The translations under genes were made by a program, and so were the position numbers. Under the pieces are notes generated by a model. That model had not been told where the DNA came from. It did not search any database and saw only the letters and a program-made list of their open reading frames with translations. This document shows, in pieces, positions 1 to 59,506 of a DNA stretch of 59,506 nucleotides (within the stretch, counting starts at the first letter, position 1; every line of letters starts with the position of its first letter). The DNA comes from Minisyncoccota bacterium (GTDB lineage Bacteria > Patescibacteriota > Minisyncoccia > Phycocordibacterales > UBA9973). The DNA is taken from contig JBAYKD010000004.1 of the NCBI GenBank assembly GCA_041664745.1, forward strand, positions 1 to 59,506, read 5' to 3'.

Positions 1-2
1 CA

Positions 3-398
3 GCCAAAGAGCTTAATGCCCCAGTTATACGAGAAGACCATAGTCTTTTTATAGAAGCACTAGGTATCCCTGGCCCATATATGAGTTATATAGAGAGAAA
101 AATTCCCGCGAATCTAATAAGTAGAATTATAAATTCATTGGGCAACAATAAAGGATGGTTCGAAGTATCGACAGTTTATGCAGAACCAAATGGAACAACT
201 TTTGAATATACTTTTAAAGTACCTATGACGTTCGGGGATGAACAAAAAGGAGTTAATGCTAAAGGCTGGAATGGTTTAATAAGATTAAATGACGAAAATA
301 GGGCGATAACAGAGTACCCCGAGGAAGAACGCCTCCATATTTGGAGTGAGGGCTATGAAGCAGTAATAAAATATTTGATGGAGAATAATAAAATATAA
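3..398 (+). CDS. hypothetical protein, probably 5'-truncated by the window edge
   Basis: The frame of the listed 81..398 ORF stays open back to nt 3 (AKELNAPVIREDHSLFIEALGIPGPY then MSYIER...). No recognisable motif. Confidence 0.4.
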   Translation, partial: AKELNAPVIREDHSLFIEALGIPGPYMSYIERKIPANLISRIINSLGNNKGWFEVSTVYAEPNGTTFEYTFKVPMTFGDEQKGVNAKGWNGLIRLNDENRAITEYPEEERLHIWSEGYEAVIKYLMENNKI

Positions 399-422
399 TT
401 ATAAAAAAACACTCTATATCCT

Positions 423-450
423 TTCACAAGAACCATTCTTGTGAATTTTT
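423..450 (+). terminator. hairpin plus T-tract after the first ORF
   Basis: TTCACAAGAA-CCA-TTCTTGTGAA forms a perfect 10-bp stem (423-432 / 436-445) followed by TTTTT. Confidence 0.45.
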
Positions 451-504
451 AAATGACAATTAACTCCAATAACAATAATCAATCATATATAGTATAATCA
501 TATT

Positions 505-1488
505 ATGAATGAATTACTATCTCATGTTAATAAAATTTATGGATTTAATTTTAATACTTTTGAAAAAGTTAAGGAGGGTTCTTTGTCTGAGAATTACATT
601 CTTATTGGAGATACTAATAAATATTTTCTTAAAAAATATCGTTTTAATAATGAAAACAAGATAAAAGAAATTCATTCAGTTAAGAATTACTTTGCACAAG
701 ATGGCATACCTGTAATTTTACCCATTAGGAATAAAAATAATAAAACCTTCTTTCTTTTTAAGAAAGAATATTATGCCCTTTTTCCTTTTATTTTTAACAA
801 AGAATTAAAAGAAGATTATTTAACTAATAAGACAATTATATCTCTAGGTGAGATGCTAGGAAGGATTCACTTATTGGGTAAAAACTCTAAGTTGCCTATC
901 AAAGAAGTATTTAAGGAATGGGATAAACAAAAATCTCTAAAAAAAATAAAGGTTATTAATTCAATAATTAGAAAAAAACAAAAAACAACTAATTTTGACA
1001 AATTAACACTTAAAAGTATTGAGACTAAGAAAAAATTAATAAAACTAAACACTATTCTTTTCAAAGATTTAAACTTAAAGAGCGATCATTTAATTCATGG
1101 TGATTATATTTACCATAATGTATTTTTTAATGATGATAAAGTTTTAAAAGTATTTGATTTTGAAAAGACCAATTATTCACCAAGAGTATATGAGTTACTA
1201 AGAGCTGTTTTTCATAGTTTTTTTAATAAAAGTATTAAAAAGAAAGATAATATTAGTAGAGCAAAATTGTTTATAAAAGCATATTGTAATATTTACCCGA
1301 TTTCAAAAAAAGAAATTTCTCAAGGATTAAAATTATTTTATTTAAAATTAATACATGGTGTTTGGGTTGAGGAAGAGCATTATATTAGAAACAATAATAG
1401 AGTAGATAAATTTTTGCAAAATAATTTTGATCTTTTGCAGTATTTGTCTGAGCATTATAATGAATTCGAGAAAGAATTACTCAATTAA
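505..1488 (+). CDS. aminoglycoside/choline/homoserine-kinase-type phosphotransferase (APH fold)
   Basis: Catalytic-loop-like LIHGDYIYHNVFF (HxDxxxxN) and a downstream VFDFE (DFG/DxD-like) motif. The size (327 aa) is typical of the family. Confidence 0.65.
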   Translation: MNELLSHVNKIYGFNFNTFEKVKEGSLSENYILIGDTNKYFLKKYRFNNENKIKEIHSVKNYFAQDGIPVILPIRNKNNKTFFLFKKEYYALFPFIFNKELKEDYLTNKTIISLGEMLGRIHLLGKNSKLPIKEVFKEWDKQKSLKKIKVINSIIRKKQKTTNFDKLTLKSIETKKKLIKLNTILFKDLNLKSDHLIHGDYIYHNVFFNDDKVLKVFDFEKTNYSPRVYELLRAVFHSFFNKSIKKKDNISRAKLFIKAYCNIYPISKKEISQGLKLFYLKLIHGVWVEEEHYIRNNNRVDKFLQNNFDLLQYLSEHYNEFEKELLN

Positions 1489-1571
1489 GTTATTCACACA
1501 AGAATTGTTCTTGCGAATCATGAGATACGTAATCAAAGGGCTTCACAATATATATGCTATATAATAAAAAA

Positions 1572-1599
1572 GTTGCTCCGTTTCGGGGGCAATTTTTTT
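1572..1599. terminator. hairpin between convergent genes
   Basis: GTTGCTCC-GTTTC-GGGGGCAA stem (one G.U pair) flanked by an A-run and a T-run. Confidence 0.45.
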
Positions 1600-1647
1600 A
1601 AATTACTTCATTTATTTAAAATACAAATAATTCTTAAACTTTTTTAT

Positions 1648-2166
1648 TTATAAAAAGTTTTTATAAATTTGAGAAACTTGTGGACCAATACTATTTTGAT
1701 ATTTACCTTTATATAAAATAATATCTCCAAAAGGAACCCAAAAACTTACCTGAGCTATTAACATACCAGGATATATTCTTACTGGTAATGTTGCATATAA
1801 TTGGAAAGTAGTTACACCATGAGATCCAATATCAATCAAATCTGCTGTAACATGAACAAACAACCCCATTCTGGCTGTTCCAGATTTTCCATGAATAATT
1901 GGTACATAAAAATCACTACCAATTCTCTCTTCTGAATGTCCTAGAATAAATTCTCCTGACTGAAGGACTAATCCTTCTTTTGGTATTATTATTTCATCAT
2001 ATAGTACTTTTTTTCTTGGATCTATAATTCCTTTCCTATATCTAATTATCTTATTTCCTAAAGATAAATCATACGAATTAGTAGTCGCTCTCTTTTTATT
2101 AAATGGAAAAATATCAATTTTATTATTTCTAACTTCTTTTATTATTTTATTTCCTGTTAATATCAT
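1648..2166 (-). CDS. dCTP deaminase/dUTPase-fold protein, catalytic Glu position is Gln
   Basis: GKSGTARMGLFVHVTADLIDIGSHGVTTFQLYATLPVRIYPGMLIAQVSFW aligns by eye with E. coli Dcd [52 protein letters not shown]. The TLE Glu is Q122 here (codon 1801-1803). Confidence 0.7.
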   Translation of the reverse strand: MILTGNKIIKEVRNNKIDIFPFNKKRATTNSYDLSLGNKIIRYRKGIIDPRKKVLYDEIIIPKEGLVLQSGEFILGHSEERIGSDFYVPIIHGKSGTARMGLFVHVTADLIDIGSHGVTTFQLYATLPVRIYPGMLIAQVSFWVPFGDIILYKGKYQNSIGPQVSQIYKNFL

Positions 2167-2707
2167 ATAATTTTGAGGGTAATAGTGGGGTAAATGATTC
2201 TCCTGGGTAATTTATAGAGCCATATTTTCCTTCATATTTTTTAAAACTACCAAAATTTTTCCAAAACGAAACTTGACCAATTATCATTCCAGAATATACT
2301 TTAATTGATTTTGTCGCAACAATTTCAAGTGTCCATTTATGAATTGAAGTTGTATGCCCAAGATTAGCAGAAACTTGTAAGAAAAGTCCATACCTACCAA
2401 TTGAACTTCTTCCAATTAAAGACATGGCATATTTGGAACTACCAATAATTTCTTTCGTATTAGCTAAATACATTTGACAAGGCTTTAAAACATATCCCTT
2501 TGTAGGAATAATAATACTTTTAAACACTGCCTTATCCCCATTAAATTTATCAAAAACCTTAATAGACTTTCCCAACCTATAATTATAACTATTGGGGTTT
2601 ATTTGATCTACACAAAATGGAAGAATCGTTATATTACCATTTTTTATTTCTTCAATTATTTTTCCCCCAGTTAAAATCATATGTAGTATTTGGATATTGT
2701 TTTTCAT
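2147..2707 (-). CDS. dCTP deaminase/dUTPase-fold protein (Glu retained)
   Basis: GRSSIGRYGLFLQVSANLGHTTSIHKWTLEIVATKSIKVYSGMIIGQVSFW. The N-terminus MILTGGKIIEEI parallels the neighbouring paralog, so the true start may be Met10 at 2680. It overlaps both neighbouring genes. Confidence 0.7.
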   Translation of the reverse strand: MKNNIQILHMILTGGKIIEEIKNGNITILPFCVDQINPNSYNYRLGKSIKVFDKFNGDKAVFKSIIIPTKGYVLKPCQMYLANTKEIIGSSKYAMSLIGRSSIGRYGLFLQVSANLGHTTSIHKWTLEIVATKSIKVYSGMIIGQVSFWKNFGSFKKYEGKYGSINYPGESFTPLLPSKLYDINRK

Positions 2708-3719
2708 TTTCGACCAAATAATTGATAATCATATTGCTTATATTTGTATTTCCCCCAAATTCTTCTTTCTCATAATCATCAACGTATTTTTTAATTTCTT
2801 CTATTCCAATATCGAGCTTGTGTTTAAAATATGTTAACGCTAAAAGATTAGTTCTTAATAATCTGGCCTTGTCTCTTGACCCAGGAGTTATTTTTTCTTT
2901 TAACATGACAACAACGACAGAAAGAGTATCTGAAAATTTAGTAGTTAAGCCAGATTTATATTTAATTATTTTACTTATAGATGATGCTTCTATTGAATTA
3001 CTTAAATTGAATTTTTTAGATATTAAAGTTCCTACCCCAATTCCCATTTCTGTTGCTATTGGAATATTATTCTTCTCAATCAATATAATATTACCAATAT
3101 CTTTAAATTCATTAGTCTTTTGATTTTTAATAGAAATATTAAAATTACGACCAGAAATATTTTCTTCCCCATACTTATGTCTATAACTATCAATATTACC
3201 CTCATCGGTAATATTGATAGAAAACTTATAATTTTTATTTAATTTTTTAATAATTTCTAATAAATCTGTGTCTAGAGAAGAAACATCTATTCTTATTCTA
3301 TTTTCATCAATTTTTAATGATGATAAAAATTTCATTGTTGTATCAGAGAGTTTATTTATAGCATCAAAAGGAGCTATTGCCCCCATTGCAGTAAAATATG
3401 AACTCCATTCTGGTATTATACTATCATCAAATAAAGTATTGGTATTGCGTGTTCTTAAACATTTTTGTACTAAAAAATATCCTTCCTTAGGAATAGGAAT
3501 GTCTTCTTTTAAATATTTTTTAAACACATTAGTAGTAGATCCAATAAATCTTACACTGTGATCTATCCCAGAAATAAGAGATGTGCATGGTTCATGTTTA
3601 ATATATCCCTCTGACCCAAAAACGTTAGAAAAAGAATTAATCGTTTCTGAATAAAGAGATCGTATTGATTCAATATTAAAATTTTGTAGACTAGTAGATT
3701 CTAAATTATTTTTTTCCAT
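2652..3719 (-). CDS. stand-alone alanyl-tRNA-synthetase catalytic-core-like protein (class II aaRS paralog)
   Basis: By-eye matches to the AlaRS N-terminal core. TSLISGIDHSVRFIGSTTNVFKKY matches [24 protein letters not shown], and VQKCLR matches SQRCVR. YFTAMGAIAP matches FFEMLGNFSF, and IATEMGIGVGTL matches VDTGMGLERI. KITPGSRDKARLLR matches MPSNENRGYVLRR. At 355 aa it has no tRNA-recognition, editing or C-Ala domains. Confidence 0.55.
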   Translation of the reverse strand: MEKNNLESTSLQNFNIESIRSLYSETINSFSNVFGSEGYIKHEPCTSLISGIDHSVRFIGSTTNVFKKYLKEDIPIPKEGYFLVQKCLRTRNTNTLFDDSIIPEWSSYFTAMGAIAPFDAINKLSDTTMKFLSSLKIDENRIRIDVSSLDTDLLEIIKKLNKNYKFSINITDEGNIDSYRHKYGEENISGRNFNISIKNQKTNEFKDIGNIILIEKNNIPIATEMGIGVGTLISKKFNLSNSIEASSISKIIKYKSGLTTKFSDTLSVVVVMLKEKITPGSRDKARLLRTNLLALTYFKHKLDIGIEEIKKYVDDYEKEEFGGNTNISNMIINYLVENEKQYPNTTYDFNWGKNN

Positions 3720-3837
3720 AGTTAGAAGATTACATTTTATTTATATAAATCAGATTTCAATTATTTATTTCAACAAAAACTTTATGATTTTAATCCGTCA
3801 ATGTGTATAAAATCATTTTGAAAAAATAGAAATATTT

Positions 3838-4833
3838 TTAATGATTTAATATTTCAATTTTAACTTTACCTTTTATTGCAGATATTTTAACTGTTCCACC
3901 GATTGGGAATGTAATAAAAGGGTTTGAATGACCAAAATCAGCATTTGCAATAATTGGCATTGATTTTAACTCCTTCTTGGTTTGGATAATATATTTTAAT
4001 TTCTCAATAGTCATTTCTGCTTTTTTTTGAAATCTTCCGATTACAATTCCCCTTACTTTATTAAAATTTGGCTGATGAATTAAAGATTGTAAATTTCGAT
4101 TAAATTCTACTCCAAAAAAATTTCCTACCATATCATCATCTTCAATAAAAATAATTGAGTTTGATATATCAGGCATAAATTTTGTTCCTTGTAGTAAATT
4201 TAGAGTACACAAATTTCCTCCCAAAATAACACCCTCTGCTTCACCTTTATTTATAATAATATATCCCTCATTTTTTTCAAAAATTCTATTGTCTTGATCT
4301 TTATACCAAGCATCATCTGACCATTTTTCTGATGTTTCAATCAAATATTTTTTATCTTCAACTAAACATTTATTAAAATAGTCCAGATTATAATCAAATC
4401 CTTTTTCCATAGCCCAAGTAGAAAAATGTAATCCTGAATAAGTAACCAATCCAGTTCTTGCAGTAATTGCATTTGCTAAAGCAGTAATGTCAGAATAACC
4501 ACACAAAATTTTTGGATTATTTTTTATCAACCCATAATCTAAATATGGTAATAATTCATTTGAATTAAATCCTCCGATTACAGTAAAAATTGCTTTAACT
4601 TTTTTATCTCTAAACGCTTGATGAATGTCGATTAATCTAGATTTAACAGAGGAAGAAAAAAATATGTCACATTCCTTACAATTTTTTGACAAAGTTACTT
4701 TATACCCCTGATTTTCTATATTTTCTTTTGCCAATTGAATAAATGAATCATCTAATAAAGACAGGCTCCTTGCTGGGGCTATTATTCTTATCTCATCTCC
4801 TTTTTTTAATTTTGATGGAATTATATATTTCAT
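3838..4833 (-). CDS. S66 family serine peptidase (LD-carboxypeptidase LdcA / microcin C7 immunity MccF type)
   Basis: GYSDITAL nucleophile motif, C-terminal ADFGHSNP His motif, and an N-terminal GDEIRIIAPA strand. The ORF track extends to 4911, but MKYIIPSKLKKGDEI (start 4833) matches the usual family N-terminus. Confidence 0.8.
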   Translation of the reverse strand: MKYIIPSKLKKGDEIRIIAPARSLSLLDDSFIQLAKENIENQGYKVTLSKNCKECDIFFSSSVKSRLIDIHQAFRDKKVKAIFTVIGGFNSNELLPYLDYGLIKNNPKILCGYSDITALANAITARTGLVTYSGLHFSTWAMEKGFDYNLDYFNKCLVEDKKYLIETSEKWSDDAWYKDQDNRIFEKNEGYIIINKGEAEGVILGGNLCTLNLLQGTKFMPDISNSIIFIEDDDMVGNFFGVEFNRNLQSLIHQPNFNKVRGIVIGRFQKKAEMTIEKLKYIIQTKKELKSMPIIANADFGHSNPFITFPIGGTVKISAIKGKVKIEILNH

Positions 4834-4961
4834 ATTTTTATTATACATTAAACTATTTAAATTCATAACCTTAATACGTTGAATAAATCCAACATTGAAG
4901 TGCAACTTCAAAAAAATTATTTAAATTAACTAAAAATTGATTTTAATCACATAATAAAAAA

Positions 4962-4991
4962 AGTTGCTCCATACAGAGCAACTTTTTTTAT
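4962..4991. terminator. bidirectional hairpin terminator
   Basis: AGTTGCTC-CATACAG-GAGCAACT with an A-run upstream and a T-run downstream. Confidence 0.5.
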
Positions 4992-5047
4992 ATTTCGCAA
5001 CGTTCTTGGAACGTCGTGTTAGAACACACAAGAAAATGAAATACTAT

Positions 5048-5971
5048 TTACTGTCGTACGAGAGTTGTACGTACGTACTCAGTAACCCCAAGCGTAAATT
5101 GCCCCTTTTGTTCATAGACGAACTTTTTGTCAGTAAGCTCTATGACAGTATAGATTCTGTCTCCACTTGAGAGGGTAAAGATATTAGTTGGAAGTACATT
5201 CCAGACATCATTTGCATCTAAAACCCCTGCTGTGTTAAACGACTCCATTTTCCCATTTGTGTAGAAATACCACTTATCAGTTAACAGTACTGGATTTAGT
5301 ATTGATGTGTATTCATAAACATGATTAACATCATACCATTCCTCCTTCGTCATTTTCCAATAACGCGATTTGTTGTCCGCGCCGTTGGATAAGATAAGGA
5401 AGTTGGTAAGAGTAAAACCAACTTGAACATCAGAATTCGCTGTGATATTTTTCAGCACGTATGGCTTTACGATAGCCACACTTACTCCATTAACCTTTAT
5501 AGAAGTTAATGTATATTCAGCATTCTCAGTGATGTTAAAAGGTAAATCGCTACCATATTCTACAACTGTAGATAATGGAGTGACCGTACCACCTGTACCT
5601 GCGGATGCAGTTACGGTGTATGTTACAGTTTCTGACATTATTTGGATATTCAAGTCTGTTTTTACACTTGGAACCAAATAGTAGAAACTACCAGTTCTAT
5701 AATCAGCAACTACAACTCCGCTTGAAAGTATTTTATACCTTTTATTCGGACCAGAGTTAAGATCAATAGAAAATGATTTTCCGTCTTCAACTCTTGTTGA
5801 GTTGTTGGGAAGAATTGGAGAGACTGTTACTCCGTCACATGGTAATACTGTGACAGTGTGGAAAATTTTTACTGGTTCAGGATCCAATGCTGGATCCTTT
5901 TTATTACAACTTTGGCATCCCAGTATGTTTAAATACAGGACGCAAACGAAAAAATACTTAAAATTTTTCAT
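5048..5971 (-). CDS. putative lipoprotein with two beta-rich repeat modules
   Basis: Signal peptide with lipobox (LNILGC). There are two similar modules (TVTVLPCDGVTVSP... and YTVTASAGTGGTVTP...). Confidence 0.55.
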   Translation of the reverse strand: MKNFKYFFVCVLYLNILGCQSCNKKDPALDPEPVKIFHTVTVLPCDGVTVSPILPNNSTRVEDGKSFSIDLNSGPNKRYKILSSGVVVADYRTGSFYYLVPSVKTDLNIQIMSETVTYTVTASAGTGGTVTPLSTVVEYGSDLPFNITENAEYTLTSIKVNGVSVAIVKPYVLKNITANSDVQVGFTLTNFLILSNGADNKSRYWKMTKEEWYDVNHVYEYTSILNPVLLTDKWYFYTNGKMESFNTAGVLDANDVWNVLPTNIFTLSSGDRIYTVIELTDKKFVYEQKGQFTLGVTEYVRTTLVRQ

Positions 5972-6109
5972 GGCCTTGTGTATTATTTTAGTGAAATTTA
6001 CATGCTTTAATTTACCTTAAGTATAGGACATTTTAAGTTTTTTGTCAATACCCATAAGTTAACAAAAGGTGGATAACTCCTACTCCTATATTTTTATAAC
6101 TTAAAAAAT

Positions 6110-6139
6110 AAAATACCTATATATAAATATAGGTATTTT
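6110..6139. terminator. 13-bp perfect hairpin downstream of the Hint-domain gene
   Basis: AAAATACCTATAT-ATAA-ATATAGGTATTTT. Confidence 0.5.
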
Positions 6140-6155
6140 ATAAGAAGTCTTTTTA

Positions 6156-7970
6156 TTAAGGAGCAACAGTATAAACCCAATAACAACTAGAAATTGCAGA
6201 ACAAGTAGCTGCAGTCTTTTGCTTGGTACAAACATAACTACCAGTAGCACTACCACATACACCATCAGGAGTAGAGACACCATTCCAACTACAACCATGA
6301 GTAAGCCAAGGATCCTGTGTACAAGTTGCTTGTGTTCCAAATTGATTACAACTCTGTCCTTCATAAGTAGTAGGACTACTACCGGTTACGGTTCCTGTAC
6401 AATTATAAGTTGTAACATAACCACCACAATAATCCTGAGTACACAAAGTAGCCCCACCAGTACAAGATTTAGTATAACCAGAAGGACAATTAAAGGAACA
6501 ATCTGCTTCACATCCACCAGCAATATTGGGAACTTGGCCAGCCTTACACGCCATCTTATTGTGAACCAAGTATCCATCAGCGTAGTAAGTATGGTCACCA
6601 CCTAGGATAAAGTTGTAGAGCTGTGTATCTGCCTTATTATTTTTGCTCTTTATAGTTTTAAGTAATACATTACCATTTTCTGTTATTAAAGTATCACCCA
6701 CCTTAAGCTCTGTGACTATTATGCCAATGTTCTCCTCGGCTGTTAGGCTTGGATTGATTGACTTCCAGCCATCTATTGTTTTGAATGGGTGCTCAGCTGT
6801 CACGAAGTATCTTCCTCCATTAAATGAATAGAGCTTCTTACTATTTAATTTCGGATCATGAAATCCTAAGACTTTATTATTCGTCTTCTCGCCCTTCAAT
6901 ACATCGCCTATATTCACATCCTGAATATTCTTCGTAGTACCATCCGCCATTTGTACAACAGTATCAGCTATGAAACAGGATGGATAATACGACGGGCAAA
7001 CATAGCCAGTATAGGTATAGACAGGATCAGCAGGAGGAATTACTCCAATAGGTACATCAGTGCAAGTAACACTAAAGGTTGTGTTTGATTTAAGATTGGA
7101 TGGAACACCTGAAGCAGAGACAACTGATCCAATTCCTGAACCACAAGAACCACTTCCATTTGGTGAAGAATATGAGCAAACACAAGAGGTTGGATTGCCT
7201 GTTGTTGACCAGGTAATATTTGCAGTACTATTATAAGCTACAGTCTCAGCTGGTTTACCATTAGCAAAAATTTGTACCCCTAATGCTGGAGGTAGTGGAG
7301 GAGGTGGTGGTGGTACAGACGCACTTACCGATGCATCTCCATAAGCTACAAGATTATAATTACTATAATTATCTATACCGTAGCAATAAATTGAGTAAAC
7401 CATAGAATCTGATACACCATAAAAAGTATGACTTCCAGATAGCCCTGTAAGGCCATTATTCCCATCACAGTAAGTCGCACCTGATGAAGACCAACTCACA
7501 GTTATATTATTAGAAGTACCCTGTACTATAGATGAAGGAGAAGCTGAAACAGATACTGACTTAGGAGATTCATTAAGATAAAAAGATACATTATTTGAGA
7601 AAGGAAAACCTTGGACAACTCCATTAAAATTTATATAATAATTTCCTGAAAGATATCCATTTAGATCAAATACAGTTGATCCATATTCAGAAAGGCCTCC
7701 AGCTCCCATATTAAGTATTGTTTGCGAAGAACCATAAGAAAAAGAAACGGGATTCCAAATAGAAGCATCAATTTGTGCACTAACAGAATTACAATAATAG
7801 CAATCAACCGATGCTGAGGCTATGGTGCTGGATGGAGTAGAAGCATCAACATTGACAGAAACGTATGCGTCACCAACCATAAAACTATCGGCACTCGCGA
7901 TCGAAGGAATAAGATTCACTAAAACAACAAGACCAAGAACAAATAATAATTTATTGAGGGTTTGTTTCAT
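6156..7970 (-). CDS. secreted multidomain protein: Ig-like modules, poly-Pro linker, Hint (bacterial intein-like) domain, Cys-rich C-terminal module
   Basis: The signal peptide MKQTLNKLLFVLGLVVLVNLIPSIASA makes 7970 the likely start (ORF track 8006). PPPPPPLPP linker. The Hint block runs from CFIADTVVQMADGTTK to DHTYYADGYLVHN. There are 15 Cys in the last 133 aa. Confidence 0.7.
   Translation of the reverse strand: MKQTLNKLLFVLGLVVLVNLIPSIASADSFMVGDAYVSVNVDASTPSSTIASASVDCYYCNSVSAQIDASIWNPVSFSYGSSQTILNMGAGGLSEYGSTVFDLNGYLSGNYYINFNGVVQGFPFSNNVSFYLNESPKSVSVSASPSSIVQGTSNNITVSWSSSGATYCDGNNGLTGLSGSHTFYGVSDSMVYSIYCYGIDNYSNYNLVAYGDASVSASVPPPPPPLPPALGVQIFANGKPAETVAYNSTANITWSTTGNPTSCVCSYSSPNGSGSCGSGIGSVVSASGVPSNLKSNTTFSVTCTDVPIGVIPPADPVYTYTGYVCPSYYPSCFIADTVVQMADGTTKNIQDVNIGDVLKGEKTNNKVLGFHDPKLNSKKLYSFNGGRYFVTAEHPFKTIDGWKSINPSLTAEENIGIIVTELKVGDTLITENGNVLLKTIKSKNNKADTQLYNFILGGDHTYYADGYLVHNKMACKAGQVPNIAGGCEADCSFNCPSGYTKSCTGGATLCTQDYCGGYVTTYNCTGTVTGSSPTTYEGQSCNQFGTQATCTQDPWLTHGCSWNGVSTPDGVCGSATGSYVCTKQKTAATCSAISSCYWVYTVAP
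6558..6977 (-). other. Hint / bacterial intein-like (BIL) domain within the 6156..7970 CDS
   Basis: N-terminal Cys344 (codon 6975-6977), a C-terminal His-Asn (Asn483 codon 6558-6560), and internal TAEHPF-type and GDHTYYADG blocks. The +1 residue is Lys rather than Cys/Ser/Thr. Confidence 0.65.
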
Positions 7971-8295
7971 TTTGTTTTTTCTTAAGACTAATAAAGTAAT
8001 AGGCAACTCCTGCGACTATGAGGAGGCCAATTATTGTAAATATAATTATCAATCCACTAGACTTCGCTGGTGTTGGTGCTTGGGCAGAATTAGAACCTGG
8101 CTTTGTTAAGAAATCTTTCTGATCTAGAACGTTGCCTTTATCATCTAATAGGGTTATTGATGCCTTTGGGTTTACACAATCTTTCGTAATCGTTGCAGGA
8201 ATTTCTACTTTTGGATTCTTAAGATCTTGTACAAGTGCTTGGCTCACAGGTGTGATGCATTCTTTACCCTTCTCGTTCACCATTGTTGCCTTCAC
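7951..8295 (-). CDS. C-terminal fragment (TM-anchored) of a split surface protein gene
   Basis: No signal peptide. C-terminal TM segment GLIIIFTIIGLLIVAGVAYYFI followed by KKKQ. Its frame is open upstream to 8385. See the 11-bp duplication at 8352-8373. Confidence 0.5.
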   Translation of the reverse strand: MKATMVNEKGKECITPVSQALVQDLKNPKVEIPATITKDCVNPKASITLLDDKGNVLDQKDFLTKPGSNSAQAPTPAKSSGLIIIFTIIGLLIVAGVAYYFISLKKKQNETNPQ

Positions 8296-8324
8296 GACAA
8301 AGTTGGTAAGAATATCTGTACTCT

Positions 8325-9272
8325 TTATACGACTTTTTGGATTTGTGCCGAGAGAGGTATATGAGAGGTATATGCAAATGATAATTTAGCAGTCTCTCCT
8401 TTCTTGTACGAATTCTTGTCTATTGTAAGGTTGAGAATAGTCGCCTGTGGTCCACTCAAAATGTACGTGGCATTTATTGTATTGGAAGTTACTACCCCTT
8501 CGGCCAATTTAACACCTACATTATAGACTTGAGGATTACTTACAGTAGGAAGTGTGATAGTGAAAGATTTAGTTTCTGCGGATTTAATTGTGATAGTGTC
8601 TGTACTGCCTCCTGTCTGTGGAGCAATGGTTCCATACACACTTTGATACAAAGTTTCAAATACTGGCTTAACAGTTAAACTTTTATTTTTAGAATTCAAT
8701 ACACTACAAGTCATACTAAGAGCTTCTGTTTTAGTAATTTCTACTCTTTGAGAAAGAGTATAATGAGGACTATCTTTTTCTCCTACTACTTGTAGATAAC
8801 AAGATGCCGGAAGAATCAAAAGCTCTTCTCCGATTGCTTTCATTGTAACCTTACCTAAAAGCATTCTTCCCAACATAAGGCCATTTTCATTCTTGCTCAT
8901 TAAGAATAGATTATATGTACCAGAAAGTATAGCAGGAGCTTGATATATGAATGCCTTGGAAAAAATAGCACCAGGAGTAAGAGTTAAAGAATCAGGGTAA
9001 ACTTTCTCATCGGCAATATATTGATTTTTAGGGTCAGTATTTAGAAGCTCTACTCCATACTTCACTCCAGACTGAGTCCCTTCTCTGTTTGAAATATTAA
9101 AAGAAATATTGAAGTCATTTTCTTTTTGAGAAACAATTTTGGCATTTTGAATGTTGACAGTCGCCAAGACTACAACATTACTTGCTGGTGGAGTTTCTAC
9201 TGCAAACACTGGCGTCACCAAAAAACAAAAGAGAAACAAAAAACTTATAGAAGAAAATTTAAATAAATTCAT
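8325..9272 (-). CDS. N-terminal fragment (signal peptide plus beta-rich ectodomain) of a split surface protein gene
   Basis: Signal peptide MNLFKFSSISFLFLFCFLVTPVFA and no membrane anchor. It ends 16 codons after entering the tandem duplication. Confidence 0.55.
   Translation of the reverse strand: MNLFKFSSISFLFLFCFLVTPVFAVETPPASNVVVLATVNIQNAKIVSQKENDFNISFNISNREGTQSGVKYGVELLNTDPKNQYIADEKVYPDSLTLTPGAIFSKAFIYQAPAILSGTYNLFLMSKNENGLMLGRMLLGKVTMKAIGEELLILPASCYLQVVGEKDSPHYTLSQRVEITKTEALSMTCSVLNSKNKSLTVKPVFETLYQSVYGTIAPQTGGSTDTITIKSAETKSFTITLPTVSNPQVYNVGVKLAEGVVTSNTINATYILSGPQATILNLTIDKNSYKKGETAKLSFAYTSHIPLSAQIQKVV
8352..8373. repeat. perfect 11-bp tandem duplication (GAGAGGTATAT x2) causing a frameshift
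   Basis: Read directly from the sequence. Deleting one copy joins the 8325..9272 frame to the 7951..8295 frame (...AYTS-LGTNPKSRIKSTDILTNFVVKATMVNEKG...). Confidence 0.85.
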
Positions 9273-9303
9273 AAATTAATAAAAGTTCGCAATTAAATAA
9301 TAA

Positions 9304-9344
9304 TAATTAGTCAATATAAGTATATCACTTATATTGACTAATTA
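9304..9344. promoter_or_regulatory. 18-bp perfect inverted repeat in the divergent promoter region upstream of nusA
   Basis: TAATTAGTCAATATAAGT-ATATC-ACTTATATTGACTAATTA. No clear T-tract, so an operator or structured element is more likely than a terminator. Confidence 0.3.
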
Positions 9345-9494
9345 AAAGTATTGCGGTAACATCTCAAGTGTAAGTCCGTCCTCGAACCGGGCTTTTATTT
9401 TTACTAAGATATCTATATTTAGTAAGAAATTACAATTTAATAAAAGGTATTTGTTTTTTGATTAAAACCAAAAACCAATTACCAAAAACCAATT

Positions 9495-10682
9495 ATGTTA
9501 GACCTCAAAACAATGAAGTCGGCATTGGACCAGCTTGAACAAGAGCGCAAAATCCCTCGAGAGAAGATTGTTGACGCTATAGAGCAAGCCCTGGCCGCCG
9601 CTTATAAGAAAGATTATGGTAAAAAAGGCCAGATCATACGTGCAAAGATAGATTTAGAAACAGGAACAATGGAGTTCAATCAAGTTAAGATTGTTGTTGA
9701 TGAATCTCTAGTACGAATGACAAAAGAAGATGATGAGGAAGAAGAAATTGCTGAAGATGATGATCGTGTACGATTTAATGAAGAGCATCACATTCTCCTC
9801 GAAGATGCAAAAAAAATAAAAAGTGATGTACAACTCAAGGAAGAGATAATATTCCCTCTTGAAAACCAAAGTGACTACGGACGTATCGCTGCTCAGACTG
9901 CGAAGCAAGTTATAATTCAAAAAATTCGTGAAGCAGAGAGAACTGCAATTGTAGATGAATACGGTAGCAAAGAAGGTGAAATTATAAACGGAATAGTTCA
10001 AAAAGTTGATCGTGGAATAGTCTACATCGATTTCAATCGTGCTACAGGTATAATTCTTCCAGAGGAACAAATTCCCGGAGAATTTTATCGACATGGAGAG
10101 AGAATAAAGGCTTACTTATACTCAATAGAGGAAACTCCCCGTGGAGTAAATCTTAAGCTTTCTCGTACTCATCCCCAGCTTATAGAAGGACTCTTTGCAA
10201 TGGAAGCTCCAGAAATAGCATCCGGAGTAGTTGAGATCAAAGCTATCGCCCGTGAAGCAGGTGCCCGTTCTAAGATCGCTGTTTACTCAAATGATGAGCA
10301 CGTAGATCCAGTAGGTTCTTGTGTTGGTCAAAAAGGATCACGCGTTACAACAGTCATGAGTGAATTAAATGGTGAGAAGATAGATATTATTCCTTGGTCA
10401 GCAGATCCAGTCGCATATATATCAAGTGCTATTTCTCCTGCAACTGTACTTAAAATAGAAGTCTCAGTAGAAGAACATAAGGCAACAATAGAAGTAGCAA
10501 TGGAGCAGCTATCCCTTGCTATCGGTAAGGGTGGACAAAATGTCCGTCTAGCCGCAAAGCTTACTGGATGGAGAATAGATATAAAAGGTATGGAGGCTTT
10601 AGGAATTAAAAGTGATGAAAGTTTAAGTGAAGATGATATACTAGATGGTGGAATTGTAGATGATGGTACAGAGGATAAGTAA
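9495..10682 (+). CDS. nusA: transcription termination/antitermination factor NusA
   Basis: NusA N-domain, S1 and two KH modules (VGQKGSRV, IGKGGQNVRLA). There is an acidic insertion, EDDEEEEIAEDDD. Confidence 0.93.
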   Translation: MLDLKTMKSALDQLEQERKIPREKIVDAIEQALAAAYKKDYGKKGQIIRAKIDLETGTMEFNQVKIVVDESLVRMTKEDDEEEEIAEDDDRVRFNEEHHILLEDAKKIKSDVQLKEEIIFPLENQSDYGRIAAQTAKQVIIQKIREAERTAIVDEYGSKEGEIINGIVQKVDRGIVYIDFNRATGIILPEEQIPGEFYRHGERIKAYLYSIEETPRGVNLKLSRTHPQLIEGLFAMEAPEIASGVVEIKAIAREAGARSKIAVYSNDEHVDPVGSCVGQKGSRVTTVMSELNGEKIDIIPWSADPVAYISSAISPATVLKIEVSVEEHKATIEVAMEQLSLAIGKGGQNVRLAAKLTGWRIDIKGMEALGIKSDESLSEDDILDGGIVDDGTEDK

Positions 10683-10712
10683 ATAATTATTAATTAATAA
10701 AAAATAAGTTAT

Positions 10713-12752
10713 ATGAATCCATTTATTATTTTTGCTCTTATAAGTTCTATAATTGCAATATTATACGGTTTATTTTTAATCAGAGTTGTTCTTAAGAAAG
10801 GTACAGGAGATCAGAAGATGCAAGCAATTGCAAAAGCTATCCAAGAAGGTGCAAGTGCTTACCTTAATCGCCAATACAAAACTATCGGCGTTATCGCAGT
10901 CATATTATTCTTAGTTATCGGCTTGGTGCCAATGCTTGGATGGATGATGGCATTTAGTTTTATTTTTGGTGCTATTCTCTCTGCTGTTGCTGGATATATA
11001 GGTATGAACGTTTCCGTTCGTGCTAACGTCCGCACAACAGAAGAAGCCAAGAAAGGATTAAAAGAGGCTTTGAGTTTAGCTTTCAAAGGAGGAACTGTCA
11101 CAGGTTTACTCGTTGTCGGTCTTGCTCTATTAGGTGTTACAACTTTCTATATTATTGCTGAGAAGATTTTTGGGAGCGGTTCCGCCCAAGCTGTGAAGTC
11201 CTTAATCGGCCTTTCATTCGGAGCAAGTTTGATCTCAATCTTCGCTCGTTTGGGTGGTGGTATATTTACAAAAGCCGCTGACGTCGGTGCAGACCTCGTC
11301 GGTAAAGTTGAAGCTGGAATTCCAGAAGATGATCCTCGCAATCCTGCAGTTATCGCCGACAATGTCGGAGACAACGTTGGAGACTGTGCAGGAATGGCCG
11401 CAGACTTATTCGAAACATATGCAGTGACTTCAGTTGCAACAATGCTTCTAGGTTCTCTTATGTTTGTTGGTTTCGGTAATGCAATCTTGTTCCCTCTCGC
11501 AATTGGAGGCGTTGCAATACTTTCTTCAATCATCGGTACATGGTTCGTAAAACTTGGAAAAAATAAAAATATCATGGGCGCTCTTTATAAAGGATTAATA
11601 GCTGCAGGAATTCTTTCTGCTATCGGCTTCTACCCTATTACAAAATGGCTCATGACAGGTAATGGACTCTACTCTGTGAATGCATTATACATATCAGCTC
11701 TCGTCGGTATTGCCGTCACTGCTCTTATTATTGTCATCACAGAATATTACACATCAACAGCTTACAATCCTGTAAAATCTATTGCTCTTGCTTCAGTCTC
11801 AGGACATGGAACAAACGTAATTCAAGGCTTGGCGGTTTCAATGAAATCTACTGCTTTCCCTCTACTTACAATCGTTGCTGGAATTTTAACTTCTTACCAC
11901 TTCGGTGGATTATATGGAGTTGCAGTTGCCGCTATGTCCATGCTTTCCTTAACAGGAATAATAGTTGCTATCGATTCATTCGGTCCTATTACTGACAATG
12001 CCGGAGGTATCGCAGAAATGGCTGGCCTTCCAGAAAGTGTTCGCGATGTTACAGACCCTCTCGATGCAGTTGGAAATACAACAAAGGCAGTAACAAAAGG
12101 TTACGCTATCGGTTCAGCTGGACTTGCCGCTCTTGTTCTCTTCGCTTCTTACACACAAGAATTTGCAAACTTCGGACACATATTGAAATTCGACCTTGGT
12201 AATCCTATGGTTATTGCCGGTCTACTTATCGGTGGACTTCTTCCTTACTACTTCAGTGCACTATGTATGGAGGCTGTAGGAAAGGCTGCTGGAAAAGTTG
12301 TCGAAGAAGTTCGCAGACAATTTAGAGACATCAAAGGAATCATGGATGGTAGTGGAAAACCTGACTATGCAACTTGCGTAGACATCGTAACAACTGGCGC
12401 TCTCAAGCAAATGATTCTTCCAGCAGTTATCGCAGTTCTATCCCCTATCTTGGTTGGATTCATTCTTGGCCCTGAAGCTTTGGGTGGACTTCTAGTCGGT
12501 TCAATTATTACAGGAATCTTCCTTGCTATATCAATGACTTCCGGCGGTGGAGCATGGGACAATGCAAAGAAATATATTGAACTTGGAAATCATGGTGGCA
12601 AAGGTAGTGATGCTCACAAAGCAGCCGTTACTGGCGACACCGTCGGCGACCCTTACAAAGATACAGCAGGGCCTGCTATCAACCCAATGATTAAAATCTT
12701 AAATATCATTGCTTTGATCTTGGTTCCTATATTGGTATCGTTTTGGTTTTAA
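10713..12752 (+). CDS. hppA: membrane-bound H+-translocating pyrophosphatase, K+-independent-type signature
   Basis: [38 protein letters not shown] and [10 protein letters not shown] motifs. It is a polytopic protein of 679 aa. Confidence 0.93.
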
Positions 12753-12780
12753 AAATTAAATAAAAAACAAACAACAAAAA

Positions 12781-12811
12781 TGTCCCGCAGGCTTACCTGC
12801 GGGACATTTTT
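12781..12811 (+). terminator. rho-independent terminator after hppA
   Basis: TGTCCCGCAGG-CTTA-CCTGCGGGACA followed by TTTTT. Confidence 0.8.
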
Positions 12812-12854
12812 GTTTACACTTTAAAGAAGATATGATTTATGTTAGAGTTAAATT

Positions 12855-13847
12855 ATGAACATAATCTCTGTGAAAAATTTACATAAAGATTTTAGTTTCC
12901 CCGTTAAAAACTCAAATTCCAGTTGGATTAAAAATTTATTTCATCCAGAGATTAGGACAATCACAGCTGTCTCAGGAATTTCTTTTAATGTCAAAAAAGG
13001 AGAACGAATTGCTTTCATCGGCCCTAATGGTGCCGGTAAATCTACAACAATTAAAATGATGGCTGGAATACTTTTCCCAACAGGTGGAGAAATATCTATC
13101 CTTGGACTTAACCCCGTTAAGGATAGAAAAAAGTTAGCATACAAAATCGGAACTGTTTTTGGACAAAGATCTCAACTACTTCCGAACTTACCTCTTACTG
13201 ACTCATTAGAATTTTACGGAGTTATGTACGATATGACAGAAGAGCAAATTAAAACTCGAGTTAAAGAATTAGTAGATATTTTCTGCCTTGAGCCATTCTT
13301 AGATCAACCTGTTCGTAAACTTTCTCTAGGACAAAGGATGCGAGCAGAAGTTGCCGTCTCTCTAATTCATAAACCAGAAATTATATTTCTCGATGAACCA
13401 ACCATCGGTCTAGATGTTGTAGCCAAGAAATCACTTCGAGATCTATTGCTACGAATCAACAAAGAAGAGAATACAACAATCTTTCTAACTTCTCACGATG
13501 TGGGAGATATCGAGTCACTTTGCGACAGAACTGTGATCATAAACCACGGAACACTTATCAAAGACTTACCAACAGAAGATTTAAATAAAACTTTCTTTAA
13601 TGAAAAATATATTGATATTATACCAATTACCAAATTTGAAGACTTTCCAACTCTTCCTGAAGGTTTAGAATATTTATGTAAGGACTCAAACAAAATAACT
13701 ATTCGTATAAAAATAAATAAAATTAGCGCCAAGGAATCATTAAAAAAACTATTAGATATTTTTGATGTCGAAGATATAGATGTCTACTATGCAGATCTTG
13801 AGTCAGTAATTAGAAATATTTATGAGAGCGATTCGTCTACCAATTAA
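12855..13847 (+). CDS. ABC transporter ATP-binding protein (ABC-2 type system)
   Basis: Walker A GPNGAGKST, signature LSLGQRMR, Walker B IIFLDEPTIGLD. Confidence 0.9.
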   Translation: MNIISVKNLHKDFSFPVKNSNSSWIKNLFHPEIRTITAVSGISFNVKKGERIAFIGPNGAGKSTTIKMMAGILFPTGGEISILGLNPVKDRKKLAYKIGTVFGQRSQLLPNLPLTDSLEFYGVMYDMTEEQIKTRVKELVDIFCLEPFLDQPVRKLSLGQRMRAEVAVSLIHKPEIIFLDEPTIGLDVVAKKSLRDLLLRINKEENTTIFLTSHDVGDIESLCDRTVIINHGTLIKDLPTEDLNKTFFNEKYIDIIPITKFEDFPTLPEGLEYLCKDSNKITIRIKINKISAKESLKKLLDIFDVEDIDVYYADLESVIRNIYESDSSTN

Positions 13848-14622
13848 AATACTGAAAACACTCACAAAGGATAGTCTGCACTACCCTAGTAGAATGTATG
13901 CAAATATTTTTATCTTGATAGCAAGATTGGGGATACTTCTTGGGTTATATGCCTATGTATTTAAACTAAACGGCGGGACGGTAAACGGCGTCACTTTTCT
14001 TGTTGTTGCTTGGAGTATGTTTTTTTATTTTACTTTTTCAAATTTCAACTTGCGAAGAATATCAAGACTAATGATGACAGATGTGCAATCAGGAAGCGTT
14101 GAAATTTTTCTCAATAAGCCAATATCATATTTGTCATACAAAGTATGGTGGACATTTGGGTTAGGATTTTATAATTTTCTTTTTATTGGTTTTTTGAGTT
14201 TCATTATTTTGGCTCTAATTATTGGAATTCCACCATCAATGATGACTAGCTTATTTCTAATAACATTAATTATAGAATTTTTCCTCACTTCGATACTAAC
14301 GATAATAATTTATGCGATTGTTGGAGTATTTGCTTTTTGGATTGAGGATATAAATCCAGTGTTTTGGATTGTGGATAAATTTGTCATGATACTCGGAGGT
14401 TCATATTTACCAGTTGCACTCTTTCCAGCTTTCCTATACAACATAGCAATTTACAGTCCATTTGGGGCATCGATGTTTATCTCTCATATCGTTTATGACT
14501 CATGGAAAGTCGATTGGGTTAAACTAGTTGGAATACAAATATTTTGGATTATAGTTTTAGGTTTATTTATGGTTTGGCTATATAAAAAAGCCAGAGAAAA
14601 AGTATCAGTTAATGGTGGATAA
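13822..14622 (+). CDS. ABC-2 type transporter permease
   Basis: Polytopic hydrophobic protein directly coupled to the ATPase gene (overlapping stop/start). Confidence 0.7.
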   Translation: MRAIRLPIKILKTLTKDSLHYPSRMYANIFILIARLGILLGLYAYVFKLNGGTVNGVTFLVVAWSMFFYFTFSNFNLRRISRLMMTDVQSGSVEIFLNKPISYLSYKVWWTFGLGFYNFLFIGFLSFIILALIIGIPPSMMTSLFLITLIIEFFLTSILTIIIYAIVGVFAFWIEDINPVFWIVDKFVMILGGSYLPVALFPAFLYNIAIYSPFGASMFISHIVYDSWKVDWVKLVGIQIFWIIVLGLFMVWLYKKAREKVSVNGG

Positions 14623-15421
14623 TTTTATGATGAAAGAAATAAAATTTGCATTATATGCAATAAAAAAGAATATACAAAGTAGTTCTGAATTACGCACCAG
14701 CTTCCTGATGAATATTATCGGTATGGCCATAAACAATTTAGCTTTTGTATTTTTGTGGGTTTACTTTGTTAAATCAGTTGGAATCATCGGCGGATGGACT
14801 ACTTACGATATTATTGCCCTCAATGGTTTCTGTGCTCTTTCTTTTGGCCTTATTGTTTCAATATTTATGGGAACAAGAAAGATCCCAGAGTATGTGTCAT
14901 CTGGATCTTTCGATCGGTACATGCTTTCTCCAAAAAATTTAATACTTCGCATTGCTACATCTGCCTTTAGCCCTTCGGCAGTTGGAGATGCAATTTTTGG
15001 AATAATTTGTCTGACTGTATATGGGTTTTTAATACACATAAGTTTTATCCAAATAATATTTATATTTATTTTAACAATTTTTGCTTCAATAATATTCTTC
15101 TCAATGACGTTGATTATCAATGCATTGAGCTTTTACTTTATTGATGCCACTTCTTTCACAGATAGCGTCTTCCAGTTATTTTTTACTCCTACTCTTTTCC
15201 ATGGTGGAGCATTCCACGGTGCAATGAGATTTATCTTCACATTTATGATTCCTTCTCTATTAATTGCAGCAATTCCAACCGAGACAATAAAAAGTGTATC
15301 GATTACCGCTCTCCTCTTAATTGGACTTGGTTCTGTCGTATGGTTTTTCATTGCAGTAAAACTATTTAACCACTCTATCAAAAGATATGAGAGTTCAAAC
15401 TTCATGACCTTTGGTCAGTAG
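14612..15421 (+). CDS. ABC-2 type transporter permease (second subunit)
   Basis: Polytopic hydrophobic protein. The start could instead be Met at 14627, just after the upstream stop. Confidence 0.7.
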   Translation: MVDNFMMKEIKFALYAIKKNIQSSSELRTSFLMNIIGMAINNLAFVFLWVYFVKSVGIIGGWTTYDIIALNGFCALSFGLIVSIFMGTRKIPEYVSSGSFDRYMLSPKNLILRIATSAFSPSAVGDAIFGIICLTVYGFLIHISFIQIIFIFILTIFASIIFFSMTLIINALSFYFIDATSFTDSVFQLFFTPTLFHGGAFHGAMRFIFTFMIPSLLIAAIPTETIKSVSITALLLIGLGSVVWFFIAVKLFNHSIKRYESSNFMTFGQ

Positions 15422-15469
15422 AAATACAAATTTGAAAATAATCTGATTTTAGTATAAGATGAGGAAACT

Positions 15470-16597
15470 ATGAAAACAACAATCAAAAAATTAGACAAAA
15501 GTGAGGTAGAAATTACAGGTGTTTTAGAATGGGTAGAGTTTGAAAAATATGAAAGCAAAGCCTTAGAAAGAGTGGGCGAAAGAATGGAACTCCCAGGCTT
15601 CCGTAAAGGAAAAGCTCCCGCAACGATAGTCAAAGAAAATACCAATGAAATGATGCTTTTAGAGGAGATGGCAGAAGTAGCTCTACAAGAAAGCTACATT
15701 AAAATATTAGAAGAGAACAAGATAGACGCCATCGGCCGTCCACAAATCGCAATTACAAAGATTGCAAAGGGTTCAGATTTAGAATTTAAAATTCTTACAG
15801 CTATACTTCCAGAAATGAAACTAGGTGACTATAAAAAAATTGCAAACACAGAAAATGCAAAAGAAGAAAATAAACCTGCCCGCCCTCACGATAGTTCGGG
15901 AGCAGGCGGGAAAGAAATAGTTGTAGATGAAAAAGAAGTAGAGAAAGTAATACTCGATCTTCGTAAAATGCGCGCCGAGCAAGTAAAAGGTGGTAAGCAC
16001 GTCGGTCATGAAAATATGACAGAAGAAGAACATGCAGCAGCACATAGTACCGATGAAGCAAAAGAAATTCCAGAAAGTGAATACCCGGAACTTAATGATG
16101 AATTTGTAAAAACTTTCGGTGACTTTGCAAACGTAGAAGCATTCAAAGAAAAAATCCGTGGTAACATGAAAATAGAGAAGATGACAGTAGCCAAGGATAA
16201 GGTTCGTCTAGCAATAGTCGAGGAATTGGTGAAACAAACAGAAGGAGAAATCCCTGAAATATTAATTCAAAGTGAAACAGATAAAATGCTTTACCGTTTA
16301 GAAGCAGATATCACAAATGCAGGCTTAAAGATGGAAGATTACTTGAAGCAAATAAACAAAACAGAAATAGATTTAAGAGGAGAATGGAAAGCTGATGCAG
16401 AGAAACGTGCAAAACTTCAGATTATCATCCATACAATTTCCGAAAAAGAAAAACTTGCTCCGACTGAAGAAGAAATAATGAGTGACGTCACAAAGATTAC
16501 AGAGATGTATAAAGATGCAGACACGTCCCGTGCAAGAGCATATGTAGAGCAAATGCTTGAAAACGAAAAAGTTTTTCTCTTCTTAGAACAGCAATAA
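15470..16597 (+). CDS. tig: trigger factor lacking the FKBP/PPIase domain
   Basis: Ribosome-binding signature LPGFRKGKAP. The C-terminal arm starts at YPELNDEFVKTFG. Only a ~45-aa His/Glu-rich linker sits where the PPIase domain normally lies. Confidence 0.85.
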   Translation: MKTTIKKLDKSEVEITGVLEWVEFEKYESKALERVGERMELPGFRKGKAPATIVKENTNEMMLLEEMAEVALQESYIKILEENKIDAIGRPQIAITKIAKGSDLEFKILTAILPEMKLGDYKKIANTENAKEENKPARPHDSSGAGGKEIVVDEKEVEKVILDLRKMRAEQVKGGKHVGHENMTEEEHAAAHSTDEAKEIPESEYPELNDEFVKTFGDFANVEAFKEKIRGNMKIEKMTVAKDKVRLAIVEELVKQTEGEIPEILIQSETDKMLYRLEADITNAGLKMEDYLKQINKTEIDLRGEWKADAEKRAKLQIIIHTISEKEKLAPTEEEIMSDVTKITEMYKDADTSRARAYVEQMLENEKVFLFLEQQ

Positions 16598-16722
16598 AAC
16601 ACGGAATAATAAATGTTCTCGAGCGAACCCTTACGGAGGGCGACGGCCCGAGTACGAGCAAAATTTTCAGTAGAAAATTATTGTGTGGTGAGTCCGAGAA
16701 TTTTTTTATGAAGTGTTTTTGT
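16596..16722 (-). repeat. intergenic repeat family A, copy 1 (inverted orientation)
   Basis: The reverse complement aligns almost end to end with 26378-26497 and 41746-41867 (core ATTCTCGGACTCACCACACAATAA...GGGTTCGCTCGAGAAC). Confidence 0.85.
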
Positions 16723-16767
16723 GGACGACTATATAAAAACTTATTACTAATATGATATAATAAAGAT

Positions 16768-17352
16768 ATGTTAATCCCAACAGTTATAGAAAAATCACAA
16801 TTCGGCGAAAGAGCATACGACATATACTCTCGTCTTTTAAATGAACGTATTATTTTCCTCGGTGGTCCAATAGACGACTACACAGCAAATTTGATAATAG
16901 CCCAGCTTCTTTATCTTGATCATACAGATTCTAAGAAAGATGTTTATCTTTATATCAACTCCCCTGGTGGCTCAGTCACAGCTGGTCTCGCTATCATCGA
17001 CACGATGAATTTTATAAAAGCTGACGTTTCGACCATTTGTGTCGGTATCGCTGCTTCGATGGGCGCGCTTATTCTTTCTTCTGGTAAGAAAGGTAAAAGA
17101 TTCTCTCTCCCAAACTCTGAAGTTATGATTCACCAAGTCATGGGCGGCACAGAAGGACAAGCTAGCGATATTGCTATCAATGCAAAGCACATCCTCCGCA
17201 CCAAAGACACCTTGAATAAAATCCTTGCCACTAATACAAACAAAAAGATAGACCAAGTAGAGAAAGATTCCGACCGCGACTACTGGATGACAAGCGACGA
17301 AGCTAAAAAGTACGGCATAATAGACGATATCATCTCAAAACAGAAAAAGTAG
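16768..17352 (+). CDS. clpP: ATP-dependent Clp protease proteolytic subunit
   Basis: [17 protein letters not shown] (Ser), MIHQ (His), DRDYWM (Asp). Confidence 0.95.
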
Positions 17353-17566
17353 ACAAAAGACGACTTTTGGAGTATTATGAAAATATCGAAATTTAAAAGT
17401 TTTTATTTACATGTTCGCTTTTTTAATGCAGTAACGACATCTATACTTATTTATGAACCTAATGCTTGTGAAAGGAAATCGTTCTAAACTAATAATACTT
17501 GTTCAGATTTAAACCTTAATTTAATAGGGTTTTATCCTGTGTTCTTAAAGCGACTAAAAAGTCGCC

Positions 17567-19093
17567 ATGAGTTTAACAATAATATTGATAGCGGTAGCGG
17601 CCCTAGGAGTAGGAGCCGGTGTTGGGTATTATTTGCGTCTCATTGTCTCACTTGGTCAGAAGGGTTCTATGGAACTTGAGATCAAGAAGATAATGCTCTC
17701 CGCAAAAGAAGATGCCCAGAAAGTAGTAGATGAAGCCAAGAAAAAAGGAGAAGCCCATCTTGCAGAAGTGAATAAAGAGACAAAGGTTAAAGAAGAAGAA
17801 TGGAAACACACAGAAAATCGTCTAATTAAAAAAGACGAACTTCTTGATGCCCGTCAAACAGAAATAGATAAAGAAGTAGAGAAAATAAAATTGAAAGTTG
17901 AAGAAGTGAAGAAGATCAAAGAACGTGTCGACGGAATGCAAGATGAGAAAGAGAAAGAACTTGAAAAAGTTGCTCGTCTATCAACAGACGAAGCGAAAGA
18001 AATTCTTTTCAAAGATATCGAAGAAAAATACGAACAAGACTTCTTAGTAAGAATGCAAAAGATGGAAACATCTAATTCTGAGAAGTTAGATCGTCGTGCG
18101 AAAGATATTCTTTCTGCAAGTATTAATCGTCTCGCCTCTTCTACCGCATCAGAAATGATGACGACTTCAGTAAATATTCCAAATGATGAAATCAAGGGTA
18201 AAATAATTGGTAAAGAAGGAAGAAATATTCGTGCATTTGAAAAGGCATCAGGCGTAGAACTCATAATAGATGAGACTCCAGGTGCGATAGTCATTTCATC
18301 CTTTGATCCAGTTCGCAGACAAGTAGCTCGCCTTGCACTTGAGAACCTTATACTAGATGGCCGAATACAGCCAGCAAAGATTGAAGAGATGGTACTCAAA
18401 GCTCAAGAAGATATAAATAAGATAATTAAAGATAAAGGAGACCAAGCTGTATATGAATGTGGAATATTCAATCTAGATCCACGCATTATAGCTATCGTCG
18501 GACGCTTATACTTCCGTACTTCATACGGGCAAAACGTCCTTCAGCACTCTATAGAGATGGCTCATATATCAGGAATGCTTGCTGAAGAGCTTGGTGCCGA
18601 CGTCCAGATAGCCAAAGCAGGAGCACTCGTCCACGACATAGGTAAAGCTCTCGACCATGAAGTTCAAGGTACACATATAGATATAGGTATCCGAATTCTT
18701 CAGAAGTTCAAGGCAGATCCAAGAATTATAACCGCTATGAAGAGTCACCATGACGATACTCCACACGAATCAATAGAAGGAGTAATAGTCCAGACAGCCG
18801 ATATGATCTCAGGAGGCCGTCCAGGAGCACGTAGAGACAGTGTAGAGAACTATATCAAGCGTTTACAAGAACTAGAAGCCCTTGCTACAAGCTTTGAAGG
18901 AGTAGAAAAGTCTTATGCATTATCAGCTGGACGTGAGATTCGTATATTCGTCACCCCTGAAAAAGTTGGAGACGTTGCCGCTAAAGAAATGGCCCGTGAT
19001 ATAGCTAAAAAGATTGAACAAGAACTCACCTACCCTGGTGAAATAAGGGTCACTCTCATCCGTGAGAATAGAATTATCGAGTACGCAAGATAG
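17567..19093 (+). CDS. rny: ribonuclease Y
   Basis: N-terminal TM helix, coiled coil, KH motif GKIIGKEGRNIRAFE, and an HD domain with HDIGK. Confidence 0.95.
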   Translation: MSLTIILIAVAALGVGAGVGYYLRLIVSLGQKGSMELEIKKIMLSAKEDAQKVVDEAKKKGEAHLAEVNKETKVKEEEWKHTENRLIKKDELLDARQTEIDKEVEKIKLKVEEVKKIKERVDGMQDEKEKELEKVARLSTDEAKEILFKDIEEKYEQDFLVRMQKMETSNSEKLDRRAKDILSASINRLASSTASEMMTTSVNIPNDEIKGKIIGKEGRNIRAFEKASGVELIIDETPGAIVISSFDPVRRQVARLALENLILDGRIQPAKIEEMVLKAQEDINKIIKDKGDQAVYECGIFNLDPRIIAIVGRLYFRTSYGQNVLQHSIEMAHISGMLAEELGADVQIAKAGALVHDIGKALDHEVQGTHIDIGIRILQKFKADPRIITAMKSHHDDTPHESIEGVIVQTADMISGGRPGARRDSVENYIKRLQELEALATSFEGVEKSYALSAGREIRIFVTPEKVGDVAAKEMARDIAKKIEQELTYPGEIRVTLIRENRIIEYAR

Positions 19094-19103
19094 CATTACC
19101 TCA

Positions 19104-19185
19104 CCCTTGCCCCCACACCTACTTTTATATTTGAACATTATGTCATATTTTGTCAAAAACAAAAAAGTAGGTGTGGGGGCTTGTG
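19104..19185. repeat. intergenic repeat family B, copy 1 (GC-rich long hairpin)
   Basis: GCCCCCACACCTACTTTT (19109-19126) pairs perfectly with AAAAGTAGGTGTGGGGGC (19163-19180). It shares CCTTGCCCCCACACCT and GGTGTGGGGGCTTG with 27464-27540. Confidence 0.8.
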
Positions 19186-19299
19186 TTTAAATTAGCTTGG
19201 TATATAATAATATTATACCTATTTATTAGGGATCGTTTGCAAACGGTCGAATATTATTTAGCTAGCATTCTTATTTTTACGAATAAGAAACTAAAATAA

Positions 19300-19572
19300 A
19301 TGAATAAACAAGCTTTAATAGAATTAGTTCACGAAAAATTAGGCGGTACAAAAGTACAAGCTGAAGAAATTGTGAATGCAATGTTTGATGCTATCGTTGC
19401 TACTTTGAAAAAAGGAGGCGAAGTATCAATAGCAGGAATCGGGATCTTTTCAGTAAAGGCTCGCGCAGCTAGAATGGCTCGCAATCCAAAGACTGGAGAG
19501 CAAGTAAAGGTTGGAGCAACAAAAGTTCCAAAGTTTAGAGCAGCAAAAGCTCTTAAAGAAGCTGTAAAGTAA
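19300..19572 (+). CDS. hup: DNA-binding protein HU
   Basis: 90 aa. MNKQALIELV..., and RNPKTGE at the DNA-binding arm. Confidence 0.93.
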   Translation: MNKQALIELVHEKLGGTKVQAEEIVNAMFDAIVATLKKGGEVSIAGIGIFSVKARAARMARNPKTGEQVKVGATKVPKFRAAKALKEAVK

Positions 19573-19608
19573 TATTTAAATTGTTTACACAATTTTTTAA
19601 TATAAAAG

Positions 19609-19645
19609 AAAAACCGCTCTATTCTATCTAGGAGTGGTTTTTCTA
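19609..19645. terminator. bidirectional terminator between hup and the convergent gene
   Basis: AAAAACCGCTC...GAGTGGTTTTT, with a stem containing one G.U pair. Confidence 0.5.
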
Positions 19646-19668
19646 TTTATAATTCGCAATTTAAATTC

Positions 19669-20922
19669 TTAAATAAGCCTTTTATATTCTTTATTCCACT
19701 TATTAATATCTACTCTAATAAATAAATCAATAATTTTATCAGGTGACATTCCACTATCCTGCATTTTTTGAAGAACAAGAAAAGCTTCATTCAATATCTT
19801 TTTATATAAAATAACATCATTATTTGATAGTTTTTCATAAAAAGAAATATAATTATATTCTAAAAAATCTTTTATTTTATCTAATTTCAGACCTTCAATC
19901 AAAAAAGCAAATATTTCAGCCTTCGCACAATCAAGACTATAAGCTATCCCTTCTTTAAAAACACCATAACTATAAGAAAAATAATAATCTTTTAAATGTT
20001 GTTGCTCGTGAACGAATATCCTATCAGATTCTTCCGGAAAATCAATCTTCGCCGAAACAACAGTCACTGGAGTCTCATCTTTAAAACAAGATGCCCCACT
20101 TGACTTTGAATGATCTACATCAAGTGTATCTTTATCTTTCTCTAGAAAAGCTTGAAAGGCGTCGTGGTCATCTAAAATTGTTAAATTTATTGAATAAGGA
20201 GTATAAGTAATTTCAATTTTATCAAGATTAATTTTTTTTATATTATCAGGATTTATTATTAAAGCACTAATCGTATCTATTTTTGAGTTTAGATTTTTAT
20301 ATTTTAATATTTTTTGATAACATTCCCAATATTTATCTACCCTAAATTCTACTTCCCATTTAGATTTTTTATCCAATAGACTGTCATCAAAACTAAGTAT
20401 ATAATTGGTCAAATCTTCTTTATTTAAAGTATTTTCTTCATATTTAAACTCTATATAATCCCAAATAGCAACATAAAATTTCGATAATTCTTGGCTTAAT
20501 TTCTCTTTTCTTTTTTTGTAAAGTTCTATTGCATATGGACGCAATTTTGAATCAATTTTAAGAATATCTGATGGTTTATTAATTAAATCATCAAAATTTA
20601 AAGCGAGTTCATCTTTGGAGTATTTTTTCTTTTTTTTATAAAGCTCTAAAGCATATGAGCGTAAATCTAAATCAATTTTAAGAATATCTGCTTCTTCGTG
20701 AATTAAATCATCAAAACTTAAAATTAGTTCTCTCTTGCGAGATAAGAATGAGTTATAATTTTCTTGAAGTTTTGTTTGGCGATCATCATTTTTCTTTTTT
20801 TCTAAAGATTCAGCTAATTCCATTTTCTCCACTACTTGGGGATTATTTAAATATTCATCAATTCCTTCATTGATAGATTTGTCCTTACCTGTTTTTGAAT
20901 TTATCCAAATTTCTGGCTTCAT
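19669..20922 (-). CDS. hypothetical protein with an HExxH motif and an internal 40-aa tandem repeat
   Basis: FVHEQQHL (codons 19996-20010). The repeat is LILSFDDLIHEEADILKIDLDLRSYALELYKK / LALNFDDLINKPSDILKIDSKLRPYAIELYKK (20488-20727). The gene is very AT-rich. Confidence 0.45.
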   Translation of the reverse strand: MKPEIWINSKTGKDKSINEGIDEYLNNPQVVEKMELAESLEKKKNDDRQTKLQENYNSFLSRKRELILSFDDLIHEEADILKIDLDLRSYALELYKKKKKYSKDELALNFDDLINKPSDILKIDSKLRPYAIELYKKRKEKLSQELSKFYVAIWDYIEFKYEENTLNKEDLTNYILSFDDSLLDKKSKWEVEFRVDKYWECYQKILKYKNLNSKIDTISALIINPDNIKKINLDKIEITYTPYSINLTILDDHDAFQAFLEKDKDTLDVDHSKSSGASCFKDETPVTVVSAKIDFPEESDRIFVHEQQHLKDYYFSYSYGVFKEGIAYSLDCAKAEIFAFLIEGLKLDKIKDFLEYNYISFYEKLSNNDVILYKKILNEAFLVLQKMQDSGMSPDKIIDLFIRVDINKWNKEYKRLI

Positions 20923-20937
20923 ACAGACAATACCACT

Positions 20938-21687
20938 TTATTCTAAAAATAATAACACTAACATTGATAAAACACCCATCATTATAATAGCTATTTGGAT
21001 TATAGAGTGTTTGATATTTTTCGTTTTGTGAAGTTCAGGAATTAAATCAGCAACAGCTATATATATGAAGCCTCCTGCTGCAATAGGTATAAAGTATAAA
21101 GCTGCTCCTTCTACAATATTTCCAAACACAAAGACAATCATAAGCCCTACAACAGATGCGAGGGCAGAAAGGAAGTTGAGCCACAGTGCTCTCCTCTTTG
21201 TATAGCCTGCATGTATGAGAACAGCGAAGTCTCCTATCTCCTGTGGAATTTCGTGCAATATAACAGCAATAGTAGTAGCAATACCGACTGGCACGCTGAC
21301 CAAGAAACTTGCTCCGATAATAACACCATCTATCATATTATGGAAACCATCAGTAAAGAGAACCAGCTTCCCTACTGGATGTATATGCGGCTCTTCTTTG
21401 TCCTCTCCGTGGTGATGCCAGTGAATAAACTTTTCTATTATAAAAAATATTAATAAACCTACAATAATCAAAATTCCGATAGTACTAGAATTAAGTCCAC
21501 TTTTAAATGCCTCAGGGATCATATGAATAAATGCATCTCCCAAAAGTGCACCAATAGCAAGACTAATAAAAAAACCAATATATTTTTTTAACAAATCTTC
21601 CCCGACAGACAAAGAGAAAACACCCACAAAAGAAACTAGGCTCACAACCGCCACACTTAGAAATGCATATATATAGTTCATTGTCAT
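20938..21687 (-). CDS. ZIP family divalent metal transporter
   Basis: Polytopic protein with a His-rich loop (HWHHHGEDKEEPHIHP) and the HEIPQEIGDFA signature helix. Confidence 0.85.
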   Translation of the reverse strand: MTMNYIYAFLSVAVVSLVSFVGVFSLSVGEDLLKKYIGFFISLAIGALLGDAFIHMIPEAFKSGLNSSTIGILIIVGLLIFFIIEKFIHWHHHGEDKEEPHIHPVGKLVLFTDGFHNMIDGVIIGASFLVSVPVGIATTIAVILHEIPQEIGDFAVLIHAGYTKRRALWLNFLSALASVVGLMIVFVFGNIVEGAALYFIPIAAGGFIYIAVADLIPELHKTKNIKHSIIQIAIIMMGVLSMLVLLFLE

Positions 21688-21756
21688 AAGTTTGATTATA
21701 ACAGAAATAAAAAAATTGTAATTATTCTAAAATATGCTAATATGGAAAGATTATAT

Positions 21757-21830
21757 CGGGGTGTAGTATATCGGTAGTATCCGTGTTTTGGGAACACGAG
21801 GGCCGGGTTCGATTCCCGGCACCCCGACCA
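21757..21830 (+). tRNA. tRNA-Pro (anticodon UGG), CCA encoded
   Basis: Acceptor CGGGGTG/CACCCCG, anticodon loop TTTGGGA, T arm CCGGG-TTCGATT-CCCGG, 3' ACCA. Confidence 0.9.
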
Positions 21831-21882
21831 GTATGATGTATCGTTTGAATTTTTGTTTTATTTAAGTTAATATAAGAAAACT

Positions 21883-21953
21883 GCGGTGTTGGTTTAGTGG
21901 TAGAACACGTCCTTGCCAAGGATGAGACAGGAGTTCGATTCTCCTACGCCGCA
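21883..21953 (+). tRNA. tRNA-Gly (anticodon GCC), CCA not encoded
   Basis: Acceptor GCGGTGT/ACGCCGC (one G.U pair), anticodon loop TTGCCAA, T arm AGGAG-TTCGATT-CTCCT. Confidence 0.9.
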
Positions 21954-21956
21954 CAA

Positions 21957-21983
21957 AAGAAAAACAGCGATAAGCTGTTTTTC
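21957..21983 (+). terminator. hairpin terminator after the tRNA pair
   Basis: AAAACAGC-GATAA-GCTGTTTTT. Confidence 0.6.
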
Positions 21984-22092
21984 GCGGCGTAGAAAGCCAA
22001 CTGCTTGGCTCTCGTAGGAGAATCGAAAGGCTTTTCCTTATCGAAGATGGAAAAGCACCTGGCTATGTAATAGCCGATTCTCCCCTATTACC

Positions 22093-22509
22093 CTACAATA
22101 TTATATTCTCCACCACCTTCACCCTGGCTTGCCTTTTCTCTATATCCAAGTACACAACTAACAAATCAAACTGCCATTCCACATATCCAAGTCTCTTACT
22201 TATTAAATACGTCTCCACTACCCTACGCAATCTCCTCATTTTCAAGGGGTGCATATTATCCTCTGGCCTATTAGTCTCATGCCCTAAATCAACCGACTTC
22301 ATAAAGTCCGAATCTAGATTAGAGACACTTTTAGATTTAACTTCTATAAAATACCTCTTGGCGCCCTTTTGAGCTATTATATCTATCTCGCCCCACTTTT
22401 TAGTATAATTCCTTTCTAATATAGAAAAGTCATGTTTCATGAGAAACTCACAAGCTATATCTTCCCCTAATTCACCTATTTTTTGAGAATTTGAAGTAAA
22501 AGTCTTCAT
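22093..22509 (-). CDS. yraN: YraN family (UPF0102) endonuclease-like protein
   Basis: GELGEDIACEFLMKHDFSILERNY..WGEIDIIAQKG...FIEVKSK matches the family signature. Confidence 0.8.
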   Translation of the reverse strand: MKTFTSNSQKIGELGEDIACEFLMKHDFSILERNYTKKWGEIDIIAQKGAKRYFIEVKSKSVSNLDSDFMKSVDLGHETNRPEDNMHPLKMRRLRRVVETYLISKRLGYVEWQFDLLVVYLDIEKRQARVKVVENIIL

Positions 22510-22521
22510 ATAATCACAACA

Positions 22522-22563
22522 GTTACATGTGTAACCTATTAAATCGTTTCATGTGAAACGATT
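22522..22563. promoter_or_regulatory. two adjacent inverted repeats immediately upstream of yraN
   Basis: GTTACATGTGTAAC (22522-22535) and AATCGTTTCA-TG-TGAAACGATT (22542-22563). Both are centred on CATGTG. Confidence 0.35.
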
Positions 22564-22822
22564 AGCTATTTATTAAATATTAAAAGTATTTTATAATGAT
22601 GTCTCTCAAATATATCCTTATAATATAACACTATTAATCTAAAGTGTGAAAGCTAAATTGAAATGTGGCCTTTTAAAATATATGTCTTTTATAAACAATA
22701 CGCACATAGTTATACACATAAATCTTGATTTTTAAGGATTTTTTCTGTGGATAAAAGACGGATAAAGGTCAAACGTTAAGATATTTGTGGTCACAAGTAT
22801 TTTTCTTGGCTGGAATCAATAG

Positions 22823-22894
22823 TGCACCCGCCAGGACTCGAACCTGGAACATCTGCTTCGAAGGCAGGTATGATATCCGTTTCACTACGGGTGC
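22823..22894 (-). tRNA. tRNA-Arg (anticodon UCG), CCA not encoded
   Basis: The reverse complement reads GCACCCG...CTTCGAA loop...CCAGG-TTCGAGT-CCTGG...CGGGTGC-A. Confidence 0.88.
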
Positions 22895-23022
22895 ATATAA
22901 TATAACATTTATATTATACATCATTAAGGATTCTTTACAAAATATCCTTAATTACCAAGCTAAAAAAATAATTGCATTTAATCATTAAAAATATTATAAT
23001 AGCAAGCAGTTATAAGACAATT

Positions 23023-23093
23023 GCGGGGTTAGTTAAATGGTATAACTCTAGTTTTCCAAACTAGTGTCAGGAGTCCGATTCTCCTACCCCGCA
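23023..23093 (+). tRNA. tRNA-Gly (anticodon UCC), CCA not encoded, T-loop reads TCCGATT
   Basis: Acceptor GCGGGGT/ACCCCGC, anticodon loop TTTCCAA, T arm AGGAG-TCCGATT-CTCCT. Confidence 0.85.
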
Positions 23094-23120
23094 CATAGAA
23101 AATTATCCTATAATAATTTT

Positions 23121-24617
23121 ATGGCAATCATGCCTACTATAAACAACTCAAAAATACCTGATTATGTTACACATGTAACAAAAACACTCGAAAAAGCAGA
23201 TTTTGAGGCTTTTCTTGTTGGTGGCTGTGTTCGTGATCTTATTATTGGAAGAGAACCTAAAGACTGGGATATTACAACAAATGCTAATCCTGAAGAAATC
23301 ATTGCTTTGTTTGAAAAGACTATATATGAGAACAAATTTGGAACAGTAGGGGTTTGTGTACCCATAAATGAAGAGAATAACGTTACACATGTAACGAAAT
23401 ATCACATAATTGAGGTTACACCTTATAGAACTGAAGCAAAATATAGTGATTTTCGTCATCCTGACGAGGTGTTATTCAGCAAAAACATAGAAGATGACTT
23501 AAAAAGACGAGACTTTACCATTAATGCCTTGGCGTATAGCCTTGAAAATGGACAAATCATTGACCTTTATAAAGGACAGACTGATATAAAGGACAAAGTT
23601 ATAAGAGCGGTAGGGAAGTCAGATGATAGATTCCAAGAAGATGCACTTCGTATGCTCCGAGCCGTCAGATTCTCGGTTCAGCTAGATTTTGCAGTTTCAT
23701 ATGAAACTATGCAATCTATAGCAGAAAATAAAGACTTAATAAAGAATGTTTCATTTGAAAGAATTAGAGACGAATTTACAAAAATAATAGAAAGTCGCAA
23801 TAGCATGCAAGGGATTGGACTCTTACAAAAGCTTGGACTACTTAAATATATAATTCCAGAGCTGGAAGAGGGAATTGGGTGCCAGCAGGGTGGGGCTCAT
23901 AAATATGACGTATTTGTTCACTTGCTTGAAGCCTTAAACCACGCAAGCGAGAAGGATTGGCCGCTTGAGATAAGATTAGCTGCACTGTTTCATGATATTG
24001 GGAAACCAAAGTCCAGAAGAGCTGGAACCAAGAAGGAATACACTTTCTATGGCCATGAAGTCATAGGAGCAAGACTTGCCAAACAAATAATGGAACGCCT
24101 AAAATATCCAAAGAAGTCGACGGACCTCGTCGTTTCACTTGTCCGCAACCACATGTTCTTCTCTGATACTGAGCAGATATCTCTTTCAGCTGTCCGTCGA
24201 ATAGTTCAAAGGGTTGGAAAGGAACATATCTGGGACCTTATGAACGTACGCGAATGTGACAGGGTAGGGATGAGTAAGTCCGAAGCTCCGTACCGTCTAC
24301 GCAAGTATCACGCAATGATAGAAGAAGTCCTCCGTGATCCTATCTCCGTCGGACAGCTAGCTATAGATGGAAAATATATGATGGAGGTGTTACATATGAA
24401 ACCGGGACCACGAATGGGGTGGATATTAAGTGCGCTTCTCGAAGAAGTTCTAGACGATCCAACAAAAAACACCAAGGAACATCTTGGTGAACTGGTAGAA
24501 TCTTTAGATATGCTTGGTGATGCCGAACTCAAAACACTAGGTGAGAGAGGAAAAGAAACAAAAGAAAAATTGGAGGAAGAAGAAATCGATAAACTTCACA
24601 AAAAACATGGGGTATAA
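23121..24617 (+). CDS. cca: CCA-adding tRNA nucleotidyltransferase with HD domain
   Basis: GGCVRD...DWD nucleotidyltransferase motifs, RRDFTINA, and HDIGK in the HD domain. The ORF-track start 23064 overlaps the tRNA, so ATG 23121 (MAIMPTINN) is preferred. Confidence 0.9.
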   Translation: MAIMPTINNSKIPDYVTHVTKTLEKADFEAFLVGGCVRDLIIGREPKDWDITTNANPEEIIALFEKTIYENKFGTVGVCVPINEENNVTHVTKYHIIEVTPYRTEAKYSDFRHPDEVLFSKNIEDDLKRRDFTINALAYSLENGQIIDLYKGQTDIKDKVIRAVGKSDDRFQEDALRMLRAVRFSVQLDFAVSYETMQSIAENKDLIKNVSFERIRDEFTKIIESRNSMQGIGLLQKLGLLKYIIPELEEGIGCQQGGAHKYDVFVHLLEALNHASEKDWPLEIRLAALFHDIGKPKSRRAGTKKEYTFYGHEVIGARLAKQIMERLKYPKKSTDLVVSLVRNHMFFSDTEQISLSAVRRIVQRVGKEHIWDLMNVRECDRVGMSKSEAPYRLRKYHAMIEEVLRDPISVGQLAIDGKYMMEVLHMKPGPRMGWILSALLEEVLDDPTKNTKEHLGELVESLDMLGDAELKTLGERGKETKEKLEEEEIDKLHKKHGV

Positions 24618-24624
24618 ACGAAAC

Positions 24625-24650
24625 AAAGGGTGTCCAAAATGGGACACCCT
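24625..24650. terminator. bidirectional terminator
   Basis: AAGGGTGTCC-AAAATG-GGACACCCTT. Confidence 0.7.
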
Positions 24651-24685
24651 TCGCTAAAATAAAATCAACTTTTCTGCAATGTAAA

Positions 24686-25183
24686 TCAGATTGTTGCTTG
24701 AACCGGCATATCGATAAGTGTGTTATTTGAAGCAACAATCACTTTAACTTCTGCCCCTCCAACGCTCATAATTGCTACCAGATCTTTGCTTTTTTGATTT
24801 TCGGCATACATTTTTTGTCCTGATAAATTTGTATTAGCAATAACTTCCTCGTTTGATTTTTTGGCAAGTCCATACATCAACAAATCTTTGCTGTTTCCTT
24901 TTGCTTCAGATACTTCGGCTTTAGCGGTTTCGATTGTTGCTATATTTGCCATTTCTCCGTTAACCAGGTCGATCTCTTTTTTGCTTTGCAAACCTTCTGT
25001 ATTGGCAGTCATTGTTTCGTTGTTAGAAGAAACCATCCAGCAATATTCCGCACCCCCATTGCTCGCCTGAATTGATGCTGTCGTCGGATTTTCCTTTGTC
25101 GTGTTTGCCTGAGATGATGTTACTGTTACTACAAGAACCATCATGAATACCGCCATCAAAAATACAAATTTTAGTGTTTTCAT
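24686..25183 (-). CDS. secreted hypothetical protein
   Basis: Signal peptide MKTLKFVFLMAVFMMVLVVTVTSSQA. No recognisable domain. Confidence 0.5.
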   Translation of the reverse strand: MKTLKFVFLMAVFMMVLVVTVTSSQANTTKENPTTASIQASNGGAEYCWMVSSNNETMTANTEGLQSKKEIDLVNGEMANIATIETAKAEVSEAKGNSKDLLMYGLAKKSNEEVIANTNLSGQKMYAENQKSKDLVAIMSVGGAEVKVIVASNNTLIDMPVQATI

Positions 25184-25516
25184 TTTTCAAAAGTATTAAA
25201 AAAAAATTAAAATTTCAAAAAATATTTTTGTCCATTTTCGTGGGACTACCTATTACGTCTGTATTTTCACTAACTATTAGCAAAAACAGAATTTGAGTTG
25301 ATTTTTTATAAAAAATTTAAAGAGCCTTAGTTTAGTTAATAAAAACTGAATTATAAACCATTAATTCTAATATACCAATATAAAAACAATATGACAAGCC
25401 CATATCAAGTACCTGTGGATAAGCTAATTGGGGGGTGATTTTAGAGGGAATGATGTACTTTTTGAGCTCGCATGACTAGGCACTAAGAGTTTGAATAAAA
25501 AAACTAATTACTAAAC

Positions 25517-25561
25517 AAAAGTGCTACATTTTCTGCACCTGCAGAAAATGTAGCACTTTTT
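25517..25561. terminator. long perfect hairpin downstream of xth
   Basis: AAAGTGCTACATTTTCTGCA / TGCAGAAAATGTAGCACTTT with flanking A and T runs. Confidence 0.7.
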
Positions 25562-25580
25562 TAGTTTTTAATATAGAAAA

Positions 25581-26351
25581 TTATTTGATTTCAATTTGGA
25601 TAGGGCAGTGGTCGGAGCCGAAATAGTCGGAAAGGGTTTTGAAGCTTTTTATATTTTTTAAAAAAGATTGATTGGTAAAAAAGTAGTCGATGCGCCAGCC
25701 AACGTTGCGATCGCGAGCGCGAGTCTTCATGTCCCAGTAAGTATAGACATCTTTTTTGTCAGGATAAAAATTTCGAAAAATATCTACAAAGCCATTGTTC
25801 ACGAGCTCATCAATCCATTCACGTTCAACAGGAAGGAAGCCAGTGTTGTCTTCGTTTTCTTTTGGACGAGCAAGGTCTATCTCTGTGTGAGCGGTATTCA
25901 CATCACCACAGAAAATTACATTTTTCTTTTCATTTTTTAATTTATTTATAAATTCTAAAAACGCATCATAAAATTCCAATTTGTATTTCAATCGCTCGGG
26001 GCCACCTCCACCGTTAGGGAAGTAGCAGTTTATTAAAATGAAATCTTTATAGTAGGCGACTAGAGTTCGCCCTTCGTCATCAAATTTTTTAATGCCAAGT
26101 CCGTACTCTACTTTCTCGGGTTTCGTTTTCGAATAAATTCCCACACCACTGTAGCCCTTCCTAAGTTTGGAAAATGAAAAGTATGAGTTGTAACCTTTTA
26201 AATTTCTTGTACTGTCGTCTAGTTGCTCTGGTTCACATTTGGTTTCTTGGAAGCAAACTATATCGGGATTATTAAAAGCAAACAGGGGAGTAAAATACCC
26301 TTGCTTCACCGTCGCTCGTAATCCATTTGTGTTCCATGAAATTATTTTCAT
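25581..26351 (-). CDS. xth: exodeoxyribonuclease III
   Basis: MKIISWNTNGLRA, FQETK, and a C-terminal GSDHCP. Confidence 0.93.
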   Translation of the reverse strand: MKIISWNTNGLRATVKQGYFTPLFAFNNPDIVCFQETKCEPEQLDDSTRNLKGYNSYFSFSKLRKGYSGVGIYSKTKPEKVEYGLGIKKFDDEGRTLVAYYKDFILINCYFPNGGGGPERLKYKLEFYDAFLEFINKLKNEKKNVIFCGDVNTAHTEIDLARPKENEDNTGFLPVEREWIDELVNNGFVDIFRNFYPDKKDVYTYWDMKTRARDRNVGWRIDYFFTNQSFLKNIKSFKTLSDYFGSDHCPIQIEIK

Positions 26352-26377
26352 ATATGCATTTTAACACGAAAAAACAT

Positions 26378-26497
26378 AAACACTCCATAAAAAGTATTCT
26401 CGGACTCACCACACAATAAAATTCTGCTGAATTTTTTGCTCGTACTCGGCCCTAGGGCCTTGTAAGGGTTCGCTCGAGAACACTTTTTATTCCATGT
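26378..26497 (+). repeat. intergenic repeat family A, copy 2
   Basis: Aligns with 41746-41867 and with the reverse complement of 16596-16722. It abuts the Xer recombinase stop codon. Confidence 0.85.
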
Positions 26498-27433
26498 TTA
26501 CTTGCTGTGAAACTTCTTGTGTACATCGCGGAGTTGCTTGTCTGTGATGTGTGTATATATCTGAGTAGTGGCGATGTTTGCATGGCCGAGCATCATTTGC
26601 ACTGATCGGATGTCGGCACCGTTGGAAAGTAAATCAGTTGCGAATGAGTGGCGAATAACGTGCGGAGTAACTTTCTTGGAAATTCCTGCTTTAATCGCGT
26701 AATATTTCACTATCCTCTCTATGGATCGTGGAGTTAATCGGTTGCTTCCGCTTCCATTTCTAGAATATTGTATGAATAACGGTTCATCCAAATCTTTTCT
26801 ATTCTTTAAATATTCTCTTATCGCATCCTTTGCAGAGTTTGAAAGAAAAACTACTCGTACCTTCTCACCCTTTCCACGGATAGAGAATTCGTCTTTGGAT
26901 AAATCTAAATCTCTATTGAGAGAACAAAGCTCTGAGAGACGAAGACCAGTCGAGAAAAATAATTCAAGAATTGCTTTATCGCGAGAATTTTTCAGAGTGT
27001 CATCTTTCTTATCGTTCTCATTATTCTTAAGTGGAGCTTCGAGCAACCTATTTAGTTCACCCACTGATATTAAGTCTAAACTTCTCTCTTTAATCTTTGC
27101 GAGGTCTATGCGATCGGGTGAGAGGGAAGATATATTTCTCTTCATCAGATATTTAAGGAAAGAACGGAGAGCTATCAAATGATAATTCTGAGTATTCTTC
27201 TTGAGTGTACTTGCAGACTGTCCGCGGACTTTTACTCCCGGTTGTCTATTTAAGAAAAGTCTGAATTCACGAATCTTGTCATCTGTAATATCTTGGGGCG
27301 CACTTATCTTTGCAAAAGAAAAAAAACGACTAATATAATGATCGTAATTATTAACAGTCTTTAGGCTGTTTCCTTTCTCTATTTCCACATGTTCGAGGAA
27401 CTCCCTCTTAAGTTGTTCTAATTGTGAGGCCAT
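26498..27433 (-). CDS. tyrosine site-specific recombinase, XerC/XerD family
   Basis: HVIRHSFAT and LGHANIATTQIYTH catalytic motifs. The ORF-track start 27478 runs into repeat B2, so ATG 27433 (MASQLEQLKREF) is preferred. Confidence 0.88.
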   Translation of the reverse strand: MASQLEQLKREFLEHVEIEKGNSLKTVNNYDHYISRFFSFAKISAPQDITDDKIREFRLFLNRQPGVKVRGQSASTLKKNTQNYHLIALRSFLKYLMKRNISSLSPDRIDLAKIKERSLDLISVGELNRLLEAPLKNNENDKKDDTLKNSRDKAILELFFSTGLRLSELCSLNRDLDLSKDEFSIRGKGEKVRVVFLSNSAKDAIREYLKNRKDLDEPLFIQYSRNGSGSNRLTPRSIERIVKYYAIKAGISKKVTPHVIRHSFATDLLSNGADIRSVQMMLGHANIATTQIYTHITDKQLRDVHKKFHSK

Positions 27434-27463
27434 AATTAATGTCGCACAATAATTATAACACAC

Positions 27464-27540
27464 CCCTTGCCCCCACACCTATATTTTTATAGTTTTCAAC
27501 GCAGGTATTCCTGCAATAAAAATATGGGTGTGGGGGCTTG
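27464..27540. repeat. intergenic repeat family B, copy 2
   Basis: GCCCCCACACCTATATTTTT (27469-27488) pairs with AAAAATATGGGTGTGGGGGC (27518-27537), with one U.G pair. The loop carries a small GCAGG-TATT-CCTGC hairpin. Confidence 0.8.
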
Positions 27541-27566
27541 CATTATCTCATTTTTTGTGCTAGTAT

Positions 27567-27836
27567 ATGCCTATCATGTTAACAACAAAGAAAAAGCAAA
27601 ATATTATAAAGAAGAATCAGCTTCATGATAAAGACACAGGAAGTCCTGAGGTCCAGATTGCTGTTTTATCTAAAAGAATAGACGAACTTGCAGATCATCT
27701 TAAAATCCACAAGAAAGACAACCATTCACGCCGCGGATTGATCAAAATGGTAGCAGATCGTAGAACTCACCTTAAATATCTAGAAAGAACAGACAAGGTA
27801 CGTCACGAAAATGAAGTTAAAAAAATAAAAGCTTAA
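27567..27836 (+). CDS. rpsO: 30S ribosomal protein S15
   Basis: [34 protein letters not shown]. Confidence 0.95.
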
Positions 27837-27843
27837 CAAAATT

Positions 27844-27872
27844 CCCTCTGACTTCGGTTGGAGGGTTTTTTG
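27844..27872 (+). terminator. terminator after rpsO
   Basis: CCCTC...CTTCGG...GAGGG followed by TTTTTTG. Confidence 0.65.
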
Positions 27873-27953
27873 TTCCAATATAGAGTATAATAAGTCTACG
27901 AAGAAAACATGATAATTGGTCGAAATTTTAATAAAATAATTTAAATAAAATAT

Positions 27954-28457
27954 ATGATAATAAAACATAAAGAGCAAAGAGTCGGTATTTTTATAGACAC
28001 ATCAAATCTATACCACTCAGCTAAAAATTTATATAAAAGGAAAGTAAACTTCGGAGCAGTTTTGAAGGACGCCTTAGCTGGACGCAAGCTCGTCCGCGCT
28101 ATCGCTTACGTTATAACAAGTGAAGGAGGTGAAGAGAAAAACTTTTTTGATGCATTAACAAAGTTAGGAATAGAAACAAAAACAAAAGAATTACAAATAT
28201 TCTCCGGTGGTGCCAAGAAAGGGGACTGGGATGTAGGCATAGCAGTAGACATTATGAAGATGGCTCCAAAGTTGGACGCTGTAGTCCTAGTCGCAGGTGA
28301 CGGAGACTTCATACCACTCGTAGAGTATTTACAAAGTACTTCTGGAGTCCAAGTTGAAGTTGTATCGTTTGGTAAAAGTTCTTCAATGAAATTGAAGGAA
28401 CAAGCCGATGACTTCCTCGACCTTTCAGTAAATCCAAGAAAGTATCTAATATTCTAG
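27954..28457 (+). CDS. NYN/LabA-like (PIN-related) domain protein
   Basis: VGIFIDTSNLYHS at the N-terminus and VVLVAGDGDFIPLVEYL in the acidic motif region. Confidence 0.75.
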   Translation: MIIKHKEQRVGIFIDTSNLYHSAKNLYKRKVNFGAVLKDALAGRKLVRAIAYVITSEGGEEKNFFDALTKLGIETKTKELQIFSGGAKKGDWDVGIAVDIMKMAPKLDAVVLVAGDGDFIPLVEYLQSTSGVQVEVVSFGKSSSMKLKEQADDFLDLSVNPRKYLIF

Positions 28458-28481
28458 AAAAATTGATAGATAAAAACTAGC

Positions 28482-28513
28482 AAAAAACTCTCTTTGAAAA
28501 AAGAGAGTTTTTT
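28482..28513 (+). terminator. terminator after the NYN gene
   Basis: AAAAACTCTCTT-TGAAA-AAGAGAGTTTTTT. Confidence 0.7.
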
Positions 28514-28630
28514 GCTATGCTATGAGCATTAATAGGTAACAAAGGTTAATCTCCGGACAATTAGAGTTGAAGCCATAAAAGAGTATAAATAGGTTTCAAA
28601 ACTAGAGTCTGGAGACTAGCTTAAAATATT

Positions 28631-30757
28631 ATGCAAAGTAAAGAATATGAGGTAGAAATTGGTGGTAAAAAAGTTACCGCAATTTTCAGTGACTTAGCCA
28701 ATCAAGCTAATGGTTCAGTTATATTAAAAAGTGAGGGAACGGTCGTCATGGCAACAGCTGTCATCTCAAAAGATGGAAGTAAGAATTTAGGATTCTTTAA
28801 TTTGACAGTAGAGTATTTAGAAAAGTTCTATGCTGCTGGAAAAATTCTCGGTGGCCAATACAACAAAAGAGAAGGAAGACCAAGTGATCAATCCATCTTG
28901 GCTGCCCGTATGATCGATCGTACTATTCGCCCACTCTTCGACCAATATATTAAAAATGCAGTTCAAGTAATAGTAACAGTTATTGCTGTGGGTGAAACTG
29001 ATCCGAAAACTCTTGGTATCAATGCTGTCTCCATCGCACTCCACACTTCAAACATTCCTTGGAACGGACCGATCGGAGCTGTACAAATAAGTAAGACAAA
29101 AGAGGACCAAACTCTAAAAGTAAATCATTACATACCAAATGCTGATGAATCAGTATACGCACTCGACCTGCTTGTTTGTGGAAAAGATAAAACGATCAAT
29201 ATGATCGAGGCAATGTCCTACGAGCTATCTGAAGATGAGATGGGTCAATGTTTTGATCTTGCATCAGTCGAGATAACAAAATGGGAAGACTTCCAAAAGA
29301 AACTCTCAAATGAGTTTGGTAAAGAAAAACTTACATTTCCAAAAATAGAAATTGAAAGTGAAATGATTGCAATCTTTGATAAAGAGATAAAGCCAATGCT
29401 CGATGAAAAACTTTTCACTAATGAGAGTAAAAAGGTTACGAGCGAAGCAGAAGATTTGTGGAAAAAAATCTTAGATGAAAAATACGGAGGGGAAGATAAC
29501 GATGCTATTAAAAGTGCATCAGAAGATTATCTTCATCATTATCTAGATGCCTCGTTCCACAAGATGGCATTAGAAAAAGGTATTCGTGCAGATGGAAGAA
29601 AAATAGATGAAGTTCGTAAGCTCTATGCCAAAGCAGGAGGAATATCCGAAGTGTTACACGGAACTGGAATCTTCTATAGAGGAGAGACTCATGTACTTTC
29701 AGTCCTTACTTTGGGTGGACCAGAAGATATGTTAATCGTACAGGGAATGGAATCAGAGTCAAAAAAGCGTTTCATGCATCATTATAACTTCCCACCATAT
29801 TCAGGAGGAGAGACAGGACGCGTCGGAGGAATCAACAGAAGAGAAATGGGTCATGGCTTTTTAGCAGAGAAAGCTCTCACTCCTGTCATTCCAAATAAAA
29901 TAAATTTCCCATACACAATTCGTGTTGTATCAGAATCAACAGCATCAAATGGCTCCACTTCACAAGCATCTATCTGTGCTGCAACTGTCGCTCTCATGGA
30001 TGGTGGAGTGCCAATCACCACACCAGTTGCTGGAATATCTGTGGGACTCATGGCGAACGAATTAGATAATAGTAAATATGTTTTATTAACTGACATCCAA
30101 GGACCAGAAGATCATTATGGAGATATGGACTTCAAAGTTGCAGGAACAAAAAATGGAATCACAGCAATTCAGCTCGATGTGAAAGTAGATGGAGTACAAA
30201 TTGGAATACTTAAAGAAGCACTTCTTCGCGCCAAAACTGCACGTATGCAAATATTAGAAACTATTACGAGCGAGATAGCAGAACCTCGTGCAAAAATTTC
30301 ACCAAATGCTCCAGAGATTCTTACTGTCAAAATTAAGAAGGATCAGATAGGTATGGTCATCGGTCCTGGAGGAAAAAACATAAATGCAATTCGTGAAGAA
30401 ACTGGTACAGAAATAACTATTGAAGAAGACGGAACAGTCTTCGTAACAGGTAAGAATGGTGGAGCAGAAAAGGCAGTAAAAATTATTGAGGAGATGACTC
30501 ATGAATACAAAGTAGGAGATACCGCAGAAGGAACAGTTGTGAAGCTCATGGACTTCGGAGCCTTCGTGAAGATAAGCTCTGAAACAGAAGGACTTGTCCA
30601 CGTATCTGAGATCGCCCCATTCCGTGTTGAGAGAGTTTCTGATATCCTTAAGGAAGGAGATAGAGTACCAGTAAAAATAATTAAGCTCGATGAAAAAGGA
30701 AGACTTAGTTTATCAATCAAAGAAGCTAATAAAGATTTCTTTAAACCTAAAGTTTAA
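28631..30757 (+). CDS. pnp: polyribonucleotide nucleotidyltransferase (PNPase)
   Basis: Two RNase PH cores, a KH domain (GPGGKNINAIREETG) and an S1 domain (GAFVKISSETEGLVHVSE). Confidence 0.95.
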   Translation: MQSKEYEVEIGGKKVTAIFSDLANQANGSVILKSEGTVVMATAVISKDGSKNLGFFNLTVEYLEKFYAAGKILGGQYNKREGRPSDQSILAARMIDRTIRPLFDQYIKNAVQVIVTVIAVGETDPKTLGINAVSIALHTSNIPWNGPIGAVQISKTKEDQTLKVNHYIPNADESVYALDLLVCGKDKTINMIEAMSYELSEDEMGQCFDLASVEITKWEDFQKKLSNEFGKEKLTFPKIEIESEMIAIFDKEIKPMLDEKLFTNESKKVTSEAEDLWKKILDEKYGGEDNDAIKSASEDYLHHYLDASFHKMALEKGIRADGRKIDEVRKLYAKAGGISEVLHGTGIFYRGETHVLSVLTLGGPEDMLIVQGMESESKKRFMHHYNFPPYSGGETGRVGGINRREMGHGFLAEKALTPVIPNKINFPYTIRVVSESTASNGSTSQASICAATVALMDGGVPITTPVAGISVGLMANELDNSKYVLLTDIQGPEDHYGDMDFKVAGTKNGITAIQLDVKVDGVQIGILKEALLRAKTARMQILETITSEIAEPRAKISPNAPEILTVKIKKDQIGMVIGPGGKNINAIREETGTEITIEEDGTVFVTGKNGGAEKAVKIIEEMTHEYKVGDTAEGTVVKLMDFGAFVKISSETEGLVHVSEIAPFRVERVSDILKEGDRVPVKIIKLDEKGRLSLSIKEANKDFFKPKV

Positions 30758-30765
30758 AAAATAAC

Positions 30766-31653
30766 ATGGAAGAAGAAAAATTAAATTACAACAAAAAAGA
30801 TGGAATAAAAACAGTCAGAACTTATATGTCTGACATGGCAGACACTGTGCGCGATAATGAAATATCTGTAATAAAAGTTGCCCTCGCTGAGCAAAACAAA
30901 CACGAGAGAGAAGATTTGTATAGAAAAGTAGAAGGAACTCCTACAAAAAAAGTTTTCTGGGTTATCAGTGGAATAATTCTAGTTGCAATTGCTATTGGTG
31001 GAACATATTTTATTATCCAACAAAAAGCCAAACAAAATATTCCAGAACAAATTGCAAAAGAGGAAACCCTCATTTCTTATGATGAAATTTCTCATCTTGG
31101 TGTAACTAATCCAAGTGAATTAACTAATGAAATAAATAGGGTGAAAAAAGAAACAAGTACAACTGGTAAAAGTGATGTCATAAAATTCATATCTTTATCA
31201 CAGGAAGTAAATGGCCTACAAGAAAAAATACTGACACAAGAGTTGTTTAGAGACCTAGGGTTTACAGCTCCTTCATCTCTAGTACGATCTCTTTCAGATT
31301 CTTACATGATAGGAACCTACACAAATAATGCACAAAATTTATTTATAATTTTCCAAACTAAAGATTACGAATATACTTACGCTGGAATGCTAGAGTGGGA
31401 AAAGACCTTGGCTGGCGATATGTTATCCTTATTTGAACTTGATACAAAAGAAAGTAAAATAAAAATAAGTGATAGAAAGTGGAAAGATGTAATCATAAAC
31501 AACAAAGATGCAAGAGCTCTCCTAAATGAAAATGATAAAATTATACTCTATTACTTATTTACCGATAAAAGTAATCTAATCATAGCAAGTGATGAATCTA
31601 CAATAAAAGAAATAGTGGCAAAATTAATATTAAAAAATATAAAACCGCTATGA
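30766..31653 (+). CDS. membrane-anchored hypothetical protein
   Basis: Single TM helix (VFWVISGIILVAIAIGGTYFII). No recognisable domain. Confidence 0.5.
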   Translation: MEEEKLNYNKKDGIKTVRTYMSDMADTVRDNEISVIKVALAEQNKHEREDLYRKVEGTPTKKVFWVISGIILVAIAIGGTYFIIQQKAKQNIPEQIAKEETLISYDEISHLGVTNPSELTNEINRVKKETSTTGKSDVIKFISLSQEVNGLQEKILTQELFRDLGFTAPSSLVRSLSDSYMIGTYTNNAQNLFIIFQTKDYEYTYAGMLEWEKTLAGDMLSLFELDTKESKIKISDRKWKDVIINNKDARALLNENDKIILYYLFTDKSNLIIASDESTIKEIVAKLILKNIKPL

Positions 31654-31687
31654 TTGCCAATTATTAGATTAATGATAGTATAAGTGT

Positions 31688-32047
31688 ATGGAAAAATATA
31701 AAACAAAATTAGAAGAAGAAAAGAAACTACTAGAGGAAGAACTAGCCAGTATTGGCAAATTTGATAAAGAAACAAATGATTGGGAAGCAGCTCCTGAGAG
31801 TGAAATAAAATCTCAAGAAGTTCAGGATGAGGGAGATATGGCAGAAAGAGCAGAAGATTATGAAGAAAGATCAAGTACTCTATCAGCCTTAGAGACACGA
31901 TTGAATGATATCAAGGATGCTCTAGTACGAATAGATGAAGGGAAATATGGAAACTGTGAAGTTTGTGGAAATAAAATAGAAGAAGAAAGACTAGAAGTGA
32001 ATGGAAGTGCAAGAACGTGCGTTGCTTGCATGGAAAAAGTTATTTAG
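31688..32047 (+). CDS. DksA/TraR family C4-type zinc finger protein
   Basis: Coiled-coil N-terminus and CEVCGNKIEEERLEVNGSARTCVAC. Confidence 0.8.
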   Translation: MEKYKTKLEEEKKLLEEELASIGKFDKETNDWEAAPESEIKSQEVQDEGDMAERAEDYEERSSTLSALETRLNDIKDALVRIDEGKYGNCEVCGNKIEEERLEVNGSARTCVACMEKVI

Positions 32048-32050
32048 TTT

Positions 32051-32092
32051 AAAATCCCCATTAACATATAAAAATGTTGTGGGGATTTTAAT
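32051..32092 (+). terminator. hairpin after the DksA-like gene
   Basis: AAAATCCCCA...TGGGGATTTT. Confidence 0.55.
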
Positions 32093-32096
32093 TTAT

Positions 32097-33668
32097 ATGT
32101 CGTTTTCAAGAATATATTCAGCACAAACACATCTTTTAAAAGGAAAGATTGTCACAGTTGAAGTAGATATCACAAAGAAAACTTTGCACTCTTTTACTTT
32201 AGTTGGACTTCCTGATAAAGCTGTCGATGAATCAAAAGATAGGATGAGCTCAGCTCTCAAAAATTCAGGATTCGAATCTCCTAAAAATCAAAATCAAAAA
32301 GTTGTCATTTCTCTTTCTCCTGCTGACCTTAAAAAAGAGGGTCCTTATTTTGATCTTGCTATAGCACTTGCATATTTACTCTCTGCTGAAGAAATAAATT
32401 TTGATCCAGAAAATAGAATTTTCCTTGGAGAGCTTTCTCTTAACGGAGAACTTCGACCAATTAAAGGAGCACTGCCCCTCACACAGGAAGCAAAGAAACT
32501 GGGTTTCAAAGAAATATTTTTACCAATAGACAACGCAGGTGAAGCAGCTTTGGTAGATGGGATAACAATTTATGGAGCCAAAAATTTAAAAGAAGTTATT
32601 GATCATATTTTTATTCCCAAAAAAGATAGGAAGGGGAATCTACTTGAGAAAGAAAGAGGTAAAATAACTCCTTTTCCTAAAACAGAAATTGTTCATAAAA
32701 TAAAAGAAAATAATATAGATTTCAGTGATATCAAAGGTCAAGAAGGTGCAAAGAGAGGACTTGAAATAGCAGCAAGTGGTGGACACAATATCGCTATGTC
32801 TGGGCCCCCAGGTACAGGCAAAACAATGCTCGCAAGAGTCTTCTCAAATATTCTTCCAGACTTAGATAAGGATGACTGCCTTGAAATTACTGGTATACAC
32901 TCTGTTGTGGGACTTCTAGAGGATGCTATTATCACAGATCCACCATTTCGAGCGCCACACCATACTGCAAGCTACGTCTCAATGATTGGTGGTGGAGCAA
33001 ACCCTAAGCCTGGTGAAGTTACCCTTGCACATAGAGGAGTACTATTCCTCGATGAATTCCCAGAATTTGAGAAGAGAGTTTTGGAGTCGCTTCGTCAACC
33101 ACTTGAAGATAATATCGTCTCGATTTCTCGTGCACGTGGCTCAGCTATGTTCCCATCGAACTTTATTCTCGTAGCAGCTATGAATCCTTGCCCATGTGGA
33201 AACAAAGGGAATAAACAAAAAGAATGCATTTGCAAACAAGGAGACTTGGATAGATATAAAAGAAAACTTTCTGGTCCTATCATGGACCGTATTGATATAT
33301 GGGTGACCGTACAAAATGTAGATTATGAAAAACTTTCAAGTGTAATTCAAGAAGGAGAGAAGACAAATACAATAAAAGAGAGGGTAAAAAATGCGAGAGA
33401 TATACAAGTGAAAAGATTTAAAAACGCTCCGAGGAAAATAAATACAAATAGTGAAATGAACGTAAAAGAATTAAATATTTATGCGCCACTAGATAATGAA
33501 ACTAAAAAATTACTAAATCAAAGCGCAGAACGACTTCAACTCTCCGCCCGTGCTTACCACCGCACCATCAAGCTCGCCCGCACCATCGCCGACCTTGAAG
33601 GAACTCCAAATATTTCTCAAACGCATATACTAGAGGCACTACAATATAGACCAAGAGAGAATAATTGA
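32097..33668 (+). CDS. comM: Mg-chelatase-like AAA+ protein ComM/YifB
   Basis: Lon-like N-domain, Walker A GPPGTGKTM, Walker B LFLDEFPEF, Cys cluster CPCGNKGNKQKECIC. ATG 32097 is preferred over the ORF-track start 32001, which overlaps the upstream gene. Confidence 0.9.
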   Translation: MSFSRIYSAQTHLLKGKIVTVEVDITKKTLHSFTLVGLPDKAVDESKDRMSSALKNSGFESPKNQNQKVVISLSPADLKKEGPYFDLAIALAYLLSAEEINFDPENRIFLGELSLNGELRPIKGALPLTQEAKKLGFKEIFLPIDNAGEAALVDGITIYGAKNLKEVIDHIFIPKKDRKGNLLEKERGKITPFPKTEIVHKIKENNIDFSDIKGQEGAKRGLEIAASGGHNIAMSGPPGTGKTMLARVFSNILPDLDKDDCLEITGIHSVVGLLEDAIITDPPFRAPHHTASYVSMIGGGANPKPGEVTLAHRGVLFLDEFPEFEKRVLESLRQPLEDNIVSISRARGSAMFPSNFILVAAMNPCPCGNKGNKQKECICKQGDLDRYKRKLSGPIMDRIDIWVTVQNVDYEKLSSVIQEGEKTNTIKERVKNARDIQVKRFKNAPRKINTNSEMNVKELNIYAPLDNETKKLLNQSAERLQLSARAYHRTIKLARTIADLEGTPNISQTHILEALQYRPRENN

Positions 33669-33690
33669 TTAAAAAAATAATTTACACAAA

Positions 33691-33724
33691 ATTACATATA
33701 TACACCATGGTGTATATATGTAAT
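33691..33724. terminator. 34-bp perfect palindrome between convergent genes
   Basis: ATTACATATATACACCATGGTGTATATATGTAAT. Confidence 0.6.
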
Positions 33725-33756
33725 TTTTATTTAAAAACTATTTTATATTTCTTTAT

Positions 33757-34395
33757 CTAATCTTTTTGAAAAATTTCAACAACTTGTGATAAATATTTGG
33801 TTTCAAAAATAAACATCATTTCATCTCGAGTGGTAAATATTTCTGCTAATGGAATTTCTCTTTCTGCTATTTTATGTAAGAGTGAAAAAGTTATATTAGG
33901 GCTAGCATGATATCTTGCATTGATAGAAAGACCAATTGCGGTTAAATCTTTCAATATCAAAAGAGGTTTAATATTCATGTTGCTAACAACAGCATCTATC
34001 CTAGATTCACTACAAATAACAATTATGGCCTTAGAGTTTTGAGAGAAGCTAAACCATTCATCATTTTTTGCTTTTATATTTTTTTGAATTACTGAAAGCT
34101 TAGAAATTGTAAACGATGTCTTTTCAAATACAACTTCTGCAAGTGGTGTCTTTACTGTCATCCCGTCAATGGCTACCTCTTTAAGTAGGGGAACAACTCC
34201 GGTCATTTTTTTACTTAATCTTGAAAGAGCCATAATAATTGTTGGTAATTTCACTTCTTTTTTTGTTGCCATTTCTACTTTCTCATGAATTCCTCTAGCA
34301 TAACTAGAAAGATTCAGAATTCCACGCGACAAGCAAAAGAGGGCTTCGTGGTCTCCTTTTATTATTTCTTCTATTTTTTCGCCTACTTTTATCAT
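33757..34395 (-). CDS. hypothetical protein
   Basis: Intact 212-aa ORF. A weak resemblance to ACT-type regulatory folds cannot be supported by eye. Confidence 0.4.
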   Translation of the reverse strand: MIKVGEKIEEIIKGDHEALFCLSRGILNLSSYARGIHEKVEMATKKEVKLPTIIMALSRLSKKMTGVVPLLKEVAIDGMTVKTPLAEVVFEKTSFTISKLSVIQKNIKAKNDEWFSFSQNSKAIIVICSESRIDAVVSNMNIKPLLILKDLTAIGLSINARYHASPNITFSLLHKIAEREIPLAEIFTTRDEMMFIFETKYLSQVVEIFQKD

Positions 34396-34507
34396 ATGTT
34401 ATAAATATAACAAATAATTACATTTAGCACAAATTATCAATTTATTTCACAATCTTATTTGGATTTTGTAAACTATGGAAAATATTCATTAATAAAAAGA
34501 TATAATT

Positions 34508-34882
34508 ATGAAAACAACAGAAGCCTTAAAAAGATTCATTAGTATAACCCAAAAATCTCCTCTTGGTTTCATTAAAGGAGATTGCCGATTGGTTTACTAT
34601 ACTCCTGGTGAATTTCCTTGTATGGATAATAATGGGAAATTTGATGACGAAGACCCTTTTACTGATCCAAGATTTATCATTGCATTTTCTTATAAAGATA
34701 AATTTATTGGTGAAATTAAACTGAAAAAAGAAATGATTGAATCATGTGATTTTTCTCCAGAAAAAGACACAAACTTAACCTTAAACTTTAAAAAAATTAC
34801 AATCCATGTTAAATGTCCTGAAGGGGCTGGTTTTCCTTATCTTGAGGAGTTTGGTGAATATATTTCGTATATTAATAAATAA
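34508..34882 (+). CDS. hypothetical protein
   Basis: Intact AT-rich ORF with no motif. Confidence 0.4.
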   Translation: MKTTEALKRFISITQKSPLGFIKGDCRLVYYTPGEFPCMDNNGKFDDEDPFTDPRFIIAFSYKDKFIGEIKLKKEMIESCDFSPEKDTNLTLNFKKITIHVKCPEGAGFPYLEEFGEYISYINK

Positions 34883-34900
34883 ATAAGATAGGAGGTTAAA

Positions 34901-35164
34901 ATGAATGTATTTGATTCTGACTCAATTGTATTGAGGAATAAAAGAGAAAAAGACGACACCATATCTTTTACATTGTGGAGTGCTGCTCAAATTAATCGCG
35001 AAAAACTTTCATTTATTATTCCCAATATATACAAGCTAGATTATAATCATGAAACTAGCGCTGGATATTGGATATATTTAAATGTTCCCAAAAAAGATTT
35101 TGAGAAAATAATTAACCAAATAAAAGAAACTTTTTCGGGGAAAATTGCTTGCGATAATTTATAA
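34901..35164 (+). CDS. hypothetical protein
   Basis: Intact ORF preceded by GGAGG, with no motif. Confidence 0.4.
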   Translation: MNVFDSDSIVLRNKREKDDTISFTLWSAAQINREKLSFIIPNIYKLDYNHETSAGYWIYLNVPKKDFEKIINQIKETFSGKIACDNL

Positions 35165-35170
35165 ATAATA

Positions 35171-35206
35171 AAAAAGACGAGTTTTAGAATAAACTCGTCT
35201 TTTTTA
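35171..35206. terminator. bidirectional terminator
   Basis: AAAAAGACGAGTTT-TAGAAT-AAACTCGTCTTTTT. Confidence 0.7.
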
Positions 35207-35217
35207 TATAAATTTTT

Positions 35218-36285
35218 TTAAAATACTGGTCTGATTGTTGATCCATTGCTCTTCTCAATCTGGAAGTGAAGGTGAGGGCCAGTGGAGCGGCCAGTGTTAC
35301 CACTTTTGGCGATTTGATCTCCTTGGGAGACAGTGTCTCCAACTGATACAGAAACCTTAGAAAGGTGAGCATATCTCGTAATTGTGCCATTTGGATGTTG
35401 TATCATTACATAATTACCATACCTACCACCGCAACTTCTTCTTCCTTCTACACAATAACCGACTATTTCAACGACTGTTCCTGTAGCAGATGCTAGAACT
35501 GTACTGCCACGACTTACTCCTATATCTATACCATAATGGAATCCTCCTCTGCGTGAACCATAAGGTGAAGTAGTAGGGCCGCCTGCAGGTCTTAGGTAAT
35601 AACCAGATGCTATTGTGGATGGAGTATAAGTATAGCTGGAACCAGGCTTCTTAGAAGGCTTTTCTGCTATAACTACAGGTTTCATAATACCGTTTGGAAC
35701 ATAGAGAATATCTCCTACTTTCAACCCCTCAGTCTTTGAAACATCATTGAAGACCATTATATCTGTAACGTCAGCCTCATATTTAACTGCTATTTTATCA
35801 AGACTATCACCCTTCTTTACAATATGCTTCACACCGGTCACTGGCAAGATGTTCAATTTCTGGCCTATTTTTATACTTCCTGTTGTAAGGTTGTTCTCCC
35901 ATTTAATAGTGTTAAGAGAAACATCATATAGAGCAGCAATCTCCGAAAGGGTATCACCACTTTTAACTTCATACACAGTCATCTCTCCAGAAGAATTACT
36001 TTCAATTCCCTTACCAAAAGGGCTATTACTATCTGCAGAAAGGGCACCATCGTCTGTGTTTATGTCTGTGCCATTAGTTGCATTCTTCATGTCTGGGTCT
36101 ATAGAAGACTCTAGAAGTGGTATATTTTGGGAATTATTTGAAAAGTTGTCTGTTCCGAAGTTGTCTGTATTTGTATCAGCTGCTTGAGTTTTCGCCCCAG
36201 TAATAAAATCAAAAAAGCCAGCATTTGCCTGTGAAGGAACGCCGACTATAAGAGAAGCTAGGATTAAAAATGAATAAGCCTTAAT
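35218..36285 (-). CDS. secreted M23 family metallopeptidase with two LysM domains (start codon uncertain)
   Basis: LysM domains YEVKSGDTLSEIAALYDV... and HIVKKGDSLDKIAVKYEA.... M23 motifs HYGIDIG and GPHLHFQI. The first ATG is at 36090, but the frame is open to 36348 and encodes a signal peptide, KAYSFLILASLIVGVPSQANA. Confidence 0.8.
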   Translation of the reverse strand: MKAYSFLILASLIVGVPSQANAGFFDFITGAKTQAADTNTDNFGTDNFSNNSQNIPLLESSIDPDMKNATNGTDINTDDGALSADSNSPFGKGIESNSSGEMTVYEVKSGDTLSEIAALYDVSLNTIKWENNLTTGSIKIGQKLNILPVTGVKHIVKKGDSLDKIAVKYEADVTDIMVFNDVSKTEGLKVGDILYVPNGIMKPVVIAEKPSKKPGSSYTYTPSTIASGYYLRPAGGPTTSPYGSRRGGFHYGIDIGVSRGSTVLASATGTVVEIVGYCVEGRRSCGGRYGNYVMIQHPNGTITRYAHLSKVSVSVGDTVSQGDQIAKSGNTGRSTGPHLHFQIEKSNGSTIRPVF

Positions 36286-36655
36286 AGTATAAGACTTAGG
36301 GAATAAGGATATTTTCGAATCTTTTGTTGTGAGTTTTATAAGCCTAGTTTAATAACTACAACACATTACCCCAAGATTTGGAACTACAGTACGACCGCAA
36401 AAGTGCGAAGCTGTAATCATAAGTAATGGTATCGTAATTGTTACGATCATCTCAGAAAGCCTCCAAAATAAAGCTTTTCTCGGTATTTCAGCATAGGGAA
36501 CCCCTATCTAGAGGCCCTATATATAAGGGTATCGCATATGGGGCCCATAGTCAACTGAGTTATGCACAGGTATAAAAAAGGTTTTAATACATCTTGGTTC
36601 GTATTATTTTGGGCTTTTTTGACAAAGAAAAAATATATGATTATAATTAAGAGAT

Positions 36656-39463
36656 ATGAAAGAAACTAAAAACACTCCGGGCGGAATTAATAAAAAAACT
36701 GCACGTGTTTTGAATAGTCCAAATACTGGCAAGGATAAGGCTGACAAAGAAAAGTCTAAAAAAGATCAAGGAACTAAAAAGGAGGTTGTGGTTATTAAAA
36801 AGGATGTGGAAATAAATACAGATACTGTAAAAATAGACGAGAATATAGATAAGAGTATTTCAAAAACTGAGACTTATGATATAGAAAAAACTAAAGCTCG
36901 CCAAAAAATAGTAAAAAGAAGGCAAGCAGAAATTGCCCCATTACTTGGAGATCCAAAAAATAAAGATTTAACACAAGAATATGATGAACTTATAAAAGAA
37001 TCTCTTTCTATTGAAAAAAGATTAAATGAAGTGGTAATAGAAGAACCAGAATTAGAACAAATAACAGAGGAAGGTGATCTGACTGATAAAGAAGCAGCAG
37101 CAGAAACTATTGTCGATGGAAAAACTCAAGAAAAAGAAAAAATAGTTGTTATAAAAGAAATAAAAAATGGAGAAGAAGTAAAAGAAAATGTTGAAAATAA
37201 AAAAATAGAATTAGAGCTTGATAAAAATCTTGAAATAGCAAGGAATAAATATATTGAGGAATATAAAAAATGCAAAAAAGAGTCAGATAAAGAGAGTCTG
37301 ATAACAAAAACAAAAAACAAAATTCTAAATATTTTTAGAAGTAAAGAAAATAAAATAAATACTAAGGTAGAAGATTTCTTTACAAAAGAATTGGAAGAAA
37401 GTAAAAAAGCATATGACAAGGCTCGTATAGAAAAAGGGAATTATATGTATGCGGAAAAGAAAGTCGAGTTAGAAAAAGCTGGCCTTGAAGGAGAAGATTT
37501 AAAAAATGCACTGATAAATTATAAAGCGACAGAAATTCTTGCTAAAACAATTATAGAAGAAAGACAGAAGTTGATAGACATGAAGGCTGACGGCTCTCCT
37601 ATTAAACCTGCTCTCTGGAAAAGATTAATAGATGGATACATGAGCATTAAGCCAAGGTGGAAACGCGTAGCACTAAGTACTATGATCTTCTTACCATTGG
37701 CTGGATTTGGGGCAGTCGGAGCTGCGGCTTTTAGCTCTGGAATAGCTGCTACGGCAGGCTTGGCCGCAGTAAAATTTGGAACAAGTATGGCAATTGGTGC
37801 CGGTGTTGGACAATTAGCAAAAGGAATCGACTGGGTAAAGAAAGGTTCAGATATAAAATTTAGAGAAAAACAAATTGAAGATAAACAAAAACTTAAAGAA
37901 AAATTCTCTGAAGGAAAAATAGATTTGAAGCAATATGAAAAACAATTGGCTCTTTATGAAGAAGAAGAGAGAAGACGTAATCGTAACAGAACGATAACAA
38001 AGGGAGTTGTCGGGGGAGCACTTGCTATAGCCGCGGGCTTCGCTGCTTACAACGCCATGGGCCATGGAGTTGAACATCTAAAAGGAATACATAATAGTGT
38101 GGATGCAGTAACTGGACCTGATGTAAGTAATCATCTTAATACTCCTAATATAATAGAACATGCAAATGTTGAAGCTACCGCAGACCATGGACAGGGAGCC
38201 ATTTCGACACTTCGTGAACTTCAACACAATCTAAAAATTGAATACGGGAATGATTTGAATAATGCTCCAGTTAGTGTAAAGCATATTCTAAATACTGATG
38301 CACACAAGCTCGCCCAAGAATATGGCATGTATAAGCCAGGACAAGATGCTGAAAGTGCCTTTATAAAATCAGGATCATCTTTCCGTGTAGATTCACATGG
38401 AAACTTAACATACCATGCAGTAGGAGTAAAAAATGATTTAATCCTCGAACGTGGAACAGATGTAAAGGCAAGTTCTTTATATGAAGGTAAAATGTCTGAT
38501 ACAGACCATTCGGGAGTAAAAGAAAGCTTTAAGGTACCAGATCAAGTAGATATGGAGACAGGTAGACCAATAATCACACACCCAGAGCCAGATACTATAA
38601 AAATAGACGGTGATCAATTAAAGGCACCAGAACAAGTAGATATGGATACAGGAAAACCAATAGTGTCTAATAATGCAGATTTGAATAATTCAAAACTAGA
38701 TTTAATACCTAAGGGAAATTCAGTAAAATTTGAAAATTTTAATTTTGGAAATGGAGATCACATACTTTCATTAAATGAAAATGGATCTTCACTTCGAATG
38801 CAATTCATTTATGACAATCATGGTAAAATTATAGGTGTTGATGCAGCGGGGAATACTTATAATACTGGACCAAATCCATATACACTTGAAGGAGAATTAG
38901 AAAAACTTGATAGATATAAAAGATTGGATGCGGATGTAGATATAATGAAAATGACATCCAATGCTCGTTTCTTAGACAAGTTACCTCATAATACTCATGA
39001 GTATAGATTTCTATCCGAAAAAGTTGCAGGTATGCAAAAAGAAATTATTGATAATTATGGCAACGTAATCAACCCAGATAAATTAATAAATAGTCCTTCT
39101 ATAAATACCCCAACAGAAAATTTAAATGTGGGTGATAATTTAACCCCAGAAGTATTGGAAAAAGTTCATACAACTTTAAATGAAAATGTAAAACATCTTT
39201 TCCCTAATGAAAAATCAATGGAGTTATGGAATAATGCAAAAGATAATGTTTCAGCAGAAAGATTTATGGAATTAAATAAAGGAGGAGAAGTATTAGATTC
39301 TTACAAACCATTATTTTCTTATATGGATAAATTAGAAAAGATTTCAGGTACTACACCAATGGGTGAAACCTTACTTCATAAAGCAGAATCAATGTCAGAC
39401 TACATACTCCGTGCAACAAAAATAATTGCTGAGAAAGGAGAATTAGATAAAATTAAATTATAA
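36656..39463 (+). CDS. large membrane protein: K/E-rich coiled-coil N-terminus, Gly/Ala-rich TM helices, C-terminal domain
   Basis: TM segments VALSTMIFLPLAGFGAVGAAAF..., GLAAVKFGTSMAIGAGVG and VVGGALAIAAGFAAYNAMG. Internal duplicate VPDQVDMETGRPI / APEQVDMDTGKPI. Confidence 0.5.
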   Translation: MKETKNTPGGINKKTARVLNSPNTGKDKADKEKSKKDQGTKKEVVVIKKDVEINTDTVKIDENIDKSISKTETYDIEKTKARQKIVKRRQAEIAPLLGDPKNKDLTQEYDELIKESLSIEKRLNEVVIEEPELEQITEEGDLTDKEAAAETIVDGKTQEKEKIVVIKEIKNGEEVKENVENKKIELELDKNLEIARNKYIEEYKKCKKESDKESLITKTKNKILNIFRSKENKINTKVEDFFTKELEESKKAYDKARIEKGNYMYAEKKVELEKAGLEGEDLKNALINYKATEILAKTIIEERQKLIDMKADGSPIKPALWKRLIDGYMSIKPRWKRVALSTMIFLPLAGFGAVGAAAFSSGIAATAGLAAVKFGTSMAIGAGVGQLAKGIDWVKKGSDIKFREKQIEDKQKLKEKFSEGKIDLKQYEKQLALYEEEERRRNRNRTITKGVVGGALAIAAGFAAYNAMGHGVEHLKGIHNSVDAVTGPDVSNHLNTPNIIEHANVEATADHGQGAISTLRELQHNLKIEYGNDLNNAPVSVKHILNTDAHKLAQEYGMYKPGQDAESAFIKSGSSFRVDSHGNLTYHAVGVKNDLILERGTDVKASSLYEGKMSDTDHSGVKESFKVPDQVDMETGRPIITHPEPDTIKIDGDQLKAPEQVDMDTGKPIVSNNADLNNSKLDLIPKGNSVKFENFNFGNGDHILSLNENGSSLRMQFIYDNHGKIIGVDAAGNTYNTGPNPYTLEGELEKLDRYKRLDADVDIMKMTSNARFLDKLPHNTHEYRFLSEKVAGMQKEIIDNYGNVINPDKLINSPSINTPTENLNVGDNLTPEVLEKVHTTLNENVKHLFPNEKSMELWNNAKDNVSAERFMELNKGGEVLDSYKPLFSYMDKLEKISGTTPMGETLLHKAESMSDYILRATKIIAEKGELDKIKL

Positions 39464-39486
39464 TTATCAATTAATAAAAAAAATAT

Positions 39487-39795
39487 ATGTTTAATGATAT
39501 AAATAAAAATATAGTGCTAACCTTAGGTATTAATACTTTACCAGTTGAAAAACAAAAAGAGGCAATGGAGCGCCTTGGCGCTATTGTTTACCAAGAAGTT
39601 ATGCTACGTGTTTTAGACATTCTCACAGAAGAAGACAAGGATGCTTTTGAGAAATTAATAGAAAAAAATCCAGACCCAGAATTATTATTTGGCTTTTTGT
39701 CAGATAAGGTTTCAAATTTAGATGAAATAGTAAAAGAAGAAGCAGAAAAACTAAGAGAGGAAAGTAAAGAAATAATGGATGAAATAGGCAAATAA
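39487..39795 (+). CDS. small helical hypothetical protein
   Basis: Intact ORF 23 nt after the upstream gene. Confidence 0.4.
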   Translation: MFNDINKNIVLTLGINTLPVEKQKEAMERLGAIVYQEVMLRVLDILTEEDKDAFEKLIEKNPDPELLFGFLSDKVSNLDEIVKEEAEKLREESKEIMDEIGK

Positions 39796-39813
39796 AATGC
39801 TACAATAGTAGCC

Positions 39814-41745
39814 ATGCAATACCTTGATGAACTAAATGATAAACAAAAAGAGGCAGTCCTTTATACAGAGGGGCCTCTTTTGATAGTAGCTGGGGCAGGT
39901 GCTGGGAAGACCAAGACTATAACCCATAGAATAATACACTTAATACATAACGGCATAAACCCAAGTTCAATACTAGCTGTAACTTTTACAAATAAGGCAG
40001 CTAAGGAAATGAGGGATAGAGTTTTAAGCCTACTTGAAAAAAGGGTACATGGTGTAAGTAGCCCTATAACCCACGGAAGTGTGCCATTTGTATCTACTTT
40101 TCACTCGCTTGGTGTACATATTATTAAAGAAAACGCCCATTTAATAGGCCTTACTAAACATTTCTCTATAATAGATGAGAGCGACGCGATATCAATAATA
40201 AAAGATGTCATGCGTGAACACGACATAGACGGAAAACTGCATGAACCTCGTAAAATAAAAAGTATAATTTCTAAATCAAAAGGGGACTTTATAACACTCG
40301 CAAACTATAAAGGTGAGGTTAAAAGCAGCCAACAAAGCATCGTTGCCCTCATCTGGGGAGGATACGAAACAAGACTCAAAAACGAAAAAGGTCTCGACTT
40401 CGATGATCTACTTTTAGAATCTGTACAAATATTAAGAAAGTTTCCAGAAATAAAAAATAAATATCAAGAAAAATGGAAGTATGTACATATAGATGAATAT
40501 CAAGATACAAACGAAGTCCAATATGAAATGACAAAACTTCTAGTGGGGAAGGAGGAAAATATTTGCGTGGTTGGAGATACTGATCAAAATATTTATAGTT
40601 GGCGAGGAGCAAATATTAAAAATATGCTTCACTTCGAAAAAGATTATCCGAATGCAAAGATCGTAATGCTTGAACAAAACTATCGCTCAACTGGAAAAAT
40701 AATAGAAGCTGCAAATAGTGTAATAGAGAAGAATCAGTATCGAGTTCCTAAAACTCTATTTACAAAAAATGTAGATGGTGAACAAATAGTTGTTTGTGAA
40801 GCTTATGATGAAGTTTCAGAGGCTAATTTTGTGGCAATAGAAATCGATGAACTTCTAAAAGAAAATAAACCCGAAGACATTGCGATTCTTTATCGTGCAA
40901 ACTTTCAATCCAGAGTCCTTGAAGAAGCCATGCTCGCCAAGCAAATACCTTACCAAGTTCTCGGTGTAAAATTCTTCGAGAGAAAAGAAATAAAAGATAT
41001 CATTTCTTACATCAAAGCAAGTTTAAACAAAGAAAGTCTGACTGACATTAAAAGAATTATAAATACACCTACACGCGGAGTAGGGAAGGTCACACTTACA
41101 AAGCTTTTCGCCGGAATGTTTACAGATTTACCAGCAAGTATGCAATCAAAAATAAATAAATTTTATTTATTACTTGAAGAAATACATATATACATCGACT
41201 CTCATAAACCATCAGAAGTAATAAAATTTATTATTGAAAAGAGTGGATTAGAAAACGAACTGTCACATGGGACAAATGAAGAACTGGAGAGATTAGAAAA
41301 TATGAAAGAGCTTGTAACTCTGGCTATAAAATATGATAAAGAAGAAGATGGAATAGAAAAATTATTAGAAGATGCGTCTCTATCAAGCGACCAAGATAGC
41401 CTTATAAATAAAGCAAAAACTGGCGGAGTTAGACTGATGACTGTGCATGCTTCTAAGGGCCTAGAATTCAAATATGTATTTGTCACAGGACTTGAGCAAG
41501 ACCTATTTCCACACGCAAGAACAGGTGGTGGAAACAAAGAAGACAAGGAGGAAGAGCGAAGACTTTTCTATGTGGCATTAACACGTGCAGAGAAAAAACT
41601 TTTCCTAACTTACGCATCTTTGCGAACAATTTTCGGAATGAAACAAGTAAACACTCCGAGTGAATTCATTTACGATATACCACAACACCTGACAGAATTC
41701 ACACAGAGTAATTCTATTAGTGGAGAAAAAATAGTCTATATCTAA
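39814..41745 (+). CDS. pcrA: UvrD/PcrA/Rep family ATP-dependent DNA helicase
   Basis: Walker A AGAGAGKTKT, motif II DEYQDTN, YRS, VHASKGLEF. Confidence 0.9.
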   Translation: MQYLDELNDKQKEAVLYTEGPLLIVAGAGAGKTKTITHRIIHLIHNGINPSSILAVTFTNKAAKEMRDRVLSLLEKRVHGVSSPITHGSVPFVSTFHSLGVHIIKENAHLIGLTKHFSIIDESDAISIIKDVMREHDIDGKLHEPRKIKSIISKSKGDFITLANYKGEVKSSQQSIVALIWGGYETRLKNEKGLDFDDLLLESVQILRKFPEIKNKYQEKWKYVHIDEYQDTNEVQYEMTKLLVGKEENICVVGDTDQNIYSWRGANIKNMLHFEKDYPNAKIVMLEQNYRSTGKIIEAANSVIEKNQYRVPKTLFTKNVDGEQIVVCEAYDEVSEANFVAIEIDELLKENKPEDIAILYRANFQSRVLEEAMLAKQIPYQVLGVKFFERKEIKDIISYIKASLNKESLTDIKRIINTPTRGVGKVTLTKLFAGMFTDLPASMQSKINKFYLLLEEIHIYIDSHKPSEVIKFIIEKSGLENELSHGTNEELERLENMKELVTLAIKYDKEEDGIEKLLEDASLSSDQDSLINKAKTGGVRLMTVHASKGLEFKYVFVTGLEQDLFPHARTGGGNKEDKEEERRLFYVALTRAEKKLFLTYASLRTIFGMKQVNTPSEFIYDIPQHLTEFTQSNSISGEKIVYI

Positions 41746-41867
41746 AAACACTCCATAAAAATATTCTCGGACTCACCACACAATAATTTTCTGCTGAAAA
41801 TTTTGCTCGTGCTCGGCCCGTCGGCCTGCGCAAGGGTTCGCTCGAGAACATTTTTATTCTGTGTTTT
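41746..41867 (+). repeat. intergenic repeat family A, copy 3
   Basis: See copies 1 and 2. Internal hairpins are AATTTTC-TGCT-GAAAATT (41785-41802) and GGCC-CGTC-GGCC (41815-41826). Confidence 0.85.
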
Positions 41868-41879
41868 TTATGTAATAAT

Positions 41880-42713
41880 ATGTCTATGGTTCATAAAGCA
41901 AAAAAATCAATGGGGCAAAACTTTCTAAAGTCTAAAGAAGCACTATTTAAAATGTGCGAGGCAGGTGGTGTGGAGGGTAGTGATATCGTAGTAGAGATCG
42001 GACCGGGGAAAGGAGCTCTGACAGAAAAACTTTTAGAAAGAGCAAAAAAAGTTTTTGCTCTTGAGATGGATCGTGACCTTGTGACAATTCTCGAGGAAAG
42101 ATTTAAAGAAGAAATTAAAAATAAGAAATTAGAAATAATAGAAGGGGATTGTTTAGATTTTAATCCTGACACTTTTTTCAAAAATACTCAATATAAAATA
42201 ATTGCCAACATCCCATACAACATCACTGGCTCAATAATCAGAAAATTTTTAAGTGATGTAAAAAACAAACCAACTCTTATGGCCCTCTTGGTACAAAAAG
42301 AGGTTGCGGAAAGAATCGTTGCTCGAGACGGGAAGGAAAGCATTCTCTCTTTAAGTGTGAAGGCTTATGCTACACCTAAATACATAATGAAGGTTCACAA
42401 AAGATTTTTCTCACCTGAACCAAAAGTAGATTCAGCAATTATTTCTATCAACGATATCTCTAATAAATTTTTTAAAGAAAAAAGTGGGGAAGAATTATTT
42501 TTTCGATTAATAAAGACTGGTTTTGCGCATAAAAGAAAAGTTCTTCGTAAAAATCTAGAAGATTTACAACATATGGAAGTCCGACTTCCTAATATTAAGG
42601 AAGTCGGACTTCCTAAGATAGATGAAATATTTGAAAAACTTGAGATAAATCCTAAGGCCAGAGCTGAGGACATCAAATTTGAAAAATGGATTCAAATATC
42701 TCGTCTTTTATAG
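41880..42713 (+). CDS. rsmA: 16S rRNA (adenine1518/1519-N6)-dimethyltransferase
   Basis: KKSMGQNFL, SAM motif VVEIGPGKGALTE, and NIPYNIT. Confidence 0.9.
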   Translation: MSMVHKAKKSMGQNFLKSKEALFKMCEAGGVEGSDIVVEIGPGKGALTEKLLERAKKVFALEMDRDLVTILEERFKEEIKNKKLEIIEGDCLDFNPDTFFKNTQYKIIANIPYNITGSIIRKFLSDVKNKPTLMALLVQKEVAERIVARDGKESILSLSVKAYATPKYIMKVHKRFFSPEPKVDSAIISINDISNKFFKEKSGEELFFRLIKTGFAHKRKVLRKNLEDLQHMEVRLPNIKEVGLPKIDEIFEKLEINPKARAEDIKFEKWIQISRLL

Positions 42714-42805
42714 TTAAAAGATTAGGATATTTTAATAATAAGTTGTATTATTAATGTAATATTTCTATGTTATAGAGTATTTTTAGTTTATTAGTTACTA
42801 TTCTT

Positions 42806-43690
42806 ATGACTGATTATAAAAATTATCTCCCAAGTAAAAAATTTCAGGCAATTGTTTTAATTATCGTTGTATTTATTGCATTATTTTTCACAGTAAAAGG
42901 AATTGTTTCTTTAATTAAAAGCAAAAAATTAACGAGTAAGGAGCCTGCGAAAATAACAGTTGGTGAAGTGATACAAAAAGACAGCAATAGCAATGGTATT
43001 CCTGACTGGGAAGAATATCTATGGGGGCTTGATCCAAACAAAGATGGAGTAGCAAATAAAGAATTCATCATTTCAAAGAAAAATACCTTGGCTCAAAGTG
43101 GGGAAATGACACCAACCGATGATTCTAAAACAATCGCAGAAAACGATATACTTTCTAGGCAATTCTTTGCCACCATCATGTCCTTACAGCAAACGGGTGA
43201 GTTGAGCACAGATTCAATGCAATCTATATCTGACGCTGTTGGACAAAAAATAGAAGCAACACCAATAGCTAATATATACAGTAAAAGTATGCTTAAAATA
43301 GTAGCCGATTCTGCTACTGCCAATGAAAATTATCATGCAGCTTTTAGTTCTCTTGTAACACAATACGAAAATGCCGATATTGGTGGCGAATTAACCCTTA
43401 TTTCTCAAGGTATAGGGAATAATGACCCCCAAGCTCTAGCAGCTGCACAATCCGTCGCTTCTGCTTATAGATCATTCGCCAGCGACCTAATTAAGATACC
43501 GGTTCCAGATTCTGCTTTTAATGCTCATTTAAACCTAGCTAATGATTACGAAAAGACTGCTCAATCAATAGAAGGCCTCACAAAAACACTCACAGATCCA
43601 ATAATAGGGATGAAGGCAATTCTAAATTATAAACAATATAGTGACGCAATTGTTTCTGACCTAAATAGGCTCGCAACAGTTTTACAATAA
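42806..43690 (+). CDS. membrane-anchored hypothetical protein, first gene of the T4SS-like co-directional block
   Basis: N-terminal TM FQAIVLIIVVFIALFFTV. A DSNSNGIPDWEEYLWGLDPNKDG acidic Ca-binding-like motif. Confidence 0.5.
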   Translation: MTDYKNYLPSKKFQAIVLIIVVFIALFFTVKGIVSLIKSKKLTSKEPAKITVGEVIQKDSNSNGIPDWEEYLWGLDPNKDGVANKEFIISKKNTLAQSGEMTPTDDSKTIAENDILSRQFFATIMSLQQTGELSTDSMQSISDAVGQKIEATPIANIYSKSMLKIVADSATANENYHAAFSSLVTQYENADIGGELTLISQGIGNNDPQALAAAQSVASAYRSFASDLIKIPVPDSAFNAHLNLANDYEKTAQSIEGLTKTLTDPIIGMKAILNYKQYSDAIVSDLNRLATVLQ

Positions 43691-43723
43691 ACACTAAAAA
43701 GTGGTATACTAAATATAATTATT

Positions 43724-46700
43724 ATGAAAAAAAGAATTGCGATAAAAATAATTGGAGGTGCGATTATATTTAGTTTTGCAATGTTTTTTCTGGGCAGTTT
43801 TTTGCCGTTAAAAGCTTCCGCTGCTACTACTAATAAAGGACTCAATTGGGAAAATCCAAATAAAAATGGTAATAACCCATATAAATTTAAACCTGCGGAT
43901 GTTTTGAATTCACAGCTTATCATGCAAGTTGTAGGATGTACTGGCGTAGTAGATAAAGTTTCAGCGGCTGTGGTAGGTTTCGTCCAAGGCAAAGCAGGGA
44001 AGGTAGCAGCAGCAGCGTTAAAACAAAAAACAATGGACCAAATAACTGCAGCTGCTGTTAAGGCCTGCCAGTCTGGGAAAAAAATTACGATGGGAGGTGT
44101 AGCAGGAATACCAAATTTATCATTAACAGACGTGGTAAATTTAACCGACTGTAAACCAATACAAAAAACAGCCGACGGGCAAACTGTTGCAGCAATCGTA
44201 GCTCTTAAACAAGATGAAGCTGCTGCAAAAACTCGAGATGAGTGTTTCAATGGTATAGCTATAACCCTAGCTAGAAATCAGCTCACTGCTATGACTCGAT
44301 ATACTATGAATTGGGTAAATTCTGGATTTAGTGGCAACCCTATGTATGTGCAAGATATAACCAGACTTACCAATAAAATAAGTCAGGATGCTCTTAATGC
44401 TGGTGTACTAGAATTAACTAAAACTGATAAAGCTTATCCATATGGAGCTAGCTTTTCAACAGCTATCATAAATAATTATAAATCGGAAGGAGCCTTAAAA
44501 AATGGTGCAAATAACTTCCTTGCAAATATGACTTCCACCTTGAACAATTTCGTCACCGATCCTCAATCTTATAAATTCACATCAACTATTAAAGACAAAA
44601 GAACGGCCGCACAAAAAGCAAAAGATTTGAATAAAAGTTTCGCAAATGATTTCTCTTTAGGAGGATGGAGTGGTTACCTTGGACTTACTATGAATGAAGC
44701 GAATAATCCGCTTGGATTTTCTATGGCTGTTAGTCAATATCTAACAGATCAAGCAGAGGAAAAAAAGGCAGCAACTAAGAATGAGGTAGCTCAAAATAAT
44801 GGTTTCTTGAGTCAAAAGAAATGTTCTCTTTATAATGATTTAGACAAGGAATTATTGATTTCAAAATTATCATGGTTACAATCTGAAGCTACAAATGCGT
44901 GCAAGGATGCAGTTGAGGTTGCAGATTGTTTGGATGCAAAAGATTTAGTAAAACAAAAACAATATGAAATTAGTAATTTTCAAAGAACTTGTGTTACTTG
45001 GGATGTGGTGACCCCAGGAAGTCTCATAAAAGACAAGGTGAGTACTTATGTGAATTCGCCAGAGCGTCAACTTGAACTTGCTGATACTATAAATAAATCG
45101 CTCAACTCTTTGTTTACTGCCTTAATCACAAAATTCCAAGATCAAGGACTTTCAGGTCTTTCTTCTGAAAAATATCAATATACGAGTACTAGTATGGGTG
45201 GCGGACCAGGGTCTGATAGTATAGATTTGTTCAGTGATGCAACTGGAGGAAGTGGATATACAAATGGTTCTTTCGATCTAACTCATGATTTGGGGAATAG
45301 ATTTATCCATGGTTACAAGATAGACTCTGTTGGAAATTGGAATGCAAAAATTAATGAGCCACAATTATCTATTGGGGTTGCACCACTTATGGATGATGGC
45401 AAGACTCCATGGGAACCAAATGTATTTTATACTGTAAAAAATGGCGTAGATAGTAATGGTAAGGGTATCGTTGGTCAAACTAAGCTTTTTGAAAATGGAT
45501 ACAATAACTGGGAAAATGGCGATAGAGCATTTTGGGATGGAACAGAGTGGCAAAATTGGAAAAAAACTACGGTTGATAAAAATGGAATAATGTTAAACAC
45601 AAGTCCTATCGCAAAAAGAGGTGTTATTCAAATACAAAAAGATTATGTAGTTGCCGCTAAACAAATACTTGCATCTCTCCCAATAATCATGCCTCAAATA
45701 GGAGAACTTGATTACTGTCTACCGGGACCAAATCCAAATTTTCAAGGAATTTCCGCAGATACAAGCGCTTTGTTTTCTGACTTTAGTGGTTCAGTAACTG
45801 CTGAATTTAAAAAAGGTAGCCTTTTCAAAAGAAAGAGTAATACCTATAGCATAGCAACTTTTGGCGATCCACAATTCGATGATTATTACAATGTATTTAA
45901 ACTTACCGACTATACTTGGTGGCAAAAAGTTACTCAAACTGATTATTGGAATAGACTTCAAGCATATGGAAACGCTGGTACAGTAAAAGGAAGTCAGAAG
46001 AATCTCGATAACTTCCAACAAGGCATAGACGATCTTCTAGAAAAAATAAATACTGATACAAAAATATTCTATGATGTATATGCTCAATATATAGACAAAG
46101 CTTATGGGCCTAATAGTCTAATGCAAACTCAATTCTTCAAAAGAGAAGATACTCCTGACTTAATACCAAATCCGGCATGGCTCCCTATGGCATCTGAAGG
46201 GCTTGATATAACTAAAGACATAGTCGCATACAACGATGACATTATCACCACAGCAAATGATTATAAAGATTCTATTATTAAAGCTGATGCAAATGTGAGT
46301 AAGCTTAGTGAAATTAAAAATAAGGTTAGTGCAATAATAATAGCTGCTCAAAAACGCCGTAATGATAAATTAATTGCGACCTTAAAACAAGAAGCTATTG
46401 ATAGTAAAGGGCCTATTCTTACTGAGGCACAATACAAAGAAAAATATAAGAATTGTTTAGCAGAAGAGCAGATAGTTTATTATGATGATCTCTCAATCAT
46501 GGGAACTCCTAATGATGAGAAAAATAGATGTAGTGACGGTTTAGATAATGACCTCGATGGATTAGTTGATGATTTGGACCCTGATTGTAATGGAAATAAA
46601 GTTATACCTCCTCCTAATTATACTTGTGTCACCGATTTGACTGATTATCCTGCAACTGAAGATGATCCTGGAGGAATATTCATACAAAATGAAGTTGATC

Positions 46701-46810
46701 TTAATTTAATGCCAGAAGATACTCCTCCTTGTACTACGAGAACTGCTTCCACGTGTACATCGAGTCTTTACTTTAGTGGTGGAATGGGAATGAAGTGTAG
46801 ATTACCTTAA
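43724..46810 (+). CDS. large secreted protein (1028 aa) with a C-terminal Cys-bracketed DxDxDG motif
   Basis: Signal peptide ending LKASA. CSDGLDNDLDGLVDDLDPDC lies near the C-terminus. Confidence 0.55.
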   Translation: MKKRIAIKIIGGAIIFSFAMFFLGSFLPLKASAATTNKGLNWENPNKNGNNPYKFKPADVLNSQLIMQVVGCTGVVDKVSAAVVGFVQGKAGKVAAAALKQKTMDQITAAAVKACQSGKKITMGGVAGIPNLSLTDVVNLTDCKPIQKTADGQTVAAIVALKQDEAAAKTRDECFNGIAITLARNQLTAMTRYTMNWVNSGFSGNPMYVQDITRLTNKISQDALNAGVLELTKTDKAYPYGASFSTAIINNYKSEGALKNGANNFLANMTSTLNNFVTDPQSYKFTSTIKDKRTAAQKAKDLNKSFANDFSLGGWSGYLGLTMNEANNPLGFSMAVSQYLTDQAEEKKAATKNEVAQNNGFLSQKKCSLYNDLDKELLISKLSWLQSEATNACKDAVEVADCLDAKDLVKQKQYEISNFQRTCVTWDVVTPGSLIKDKVSTYVNSPERQLELADTINKSLNSLFTALITKFQDQGLSGLSSEKYQYTSTSMGGGPGSDSIDLFSDATGGSGYTNGSFDLTHDLGNRFIHGYKIDSVGNWNAKINEPQLSIGVAPLMDDGKTPWEPNVFYTVKNGVDSNGKGIVGQTKLFENGYNNWENGDRAFWDGTEWQNWKKTTVDKNGIMLNTSPIAKRGVIQIQKDYVVAAKQILASLPIIMPQIGELDYCLPGPNPNFQGISADTSALFSDFSGSVTAEFKKGSLFKRKSNTYSIATFGDPQFDDYYNVFKLTDYTWWQKVTQTDYWNRLQAYGNAGTVKGSQKNLDNFQQGIDDLLEKINTDTKIFYDVYAQYIDKAYGPNSLMQTQFFKREDTPDLIPNPAWLPMASEGLDITKDIVAYNDDIITTANDYKDSIIKADANVSKLSEIKNKVSAIIIAAQKRRNDKLIATLKQEAIDSKGPILTEAQYKEKYKNCLAEEQIVYYDDLSIMGTPNDEKNRCSDGLDNDLDGLVDDLDPDCNGNKVIPPPNYTCVTDLTDYPATEDDPGGIFIQNEVDLNLMPEDTPPCTTRTASTCTSSLYFSGGMGMKCRLP

Positions 46811-46851
46811 GTACAAATAATAGTTTTTAGAAAAATAATACAAACAAATTT

Positions 46852-49800
46852 ATGGAAAATAACCCCAAAAAAAGCAAGGCATTCATAATAGCATTTATAT
46901 TGATTCTACTACTTTTGTTAGGAGGTTATTATCTATTTGCAAACAGAGCAACAATCTTTGACACTAAAGGAGTGGTGACCATGCAAAAAGTTTTCGCCCC
47001 ACTTCTAGGAACTTCCAAGAATAAAGATTTGAGTGTCATTGGTGGAACAGATACAACTTCTACTACGGGTAAAACAATTACAGGCGTAATAAACACAGAT
47101 CAAAATGGCAACAAGGTTATCCAAGTGGAAGCAGGTGAAAACTTAAAAAAGGGTGATGTACTTTATATAGCATCATTTAATAAAAACAATGCTCCAATAG
47201 TAATGAAGGCAATAGCAAATGATAAGAATAAATCTTTGGTCTTTGGAGTAGCAGGGGAAGATATAAACAAGGGTGCTACGGGCCACATAATAATAGAAGG
47301 AATTTTGAGTGGTATCCCCACAAATAGAACCGAGGTAACCGCTTGGACGCCCAAAAATCCACTTTATTTGAGTGATAAAATATATGGGGGAATGACAAAA
47401 AATCCTCCTCTAGCTCCATCCTTTGTAATTCCAGTAGGAAGTGTTATCAGTATTGACGCTATTAATGGATCGATCCGCGTAGGGGGAATACTAAATGACA
47501 CAAACATACCAGAAGATAATAAAACTAATTTAAATAAACTAAATGGGAACTTCTTGAACAGTTCTAATGGTAGTATTCGTGATTACTATGATTCAGTTTT
47601 TGGAATTAATACTAATAACAAAGTTACAGTTACAGACAATAATAATGGATTTATACTTAACCCTATTACTGTTCCTGGGTCTAGTGGTTTTTCAAGTAAT
47701 TTACCAACAGTAACAGCAGTTGCTTCGCCAGCATCTGTAGTTAGAGGAGGGTCTTCGGTTATAAGTTGGATATCTACAAAGGCAACAGTTTGTAATGCTG
47801 GAACAGGCAATGGAACAGGTGCAACTGGATCATTCAAAACAGGAACCCTTACAAAAAGTAAATCATTTACGATTTCTTGTACTGGAGCAAATGGATCCAA
47901 AAGTAGTGGAAATACTTTCGTCGCAGTTGTTGCTCCAGGAACTTGTATAAACAAAGCAACAAACTATCCAGCTTGTGACAACATTACGACTTGTTTAAAT
48001 GGAGCAACGAACCCTCCGGCCTGTACTACTAATCCTAAGGTGTGTACAAACGGGGCAACGAATCCTCCAACTTGTACTATTGTTAATGTTTGTATAAACG
48101 GGGCAACGAATTACCCAGTTTGTGATAATATTACAACTTGTTTGAATGGAGCAACTGATTACCCTACATGTGGAAATAATCCTAAAATATGTACAAATGG
48201 TAGTAAAAACCCTCCAGAATGTGCTGGTCCTAAAGTATGTACAAACAAGGCAACTAACTACCCAGCTTGTGATGATTCTAATAAATGTTTTAATGGGGCA
48301 TCAGACTATCCTACTTGTAAAATTGGAATAAAAATTTGTATGAATGGAGCAACGAATCCTCCAACTTGTACTAATCCAAATGTATGTATAAACGGTGGAA
48401 CCAATTATCCAGTTTGCACTCCTCCTGTTGGCCAATGTTTCAATGGAGCAACGAACCCTCCGGCTTGTGATAGTCCTATAAAAATTTGTATGAACGGGGC
48501 AACGAATCCTCCTGCCTGTGATAACCCTGATAAAACATGTACAAATGGATCTACAAATTATCCTGCCTGTGATAATATTGCAACCCTTTTCCCTTCCGTA
48601 AAAGTTACAGCAAAACCAACATCTATTAAAGAGGGTGGCACGACTGTTATTAGTTGGACTTCTACTAAGGCAATCTCGTGTGATGCAGGTGCGGGCAATG
48701 GAAAGGGCACAACTGGATCATTCAAAACAGGAGTTCTTACAACAAATACTTCTTATAGTGTAGTTTGTATTGACGCGAAAGGATCTAAGGGAAGTGGAAA
48801 TGTTTATGTTACAGTTAGTCCTATTGTTATAAATAAACCAGAGTGCAGTGATAAAATAGATAACAACAACGACAAATTAATAGATGAAAAAGATCCTAAT
48901 TGTCATGTGGGTGGTCTGCTTACTGGTAAATATCTTCCAACACATTATTCTGAAACTAACCCACCGTTTTCTGCAAACCCTCAGTGTTCAGATGATATAG
49001 ACAATAATAATAATGGGCTTATAGACTTCCAAGACCCTAATTGTCACATCGGCGGAGTACTCACTGGTAAATATGAACCAAAACATTATTCAGAAGATAT
49101 TCCACCATATGACACCAGTAATACTTGGCCAAGTATAAAATTAAAAGCTACTCCTATTTCTATCAAGGCAGGAGAAACTTCGACTATTAGCTGGACATCA
49201 ATGAATACTACATCTTGTTACGCAGGTATTGGTGCAAGTACTAACCCTAATGGATCATTCATAACAGAAGCTTTATCAGAAAGTAGATCATATACTGTAA
49301 CTTGTAAGGGTGATAAAGGTGAAGTAAGTAGTGATGCTTTTGTAAACGTCTTAGATGTTTATAAATTCCCAGTTGTAACTGTAACCGCCACCCCAACATC
49401 AGTTGATTCAGGAAAAACTTCAAAAATTAGTTGGACTTCTACAAACGCAACTAGTTGTAACGCAGGTATAGGTAGAGGAACAGGAACGACTGGATCTTTT
49501 GACACAGGACCTCTTGTTAAAGCTACTTCTTATACTATTACTTGTATCGGACCAAATGGACAAAAAGGGGGTAATACTAGTGTCAGTATTAATGGTGGTG
49601 GAGGTGATGGAAGTGGAAAACCACAGTGTAATGATGGAATTGATAATAATGGCAACAGATTAATAGATATGAATGAACCTAATTGTCACCTAGGTGCAGA
49701 TTTAAACAAAGAATATATACCTCTTCACGACTCTGAAGATACTCCTCCAACAGAATGTAGTGATGGGATAGATAATGATGGGGATGGTTTTATAGATAAA

Positions 49801-50640
49801 GATGACCCAAACTGTCATCTAACTGGTGATTTGAATAAAGAATATATCCCTACACATAACTCTGAAAGTGTTTCGCCAACACAGTGTAGTGATGGTAAAG
49901 ATAATGATGGGGATGGGAAAATAGACGCAGAAGATCCTAATTGTCACACAGATGGAGACATAACTAAAGAGTATGTATCTACTTGGAACTCAGAAGTAGA
50001 TTCTCCTAAATCACCCTATGAAAATACTTGTAAGGTTATAGATAGTAACCCATTAGAATTTACTGATGTAGAGAAGGCTCAACTTGATGAACTCCTTCGT
50101 AAGTTCTACCTTATTGCCCCAAACCTTCGAACAGAAGATGATATAAATATTGCTTATAGTGAAATTACTCAGTATCAAAATTTCTCTGACCACTTAAAGA
50201 CACTAATAAATCAATGTTATAAACAAACTGCTGATCCAGCTTATATAACAGCTAGTGGAGCTACTACAAGATATGGAAACCCTTGGTATAAATATAGTAC
50301 CTTGAGAGGTTCTTATATAGATAAAAACTTTGATTGTAAATACGTATCAGGCTGGTTCTCTGGAAATGGAGCAGATGGAAAAAATTGTGATACTTATAAT
50401 ACACAAATATATGCCTTGAAGCCTGCATCATGTAATGGTTCTCTAAGACTATACAACGTCACCAGTAATGACTCTACTTGGCAAAGCCATTCTAGCCTTT
50501 ATTATGCAAATATAGCGGCTAGACAGGGAAACATTCAGGCACAACAAGACATAATATATGCCAATGGGTTAAAGAATAAATGTGTATGGAATCCAGGAGC
50601 AAAAATTGCCGATTTGGAGAAGATTTTCAATGTTTGGTAA
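46852..50640 (+). CDS. giant secreted repeat protein (1262 aa)
   Basis: N-terminal TM/signal anchor, 13 CxNGATN(P/Y)PxC repeats, 4 Ig-like modules with a conserved ISW..T.A.SC pattern, 5 CxDGxDNxxDxxIDxxDPNCH units, and a Cys-containing C-terminal domain. Confidence 0.6.
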   Translation: MENNPKKSKAFIIAFILILLLLLGGYYLFANRATIFDTKGVVTMQKVFAPLLGTSKNKDLSVIGGTDTTSTTGKTITGVINTDQNGNKVIQVEAGENLKKGDVLYIASFNKNNAPIVMKAIANDKNKSLVFGVAGEDINKGATGHIIIEGILSGIPTNRTEVTAWTPKNPLYLSDKIYGGMTKNPPLAPSFVIPVGSVISIDAINGSIRVGGILNDTNIPEDNKTNLNKLNGNFLNSSNGSIRDYYDSVFGINTNNKVTVTDNNNGFILNPITVPGSSGFSSNLPTVTAVASPASVVRGGSSVISWISTKATVCNAGTGNGTGATGSFKTGTLTKSKSFTISCTGANGSKSSGNTFVAVVAPGTCINKATNYPACDNITTCLNGATNPPACTTNPKVCTNGATNPPTCTIVNVCINGATNYPVCDNITTCLNGATDYPTCGNNPKICTNGSKNPPECAGPKVCTNKATNYPACDDSNKCFNGASDYPTCKIGIKICMNGATNPPTCTNPNVCINGGTNYPVCTPPVGQCFNGATNPPACDSPIKICMNGATNPPACDNPDKTCTNGSTNYPACDNIATLFPSVKVTAKPTSIKEGGTTVISWTSTKAISCDAGAGNGKGTTGSFKTGVLTTNTSYSVVCIDAKGSKGSGNVYVTVSPIVINKPECSDKIDNNNDKLIDEKDPNCHVGGLLTGKYLPTHYSETNPPFSANPQCSDDIDNNNNGLIDFQDPNCHIGGVLTGKYEPKHYSEDIPPYDTSNTWPSIKLKATPISIKAGETSTISWTSMNTTSCYAGIGASTNPNGSFITEALSESRSYTVTCKGDKGEVSSDAFVNVLDVYKFPVVTVTATPTSVDSGKTSKISWTSTNATSCNAGIGRGTGTTGSFDTGPLVKATSYTITCIGPNGQKGGNTSVSINGGGGDGSGKPQCNDGIDNNGNRLIDMNEPNCHLGADLNKEYIPLHDSEDTPPTECSDGIDNDGDGFIDKDDPNCHLTGDLNKEYIPTHNSESVSPTQCSDGKDNDGDGKIDAEDPNCHTDGDITKEYVSTWNSEVDSPKSPYENTCKVIDSNPLEFTDVEKAQLDELLRKFYLIAPNLRTEDDINIAYSEITQYQNFSDHLKTLINQCYKQTADPAYITASGATTRYGNPWYKYSTLRGSYIDKNFDCKYVSGWFSGNGADGKNCDTYNTQIYALKPASCNGSLRLYNVTSNDSTWQSHSSLYYANIAARQGNIQAQQDIIYANGLKNKCVWNPGAKIADLEKIFNVW
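47944..48570 (+). repeat. coding tandem array of 13 Cys-bracketed ~15-16-aa repeats
   Basis: C365-C573 of the 1262-aa protein, e.g. CLNGATNPPAC, CTNGATNPPTC, CINGATNYPVC, CMNGATNPPAC. Confidence 0.85.
48844..49992 (+). repeat. five coding copies of a Cys-bracketed DxDxDG-like unit, interleaved with two Ig-like modules
   Basis: CSDKIDNNNDKLIDEKDPNCH, CSDDIDNNNNGLIDFQDPNCH, CNDGIDNNGNRLIDMNEPNCH, CSDGIDNDGDGFIDKDDPNCH, CSDGKDNDGDGKIDAEDPNCH. Each is followed by a ..K(E)Y.P.H.SE tail. Confidence 0.8.
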
Positions 50641-50727
50641 AAGAAGAATGGTTACGGCTTAAAGAATAATAAGGGTTAAAAATTAAATTCGTAATTAAAA
50701 TGTTATAATGGTTTTGTTAGAAAAAGA

Positions 50728-53667
50728 ATGAAAAAGATTTTATCTTATATTTTAATAACATTAATACTTTCCGCGAACTTCCTCGCGCCTATTAGTGTTG
50801 GGTTTAGTGGAAAAAATATAGAGATTAAAAGGAATATAACAGAAGCATATGATGCAAAACTTGCTGCAACTTTTACTAATACAGACACTGTAATAGCAGG
50901 AACAATAAAAGTTAATGAAGGTGCTGAAACATACAATGCTAGTGTTGGTGGTTCTGTTCTTCTTATACTCCAACTATCTCTTACAGAAGACTCATCAGGT
51001 GATATTTTGGGTTTTGATGGTAAAAAAACTGCATATCCAAAGGAAGTAGTAGTCACATGGAAAGACATGCAGGGTGATGGACAAAAATTTGAATATAACG
51101 GATTAAATCCTTTGGGGGAATATACTTTCAGTGCTGTAGTGGTAGAGAAAACAACAACCAGTACAGAATCTTATTCTGATTCAGTAGAAAAAGACATAGC
51201 TGGTATGCCACCACTATCTATCGCTTTAAATAAAAAAGGTGATCAAACTGTGGTTGACGCAGGAAAAACAGAAGTTGAAGTTGCATCTCCTAAAAATGCT
51301 CTACCTGGTTGTGGTGTAACTGGGAATAATACAATAATGGGTTGTGTAGTTCAAGGATTTTATTATATTTTATTTGTGCCAACTTCATACTTATTTGCTC
51401 TTGCTGGTACAGCGTTTGATTATACTTTTGCATATTCTGTTCAAGATACATCTTATAAATCAGCTTTTGTAGTACAAGGATGGGGGCTCATTCGTGACCT
51501 TTGTAATATGTTTTTTATCTTCATAATGCTTTATGTTGCAATAGGGACAACACTAAGTTTACACAGTATGAAAACCAAGGAGACTATTGTGAATGTTGTC
51601 ATCATAGGACTCTTTATAAATTTTAGTCTTTTTGCCACTCAACTTATCATAGATGCTTCAAATATTACAGCGAGGGTATTTTATAATTCAAATGCGATCA
51701 CAATTACAGAAAAAGATGCAAATGGGGTCACAAATGCAACGCCAGGGCTTAAGGTTGGAGAGGGTGGAATTATTCCTCTTTCTGCTGCTTTGGTAAATAA
51801 AGTTAATCCTCAAAATTTAATTTTTAGTGCCGATAAAATTAATTCTATTCAAAATAATACTGGATCAACTATATCTGAAGATACTAGTTCTAAGGGCTTA
51901 GGAATTGGACAATTTATTTTAATCATTATTATGGCTTCGGCTGTAAATATTGTGGGGTTTACAGTATTCTTAACCATCGCCCTTCTATTTATTGCTCGTG
52001 TTATAGGACTTTGGCTCGCTATGATTCTCTCTCCTCTTGCATTCTTTACTTATATACTACCGGAAATGGCTGGAACTAAAATGATAGGGTGGAAAAATTG
52101 GTGGCCGGATACTCTCAAAATGGCGTTTCTCGCTCCTGTATTCATATTCTTTATGTATATTATTCTCAAATTCCTTCAAGCGGATTTGATATCAGACATA
52201 GCTAGTAAATCACTCTCTGGTGATGGATTAGGTTACTTTGTTGCTATTCTTGTTCCTTTTGCTTTTATTATGATCCTCATGATAAAAGCAAAAAAAATAG
52301 CAGTAGATATGTCAGGAGAATTTGGAGAAATGGCTACAAAGGCAGGCTCAGCTTTAGGTGGTATGGCTCTAGGTGGCGCTGTTGGTGCTGGAGCATTTGC
52401 AATGCGAGGGACGATTGGTGCACTAGGAGATAAAGTAGCTAATAATGATTGGCTTAAAACACATGGAGGACGATTGGGTAATCTGGCCAGGGATGCTGGT
52501 AAATGGACGGCTAGTAAGTCATTTGATGCTAGAAACACAAAACTTGGAGGTGATGCAATGAAGGGTATGGGAGTAGATGCAGGCAAAGCAAAAGAAGGTG
52601 GATATGCTAAACACAAAGCAGAAATTACAGAAAAGAGGCGAGAAAGAGCAGAGTCAAAGAAGCTTGGGAACAACACACCTGAAGTACAACAATTACATAA
52701 ATCTGAAGAAGATTTAGCTAACCTAAAAAATACAGCTAAAAACGATACAGATAGAATTGATGGAACACTCGCAGCAAAGAGACTTGTGGCAAGTGATGCA
52801 AGCCAGAAATTAACATCAGCAAATGCAAAACTTGCAAGAGCTGAAAAAGATGCAGAAAACTTAGACAAGGATCCAAATGCAACACAAACACAAAAAGACG
52901 CAGCAAAAGCTGAAATAGCAAAAGCACAAATAGAAGCAAAGGCAGCACAAGATTACTTTGATACCAATGCTAAAACAATAGCAGATCTAACTCAAGAAAG
53001 AATAGAACTAAATAGTGGAACTGGTAGACATTGGGATAAAACCTCAGACGGTAAGGTGCACGAAATAACATATAATAAATTCAAAGAAGATGCAGAGAAT
53101 AAAAAAGCGTCAGTTGAATCAATGGAAACCAACCTTGATACTGATATTCAAGCTGCAAAAGATAAGGTTACAAATGATATTGCTCAATCTGAGGCTGAAT
53201 TAAATAAACTCAAACAAGCATTGGCAGACGAGACGGCCATAGCAAACCCTGCATCACCTCAAGACATGGCTCTTCTACAAAAAACCAAAGATGAAGTAGC
53301 AAAAGCAGAAGCTTCATTTAATACATTAAATAATTCTAAGGATGCAGCAATGACTGCTGCTGAAAGTGAAGTAAAGGCTGCGTTAGAAAAAGCAAAAACA
53401 GAAAATGTAGCAGCACAAAAAACATTTGGAGATATAGAGAAAGCAAGAGCAGCAAAAGGCTTCTCTGATTCAAACCCAGACAAACAAAGATCTCTTGATG
53501 GTTTAAGTCTAAAGATTATTCCACACGAACACCATCATGTAGAAGAAATAAATGCTGGAAGAGTAAATAAATATGCTGAAACAATAAGAGGTAGATGGTT
53601 TAACAAAGAAGCAAATGACGTAGCTGCTCATGAAGCTATAATGAGATCTGAGATTAAGAAGCATTAA
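50728..53667 (+). CDS. VirB6/TrbL-like polytopic membrane protein with an N-terminal ectodomain and a long Ala/Lys/Glu-rich C-terminal tail
   Basis: Signal peptide, a ~200-aa soluble region, at least six hydrophobic helices between about aa 210 and 560, then a ~400-aa low-complexity coiled-coil-like tail. It sits just upstream of the VirB3/VirB4 homologs. Confidence 0.55.
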   Translation: MKKILSYILITLILSANFLAPISVGFSGKNIEIKRNITEAYDAKLAATFTNTDTVIAGTIKVNEGAETYNASVGGSVLLILQLSLTEDSSGDILGFDGKKTAYPKEVVVTWKDMQGDGQKFEYNGLNPLGEYTFSAVVVEKTTTSTESYSDSVEKDIAGMPPLSIALNKKGDQTVVDAGKTEVEVASPKNALPGCGVTGNNTIMGCVVQGFYYILFVPTSYLFALAGTAFDYTFAYSVQDTSYKSAFVVQGWGLIRDLCNMFFIFIMLYVAIGTTLSLHSMKTKETIVNVVIIGLFINFSLFATQLIIDASNITARVFYNSNAITITEKDANGVTNATPGLKVGEGGIIPLSAALVNKVNPQNLIFSADKINSIQNNTGSTISEDTSSKGLGIGQFILIIIMASAVNIVGFTVFLTIALLFIARVIGLWLAMILSPLAFFTYILPEMAGTKMIGWKNWWPDTLKMAFLAPVFIFFMYIILKFLQADLISDIASKSLSGDGLGYFVAILVPFAFIMILMIKAKKIAVDMSGEFGEMATKAGSALGGMALGGAVGAGAFAMRGTIGALGDKVANNDWLKTHGGRLGNLARDAGKWTASKSFDARNTKLGGDAMKGMGVDAGKAKEGGYAKHKAEITEKRRERAESKKLGNNTPEVQQLHKSEEDLANLKNTAKNDTDRIDGTLAAKRLVASDASQKLTSANAKLARAEKDAENLDKDPNATQTQKDAAKAEIAKAQIEAKAAQDYFDTNAKTIADLTQERIELNSGTGRHWDKTSDGKVHEITYNKFKEDAENKKASVESMETNLDTDIQAAKDKVTNDIAQSEAELNKLKQALADETAIANPASPQDMALLQKTKDEVAKAEASFNTLNNSKDAAMTAAESEVKAALEKAKTENVAAQKTFGDIEKARAAKGFSDSNPDKQRSLDGLSLKIIPHEHHHVEEINAGRVNKYAETIRGRWFNKEANDVAAHEAIMRSEIKKH

Positions 53668-53675
53668 AATAATTT

Positions 53676-54083
53676 ATGACAGAAAAATTAGCACAAACAA
53701 TAAAAGAAGATCTTGTAAAACTACCACTTGAGGCACAAAAGGCTATTACTTCTTCTGGGTGGGAAGAGATTACTGAAATGATTGGCAGAAAATACTCACT
53801 ATTAGATGATGATGTAAACATAATACAACTTGAAGTTGGATTAGTGCTTCTGGGATATAATAAAATAAGTATGTTCGCACAAAATATTCGATCAAGTGCT
53901 GTTTTAGACGAAGAAACTGCTATGAATATATCAAAAGAATTAGACGAAAGGGTATTTACACCAATAGAACAAAGTATGCAGTCTTTGATTAAGATAAATC
54001 CACATTATAAAAATGTAAATTGGGATCAGACAATTAATTTCATCGTTTCAGGTGGGGATTATTCAGTTTTCTTAGATAAATAG
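53676..54083 (+). CDS. hypothetical protein carrying one copy of a ~95-aa domain shared with the next gene
   Basis: LPLEAQKAITSSGWEEITEMIGRKYSL...LEVGLVLLG parallels LTKESRAAIDAVSWKLIISGMNKKFNP...METELLLCG. Confidence 0.45.
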   Translation: MTEKLAQTIKEDLVKLPLEAQKAITSSGWEEITEMIGRKYSLLDDDVNIIQLEVGLVLLGYNKISMFAQNIRSSAVLDEETAMNISKELDERVFTPIEQSMQSLIKINPHYKNVNWDQTINFIVSGGDYSVFLDK

Positions 54084-54088
54084 TAATT

Positions 54089-55258
54089 ATGGACAAAACA
54101 ACAGACTCATTACAAATAGAAATAGACAAGGCGAGAGAGGGGCTCACCAAGGAAAGTCGTGCGGCTATTGATGCTGTCAGTTGGAAGTTAATAATTTCTG
54201 GAATGAATAAAAAGTTTAATCCTGAACAATTAGATTTTTTAGAAATGGAAACAGAATTACTTCTTTGTGGACTTGAAAGCACAACAAATTATACTAAGGA
54301 GTTGGAAAGTGGAATGAAAATATCTAGGGCAGATGTTGGTGTCCTAATAAACGAACTCGATAAACTAATTTTCAAAAAAATTCAAGAAGAATTGGAAAAT
54401 AGACTTAATGGGGGAAAGGGGAAAATAGTCTATAAAAATAAGCCTTTTGTTGTTGATCCACGTTTTATAAACCTACCTAAAGAGCTTCAAGAGGCTATTT
54501 CTTACTCAAACTGGAAAGAAAGAATGTATGATATAGCTAAAAAATTTAAACTTAATATTGAACAAACAGGACTCTTGGAAGAAATTACCATTAAGGTAAT
54601 ACTAAACACAATACACACAGATCAATATGAGGGTGAGATACGATCTAAAATAGATTTGGGGGATGACAAAATAAAAGAAATGGTTACAGATTTGAATGAA
54701 AATATTTTCAAAAATATCAAACAGATTATGGAAAATGCTTCTGCGTCTCTAAGTGAAGAGAAGAAAATTCCTGCTCCTCCTTATGTATCAAAAAAGGAAG
54801 TCGCCTCATCGGCGACCCGCCGAGAAGGCGGGATAAATGATGTTGTACCATTACCCCCAGTATCTTCGCCCCCTGCTAAGGGGGAGATGCCTAAAGGGCA
54901 GAGGGGGTCTGATTCAACTGACGTTTATAAAGAAGAAAAACCTGCTCAAAAAGAAATAGAAGACATTATTTCAAATAAAGGGGTAGGGAACAAAGAATCT
55001 GATATGTATAGAGAGCATGGAATAGAGATTATTTCTGAAGATGAAGTAATTCCAGAAATAAAAAAAGTAGAAAATAAAATGCCTTCTCCTTCTATGGGTA
55101 ATATTGTTGTAGAAAATACAAAAAAAGTAGATTCCAATATCATTGCGGATAAATTATTTGGAAACACAACAAGTAAAACAACTGTTAGCGACTACTCTCT
55201 ACCTAAAATTAGTAATGATCAAGAACATACTCATGATCCATATCATGAAGCAATTTAA
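54089..55258 (+). CDS. hypothetical protein with two copies of the same domain plus a Pro-rich, GC-rich insert
   Basis: The second copy is LPKELQEAISYSNWKERMYDIAKKFKL...EEITIKVILN. The GC-rich patch at 54800-54905 encodes VASSATRREGGINDVVPLPPVSSPPAKGE. Confidence 0.45.
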   Translation: MDKTTDSLQIEIDKAREGLTKESRAAIDAVSWKLIISGMNKKFNPEQLDFLEMETELLLCGLESTTNYTKELESGMKISRADVGVLINELDKLIFKKIQEELENRLNGGKGKIVYKNKPFVVDPRFINLPKELQEAISYSNWKERMYDIAKKFKLNIEQTGLLEEITIKVILNTIHTDQYEGEIRSKIDLGDDKIKEMVTDLNENIFKNIKQIMENASASLSEEKKIPAPPYVSKKEVASSATRREGGINDVVPLPPVSSPPAKGEMPKGQRGSDSTDVYKEEKPAQKEIEDIISNKGVGNKESDMYREHGIEIISEDEVIPEIKKVENKMPSPSMGNIVVENTKKVDSNIIADKLFGNTTSKTTVSDYSLPKISNDQEHTHDPYHEAI

Positions 55259-55271
55259 ATAATTAATATTT

Positions 55272-55685
55272 ATGAGATTCCAAGTCCCACAATTTATAGA
55301 CATAGAAGATAAAATTTTTGGCCCTTTTACTTTTCGCCAATTTGCCTTTTTGATAGGTGGAGGGGGGATAGTCTTTGTTTTATACAAACTTCTTCCATTT
55401 GTTATAGCTATAATACCTATTTTATTAATGGGAGGGCTTACTATCTGTCTTGTTTTTGTTAAAATAAACAACAAACCATTCGCTTACTACTTACAGGCTG
55501 CATTTAGTTATCTATTTTCTAGTAAATTATATATATGGAAACAAAGATTGGTTAAAAAAAGCGATAAACAAGAAGAGGAGGTGGCAGTTCCAACAACGAT
55601 ATCAAGCGTGCCAATGCTTTCTGATAGTAAATTGAAGGATTTATCTTGGAGTTTGGATGTGCAAGATAAACAGGATAATCAATAA
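55272..55685 (+). CDS. PrgI family / VirB3-like small membrane protein
   Basis: MRFQVPQFIDIEDKIFGPFTFRQFAFLIGGGGIVFVLY, followed by a second TM helix. It lies immediately upstream of the VirB4 genes. Confidence 0.6.
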   Translation: MRFQVPQFIDIEDKIFGPFTFRQFAFLIGGGGIVFVLYKLLPFVIAIIPILLMGGLTICLVFVKINNKPFAYYLQAAFSYLFSSKLYIWKQRLVKKSDKQEEEVAVPTTISSVPMLSDSKLKDLSWSLDVQDKQDNQ

Positions 55686-55715
55686 TTAAAAAGTAATGTG
55701 ATATAATAGTGATAT

Positions 55716-56369
55716 ATGGCAATTGATGCAAAAGCAGCACAAGAATTCGTTCCAATTAAAGAGGTTCGTAATGGAATCATAATTCTTAAAGATGGTGGTC
55801 TTCGTGCTATCCTTATCGCTTCTTCCATCAACCTTTCTCTCAAATCATCCGATGAGCAAATGGCAATAATAAATCAATTCCAATCATTCTTAAATGGTCT
55901 TGATTTCCCAACACAAATAGTTATTCAATCAAGAAGACTAGATATAAGACCATACCTTCTAATGCTTGAAGCGAGATTGAAGGACCAAACAGAACCCCTT
56001 TTAAAAATACAAACAAAAGAATATATAACTTTCATTAAATCTTTCACAGACGAAGTAAACATCATGACAAAAACTTTCTTTGTAGTCGTACCTTATAGTT
56101 CAACAATTATTAAATCACAAAATGGAATGATAGATAGCTTCCTAGGCGGTGGGGCGCCTAAAAAACAAATAGAGGATACTAAAAAAGCCATGGATTTAGC
56201 CTCTTTTGAGGAAAAGCGTAGCCAGCTTGAACAAAGAACAAATGTGATCATAAGTGGCTTAAGTGGTATAGGGATAAGAAGTAGTCAGCTTAAAACTGAC
56301 GAGGTAGTAGAACTTTTCTATAAAACTTTCAATCCAGGTGATATTAGTCAGGGAATTAAATTACAATAA
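55716..56369 (+). CDS. VirB4 N-terminal-domain-like protein
   Basis: VPIKEVRNGIIILKDGGLRAILIASSINLSLKSSDEQMAIINQFQSFLNGLDFPTQIVIQS resembles the extreme N-terminus of VirB4/TrbE/TraE ATPases. Its stop TAA is separated by 1 nt from the next ATG. Confidence 0.5.
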   Translation: MAIDAKAAQEFVPIKEVRNGIIILKDGGLRAILIASSINLSLKSSDEQMAIINQFQSFLNGLDFPTQIVIQSRRLDIRPYLLMLEARLKDQTEPLLKIQTKEYITFIKSFTDEVNIMTKTFFVVVPYSSTIIKSQNGMIDSFLGGGAPKKQIEDTKKAMDLASFEEKRSQLEQRTNVIISGLSGIGIRSSQLKTDEVVELFYKTFNPGDISQGIKLQ

Positions 56370-56370
56370 T

Positions 56371-58209
56371 ATGGGAATATTTTCATCAATGTTTAATAAT
56401 GGTAAAGGGGCAGCAGCAACACAAAAAAGTGCCGTGATGCCTGTTCTGCCTACTGAAATATACAAAGCGGCTACATTAGAACTCCAAGACGTCATCGCTC
56501 CTTCCGCTTTACAAATAACACCTAGAAGTTTAAATTTGGGGGATAAAATAGCTAGAACCTTCTTCGTCATCTCTTATCCTAGATATCTTACAGATAATTG
56601 GTTCTCTCCAATAATTAACTTGGATAAAATTTTTGATGTATCTATATTTATACATCCAATAGAAACAGCTGAGATATTAAGATCTTTCCAAAAGAAAGTT
56701 GCCGAGGTTCAAAGTCAGATTTCTGTGCGGGAATCAAAGGGATTAGTGCGCGACCCAATGCTAGATACTGCTTATCAAGACTTAGAAGGACTCCGTGACA
56801 ACCTAATGCAAGCCCAAGAAAAGATGTTTGATGTTGGGCTTTATATCACTGTATACGCTGACAATGAAAATGATTTATTTAAAATAGAAAGTGAAGTTAA
56901 ATCACTCCTAGATGCCAAGCTTGTTTATTTGAAGCCGGCTCTTTTCCAACAAGACGAAGCCTTCAAAAGTGTCATACCACTTGGAACAGATATATTAGGA
57001 ATACACCAAAAATTAAACACTGCCCCACTTTCAAGTATGTTTCCGTTTGTTTCATTCGACCTTACTTCCGACAAAGGAATTCTATATGGCGTAAACAGAC
57101 ACAACTCTAGTCTTATTATTTTTGATAGATTCTCTCTTCCAAACTATAACTCTATCACCTTCGCTACGGCTGGAGCAGGTAAATCTTACGCAACGAAACT
57201 TGAAATCATTAGAACCTTAATGTTTGATGCAGAAGTAATAGTTATCGACCCTGAAAGGGAATACGAATACCTTGCAGAAGCAATCGGTGGTAGATATTTT
57301 AATATTTCTTTATCTTCTGATCACCATATTAATCCTTTTGATTTACCAATACCAAGACCAGATGAGACAGCTGCGGATGTCCTCCGAGCAAATACGATTA
57401 ATCTTGTTGGTTTGTTCCGAATAATGCTTGGTGGACTTACGCCAGAAGAAGATTCAATAATAGACCGAGCAATAACTGAAACATATGCTTTGAAAGATAT
57501 TACCGCTGAATCAAACTTCGCAAACATAGAACCTCCTCTTCTCTCAGACTTTGAAATTGTTCTAGCAGGAATGGATGGGAGTGGTTCCCTTATTCAACGT
57601 ATTGCTAAATATACACATGGATCTTGGTCTTCATTTATAAACAGACCATCTAACGTGGATATTAATCGTAAATTCGTAGTTTTCTCTGTTCGAGACATGG
57701 AGGATGAACTTAAGCCGGTAGCGATGTATATAGTCACCCACTTTATCTGGAATGCTGTCCGTAAAAACCTAAAGAAGCGCTTATTGGTTGTGGATGAGGC
57801 TTGGTGGATGATGAAGTCGGAAGATACCGCTTCTTTCCTTTATTCTATCGCCAAAAGAGGACGTAAATACTACCTAGGACTTGCTACAATCACTCAAGAT
57901 GTGGGGGACTTCATGAAGAGCCCTTATGGTGTGCCTATTGTGACAAACTCTTCAATTCAACTTCTTCTAAAACAATCCCCAGCTACAGTAGACGTCCTAC
58001 AGAAAACATTCAACCTTACTGATGAAGAGAAATATTTACTCCTTGAGGCTAATGTTGGAGAGGGAATATTCTTCGCGGGGTTGAAACACGTAGCTATTAA
58101 AACAATAGCTTCATATACAGAGGATCAAATTATCACATCTGATCCATCACAAATTCTTGCAATAAAAAAGGCAAAAGACGAGTTAGAAAGTTCAAATAGT
58201 GGTCAATAA
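56371..58209 (+). CDS. virB4: VirB4-family type IV secretion ATPase
   Basis: IAPSALQITPRSLNLGDKIARTFFVISYPRYL N-domain motif, Walker A ATAGAGKSYA, Walker B LLVVDEAWWMM, ATITQD sensor region. ATG 56371 is preferred over GTG 56338. Confidence 0.85.
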   Translation: MGIFSSMFNNGKGAAATQKSAVMPVLPTEIYKAATLELQDVIAPSALQITPRSLNLGDKIARTFFVISYPRYLTDNWFSPIINLDKIFDVSIFIHPIETAEILRSFQKKVAEVQSQISVRESKGLVRDPMLDTAYQDLEGLRDNLMQAQEKMFDVGLYITVYADNENDLFKIESEVKSLLDAKLVYLKPALFQQDEAFKSVIPLGTDILGIHQKLNTAPLSSMFPFVSFDLTSDKGILYGVNRHNSSLIIFDRFSLPNYNSITFATAGAGKSYATKLEIIRTLMFDAEVIVIDPEREYEYLAEAIGGRYFNISLSSDHHINPFDLPIPRPDETAADVLRANTINLVGLFRIMLGGLTPEEDSIIDRAITETYALKDITAESNFANIEPPLLSDFEIVLAGMDGSGSLIQRIAKYTHGSWSSFINRPSNVDINRKFVVFSVRDMEDELKPVAMYIVTHFIWNAVRKNLKKRLLVVDEAWWMMKSEDTASFLYSIAKRGRKYYLGLATITQDVGDFMKSPYGVPIVTNSSIQLLLKQSPATVDVLQKTFNLTDEEKYLLLEANVGEGIFFAGLKHVAIKTIASYTEDQIITSDPSQILAIKKAKDELESSNSGQ

Positions 58210-58210
58210 A

Positions 58211-59203
58211 ATGAAAAAGTTTTTATATTTTATTTTAATAGTTTGTATATTAAACATATTATCCATGCCGTCTTTTTCCATCGCTGAAAATCTACAAATA
58301 GATGTACAAGAAGGGGAAATTAGTGTAGAAACAATTCCTAATAATCCACAACCATACGGTGATGTAACTATTAATCTTACTAGTTATGCTACTGATTTAA
58401 ATAAAGCCATAATAGTATGGACGGGGGATAAAGGAGTTATACTCTCGGGTATAGGAGAAACAAGTTATTCTTTTAAGGCCGGAGGCCCAAACACCTCCAA
58501 CGCCTTTAATATTAAAATTACTCCCGTAGGATCAATGAATACTATCAGTAAGAAAATTGTTATTAATCCTTCTGAGATTGATGTTGTATGGGAGTCTGTT
58601 GATGGATATACTCCACCTTTTTATAAAGGCAAAGCTCTCCCCACAAGTGGTAGTACTATTCGGGTTGTCGCAATACCAAATACAAACACCATAAAAACAG
58701 GAGTGGGAAGTATGGCTTATATATGGAGCAATACAAGTGAAACAAAACTTGATGCTTCTGGTTATAATAAGAACTCATATACTTTCAAAAATAGTATGTT
58801 TGATGACACAAATGAAGTGAAAGTAATTGCTTCATCTGTAAATGGAAACTATGGAGCAGAGAGTACCATTAAAATACCAGTCTACCCACCAAAAGTACTT
58901 TTCTATAAGAAATCACCAACAGAGGGTGTGCTTTATAATAAAAATTTAGATAATAATTATGTTTTTTCTGAAGAAGAAATGACAATTGTAGCTGTGCCAT
59001 ACTTCTTAGCAACCAAAGGGGTTGAATTTAATTTTAATTATAATTGGGATGTAAACGGAGAGCCCATAAAAACACCTAAAAAGAAAACAGAACTAACAAT
59101 CAGACCTGCTTCTCGTGGGGGATATGCTGATATAAGTATAACAATTGAAAGTGTAAGTGATTTATTCCAAAAAGTTATTGGCCAATTAAAATTAACTCTA
59201 TAA
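58211..59203 (+). CDS. secreted hypothetical protein with repeated beta-rich modules
   Basis: Signal peptide MKKFLYFILIVCILNILSMPSFSIA. ATG 58211 follows the virB4 stop directly. Confidence 0.5.
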   Translation: MKKFLYFILIVCILNILSMPSFSIAENLQIDVQEGEISVETIPNNPQPYGDVTINLTSYATDLNKAIIVWTGDKGVILSGIGETSYSFKAGGPNTSNAFNIKITPVGSMNTISKKIVINPSEIDVVWESVDGYTPPFYKGKALPTSGSTIRVVAIPNTNTIKTGVGSMAYIWSNTSETKLDASGYNKNSYTFKNSMFDDTNEVKVIASSVNGNYGAESTIKIPVYPPKVLFYKKSPTEGVLYNKNLDNNYVFSEEEMTIVAVPYFLATKGVEFNFNYNWDVNGEPIKTPKKKTELTIRPASRGGYADISITIESVSDLFQKVIGQLKLTL

Positions 59204-59204
59204 T

Positions 59205-59506
59205 ATGAAAAAATTATTTTCTTCTATCTTAATATCATTTATCTTATTACTAAACATTGGTCTTCCAGTTTCTGTTTTAGCAGCGGTACCAACAATAAAA
59301 TTAAGTTTGGTTAATGAACAACAAAATGGAGAGACTGGACAATGGTCTTGGGTTTTTGATATTAAAACAACAAATATTCCAAATGGTGAAGTTGTGACTT
59401 TGGGTTTATCTAAAAATGGAGTAAAGGAGGGGGTTTTAGTAAAAGAAAAAATAACGAACAATAGTGGATCTTTTTATACTGATTCAACCGACACAAATGG
59501 AAAACC
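59205..59506 (+). CDS. secreted hypothetical protein, 3'-truncated by the window edge
   Basis: ATG at 59205, one nt after the upstream stop. MKKLFSSILISFILLLNIGLPVSVLAAVPT signal peptide. The frame is open to the end of the window. This ORF is not in the ORF track. Confidence 0.5.
   Translation, partial: MKKLFSSILISFILLLNIGLPVSVLAAVPTIKLSLVNEQQNGETGQWSWVFDIKTTNIPNGEVVTLGLSKNGVKEGVLVKEKITNNSGSFYTDSTDTNGK

Follow-up and report, generated by a model that had tools for sequence, protein, structure and literature searches.

A four-gene operon of a Minisyncoccota bacterium with a proposed role in aminoacyl-nucleotide synthesis

What could a small-molecule kinase, two dCTP-deaminase paralogs, a paralog of the alanyl-tRNA synthetase (AlaRS) core and an MccF/LdcA-type peptidase be doing side by side in a patch of AT-rich DNA? 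This question is raised by the left edge of the 59,506-nucleotide stretch analysed here (the window). The original prediction, made from the sequence alone, treated the five genes as one cluster and offered two hypotheses: a producer/immunity set for an aminoacyl-(deoxy)pyrimidine nucleotide, or a nucleotide-depletion defence. It also held that the combination was no known pathway, and no described pathway was found to match.

Composition and boundaries of the operon

All five open reading frames of positions 505-4911 are present, and the family calls proposed for them were correct, including the difficult AlaRS-core assignment (Table 1). The GC content of the region is 25.7%, compared with 35.5 ± 1.4% (minimum 32.1%) in windows of the same size elsewhere, and it changes in a step at ~5000. 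GC3 is 11-18% in the cluster genes and 22-32% elsewhere, while Lys, Asn and Ile together make up 27-35% of the cluster proteins and 17-25% of the others. The anticipated richness in AT and in these three residues was thus found by every measure, and the reservation that the composition might not deviate once computed is answered by the windowed GC. The region looks like acquired DNA.

The gene overlaps that had suggested an operon are real. The AlaRS-like and DCD-A frames share 56 nt in the listed coordinates, or 29 nt when counted from the start codon conserved among homologs, and DCD-A and DCD-B overlap by 20 nt. The functional unit is four genes on the minus strand (1648-4911), encoding the S66 peptidase, the AlaRS-like protein, DCD-A and DCD-B, and not five. 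It is flanked by two terminator hairpins, one on each side, and the one upstream of the S66 gene coincides with the GC step. This hairpin contains a 14-nt repeat, AAAAAAGTTGCTCC (4957-4970), of which a second exact copy (1566-1579) lies in the hairpin beyond DCD-B.

The kinase is also AT-rich, but it is convergent to the operon and lies beyond these terminator and repeat brackets. It is a singleton in neighbourhood clustering and was not found beside the module in loci L009 and L046 or on the P0005 contig. Its family is widespread in Patescibacteria, with the nearest homologs in unrelated contexts. The kinase is an unrelated neighbour and no conserved member of the module; of the proposed five-gene cluster, four genes stand as one operon.

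Table 1. Genes and hairpins of the AT-rich region
Feature	Position	Strand	Characteristics
APH/ChoK-type small-molecule kinase	505..1488	+	PF01636, E=1e-13; HGDxxxxN and DFE motifs intact
Hairpin	1566..1600		Bidirectional terminator-like; separates DCD-B from the convergent kinase
DCD-B, dCTP-deaminase-fold subunit	1648..2166	-	PF22769, E=2e-32; last operon gene
DCD-A, dCTP-deaminase-fold subunit	2147..2707	-	PF22769, E=4e-26; likely start ATG at 2680
Type III AlaRS-like protein	2652..3719	-	355 aa; family profile, AlphaFold model, Foldseek
S66 serine peptidase, Lmo1638/BA_5613 'MccF-like' subfamily	3838..4911	-	Pfam Peptidase_S66 and S66C; first operon gene
Hairpin	4954..4991		Perfect 16-nt arms and T-run; separates S66 from the 37%-GC upstream gene (5048-5971)

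Protein families and active sites

Homology of the S66 protein begins at ATG 4833 (331 aa), which makes the TTG at 4911 an improbable start. In phmmer searches of the PDB it scored 408 bits to Lmo1638 (4h1h), 392 to BA_5613, 153 to BaMccF and 128 to EcMccF, against only 49-77 bits to LdcA-type entries. It shares 30% identity with E. coli MccF (E=1e-38) and has the Ser/Glu/His triad in place (GYSD, IEDD and GHS). A WSDDaWY loop is also present, and its Trp aligns with the adenine-stacking position of MccF, where Trp186 stacks on adenine; LdcA gives no protection against microcin C (McC) (PMC8323819). By scores and motifs, the enzyme falls on the MccF-like side, not the LdcA-like side, of the MccF/LdcA-type call.

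As a single sequence, the AlaRS-like protein had no match in Pfam, NCBIfam or PDB sequences. A profile of its 55-member family, however, matched PDB AlaRS catalytic fragments (1riq, E=3e-13), and hhalign against AlaRS gave a probability of 97%. With its AlphaFold model (pLDDT 91.5), the top of the Foldseek list held only AlaRS catalytic fragments (3hxu, 1riq, 9jc7, 4xem; TMq 0.68-0.70). Profile search and structure together confirm a derived AlaRS-type enzyme, as had been proposed. It comprises the class II AlaRS aminoacylation core and part of the tRNA-recognition helical domain, and lacks the editing and C-Ala domains. Its active site retains the equivalents of R69, F90 and N212 (E. coli AlaRS numbering) and is altered at D235 (E224), R242 (T231, loss of the motif-3 Arg) and W170 (Arg/Lys, with Arg in this protein).

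Both DCD proteins aligned to 4xjc and 2qxx. DCD-A has the Ser-Ser-x-Gly-Arg motif and the catalytic Glu (WTLE) and lacks the 'IDPGF' Asp, this stretch reading NLGH; its TIGR02274 score of 60.8 bits lies below the 92.8 cutoff. DCD-B has the Asp ('LIDIG') and the motif-2 sequence GKSGTAR, and its catalytic Glu is replaced by Gln (TTFQL). Neither subunit has the complete canonical dCTP-deaminase site, with Glu and Asp together. Among 1,561 DCD-B homologs, each of the best 120 listed has an identity of 70% or more, and the core motif is near-identical in 12 of 12 retrieved homologs (70-100% identical). DCD-A is 75% identical to its counterpart in L052. Both paralog types, with their complementary motif losses, are conserved in six distant loci. 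These motif states suggest that the two subunits may complement each other, one offering the deaminase Glu and the other the dUTPase-type Asp.

A mobile cassette family and its proposed function

The four-gene operon belongs, in reduced form, to a family of cassettes that is widespread and moves horizontally. The canonical cassette consists of an S66 peptidase, a PLP decarboxylase resembling the MccE N-domain, an MccD-like SAM enzyme, DCD-A, DCD-B and one or two class II aaRS-like proteins. Among 51 metagenome loci seeded with DCD-B, many of them on incomplete contigs, DCD-A was found in 40, the MccD-like enzyme in 30, the decarboxylase in 20 and S66 in 16; in this sample the DCD pair rarely occurred outside the cassette. 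Along its whole length the MTase shares 26-29% identity with E. coli MccD, and its best matches among 72,556 plasmids were the MccD genes of mcc operons. The variable slot holds AsnRS/AspRS-type, PheRS-alpha-type or AlaRS-type paralogs, in some cases a near-canonical and a divergent AlaRS together. A full-length ProRS adjoins the module in several variants.

Further variants carry HIT, NUDIX, HD, HAD or metallophosphoesterase nucleotide hydrolases. Some have ATP-grasp L-amino-acid ligases, radical SAM enzymes or MFS/ABC exporters; the ligases and exporters were seen in cultured Paenibacillus and Clostridium isolates and in a Janthinobacterium MAG. The window variant has no MccD-like or MccE-like gene, exporter or canonical AlaRS fragment, and an exporter is missing from most Patescibacteria cassettes. 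The module is sporadic across phyla, and in 8 of 10 loci the flanking DNA is richer in GC.

S66 is present in 28 of 36 AlaRS-like loci, and the two proteins co-evolve (Mantel r=0.88, p=0.0005, n=26); in L028 they form a single fusion protein of 692 aa. L009 and L046 have another S66 clade at the same position, which is a non-orthologous replacement. To the question of whether the neighbourhood recurs elsewhere, the answer is that the four-gene partners do, across phyla, the kinase excepted. No prior description of the cassette family was found in the literature, and it is apparently undescribed.

We propose, with a probability of roughly one half, that the operon serves the synthesis and control of a small, microcin-C-like aminoacyl-(deoxy)pyrimidine nucleotide, made independently of a peptide and of MccB. 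The product would be an aminoacyl-adenylate mimic comparable to ascamycin or to the processed warhead of microcin C. A DCD-A/DCD-B heteromer would bind a (d)CTP/(d)UTP-type nucleotide and prepare the nucleotide moiety, with deaminase chemistry from one subunit and dUTPase-type alpha-phosphate chemistry from the other, a role suggested by motif states and gene association. The AlaRS-like enzyme would join the amino acid to the nucleotide, either in AcmF style from an aminoacyl-tRNA or via its own adenylate. This bond-forming step is conjecture, because MccB/ThiF and MccA-like peptide genes are absent. The MccF-type S66 enzyme would hydrolyse the aminoacyl-nucleotide amide bond as a deacylase or immunity factor, shielding the producer's own synthetase or setting the level of the compound. 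Such a three-step pathway is the most likely reading of the folds, motif states, gene linkage, co-evolution, fusion and partner homology to MccD/E/F. The recurrence of the DCD pair and S66 with MccD-like, MccE-like and interchangeable class II aaRS-like proteins gives the first of the two original hypotheses strong comparative support. The missing exporter in most Patescibacteria cassettes fits a secreted antibiotic poorly.

That shortage of exporters would suit an operon that produces nothing and serves solely for resistance to aminoacyl-nucleotide or nucleoside antibiotics from outside the cell, a role we consider unlikely. Here the DCD pair would remove a toxic pyrimidine nucleotide by deamination or hydrolysis, S66 would cut the aminoacyl-nucleotide, and the AlaRS-like protein would serve either as a decoy binder or as a re-acylating inactivator. 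Stand-alone MccF-like genes do confer McC resistance (PMC8323819), the window's S66 subfamily is stand-alone in Listeria and Bacillus, and HIT, NUDIX, HD and HAD nucleotide hydrolases are accessory partners. However, MccD-like and MccE-like proteins are tailoring, not resistance, enzymes (PMC10491745), and the amino-acid ligases, radical SAM enzymes and exporters of some variants also speak against pure detoxification. The interchangeable aaRS-like cores, among them AlaRS fragments that look fully competent, suggest synthesis.

The second original hypothesis, nucleotide-depletion defence, is not supported, and anti-phage defence in any form is improbable. The DCD pair would deplete dCTP, or infection would trigger synthesis of an aminoacyl-nucleotide that inhibits an aaRS and so halts translation (abortive infection), with S66 keeping the system silent until a phage infects. 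Published anti-phage defences do include stand-alone dCTP deaminases, the module is sporadic and mobile in AT-rich, acquired DNA, an integrase lies near L049, and the absence of an exporter suits an intracellular effector. Nevertheless, apart from a generic MTase-domain match, PADLOC matched no module protein of the window or the canonical cassettes. Besides their incomplete sites and their scores below the TIGR02274 cutoff, the DCD subunits have none of the additional domains found in defence dCTP deaminases, and in relatives the module is bordered by housekeeping genes, not by defence islands.

A role in cell-wall precursor modification or recycling is more doubtful still. The AlaRS-like protein would be an Ala-tRNA-dependent transferase (FemX/MurM-like logic) with a UDP-linked muropeptide as its substrate. 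Trimming of the stem peptide would fall to an LdcA-like S66, and the supply of uridine nucleotides to the DCD pair. S66 is an LD-carboxypeptidase family, Ala-tRNA-dependent addition to UDP-MurNAc-peptides is known, and Amidase_2 and Wzy_C genes lie a few genes downstream of the cassette in L055. Against this stand the far higher S66 scores to MccF-type than to LdcA-type structures, the MccF-aligned loop Trp, and MccD/MccE-like, HIT and NUDIX partners that do not fit. No mur/amp recycling genes are linked in any of the ~90 loci examined.

Chance adjacency of a dCTP deaminase-dUTPase of the cell's own and a decaying AlaRS duplicate, as DCD-B identities of 70-85% across phyla and a syntenic locus in a 74%-identical relative might suggest, is strongly disfavoured by linkage kept across phyla with rearranged gene order, by co-evolution, the fusion and the scarcity of the DCD pair outside the cassette in the loci sampled, by a separate canonical Dcd in L009, and by selection on the AlaRS-like protein, evident from 15 invariant columns and 372 representative clusters.

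Comparison with known systems

The DCD proteins have the fold and most motifs of Dcd and DCD-DUT (PF22769; best PDB matches 4xjc, 2qxx and 1xs1). They differ in being two obligately paired paralogs that score below the NCBIfam equivalog cutoff, each without one hallmark hairpin residue (Mtb D119/E129 equivalents), in a secondary-metabolism-like cassette that coexists with a canonical Dcd in at least one genome. The window S66 shares 55% identity, the triad and the WSDDxW[YF]xDQ loop with Lmo1638 (4H1H) and BA_5613 (4E5S). The 'MccF-like' name of these two comes from PDB entry titles and is generic only; no assigned substrate was found for them. The genome scan for the module returned no Listeria or Bacillus locus, so no aaRS-like/DCD linkage was seen for these two proteins.

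AcmF, AcmD and AcmE belong to ascamycin biosynthesis in Streptomyces sp. 80H647 (Zheng et al. 2024, reviewed in PMC12945691). There, AcmF, a shortened AlaRS-like protein carrying D232E, takes Ala from Ala-tRNA and transfers it to a nucleoside sulfamate (PMC12945691). Compared by its published description, it has, as here, only aminoacylation and tRNA-recognition domains and the same Asp-to-Glu change at the alpha-amino-binding Asp, but it carries N219Q as well and reportedly lacks most of the residues that bind ATP. The window protein loses the motif-3 Arg and W170 and, from its sequence, could still form an adenylate, because it keeps R69, F90 and N212, unlike AcmF as described. The AcmD/AcmF pairing of near-canonical and divergent AlaRS fragments recurs in some cassettes. 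An aminoacyl-removing hydrolase is encoded alongside in both systems, the alpha/beta hydrolase AcmE there and S66, in its presumed role, here; the 5'-O-sulfamoyl-2-chloroadenosine chemistry has no counterpart genes in the operon.

Microcin C (mcc) differs in having the MccB ThiF adenylyltransferase and the MccA heptapeptide gene, which the cassettes lack, and the MccC exporter, absent from most loci. The cassettes in turn have class II aaRS-like proteins and a heteromeric dCTP-deaminase-fold pair, and the MccD-like and MccE-like components, absent from the window operon, occur in related cassettes, where the Orn/DAP-decarboxylase-fold protein is weakly similar to the MccE N-domain. S66 is homologous to MccF in the canonical cassettes (36% identity) as in the window, with the triad and the loop Trp at the nucleobase-stacking position, and the expected product would belong to the same class, the aminoacyl-nucleotide inhibitors of aminoacyl-tRNA synthetases.

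Layout, composition and limits of the operon

The window spans an entire 59.5-kb contig. All five genes predicted at the left end of the contig were recovered by ORF listing and family scans, with the families assigned to them. The deviant base composition was also confirmed by computation: GC content is 25.7% in this region vs 35.5±1.4% (minimum 32.1%) in same-size windows elsewhere on the contig, and the GC profile of the window shows an abrupt step at ~5000. GC3 of the genes in the AT-rich region is 11-18% (22-32% elsewhere), and Lys, Asn and Ile together account for 27-35% of residues (17-25% elsewhere). The remaining contig genes encode NusA, an H+-PPase, trigger factor, RNase Y, PNPase, CCA-adding enzyme and UvrD, as well as very large proteins without Pfam domains, a content that resembles a genome of Patescibacteria type.

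Features of the AT-rich left end of the contig
Feature	Coordinates	Strand	Evidence or remark
APH-family kinase	505-1488	+	PF01636, E=1e-13
Terminator-like hairpin	1566-1600		brackets operon, other end
DCD-B, dCTP-deaminase fold	1648-2166	-	PF22769, E=2e-32
DCD-A, dCTP-deaminase fold	2147-2707	-	PF22769, E=4e-26
AlaRS-like protein (AlaRSL), 355 aa	2652-3719	-	no family match when searched alone
S66 peptidase	3838-4911	-	family scan, two domains, both present
Terminator-like hairpin	4954-4991		brackets operon

The middle genes overlap as had been claimed, with stretches of 20 nt or longer shared by AlaRSL and DCD-A and by DCD-A and DCD-B. Counted from the start that is conserved among homologs (2680), the AlaRSL/DCD-A overlap is 29 nt, and an identical overlap is present in one related locus (L001); the DCD-A/DCD-B overlap is 20 nt. 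Homology of the S66 protein starts from the ATG at 4833. The four-gene module is bracketed exactly by the two hairpins, whose 5' arms are both formed by the exact 14-nt direct repeat AAAAAAGTTGCTCC (1566-1579 and 4957-4970); the kinase is convergent and lies outside the bracket. One further exact copy of the 12-nt core AAAAAGTTGCTC occurs in the window, at 17964. Absence of the 14-nt repeat from 111/111 related loci rules it out as a family-wide boundary element, and it may be the footprint of an insertion into a terminator. An Rfam search of window positions 1-9500 and seven loci returned no T-box or riboswitch leader, which could have named the amino acid. A sigma-70 promoter scan gave 39 sites vs 40 expected and is uninformative in such AT-rich DNA.

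The kinase had been counted as part of a five-gene unit, a claim that did not stand. It is a singleton in neighbourhood clustering, as is a 105-aa ORF; it is missing in syntenic relatives, including a 74%-identical relative that carries the module at the same NusA/H+-PPase locus; and its closest homologs lie in other contexts, which rules it out as a module member. Genes for a carbamoyltransferase, an HprK-like protein and a glycosyltransferase surround an 80%-identical homolog, and its contig has no cassette of the kind described below. The kinase family is widespread in Patescibacteria and is annotated in the source records as 'homoserine kinase type II' or RdoA. One homolog (P0405, 477 aa) is fused to a NUDIX domain, a hint that the family acts on a nucleotide-related small molecule.

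Several other features of the window were recorded. A second compositionally deviant gene (19669-20922, minus strand; GC 25.8%, GC3 16.5%, 417 aa, no Pfam match) is located just upstream of a tRNA cluster (21757-23094); it, too, was probably acquired. Several large surface-type proteins that lack Pfam domains are encoded at 5048-9272 and 36656-53667, and in their midst is a 616-aa secreted-looking protein (6156-8006, minus strand) with a weak sub-threshold Hint/Vint (intein-like) match and a Cys-rich C-terminus. A TraG/VirB4-like P-loop ATPase gene and, after it, a 334-aa ORF (56338-59203, plus strand) lie at the right contig end and may belong to a conjugative or type IV secretion-like element.

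The AlaRS-like, S66 and DCD proteins

Searched alone, AlaRSL gave no match in Pfam (including the PF01411 threshold), NCBIfam or PDB sequence searches, and it could be identified only through a family profile and a structural model. Of 61 relatives retrieved from a database, many come with a precomputed PF01411 match; a 55-sequence profile matches AlaRS catalytic fragments (1riq, E=3e-13). The best PDB neighbours of the AlphaFold model (pLDDT 91.5, pTM 0.89) in Foldseek are all AlaRS catalytic fragments (3hxu, 1riq, 9jc7, 4xem; TMq 0.68-0.70, probability 1.0), with GlyRS-alpha far behind. Profile and model together uphold the AlaRS-core call of the original prediction, and the protein is an AlaRS catalytic-core paralog in a derived form.

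The family was aligned to E. coli AlaRS, the sequence of which was checked against 3HXU. The class II aminoacylation fold and the motif-2 Arg (R89, E. coli R69) of canonical AlaRS are kept, as are F109 (F90), N210 (N212) and D264 (D285). In contrast, Trp170 is changed across the family to Arg or Lys, Glu209 to Asp, Asp235 (alpha-amino binding) to Glu, and the class II motif-3 Arg242 to Thr, Ser or Val (T231 in the window protein). The Asp235 equivalent, E224, is invariant in the 55 sequences. The editing and C-Ala domains of AlaRS are missing, and the chain ends inside the tRNA-recognition helical domain, only part of which remains. An exhaustive profile search at E≤1e-30 returned 372 representative clusters (50% identity) and the family alignment contains 15 invariant columns, which indicates that the family is sizeable and under selection. 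At L028:5245-7323, AlaRSL (N-terminal) and an entire S66 peptidase (residues 380-679) are encoded by a single 692-aa ORF. The representative search contains further long members, of 498-627 aa (P0231, P0256, P0270, P0301).

The S66 protein scored 408 bits against the structure of Listeria Lmo1638, 392 against B. anthracis BA_5613 ('MccF-like'), and 153 and 128 against B. anthracis and E. coli MccF, vs 49-77 bits for LdcA-type structures, in agreement with its earlier placement as MccF-type rather than LdcA-type. Its score against the LdcA equivalog model NF008424 (104.8 bits) is under the cutoff of 378, and no murein-recycling genes are linked to it in the loci examined; these two results count against an identity as LdcA murein LD-carboxypeptidase. 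The Ser-His-Glu triad is intact (GYSD, IEDD and GHS motifs), the catalytic Ser being at the position of the 4INJ S→A mutation. By alignment only, the Trp of its 'aWY' pairs with the Trp of 'sinW' in the loop of B. anthracis MccF, which we take to be W180. We infer that this loop Trp corresponds to E. coli W186, a residue that stacks on adenine in E. coli MccF (PMC8323819). LdcA does not give protection against microcin C (McC) (PMC8323819). By sequence, the S66 protein is MccF-like and a candidate aminoacyl-nucleotide hydrolase.

Alignment with the Mtb and Bacillus halodurans dCTP deaminases showed two DCD paralog types that are conserved between distant loci. In DCD-A, GRSSxGR and the catalytic Glu (WTLE) are intact and LGH replaces the 'IDPGF' Asp motif; DCD-B keeps LIDIG, with Gln in place of the catalytic Glu (TLQ/TFQ). 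Both have the DCD fold of dCTP deaminase (Dcd/DCD-DUT), but no single module subunit carries both the Glu (E. coli E138, Mtb E129) and the 'IDPGF' Asp. TIGR02274 scores of 90.6 (DCD-B) and 60.8 bits (DCD-A) are both under the cutoff of 92.8. DCD-B has 1,561 homologs, the best 120 of which are all ≥70% identical, and its core is almost invariant among 12 retrieved homologs (70-100% identical). The window DCD-A and DCD-B are 75% and 80% identical, respectively, to their counterparts in one canonical cassette. A housekeeping role for the pair was rejected, as it lies nearly always inside the cassette and a separate canonical Dcd is also encoded at L009, a Saccharibacteria MAG locus.

Gene neighbourhoods and homology to microcin C genes

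ORFs were called and clustered in 37 genome loci and in the contigs of individual homologs. S66 accompanies the AlaRSL gene in 28/36 loci, most commonly in the order HD – methyltransferase – AlaRSL – S66 – AsnRS-like core (Pfam and PDB assignments), and the DCD pair occurs with AlaRSL in a minority (the window, L009/L046/L051, L003, L010, L014, L017 and L049). Nearly all AlaRSL-linked S66 proteins belong to one subfamily, 50-55% identical to that of the window; at L009/L046 the same position is taken by an S66 protein from another clade (29% identity). AlaRSL distances are strongly correlated with S66 distances (Mantel r=0.88, p=0.0005, n=26).

The closest relative of the module is in a Saccharibacteria MAG. 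Besides Patescibacteria and Omnitrophota, the module is present in Paenibacillus, Clostridium, Alpha- and Gammaproteobacteria, Janthinobacterium and a Calothrix plasmid. Module GC is below that of the flanks in 8/10 loci; together with the scattered host range, this is the pattern of a mobile accessory module. A tRNA-His(GTG) gene ~100 nt upstream of the module S66 gene in the Saccharibacteria MAG (L009:8775-8849) may mark a site of integration or be there by chance; the window module has no adjoining tRNA. A LOOT RNA motif (L046:6145-6272, 83 bits) ~700 nt upstream of S66 and a c-di-GMP-I riboswitch at the edge of L003 (51-133) have no obvious link to the module.

At least four variants with different arrangements (L011/12, L024/27, L038 and L049/50/L089; e.g. 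L049:6465-7952) have a full-length archaeal/eukaryote-type ProRS that adjoins or sits inside the AlaRSL module, and in L049 it comes after proB-proA-proC. The adjoining ProRS could be a resistant target copy, a donor supplier like AcmD of the ascamycin cluster, or a sign of a proline-related role.

The contexts of DCD-B homologs and a 51-locus metagenome sample define a DCD-pair cassette: S66 – Orn/DAP-decarboxylase-fold – SAM-methyltransferase-fold – DCD-A – DCD-B – variable class II aaRS-like gene(s). This cassette family is found mostly in Patescibacteria and also in Firmicutes, Proteobacteria and Cyanobacteria. Among 72,556 plasmids, the best matches of the SAM-methyltransferase-fold protein are mccD genes, whose products are 26-29% identical over 95% of the length and whose mcc operon was verified. 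The decarboxylase-fold protein shows weak similarity to the MccE N-domain (E~1e-9), and the cassette S66 is 36% identical to MccF. MccD and MccE install the aminopropyl group of the McC phosphoramidate (PMC10491745). By blastp, only the methyltransferase of DCD-type cassettes is MccD-like; that of the main AlaRSL cassette (cluster c2) has no such similarity and was rejected. The variable slot holds either a 473-482-aa tRNA-synt_2 protein plus a PheRS-alpha-like core, or two AlaRS fragments in succession, the first near-canonical with every key residue intact (type I) and the second divergent (type II), or a type III AlaRS-like protein, the type found in the window. An MccD-like gene, a decarboxylase gene and any other aaRS-like gene are absent from the window, and its module is a reduced variant of the cassette.

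Additional genes in other variants suggest that a small molecule is made. In Paenibacillus massiliensis (L014) these encode a metallophosphoesterase, an MFS transporter and two ATP-grasp L-amino-acid ligases; in Clostridium polysaccharolyticum (L017) they are genes for DUF6271, a glycosyltransferase and an ABC transporter. The Janthinobacterium locus (L044) has an NDK-like protein and an MFS transporter, alphaproteobacterial loci have radical SAM, P-loop and HIT proteins, and L049 has NUDIX. HIT enzymes (MccH) are a known immunity against McC-type compounds (PMC8323819). In the window itself, ABC-2 transporter genes at 12855-15421 (plus strand; an ATPase and two ABC2_membrane_6 permeases) cluster (c14, c60, c61) with three ABC genes at L017:~6650-9400, which directly follow the AlaRSL/DCD cluster there. 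Because the window genes are 8 kb from the module and in normal-GC DNA, this match may be a coincidence.

Proposed pathway and comparison with known systems

The best-supported reading, with a probability of about 0.5, is that the module produces an aminoacyl-(deoxy)pyrimidine-nucleotide conjugate and keeps it under control, with a logic like that of the McC warhead and of ascamycin. Attachment of the amino acid would fall to the AlaRS-like enzyme and preparation of the nucleotide part to a DCD-A/DCD-B heteromer; S66 would break the bond between aminoacyl group and nucleotide, serving immunity or turnover. We infer every catalytic step of this scheme; the motif states are observed, as are the folds, linkage, co-evolution, gene fusion and MccD/E/F homology that favour the producer/immunity set for an aminoacyl-pyrimidine nucleotide put forward in the original prediction, from which the kinase has to be removed.

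A more detailed version, which is speculative and on balance unlikely, takes the cassette family to make microcin-C-type N-acyl-phosphoramidate 'warheads' by a route that needs neither the ribosome nor MccB. The DCD-A/DCD-B heteromer would then be a new kind of enzyme, in which ammonia freed at the deaminase-type site of DCD-A (Glu kept) would be the nucleophile at the dUTPase-type site of DCD-B (Asp kept), where a pyrimidine (d)NTP would be turned into a nucleoside 5'-phosphoramidate. AlaRSL would acylate that NH2 from aminoacyl-tRNA, as AcmF does on sulfamate. Interchangeable AlaRS-, AsnRS/AspRS- and PheRS-like modules would choose the amino acid, and hence the synthetase inhibited; immunity would come from cleavage of the two labile bonds by S66 (MccF-like) and, in variants, by HIT (MccH-like) enzymes.

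Other explanations fare as follows. That the module serves resistance only is doubtful. The nucleotide-depletion defence proposed as a second hypothesis is disfavoured, and a defence system of any kind, acting by dCTP depletion or by abortive infection via a translation inhibitor, seems quite improbable, as PADLOC gave no match (E≤0.1) for any module protein of the window or for the DCDs of the canonical cassette, nor any defence match for the canonical cassette proteins as a whole. Modification of cell-wall precursors is very unlikely, and a coincidental run of housekeeping genes can be given almost no credence.

Aminoacyl-adenylate mimics (processed microcin C, ascamycin, albomycin, agrocin) rank with the most potent aaRS inhibitors in nature and, to our knowledge, few routes for their biosynthesis have been described. 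An aminoacyl-nucleotide pathway, if true, would represent new modular enzymology, in which aaRS paralogs set the specificity and a dCTP-deaminase-fold enzyme is split in two. It would also give a physiological role to the structurally solved Lmo1638/BA_5613 S66 proteins, apparently without an assigned function, and would mean that tiny-genome episymbiotic CPR bacteria invest in translation-targeting chemistry. Full-text literature searches, of incomplete coverage, returned no description of the cassette, which is no proof of novelty.

The microcin C cluster differs in two respects that also argue against a secreted antibiotic. No ThiF-family protein (MccB) was found in the Pfam-scanned recurrent or adjacent proteins or in precomputed neighbourhood Pfam tables, and no MccA equivalent was recognised among the genes called. 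Neither the window nor most Patescibacteria cassettes have an exporter, which argues in the same direction.

A published precedent for AlaRSL is found in ascamycin biosynthesis. AcmF is a truncated AlaRS-like protein with aminoacylation and tRNA-recognition domains only; it carries N219Q and D232E, is described as without most ATP-binding residues and does not activate alanine (PMC12945691). It acylates the sulfamate NH2 of the nucleoside from Ala-tRNA(Ala), which is supplied by AcmD, the canonical AlaRS copy of the cluster, and the hydrolase AcmE takes the alanine off again (PMC12945691). Set against this published description, AlaRSL has the same truncation and the same Asp→Glu change (E224). 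In contrast to AcmF, it keeps N210 at the N219Q position, as well as the R69 and F90 equivalents, and of the ATP-binding residues the motif-3 Arg alone is lost. An aminoacyl-nucleotide of the aaRS-inhibitor type with MccF-type immunity is already known as a kind; the new machinery would be the aaRS-like specificity modules and the split DCD-fold enzyme, working with no ThiF enzyme and no precursor peptide.

Follow-up and report, generated by a model that had tools for sequence, protein, structure and literature searches.

A probable chromosomal, non-conjugative type IV secretion system locus in a Patescibacteria genome

Results

The gene cluster that starts at position 42806 and reaches the end of the window (the whole 59.5-kb stretch of DNA analysed) is very probably a chromosomal, origin-proximal and non-conjugative type IV secretion system (T4SS) of Patescibacteria, derived from MPF-FATA machinery minus its DNA-processing half. 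T4SS of this type were already published between 2023 and 2025, for one close relative even with identical gene order, and the idea is not new.

The cluster consists of eleven co-directional open reading frames on the + strand, all of them intact (Table 1). The intergenic gaps with refined starts were 33, 41, 87, 8, 5, 13, 30, 1, 1 and 1 nt from g294 to the last gene, and the gap between rsmA and g294 was 92 nt, in agreement with the gene count and close spacing described in an earlier note on this DNA. The start of VirB4 was refined to the ATG at 56371 instead of an overlapping GTG, giving the same length of 612 aa as in the relative locus L001, while ATG codons at 58211 and 59205 were assigned to g334 and the last gene. 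The co-directional block itself starts at 36656, four genes before 42806. No terminator-like sites were found on the + strand in the intergenic gaps of the cluster. The GC content of the locus is 0.355 compared to 0.344 for the rest of the window, which contains housekeeping genes encoding NusA, H+-PPase, trigger factor, ClpP, RNase Y, CCA enzyme, PNPase, ComM and UvrD.

Table 1. Positions of the T4SS cluster genes and of the gene at their left border.
Feature	Position	Strand	Basis
rsmA/ksgA (16S rRNA dimethyladenosine methyltransferase), conserved left border of cluster	41880..42713	+	Pfam RrnaAD, E 6e-55
g294, 294 aa, first cluster gene	42806..43690	+	ORF; one N-terminal TM anchor (residues 16-34), no Cys
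g1028, 1028-aa exported protein, second cluster gene	43724..46810	+	Signal-like N-terminus; orphan family
g1262, 1262-aa membrane-anchored repeat-rich surface protein, adhesin-like	46852..50640	+	Motif counts, NF033662
g979, "extended VirB6"-like polytopic protein, 979 aa	50728..53667	+	Orthology to ETB64080.1, hydropathy, AF2
g135, soluble, 135 aa, one copy of ~95-aa module	53676..54083	+	phmmer match to g389
g389, soluble, 389 aa, two tandem g135-type modules	54089..55258	+	ORF; phmmer
PrgI/VirB3-like two-TM protein, 137 aa	55272..55685	+	Pfam PrgI PF12666
TrsD-like protein, 217 aa, VirB4 N-terminal domain as own gene	55716..56369	+	NCBIfam TrsD/TraD
VirB4 ATPase without N-terminal domain, 612 aa	56371..58209	+	NCBIfam CD1110-family VirB4, Pfam P-loop_TraG
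g334, N-terminally anchored, beta-rich, ~330 aa	58211..59203	+	ORF, hydropathy
Last gene, first 100 aa: signal peptide and start of variable ectodomain	59205..59506, cut by window end	+	Positional orthology

Profile searches recovered the three core components that had been named as a VirB4 ATPase, a VirB4-NTD-like protein and a PrgI/VirB3-like protein. VirB4 matched the NCBIfam CD1110-family VirB4 model over model positions 182-734 (E 3e-110, 369.5 bits, cut-off 325) and Pfam P-loop_TraG (E 6e-24), and both Walker motifs were located (Walker A, AGAGKS, at 57169-57186; Walker B, VVDEAWWMM, at 57787-57813). The 217-aa protein matched NCBIfam TrsD/TraD (E 2.4e-7) and aligned with the N-terminal part of VirB4 models, at residues 104-233 of VirB4_plasma (E 2.5e-10) and 2-118 of CD1110-family VirB4. 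As judged from these matches the VirB4 motor is intact and divided into TrsD and the ATPase. The 137-aa protein scored above the gathering score of Pfam PrgI PF12666 (E 7.8e-9, 36.4 bits, gathering score 27) and contains two TM segments by hydropathy, which provides the profile check that had been proposed for it.

The VirB6/TrbL-like call for g979 was sustained only in part. The protein is built from a signal or anchor segment, an FN3-like ectodomain (residues ~44-182), at least six TM helices (~200-520) and a long charged coiled-coil tail. No VirB6/TrbL match was obtained for g979 from Pfam, NCBIfam, a PDB-sequence profile search or Foldseek, which with the AF2 model (pLDDT 72) returned only FN3 folds, all for the ectodomain, and comparison with PrgH by hhalign was negative. 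However, g979 is orthologous (E 7e-135) to ETB64080.1, which was labelled VirB6 by T_virB6 (CONJScan) in Table S3 of PMC12102498, and its putative assignment as VirB6 rests on this published match. The two genes that follow g979 encode products with a common ~95-aa module (phmmer E 7.5e-12, two stretches of g389 matched). No TM segment was found in g135 by hydropathy and no family match in Pfam or NCBIfam, while the tail of g389 is rich in Pro, Glu and Lys.

Two further secreted proteins had been proposed at the downstream end, and the anchored, beta-rich g334 and the last gene product, which has a signal-peptide-like N-terminus by eye, are consistent with this. Profile comparison of g334 gave no similarity to PDB or to PrgL (VirB8-like), and no VirB8-like or VirB1-like genes were recognisable within the window. 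The N-terminus of the last gene product is 41% identical (E 7e-7) to L002:12990-14465, which matched T4SS_pilin (28.3 bits, gathering score 26.6) and SLT (E 1.4e-15). T4SS_pilin was present in 54 of the 66 positional orthologues of the last gene, in many cases joined to an exchangeable cell-wall hydrolase, and the RAAC4 orthologue, ETB64086.1, was entered as VirB2 (PMC12102498). The reported lack of a VirB2-like pilin is therefore an edge effect, as a VirB2-like gene is missing because the window ends inside the last gene.

The absence of conjugation functions was borne out: the scan of ORFs of at least 100 aa over the whole window recovered no relaxase, no VirD4/TcpA-type ATPase and no VirB11. 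The earlier note had named a relaxase and coupling protein immediately downstream as evidence against its reading, and neither a relaxase nor a T4CP was found downstream of the cluster in the relative L001. The RAAC4 genome contains T4CP-like genes elsewhere (CDS 83, 85 and 469), and given these a distant coupling protein may also be present elsewhere in the source genome.

The conservation of the cluster was examined in the best 80 VirB4 relatives of at least 597 species genomes. VirB4 is 75–93% identical across these 80, which are named Paceibacteria, Nomurabacteria, Patescibacteria or mislabelled Saccharibacteria; the taxon is Paceibacteria (Nomurabacteria-like), matching the CPR/Patescibacteria-like genome that had been suspected. 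Within the same best 80 loci the TrsD-like protein is present in 80 (59–94% identity), the PrgI/VirB3-like protein in 76, and g334 lies directly 3' of virB4 in 77. A homologue of g979 was found in 52/52 loci whose upstream sequence was long enough. All 24 related genomes that span the region share the order RsmA-g294-g1028-(variable adhesin-like gene)-VirB6-like-g389-PrgI-TrsD-VirB4-g334, with a g294 homologue in 22 and, in nearly all, a g389 homologue located between the genes for the VirB6-like protein and PrgI; the same gene order, g389 included, recurs in more distant contigs. Seven further envelope or cytoplasmic proteins with no assigned family keep a fixed order across species. The cluster is directly preceded by rsmA in 24/24 related loci reaching that far, and in the close relative L001 it continues downstream with g334, the pilin fusion, a 432-aa anchored protein, jag, yidC, rnpA, dnaA and dnaN. 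The conserved order, together with the rsmA/uvrD flank and, in relatives, the dnaA-region flank, therefore places the locus in the core chromosome rather than in an ICE.

The VirB4, TrsD and PrgI proteins belong to the MPF-FATA type known from monoderm conjugation, and a tyrosine recombinase gene is present at 26498-27478, features that a decayed or cryptic ICE remnant without relaxase and coupling protein, either inert or moved only with help in trans, would also display. Such an origin is extremely improbable, as the recombinase is XerC/D-like and lies 15 kb away on the opposite strand amid housekeeping genes, while many species have the locus at the identical site between rsmA and the dnaA region, the reading frames are intact and the GC content is like that of the remaining window. 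The identity of VirB4 in the best 80 loci is maintained while that of its neighbours falls to 25–50%, which points to strong purifying selection.

The three proteins of the upstream half (294, 1028 and 1262 aa) had been described as exported, and hydropathy gave N-terminal signal or anchor segments for each, as for the 334-aa protein. No Pfam or NCBIfam match was found for g294, which has homologues at the same position in 22 of the 24 loci spanning rsmA to virB4 and in more distant contigs. The g1028 protein contains 16 Cys and a single C-terminal acidic double-disulfide repeat (teneurin C-rich-like, putatively Ca-binding; NF033662, E 1.4e-7), with a profile match to the teneurin-4 C-rich domain 7plp (E 0.005). 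It has more than 200 full-length homologues, all annotated "hypothetical" and without Pfam domains, and occupies the same position in 24/24 loci and in two more distant contigs, where it is 35–36% identical. Its AF2 model is largely alpha-helical and poor (pLDDT 57), and gave no Foldseek match. The g1262 protein contains 50 Cys and matches the motif CxNGxxxxPxC 11 times; it also has five repeats of the acidic double-disulfide type (NCBIfam NF033662, E 2.6e-25, 87.8 bits, cut-off 41) and several repeated segments resembling Ig-type domains by eye. Its slot in relatives is occupied by proteins of 272–1180 aa that have only the N-terminal (~1-255) and C-terminal (~1005-1260) parts in common, and in many relatives it was undetected. 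By these comparisons g1262 consists of conserved ends flanking a repeat expansion of varying size, and among the three only g294 and g1028 are core members conserved over their full length. The proposed coupling of the T4SS to giant Cys-rich proteins thus holds only in part: g294 and g1028 have a conserved place in the cluster, and g1262 is size-variable and repeat-expanded.

It is possible, although rather doubtful, that the T4SS core is real and that g294, g1028 and g1262 are ordinary surface proteins merely adjoining it without functional coupling. None is similar to any T4SS component, large Cys-rich surface proteins are numerous in CPR genomes, g1262 varies as described, and the 87-nt gap between g1262 and the VirB6-like gene is accompanied by a promoter-like site at 50478-50505. 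However, g294 and g1028 hold their position and orientation upstream of the VirB6-like gene in 22 and 24 of the 24 loci respectively, and also in the contigs where g1028 is no more than 35–36% identical, and the gaps are short (33–87 nt) with no + strand terminator-like site. A similar arrangement is found in pCF10-type monoderm conjugation operons, where the surface genes prgA, prgB and prgC precede the channel genes.

Discussion

The reading of the locus as T4SS-derived, probably serving host contact or transfer and distinct from a plasmid or ICE, agrees with the literature (PMC12102498, PMC10633639, and a review, PMC12857230). Quinonero-Coronel 2025 (PMC12102498) annotated the orthologous RAAC4_OD1_1 genes as VirB6, VirB3, TrsD, VirB4 and VirB2, and described a Paceibacteria clade with a TrsD/VirB3/VirB6/VirB2 repertoire, no relaxases and a KsgA/RnpA/DnaA/DnaN neighbourhood, KsgA being among the typical neighbours of virB4.

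In the proposed mechanism the VirB3/VirB4/VirB6 core would act as a translocon in the single membrane, powered by ATP, while the pilin-like/peptidoglycan-hydrolase fusion would, together with g334, open the wall and span it. The exported proteins g294, g1028 and g1262, the last of them repeat-expanded and rich in Cys and Ca motifs, would make up the part at the surface or in contact with the host, comparable to enterococcal PrgA/B/C. The putative roles of g294, g1028, g1262, g135/g389 and g334 are drawn only from conserved position and predicted location. The assembled machine would move macromolecules between epibiont and host cell and not conjugate DNA, with export of effectors or proteins as the default direction and uptake of host material as the alternative.

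The uptake alternative, a T4SS-derived conduit bringing host DNA, RNA or cytoplasmic material into the epibiont in the manner of archaeal Ced or ComB, is considered unlikely. It would suit the absence of the relaxase and coupling protein required for DNA export and the missing nucleotide synthesis of these organisms. Host RNA uptake is reported in a 2026 preprint from work on a cultivated organism of the phylum (10.64898/2026.06.21.733656), along with tube-like structures at the interface "that may be T4SS pili" and phylum-wide monophyly of VirB4 and PNPase, but by its own account the preprint leaves the uptake mechanism unresolved. VirB4 weakly matched the DNA-import ATPase CedB (E 1.4e-6); however, at 27 bits, where the cut-off is 700, the match shows no more than a generic likeness among ATPases, and CedA-like and ComEC-like partners are absent from the cluster. 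Deletion of comEC in Saccharibacteria abolishes competence and spares viability (PMC12857230), which means that the T4SS is essential in that group for something other than natural transformation via ComEC.

The very probable reading thus remains that of a non-conjugative T4SS of the core chromosome. The Saccharibacteria T4SS cluster, which also has no coupling and relaxase proteins, is essential for epibiotic growth (Wang 2023, PMC10633639), although this essentiality was shown in a class different from Paceibacteria. The chromosomal T4SS cluster borne by ultrasmall Paceibacteria (CPR bacteria) beside the replication origin is real and biologically important.

Gene organization and secretion core

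ORF calling between 42806 and the right edge of the window recovered all eleven co-directional genes described in the earlier note, each on the + strand. Several of the cluster proteins are named here by their length in residues (g294, g1028, g1262, g979, g135, g389 and g334). The start codons of three genes (virB4, g334 and the last gene) were moved, giving a VirB4 of 612 aa, equal in length to that of its closest relative, and intergenic gaps of 33, 41, 87, 8, 5, 13, 30, 1, 1 and 1 nt. The cluster is directly preceded by rsmA/ksgA with a gap of 92 nt, and the co-directional block begins earlier, at 36656, with genes for a 935-aa charged membrane protein and a DUF5663 protein followed by uvrD/pcrA and rsmA. 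Promoter and terminator scans gave site numbers no higher than in shuffled sequence and were left out of the operon calls; no + strand terminator-like site was obtained in any intergenic gap of the cluster. The 3' part of rsmA contains, about 100 nt before the stop, a 39-nt hairpin with perfect 16-bp arms (GGAAGTCCGACTTCC...GGAAGTCGGACTTCC), which scored as terminator-like on the minus strand and codes for the small peptide repeat EVRLPNIKEVGLP.

VirB4 was matched by the NCBIfam model for the CD1110-family VirB4 over model positions 182-734 (E 3e-110; 369.5 bits, cut-off 325) and by Pfam P-loop_TraG (E 6e-24), and its Walker A and Walker B motifs are both intact. The gene that stops 1 nt ahead of virB4 encodes a 217-aa TrsD-like protein, which aligned to the N-terminal stretches of two VirB4 models and matched NF041427 (TrsD/TraD) with an E value of 2.4e-7 and 30.8 bits, a domain-level match only given the subfamily cut-off of 200. 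The TrsD-like gene supplies the N-terminal domain that is missing from VirB4, a split of the pGO1 type. The 137-aa PrgI/VirB3 protein passed the Pfam PrgI model (36.4 bits, gathering score 27) and contains two TM segments. The VirB4, VirB4 N-terminal and PrgI/VirB3 assignments made from the sequence alone were thus borne out by Pfam and NCBIfam profiles, while the VirB6/TrbL assignment was not recovered by the same profiles.

Coordinates of features in the window and, in the last four rows, of orthologues of the last cluster gene in related loci
Feature	Position	Strand	Basis or remark
dCTP deaminase-like protein	1648-2166	-	E 2e-32
dCTP deaminase-like paralogue	2147-2707	-	E 4e-26; slight overlap with the preceding gene
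Hint/intein-like protein (616 aa)	6156-8006	-	Vint (E 1.7e-5), Hom_end_hint, PT-HINT; all under gathering scores
H+-translocating pyrophosphatase	10713-12752	+	E 2e-273
PNPase	28631-30757	+	Pfam
M23/LysM peptidase	35218-36090	-	Pfam
Large charged membrane protein (935 aa) and DUF5663 protein	36656-39795	+	Pfam for DUF5663
Hairpin in rsmA	42575-42613		
g1028	43724-46810	+	
g1262	46852-50640	+	
g135	53676-54083	+	
g389	54089-55258	+	
virB4, revised start	56371	+	ATG
VirB4 Walker A	57169-57186	+	
VirB4 Walker B	57787-57813	+	
g334, revised start	58211	+	
Last gene, from its revised start to the window edge	59205-59506	+	
L002 orthologue	12990-14465		two genes after virB4, as in 62 further loci
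L012 orthologue	12908-14317		two genes after virB4
L020 orthologue	12859-14229		two genes after virB4
L036 orthologue	12932-14023		two genes after virB4

The VirB6-like protein and the truncated last gene

By hydropathy and an AlphaFold model, g979 has a signal or anchor sequence and a β-sandwich ectodomain, followed by six or more TM helices and a long coiled-coil tail of charged residues. At loose thresholds no VirB6/TrbL match was obtained in Pfam or NCBIfam for g979 itself or for 12 homologues, and a precomputed flag on a few homologues for PF19590, which we take to be a TrbL/VirB6-like family, was not reproduced. The TM region gave zero matches in a tblastn search of 72,556 plasmids. A 56-sequence profile of g979 aligned to pCF10 PrgH with a probability of 0.1 in hhalign. 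A profile search against PDB sequences gave low-complexity matches only, to the coiled-coil tail. Foldseek with the AF2 model (pLDDT 72) returned FN3 folds only, all to the ectodomain. An assigned orthologue is ETB64080.1 of Parcubacteria bacterium RAAC4_OD1_1, matched at E 7e-135 and listed as VirB6 in Table S3 of PMC12102498 (CONJScan T_virB6, 73% profile coverage). The putative VirB6 label of g979 rests on position, topology and this orthology.

The last gene encodes 100 residues before the window ends. Over this stretch it is 41% identical (E 7e-7) to the N-terminus of its closest homologue, the orthologue in L002, a VirB4-bearing locus from a related genome, in which a T4SS_pilin hairpin (PF18895; 28.3 bits, gathering score 26.6) is followed by an SLT lytic transglycosylase domain. 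T4SS_pilin was found in 54 of the 66 positional orthologues. In these proteins a signal peptide, a variable ectodomain and the hairpin are followed by a peptidoglycan enzyme, which is interchangeable at this C-terminal position (NlpC/P60 in 14, VanY in 8, YkuD in 5, Peptidase_M15_4 in 3 and SLT-type in 5). The RAAC4_OD1_1 orthologue, ETB64086.1, is 'VirB2' in the published table (PMC12102498). The lack of a VirB2-like pilin claimed in the earlier note is therefore an effect of the window edge: with the candidate gene truncated to 100 aa, no such pilin can be seen. In this lineage the pilin-like gene appears to carry the cell-wall (VirB1-like) function as a fused domain. The fusion is not mentioned in PMC12102498, which counts such proteins as VirB2, and it raises the question whether these 'VirB2' proteins form a pilus at all. 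The M23/LysM peptidase gene upstream of the cluster could correspond to the 'VirB1 homologue with M23/LysM domains' of the same survey.

Exported and soluble accessory proteins

The three proteins at the head of the cluster are exported. A single N-terminal anchor and zero Cys were found in g294, for which no known family was found. The exported protein g1028, with 16 Cys, has a single acidic double-disulfide repeat near its C-terminus (residues about 933-960) and more than 200 full-length homologues, every one unannotated. Its AF2 model was poor (pLDDT 57, pTM 0.29) and gave nothing below E 3 in Foldseek; with low confidence, the protein may be largely helical. The membrane-anchored g1262 matches the motif CxNGxxxxPxC 11 times and has 50 Cys. 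It also contains several repeated segments resembling Ig-type domains by eye, and five acidic double-disulfide repeats (NCBIfam NF033662, 87.8 bits, cut-off 41). The NF033662 repeat, CxDGxDNDxDGxIDxxDPxC, thus occurs once in g1028 and five times in g1262. The sole PDB match of the g1028 profile was a teneurin Cys-rich repeat: the acidic repeat of the family profile aligned with 7plp, the C-rich domain of teneurin-4 (E 0.005). The likeness to this Ca-binding domain of animal teneurins amounts to one short repeat between otherwise unrelated extracellular proteins. Ca binding by the acidic repeats of g1028 and g1262 would be predicted from it, and the 'Ca motif' wording of the earlier note is reasonable as a putative label.

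In relatives (L001-L078) the g1262 slot is occupied by proteins of 272 to 1180 aa, which have in common with g1262 only the ends, residues ~1-255 and ~1005-1260. The middle, made of Cys loops, Ig-like segments and acidic double-disulfide repeats, expands and contracts among relatives. The 'giant' size of g1262 is a lineage-specific repeat expansion of a kind typical of adhesins.

The adjacent proteins g135 and g389 are soluble with no TM segment, and their genes are kept between the VirB6-like and PrgI genes. A module of ~95 aa is common to both, present singly in g135 and as a pair in g389 (phmmer E 7.5e-12); some relatives have the two-copy gene alone, g135 being absent. No family was found for either protein, and kinship with the nearby DUF5663 protein was ruled out (phmmer E ~0.5-0.9). 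The remaining accessory protein, g334, is anchored and β-rich, and an exact look-up of its sequence gave no database record. A VirB8-like identity for g334 received no support from hhalign against PrgL or from a profile search of PDB sequences, neither of which gave any similarity, and no VirB8-like gene was recognised.

Conservation and chromosomal setting

A VirB4 scan with one genome per species gave at least 597 relatives, the best 80 of which were used for locus comparison. These 80, with VirB4 identities of 75-93%, are from MAGs of Paceibacteria, Nomurabacteria or Parcubacteria, some of which bear a generic Saccharibacteria label in their records. All of the 24 loci spanning rsmA to virB4 have the same gene order: rsmA, g294, g1028, an optional g1262-slot gene, g979, g389 with or without g135, PrgI, TrsD, VirB4, g334, a 300-575-aa protein and a ~440-aa protein. 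Two remoter contigs, with g1028 homologues 35-36% identical, have the identical order over the stretch read and keep the DUF5663 gene, uvrD and rsmA upstream; one of them also has comM and an M23/LysM peptidase gene further upstream, like the window. The upstream block of M23/LysM peptidase, large charged membrane protein and DUF5663 is conserved ahead of uvrD-rsmA even in distant relatives (L082, L084).

Identity is graded along the cluster, with 75-93% for VirB4, 59-94% for TrsD, 45-77% for PrgI, 30-60% for g334, 28-54% for g979 and 23-41% for g1028. This gradient is in keeping with a functional machine whose motor is conserved and whose surface parts evolve faster. In the close relative L001, whose VirB4 is 93% identical, the cluster ends two genes past g334 and is followed on the opposite strand by jag, yidC and rnpA, then by dnaA and dnaN. 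Should the origin be located between rnpA and dnaA, like that of L001 (origin region 15945-20716), the cluster (~17 kb) would be transcribed towards it, head-on to replication. GC and AT skew are nevertheless positive on the + strand, which is probably a sign of purine-rich coding sequence on that strand and not of its role in replication.

Pfam scans of nearly all window ORFs of at least 100 aa revealed no relaxase, VirD4/TcpA-type ATPase or VirB11, in agreement with the absence of these three claimed from the sequence alone. Neither a relaxase nor a coupling protein was present after the cluster in L001, where the relaxase scan covered the 10 kb downstream. The P-loop proteins of the window other than VirB4 are of housekeeping types (ComM, UvrD and an ABC transporter ATPase). 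The 935-aa upstream protein was considered as a coupling ATPase and rejected, having no Pfam match, no Walker motif by eye, a charged sequence and one TM segment; its L084 counterpart has an FtsK_gamma domain. T4CP-like genes lie far from virB4 in RAAC4_OD1_1, so a coupling protein may be encoded elsewhere in this genome too. That the cluster is the remnant of an ICE is very improbable: synteny is conserved in the 24 loci, the GC content of 0.355 compares with 0.344 for the remaining window, and the sole recombinase in the window, an XerC/D-like protein, is 15 kb away. The shared gene order places the locus in the core chromosome and not in an island, a distinction that the earlier note had left to a comparison of related genomes.

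The other genes found in the window are housekeeping genes or unrelated to conjugation. In addition to those in the table they encode an APH-family kinase, LD-carboxypeptidase, NusA, an ABC transporter, trigger factor, ClpP, RNase Y, a ZIP transporter, four tRNAs, a CCA-adding enzyme, an exonuclease III-like protein, an NYN protein, a DksA/TraR zinc-finger protein, ComM, UvrD and RsmA. The dCTP deaminase-like pair sits in the part of the window with the lowest GC content (0.26-0.27), and the 616-aa protein may be a secreted or toxin-like protein with a Hint domain. PNPase is highlighted by a 2026 preprint on feeding on host RNA in the phylum (10.64898/2026.06.21.733656).

Comparison with known systems

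Patescibacteria VirB4 proteins form a monophyletic clade derived from MPF-FATA (Quinonero-Coronel et al. 2025, PMC12102498). According to that survey, TrsD, VirB3/PrgI, VirB6 and VirB2-like genes occur near virB4 with almost no relaxases, and the Paceibacteria neighbourhood contains KsgA, RnpA, RpmH, DnaA and DnaN. The present cluster shows no essential difference from this arrangement: KsgA lies upstream, RnpA, DnaA and DnaN lie downstream (the latter as read from L001), and there is likewise no relaxase or T4CP nearby. Its order is that of CDS 531-537 of RAAC4_OD1_1 (VirB6, one gene, VirB3/PrgI, TrsD, VirB4, one gene, VirB2-like), the VirB6 and VirB2-like counterparts in the window being putative, and VirB4 is 85% identical. 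One difference is the unusually expanded gene in the g1262 slot, 1262 aa in the window. The survey gives no assignment to the genes for g294, g1028, the g1262-slot protein, g389/g135, g334 and a 432-aa protein.

The cluster was also compared with SEML1_0006-0019 of the saccharibacterium Southlakia epibionticum ML1 (Wang et al. 2023, PMC10633639). That study identified SEML1_0006-0019 by Tn-seq as essential for epibiotic growth, recognised neither a coupling protein nor a relaxase in it, and suggested that it serves protein export or has some other role. Both are monoderm-type T4SSs on the chromosome of a CPR epibiont, with TrsD, PrgI and VirB4 homologues in common, a VirB6 homologue and pilin-like genes that are putative in the window, and no recognisable coupling or relaxase genes in the cluster. 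In the Saccharibacteria cluster six small, divergent VirB2-like pilins form an array, and peptidase and lysozyme have genes of their own after virB4, whereas here, from the data of relatives, one gene combines a pilin-like domain with a hydrolase; the accessory sets also differ. Essentiality of the T4SS is known from Saccharibacteria only.

Among the MPF-FATA systems, pCF10 (prg/pcf, Enterococcus) and pGO1/pSK41 (trs, Staphylococcus) resemble the cluster in their CD1110-family VirB4 and PrgI. As in pGO1, a separate TrsD gene stands ahead of the ATPase; as in pCF10, surface-protein genes head the operon and a polytopic protein lies upstream of PrgI, at the place of PrgH. Similarity between g979 and PrgH was undetected by hhalign, and PrgI is unlike the pCF10 PrgI in BLASTP. 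The cluster differs in having no T4CP (PcfC), relaxase (PcfG), recognisable VirB8-like (PrgL) or PrgK-type hydrolase gene, in having a VirB2-like domain (in relatives) where monoderm conjugation systems have none, and in being core chromosome rather than a mobile element. Patescibacteria T4SSs constitute a new superfamily branch in the 2025 nomenclature review (PMC12857230).

Discussion

The component set, integrity, core chromosomal status and graded conservation of the cluster are direct observations, and its identity as a Patescibacteria-clade T4SS is very probable. Such a chromosomal system in the Paceibacteria arrangement is already known, and the interpretation of the earlier note, a non-conjugative CPR T4SS, is correct though already in the literature (PMC12102498, PMC10633639). 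Transfer of macromolecules at the host interface, rather than conjugation, is its probable function. By analogy with monoderm T4SSs, PrgI would anchor the TrsD/VirB4 ATPase to the membrane next to the VirB6-like channel, and the pilin-like/hydrolase protein and g334 would handle the cell wall. The exported g294, g1028 and g1262 would form the outer, host-facing part, like prgA/B/C at the head of the pCF10 operon.

The main alternative, that the machine imports nucleic acid of the host, is considered unlikely. A cultivated member of the phylum is reported to take up host RNA and to bear tubular structures that may be T4SS pili, the preprint leaving the mechanism open (10.64898/2026.06.21.733656). 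Import via a Ced-type system is opposed by the score of VirB4 against the CedB equivalog NF041017 (27.3 bits, cut-off 700), and no CedA-like gene was recognised.

A tentative and rather doubtful proposal is that seven conserved genes left unassigned by the published surveys are integral, Paceibacteria-specific parts of the machine. The seven are g294, g1028, the g1262-slot gene, g135/g389, g334, the pilin-hairpin/hydrolase fusion and the gene for the 432-aa anchored protein. The repeat-expanded g1262, rich in Cys and Ca motifs, may then be a fast-evolving host-recognition adhesin, and the soluble g135/g389 may be a cytoplasmic substrate adaptor that replaces the missing coupling protein. The 'VirB2' protein may be no pilus subunit and instead a membrane hairpin that places a wall-cutting enzyme at the channel, the interchangeable enzymes being NlpC/P60, VanY/M15, YkuD or SLT.

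The window is a clean Paceibacteria example and no new type of system. Together with its relatives it reveals which unannotated genes always accompany the core and which one varies, and the residual interest lies in the conserved accessory genes, the size-variable adhesin-like gene and the pilin-hydrolase fusion of the relatives. The fusion of the pilin-like gene to interchangeable cell-wall enzymes in this lineage is a target for structural and genetic work, as are the accessory genes, once Paceibacteria co-cultures become tractable. A large part of bacterial diversity belongs to the Patescibacteria, which live attached to host cells. If the proposed roles of the seven genes are true, the machine would be a conduit for the exchange of macromolecules between epibiont and host, possibly including host RNA.
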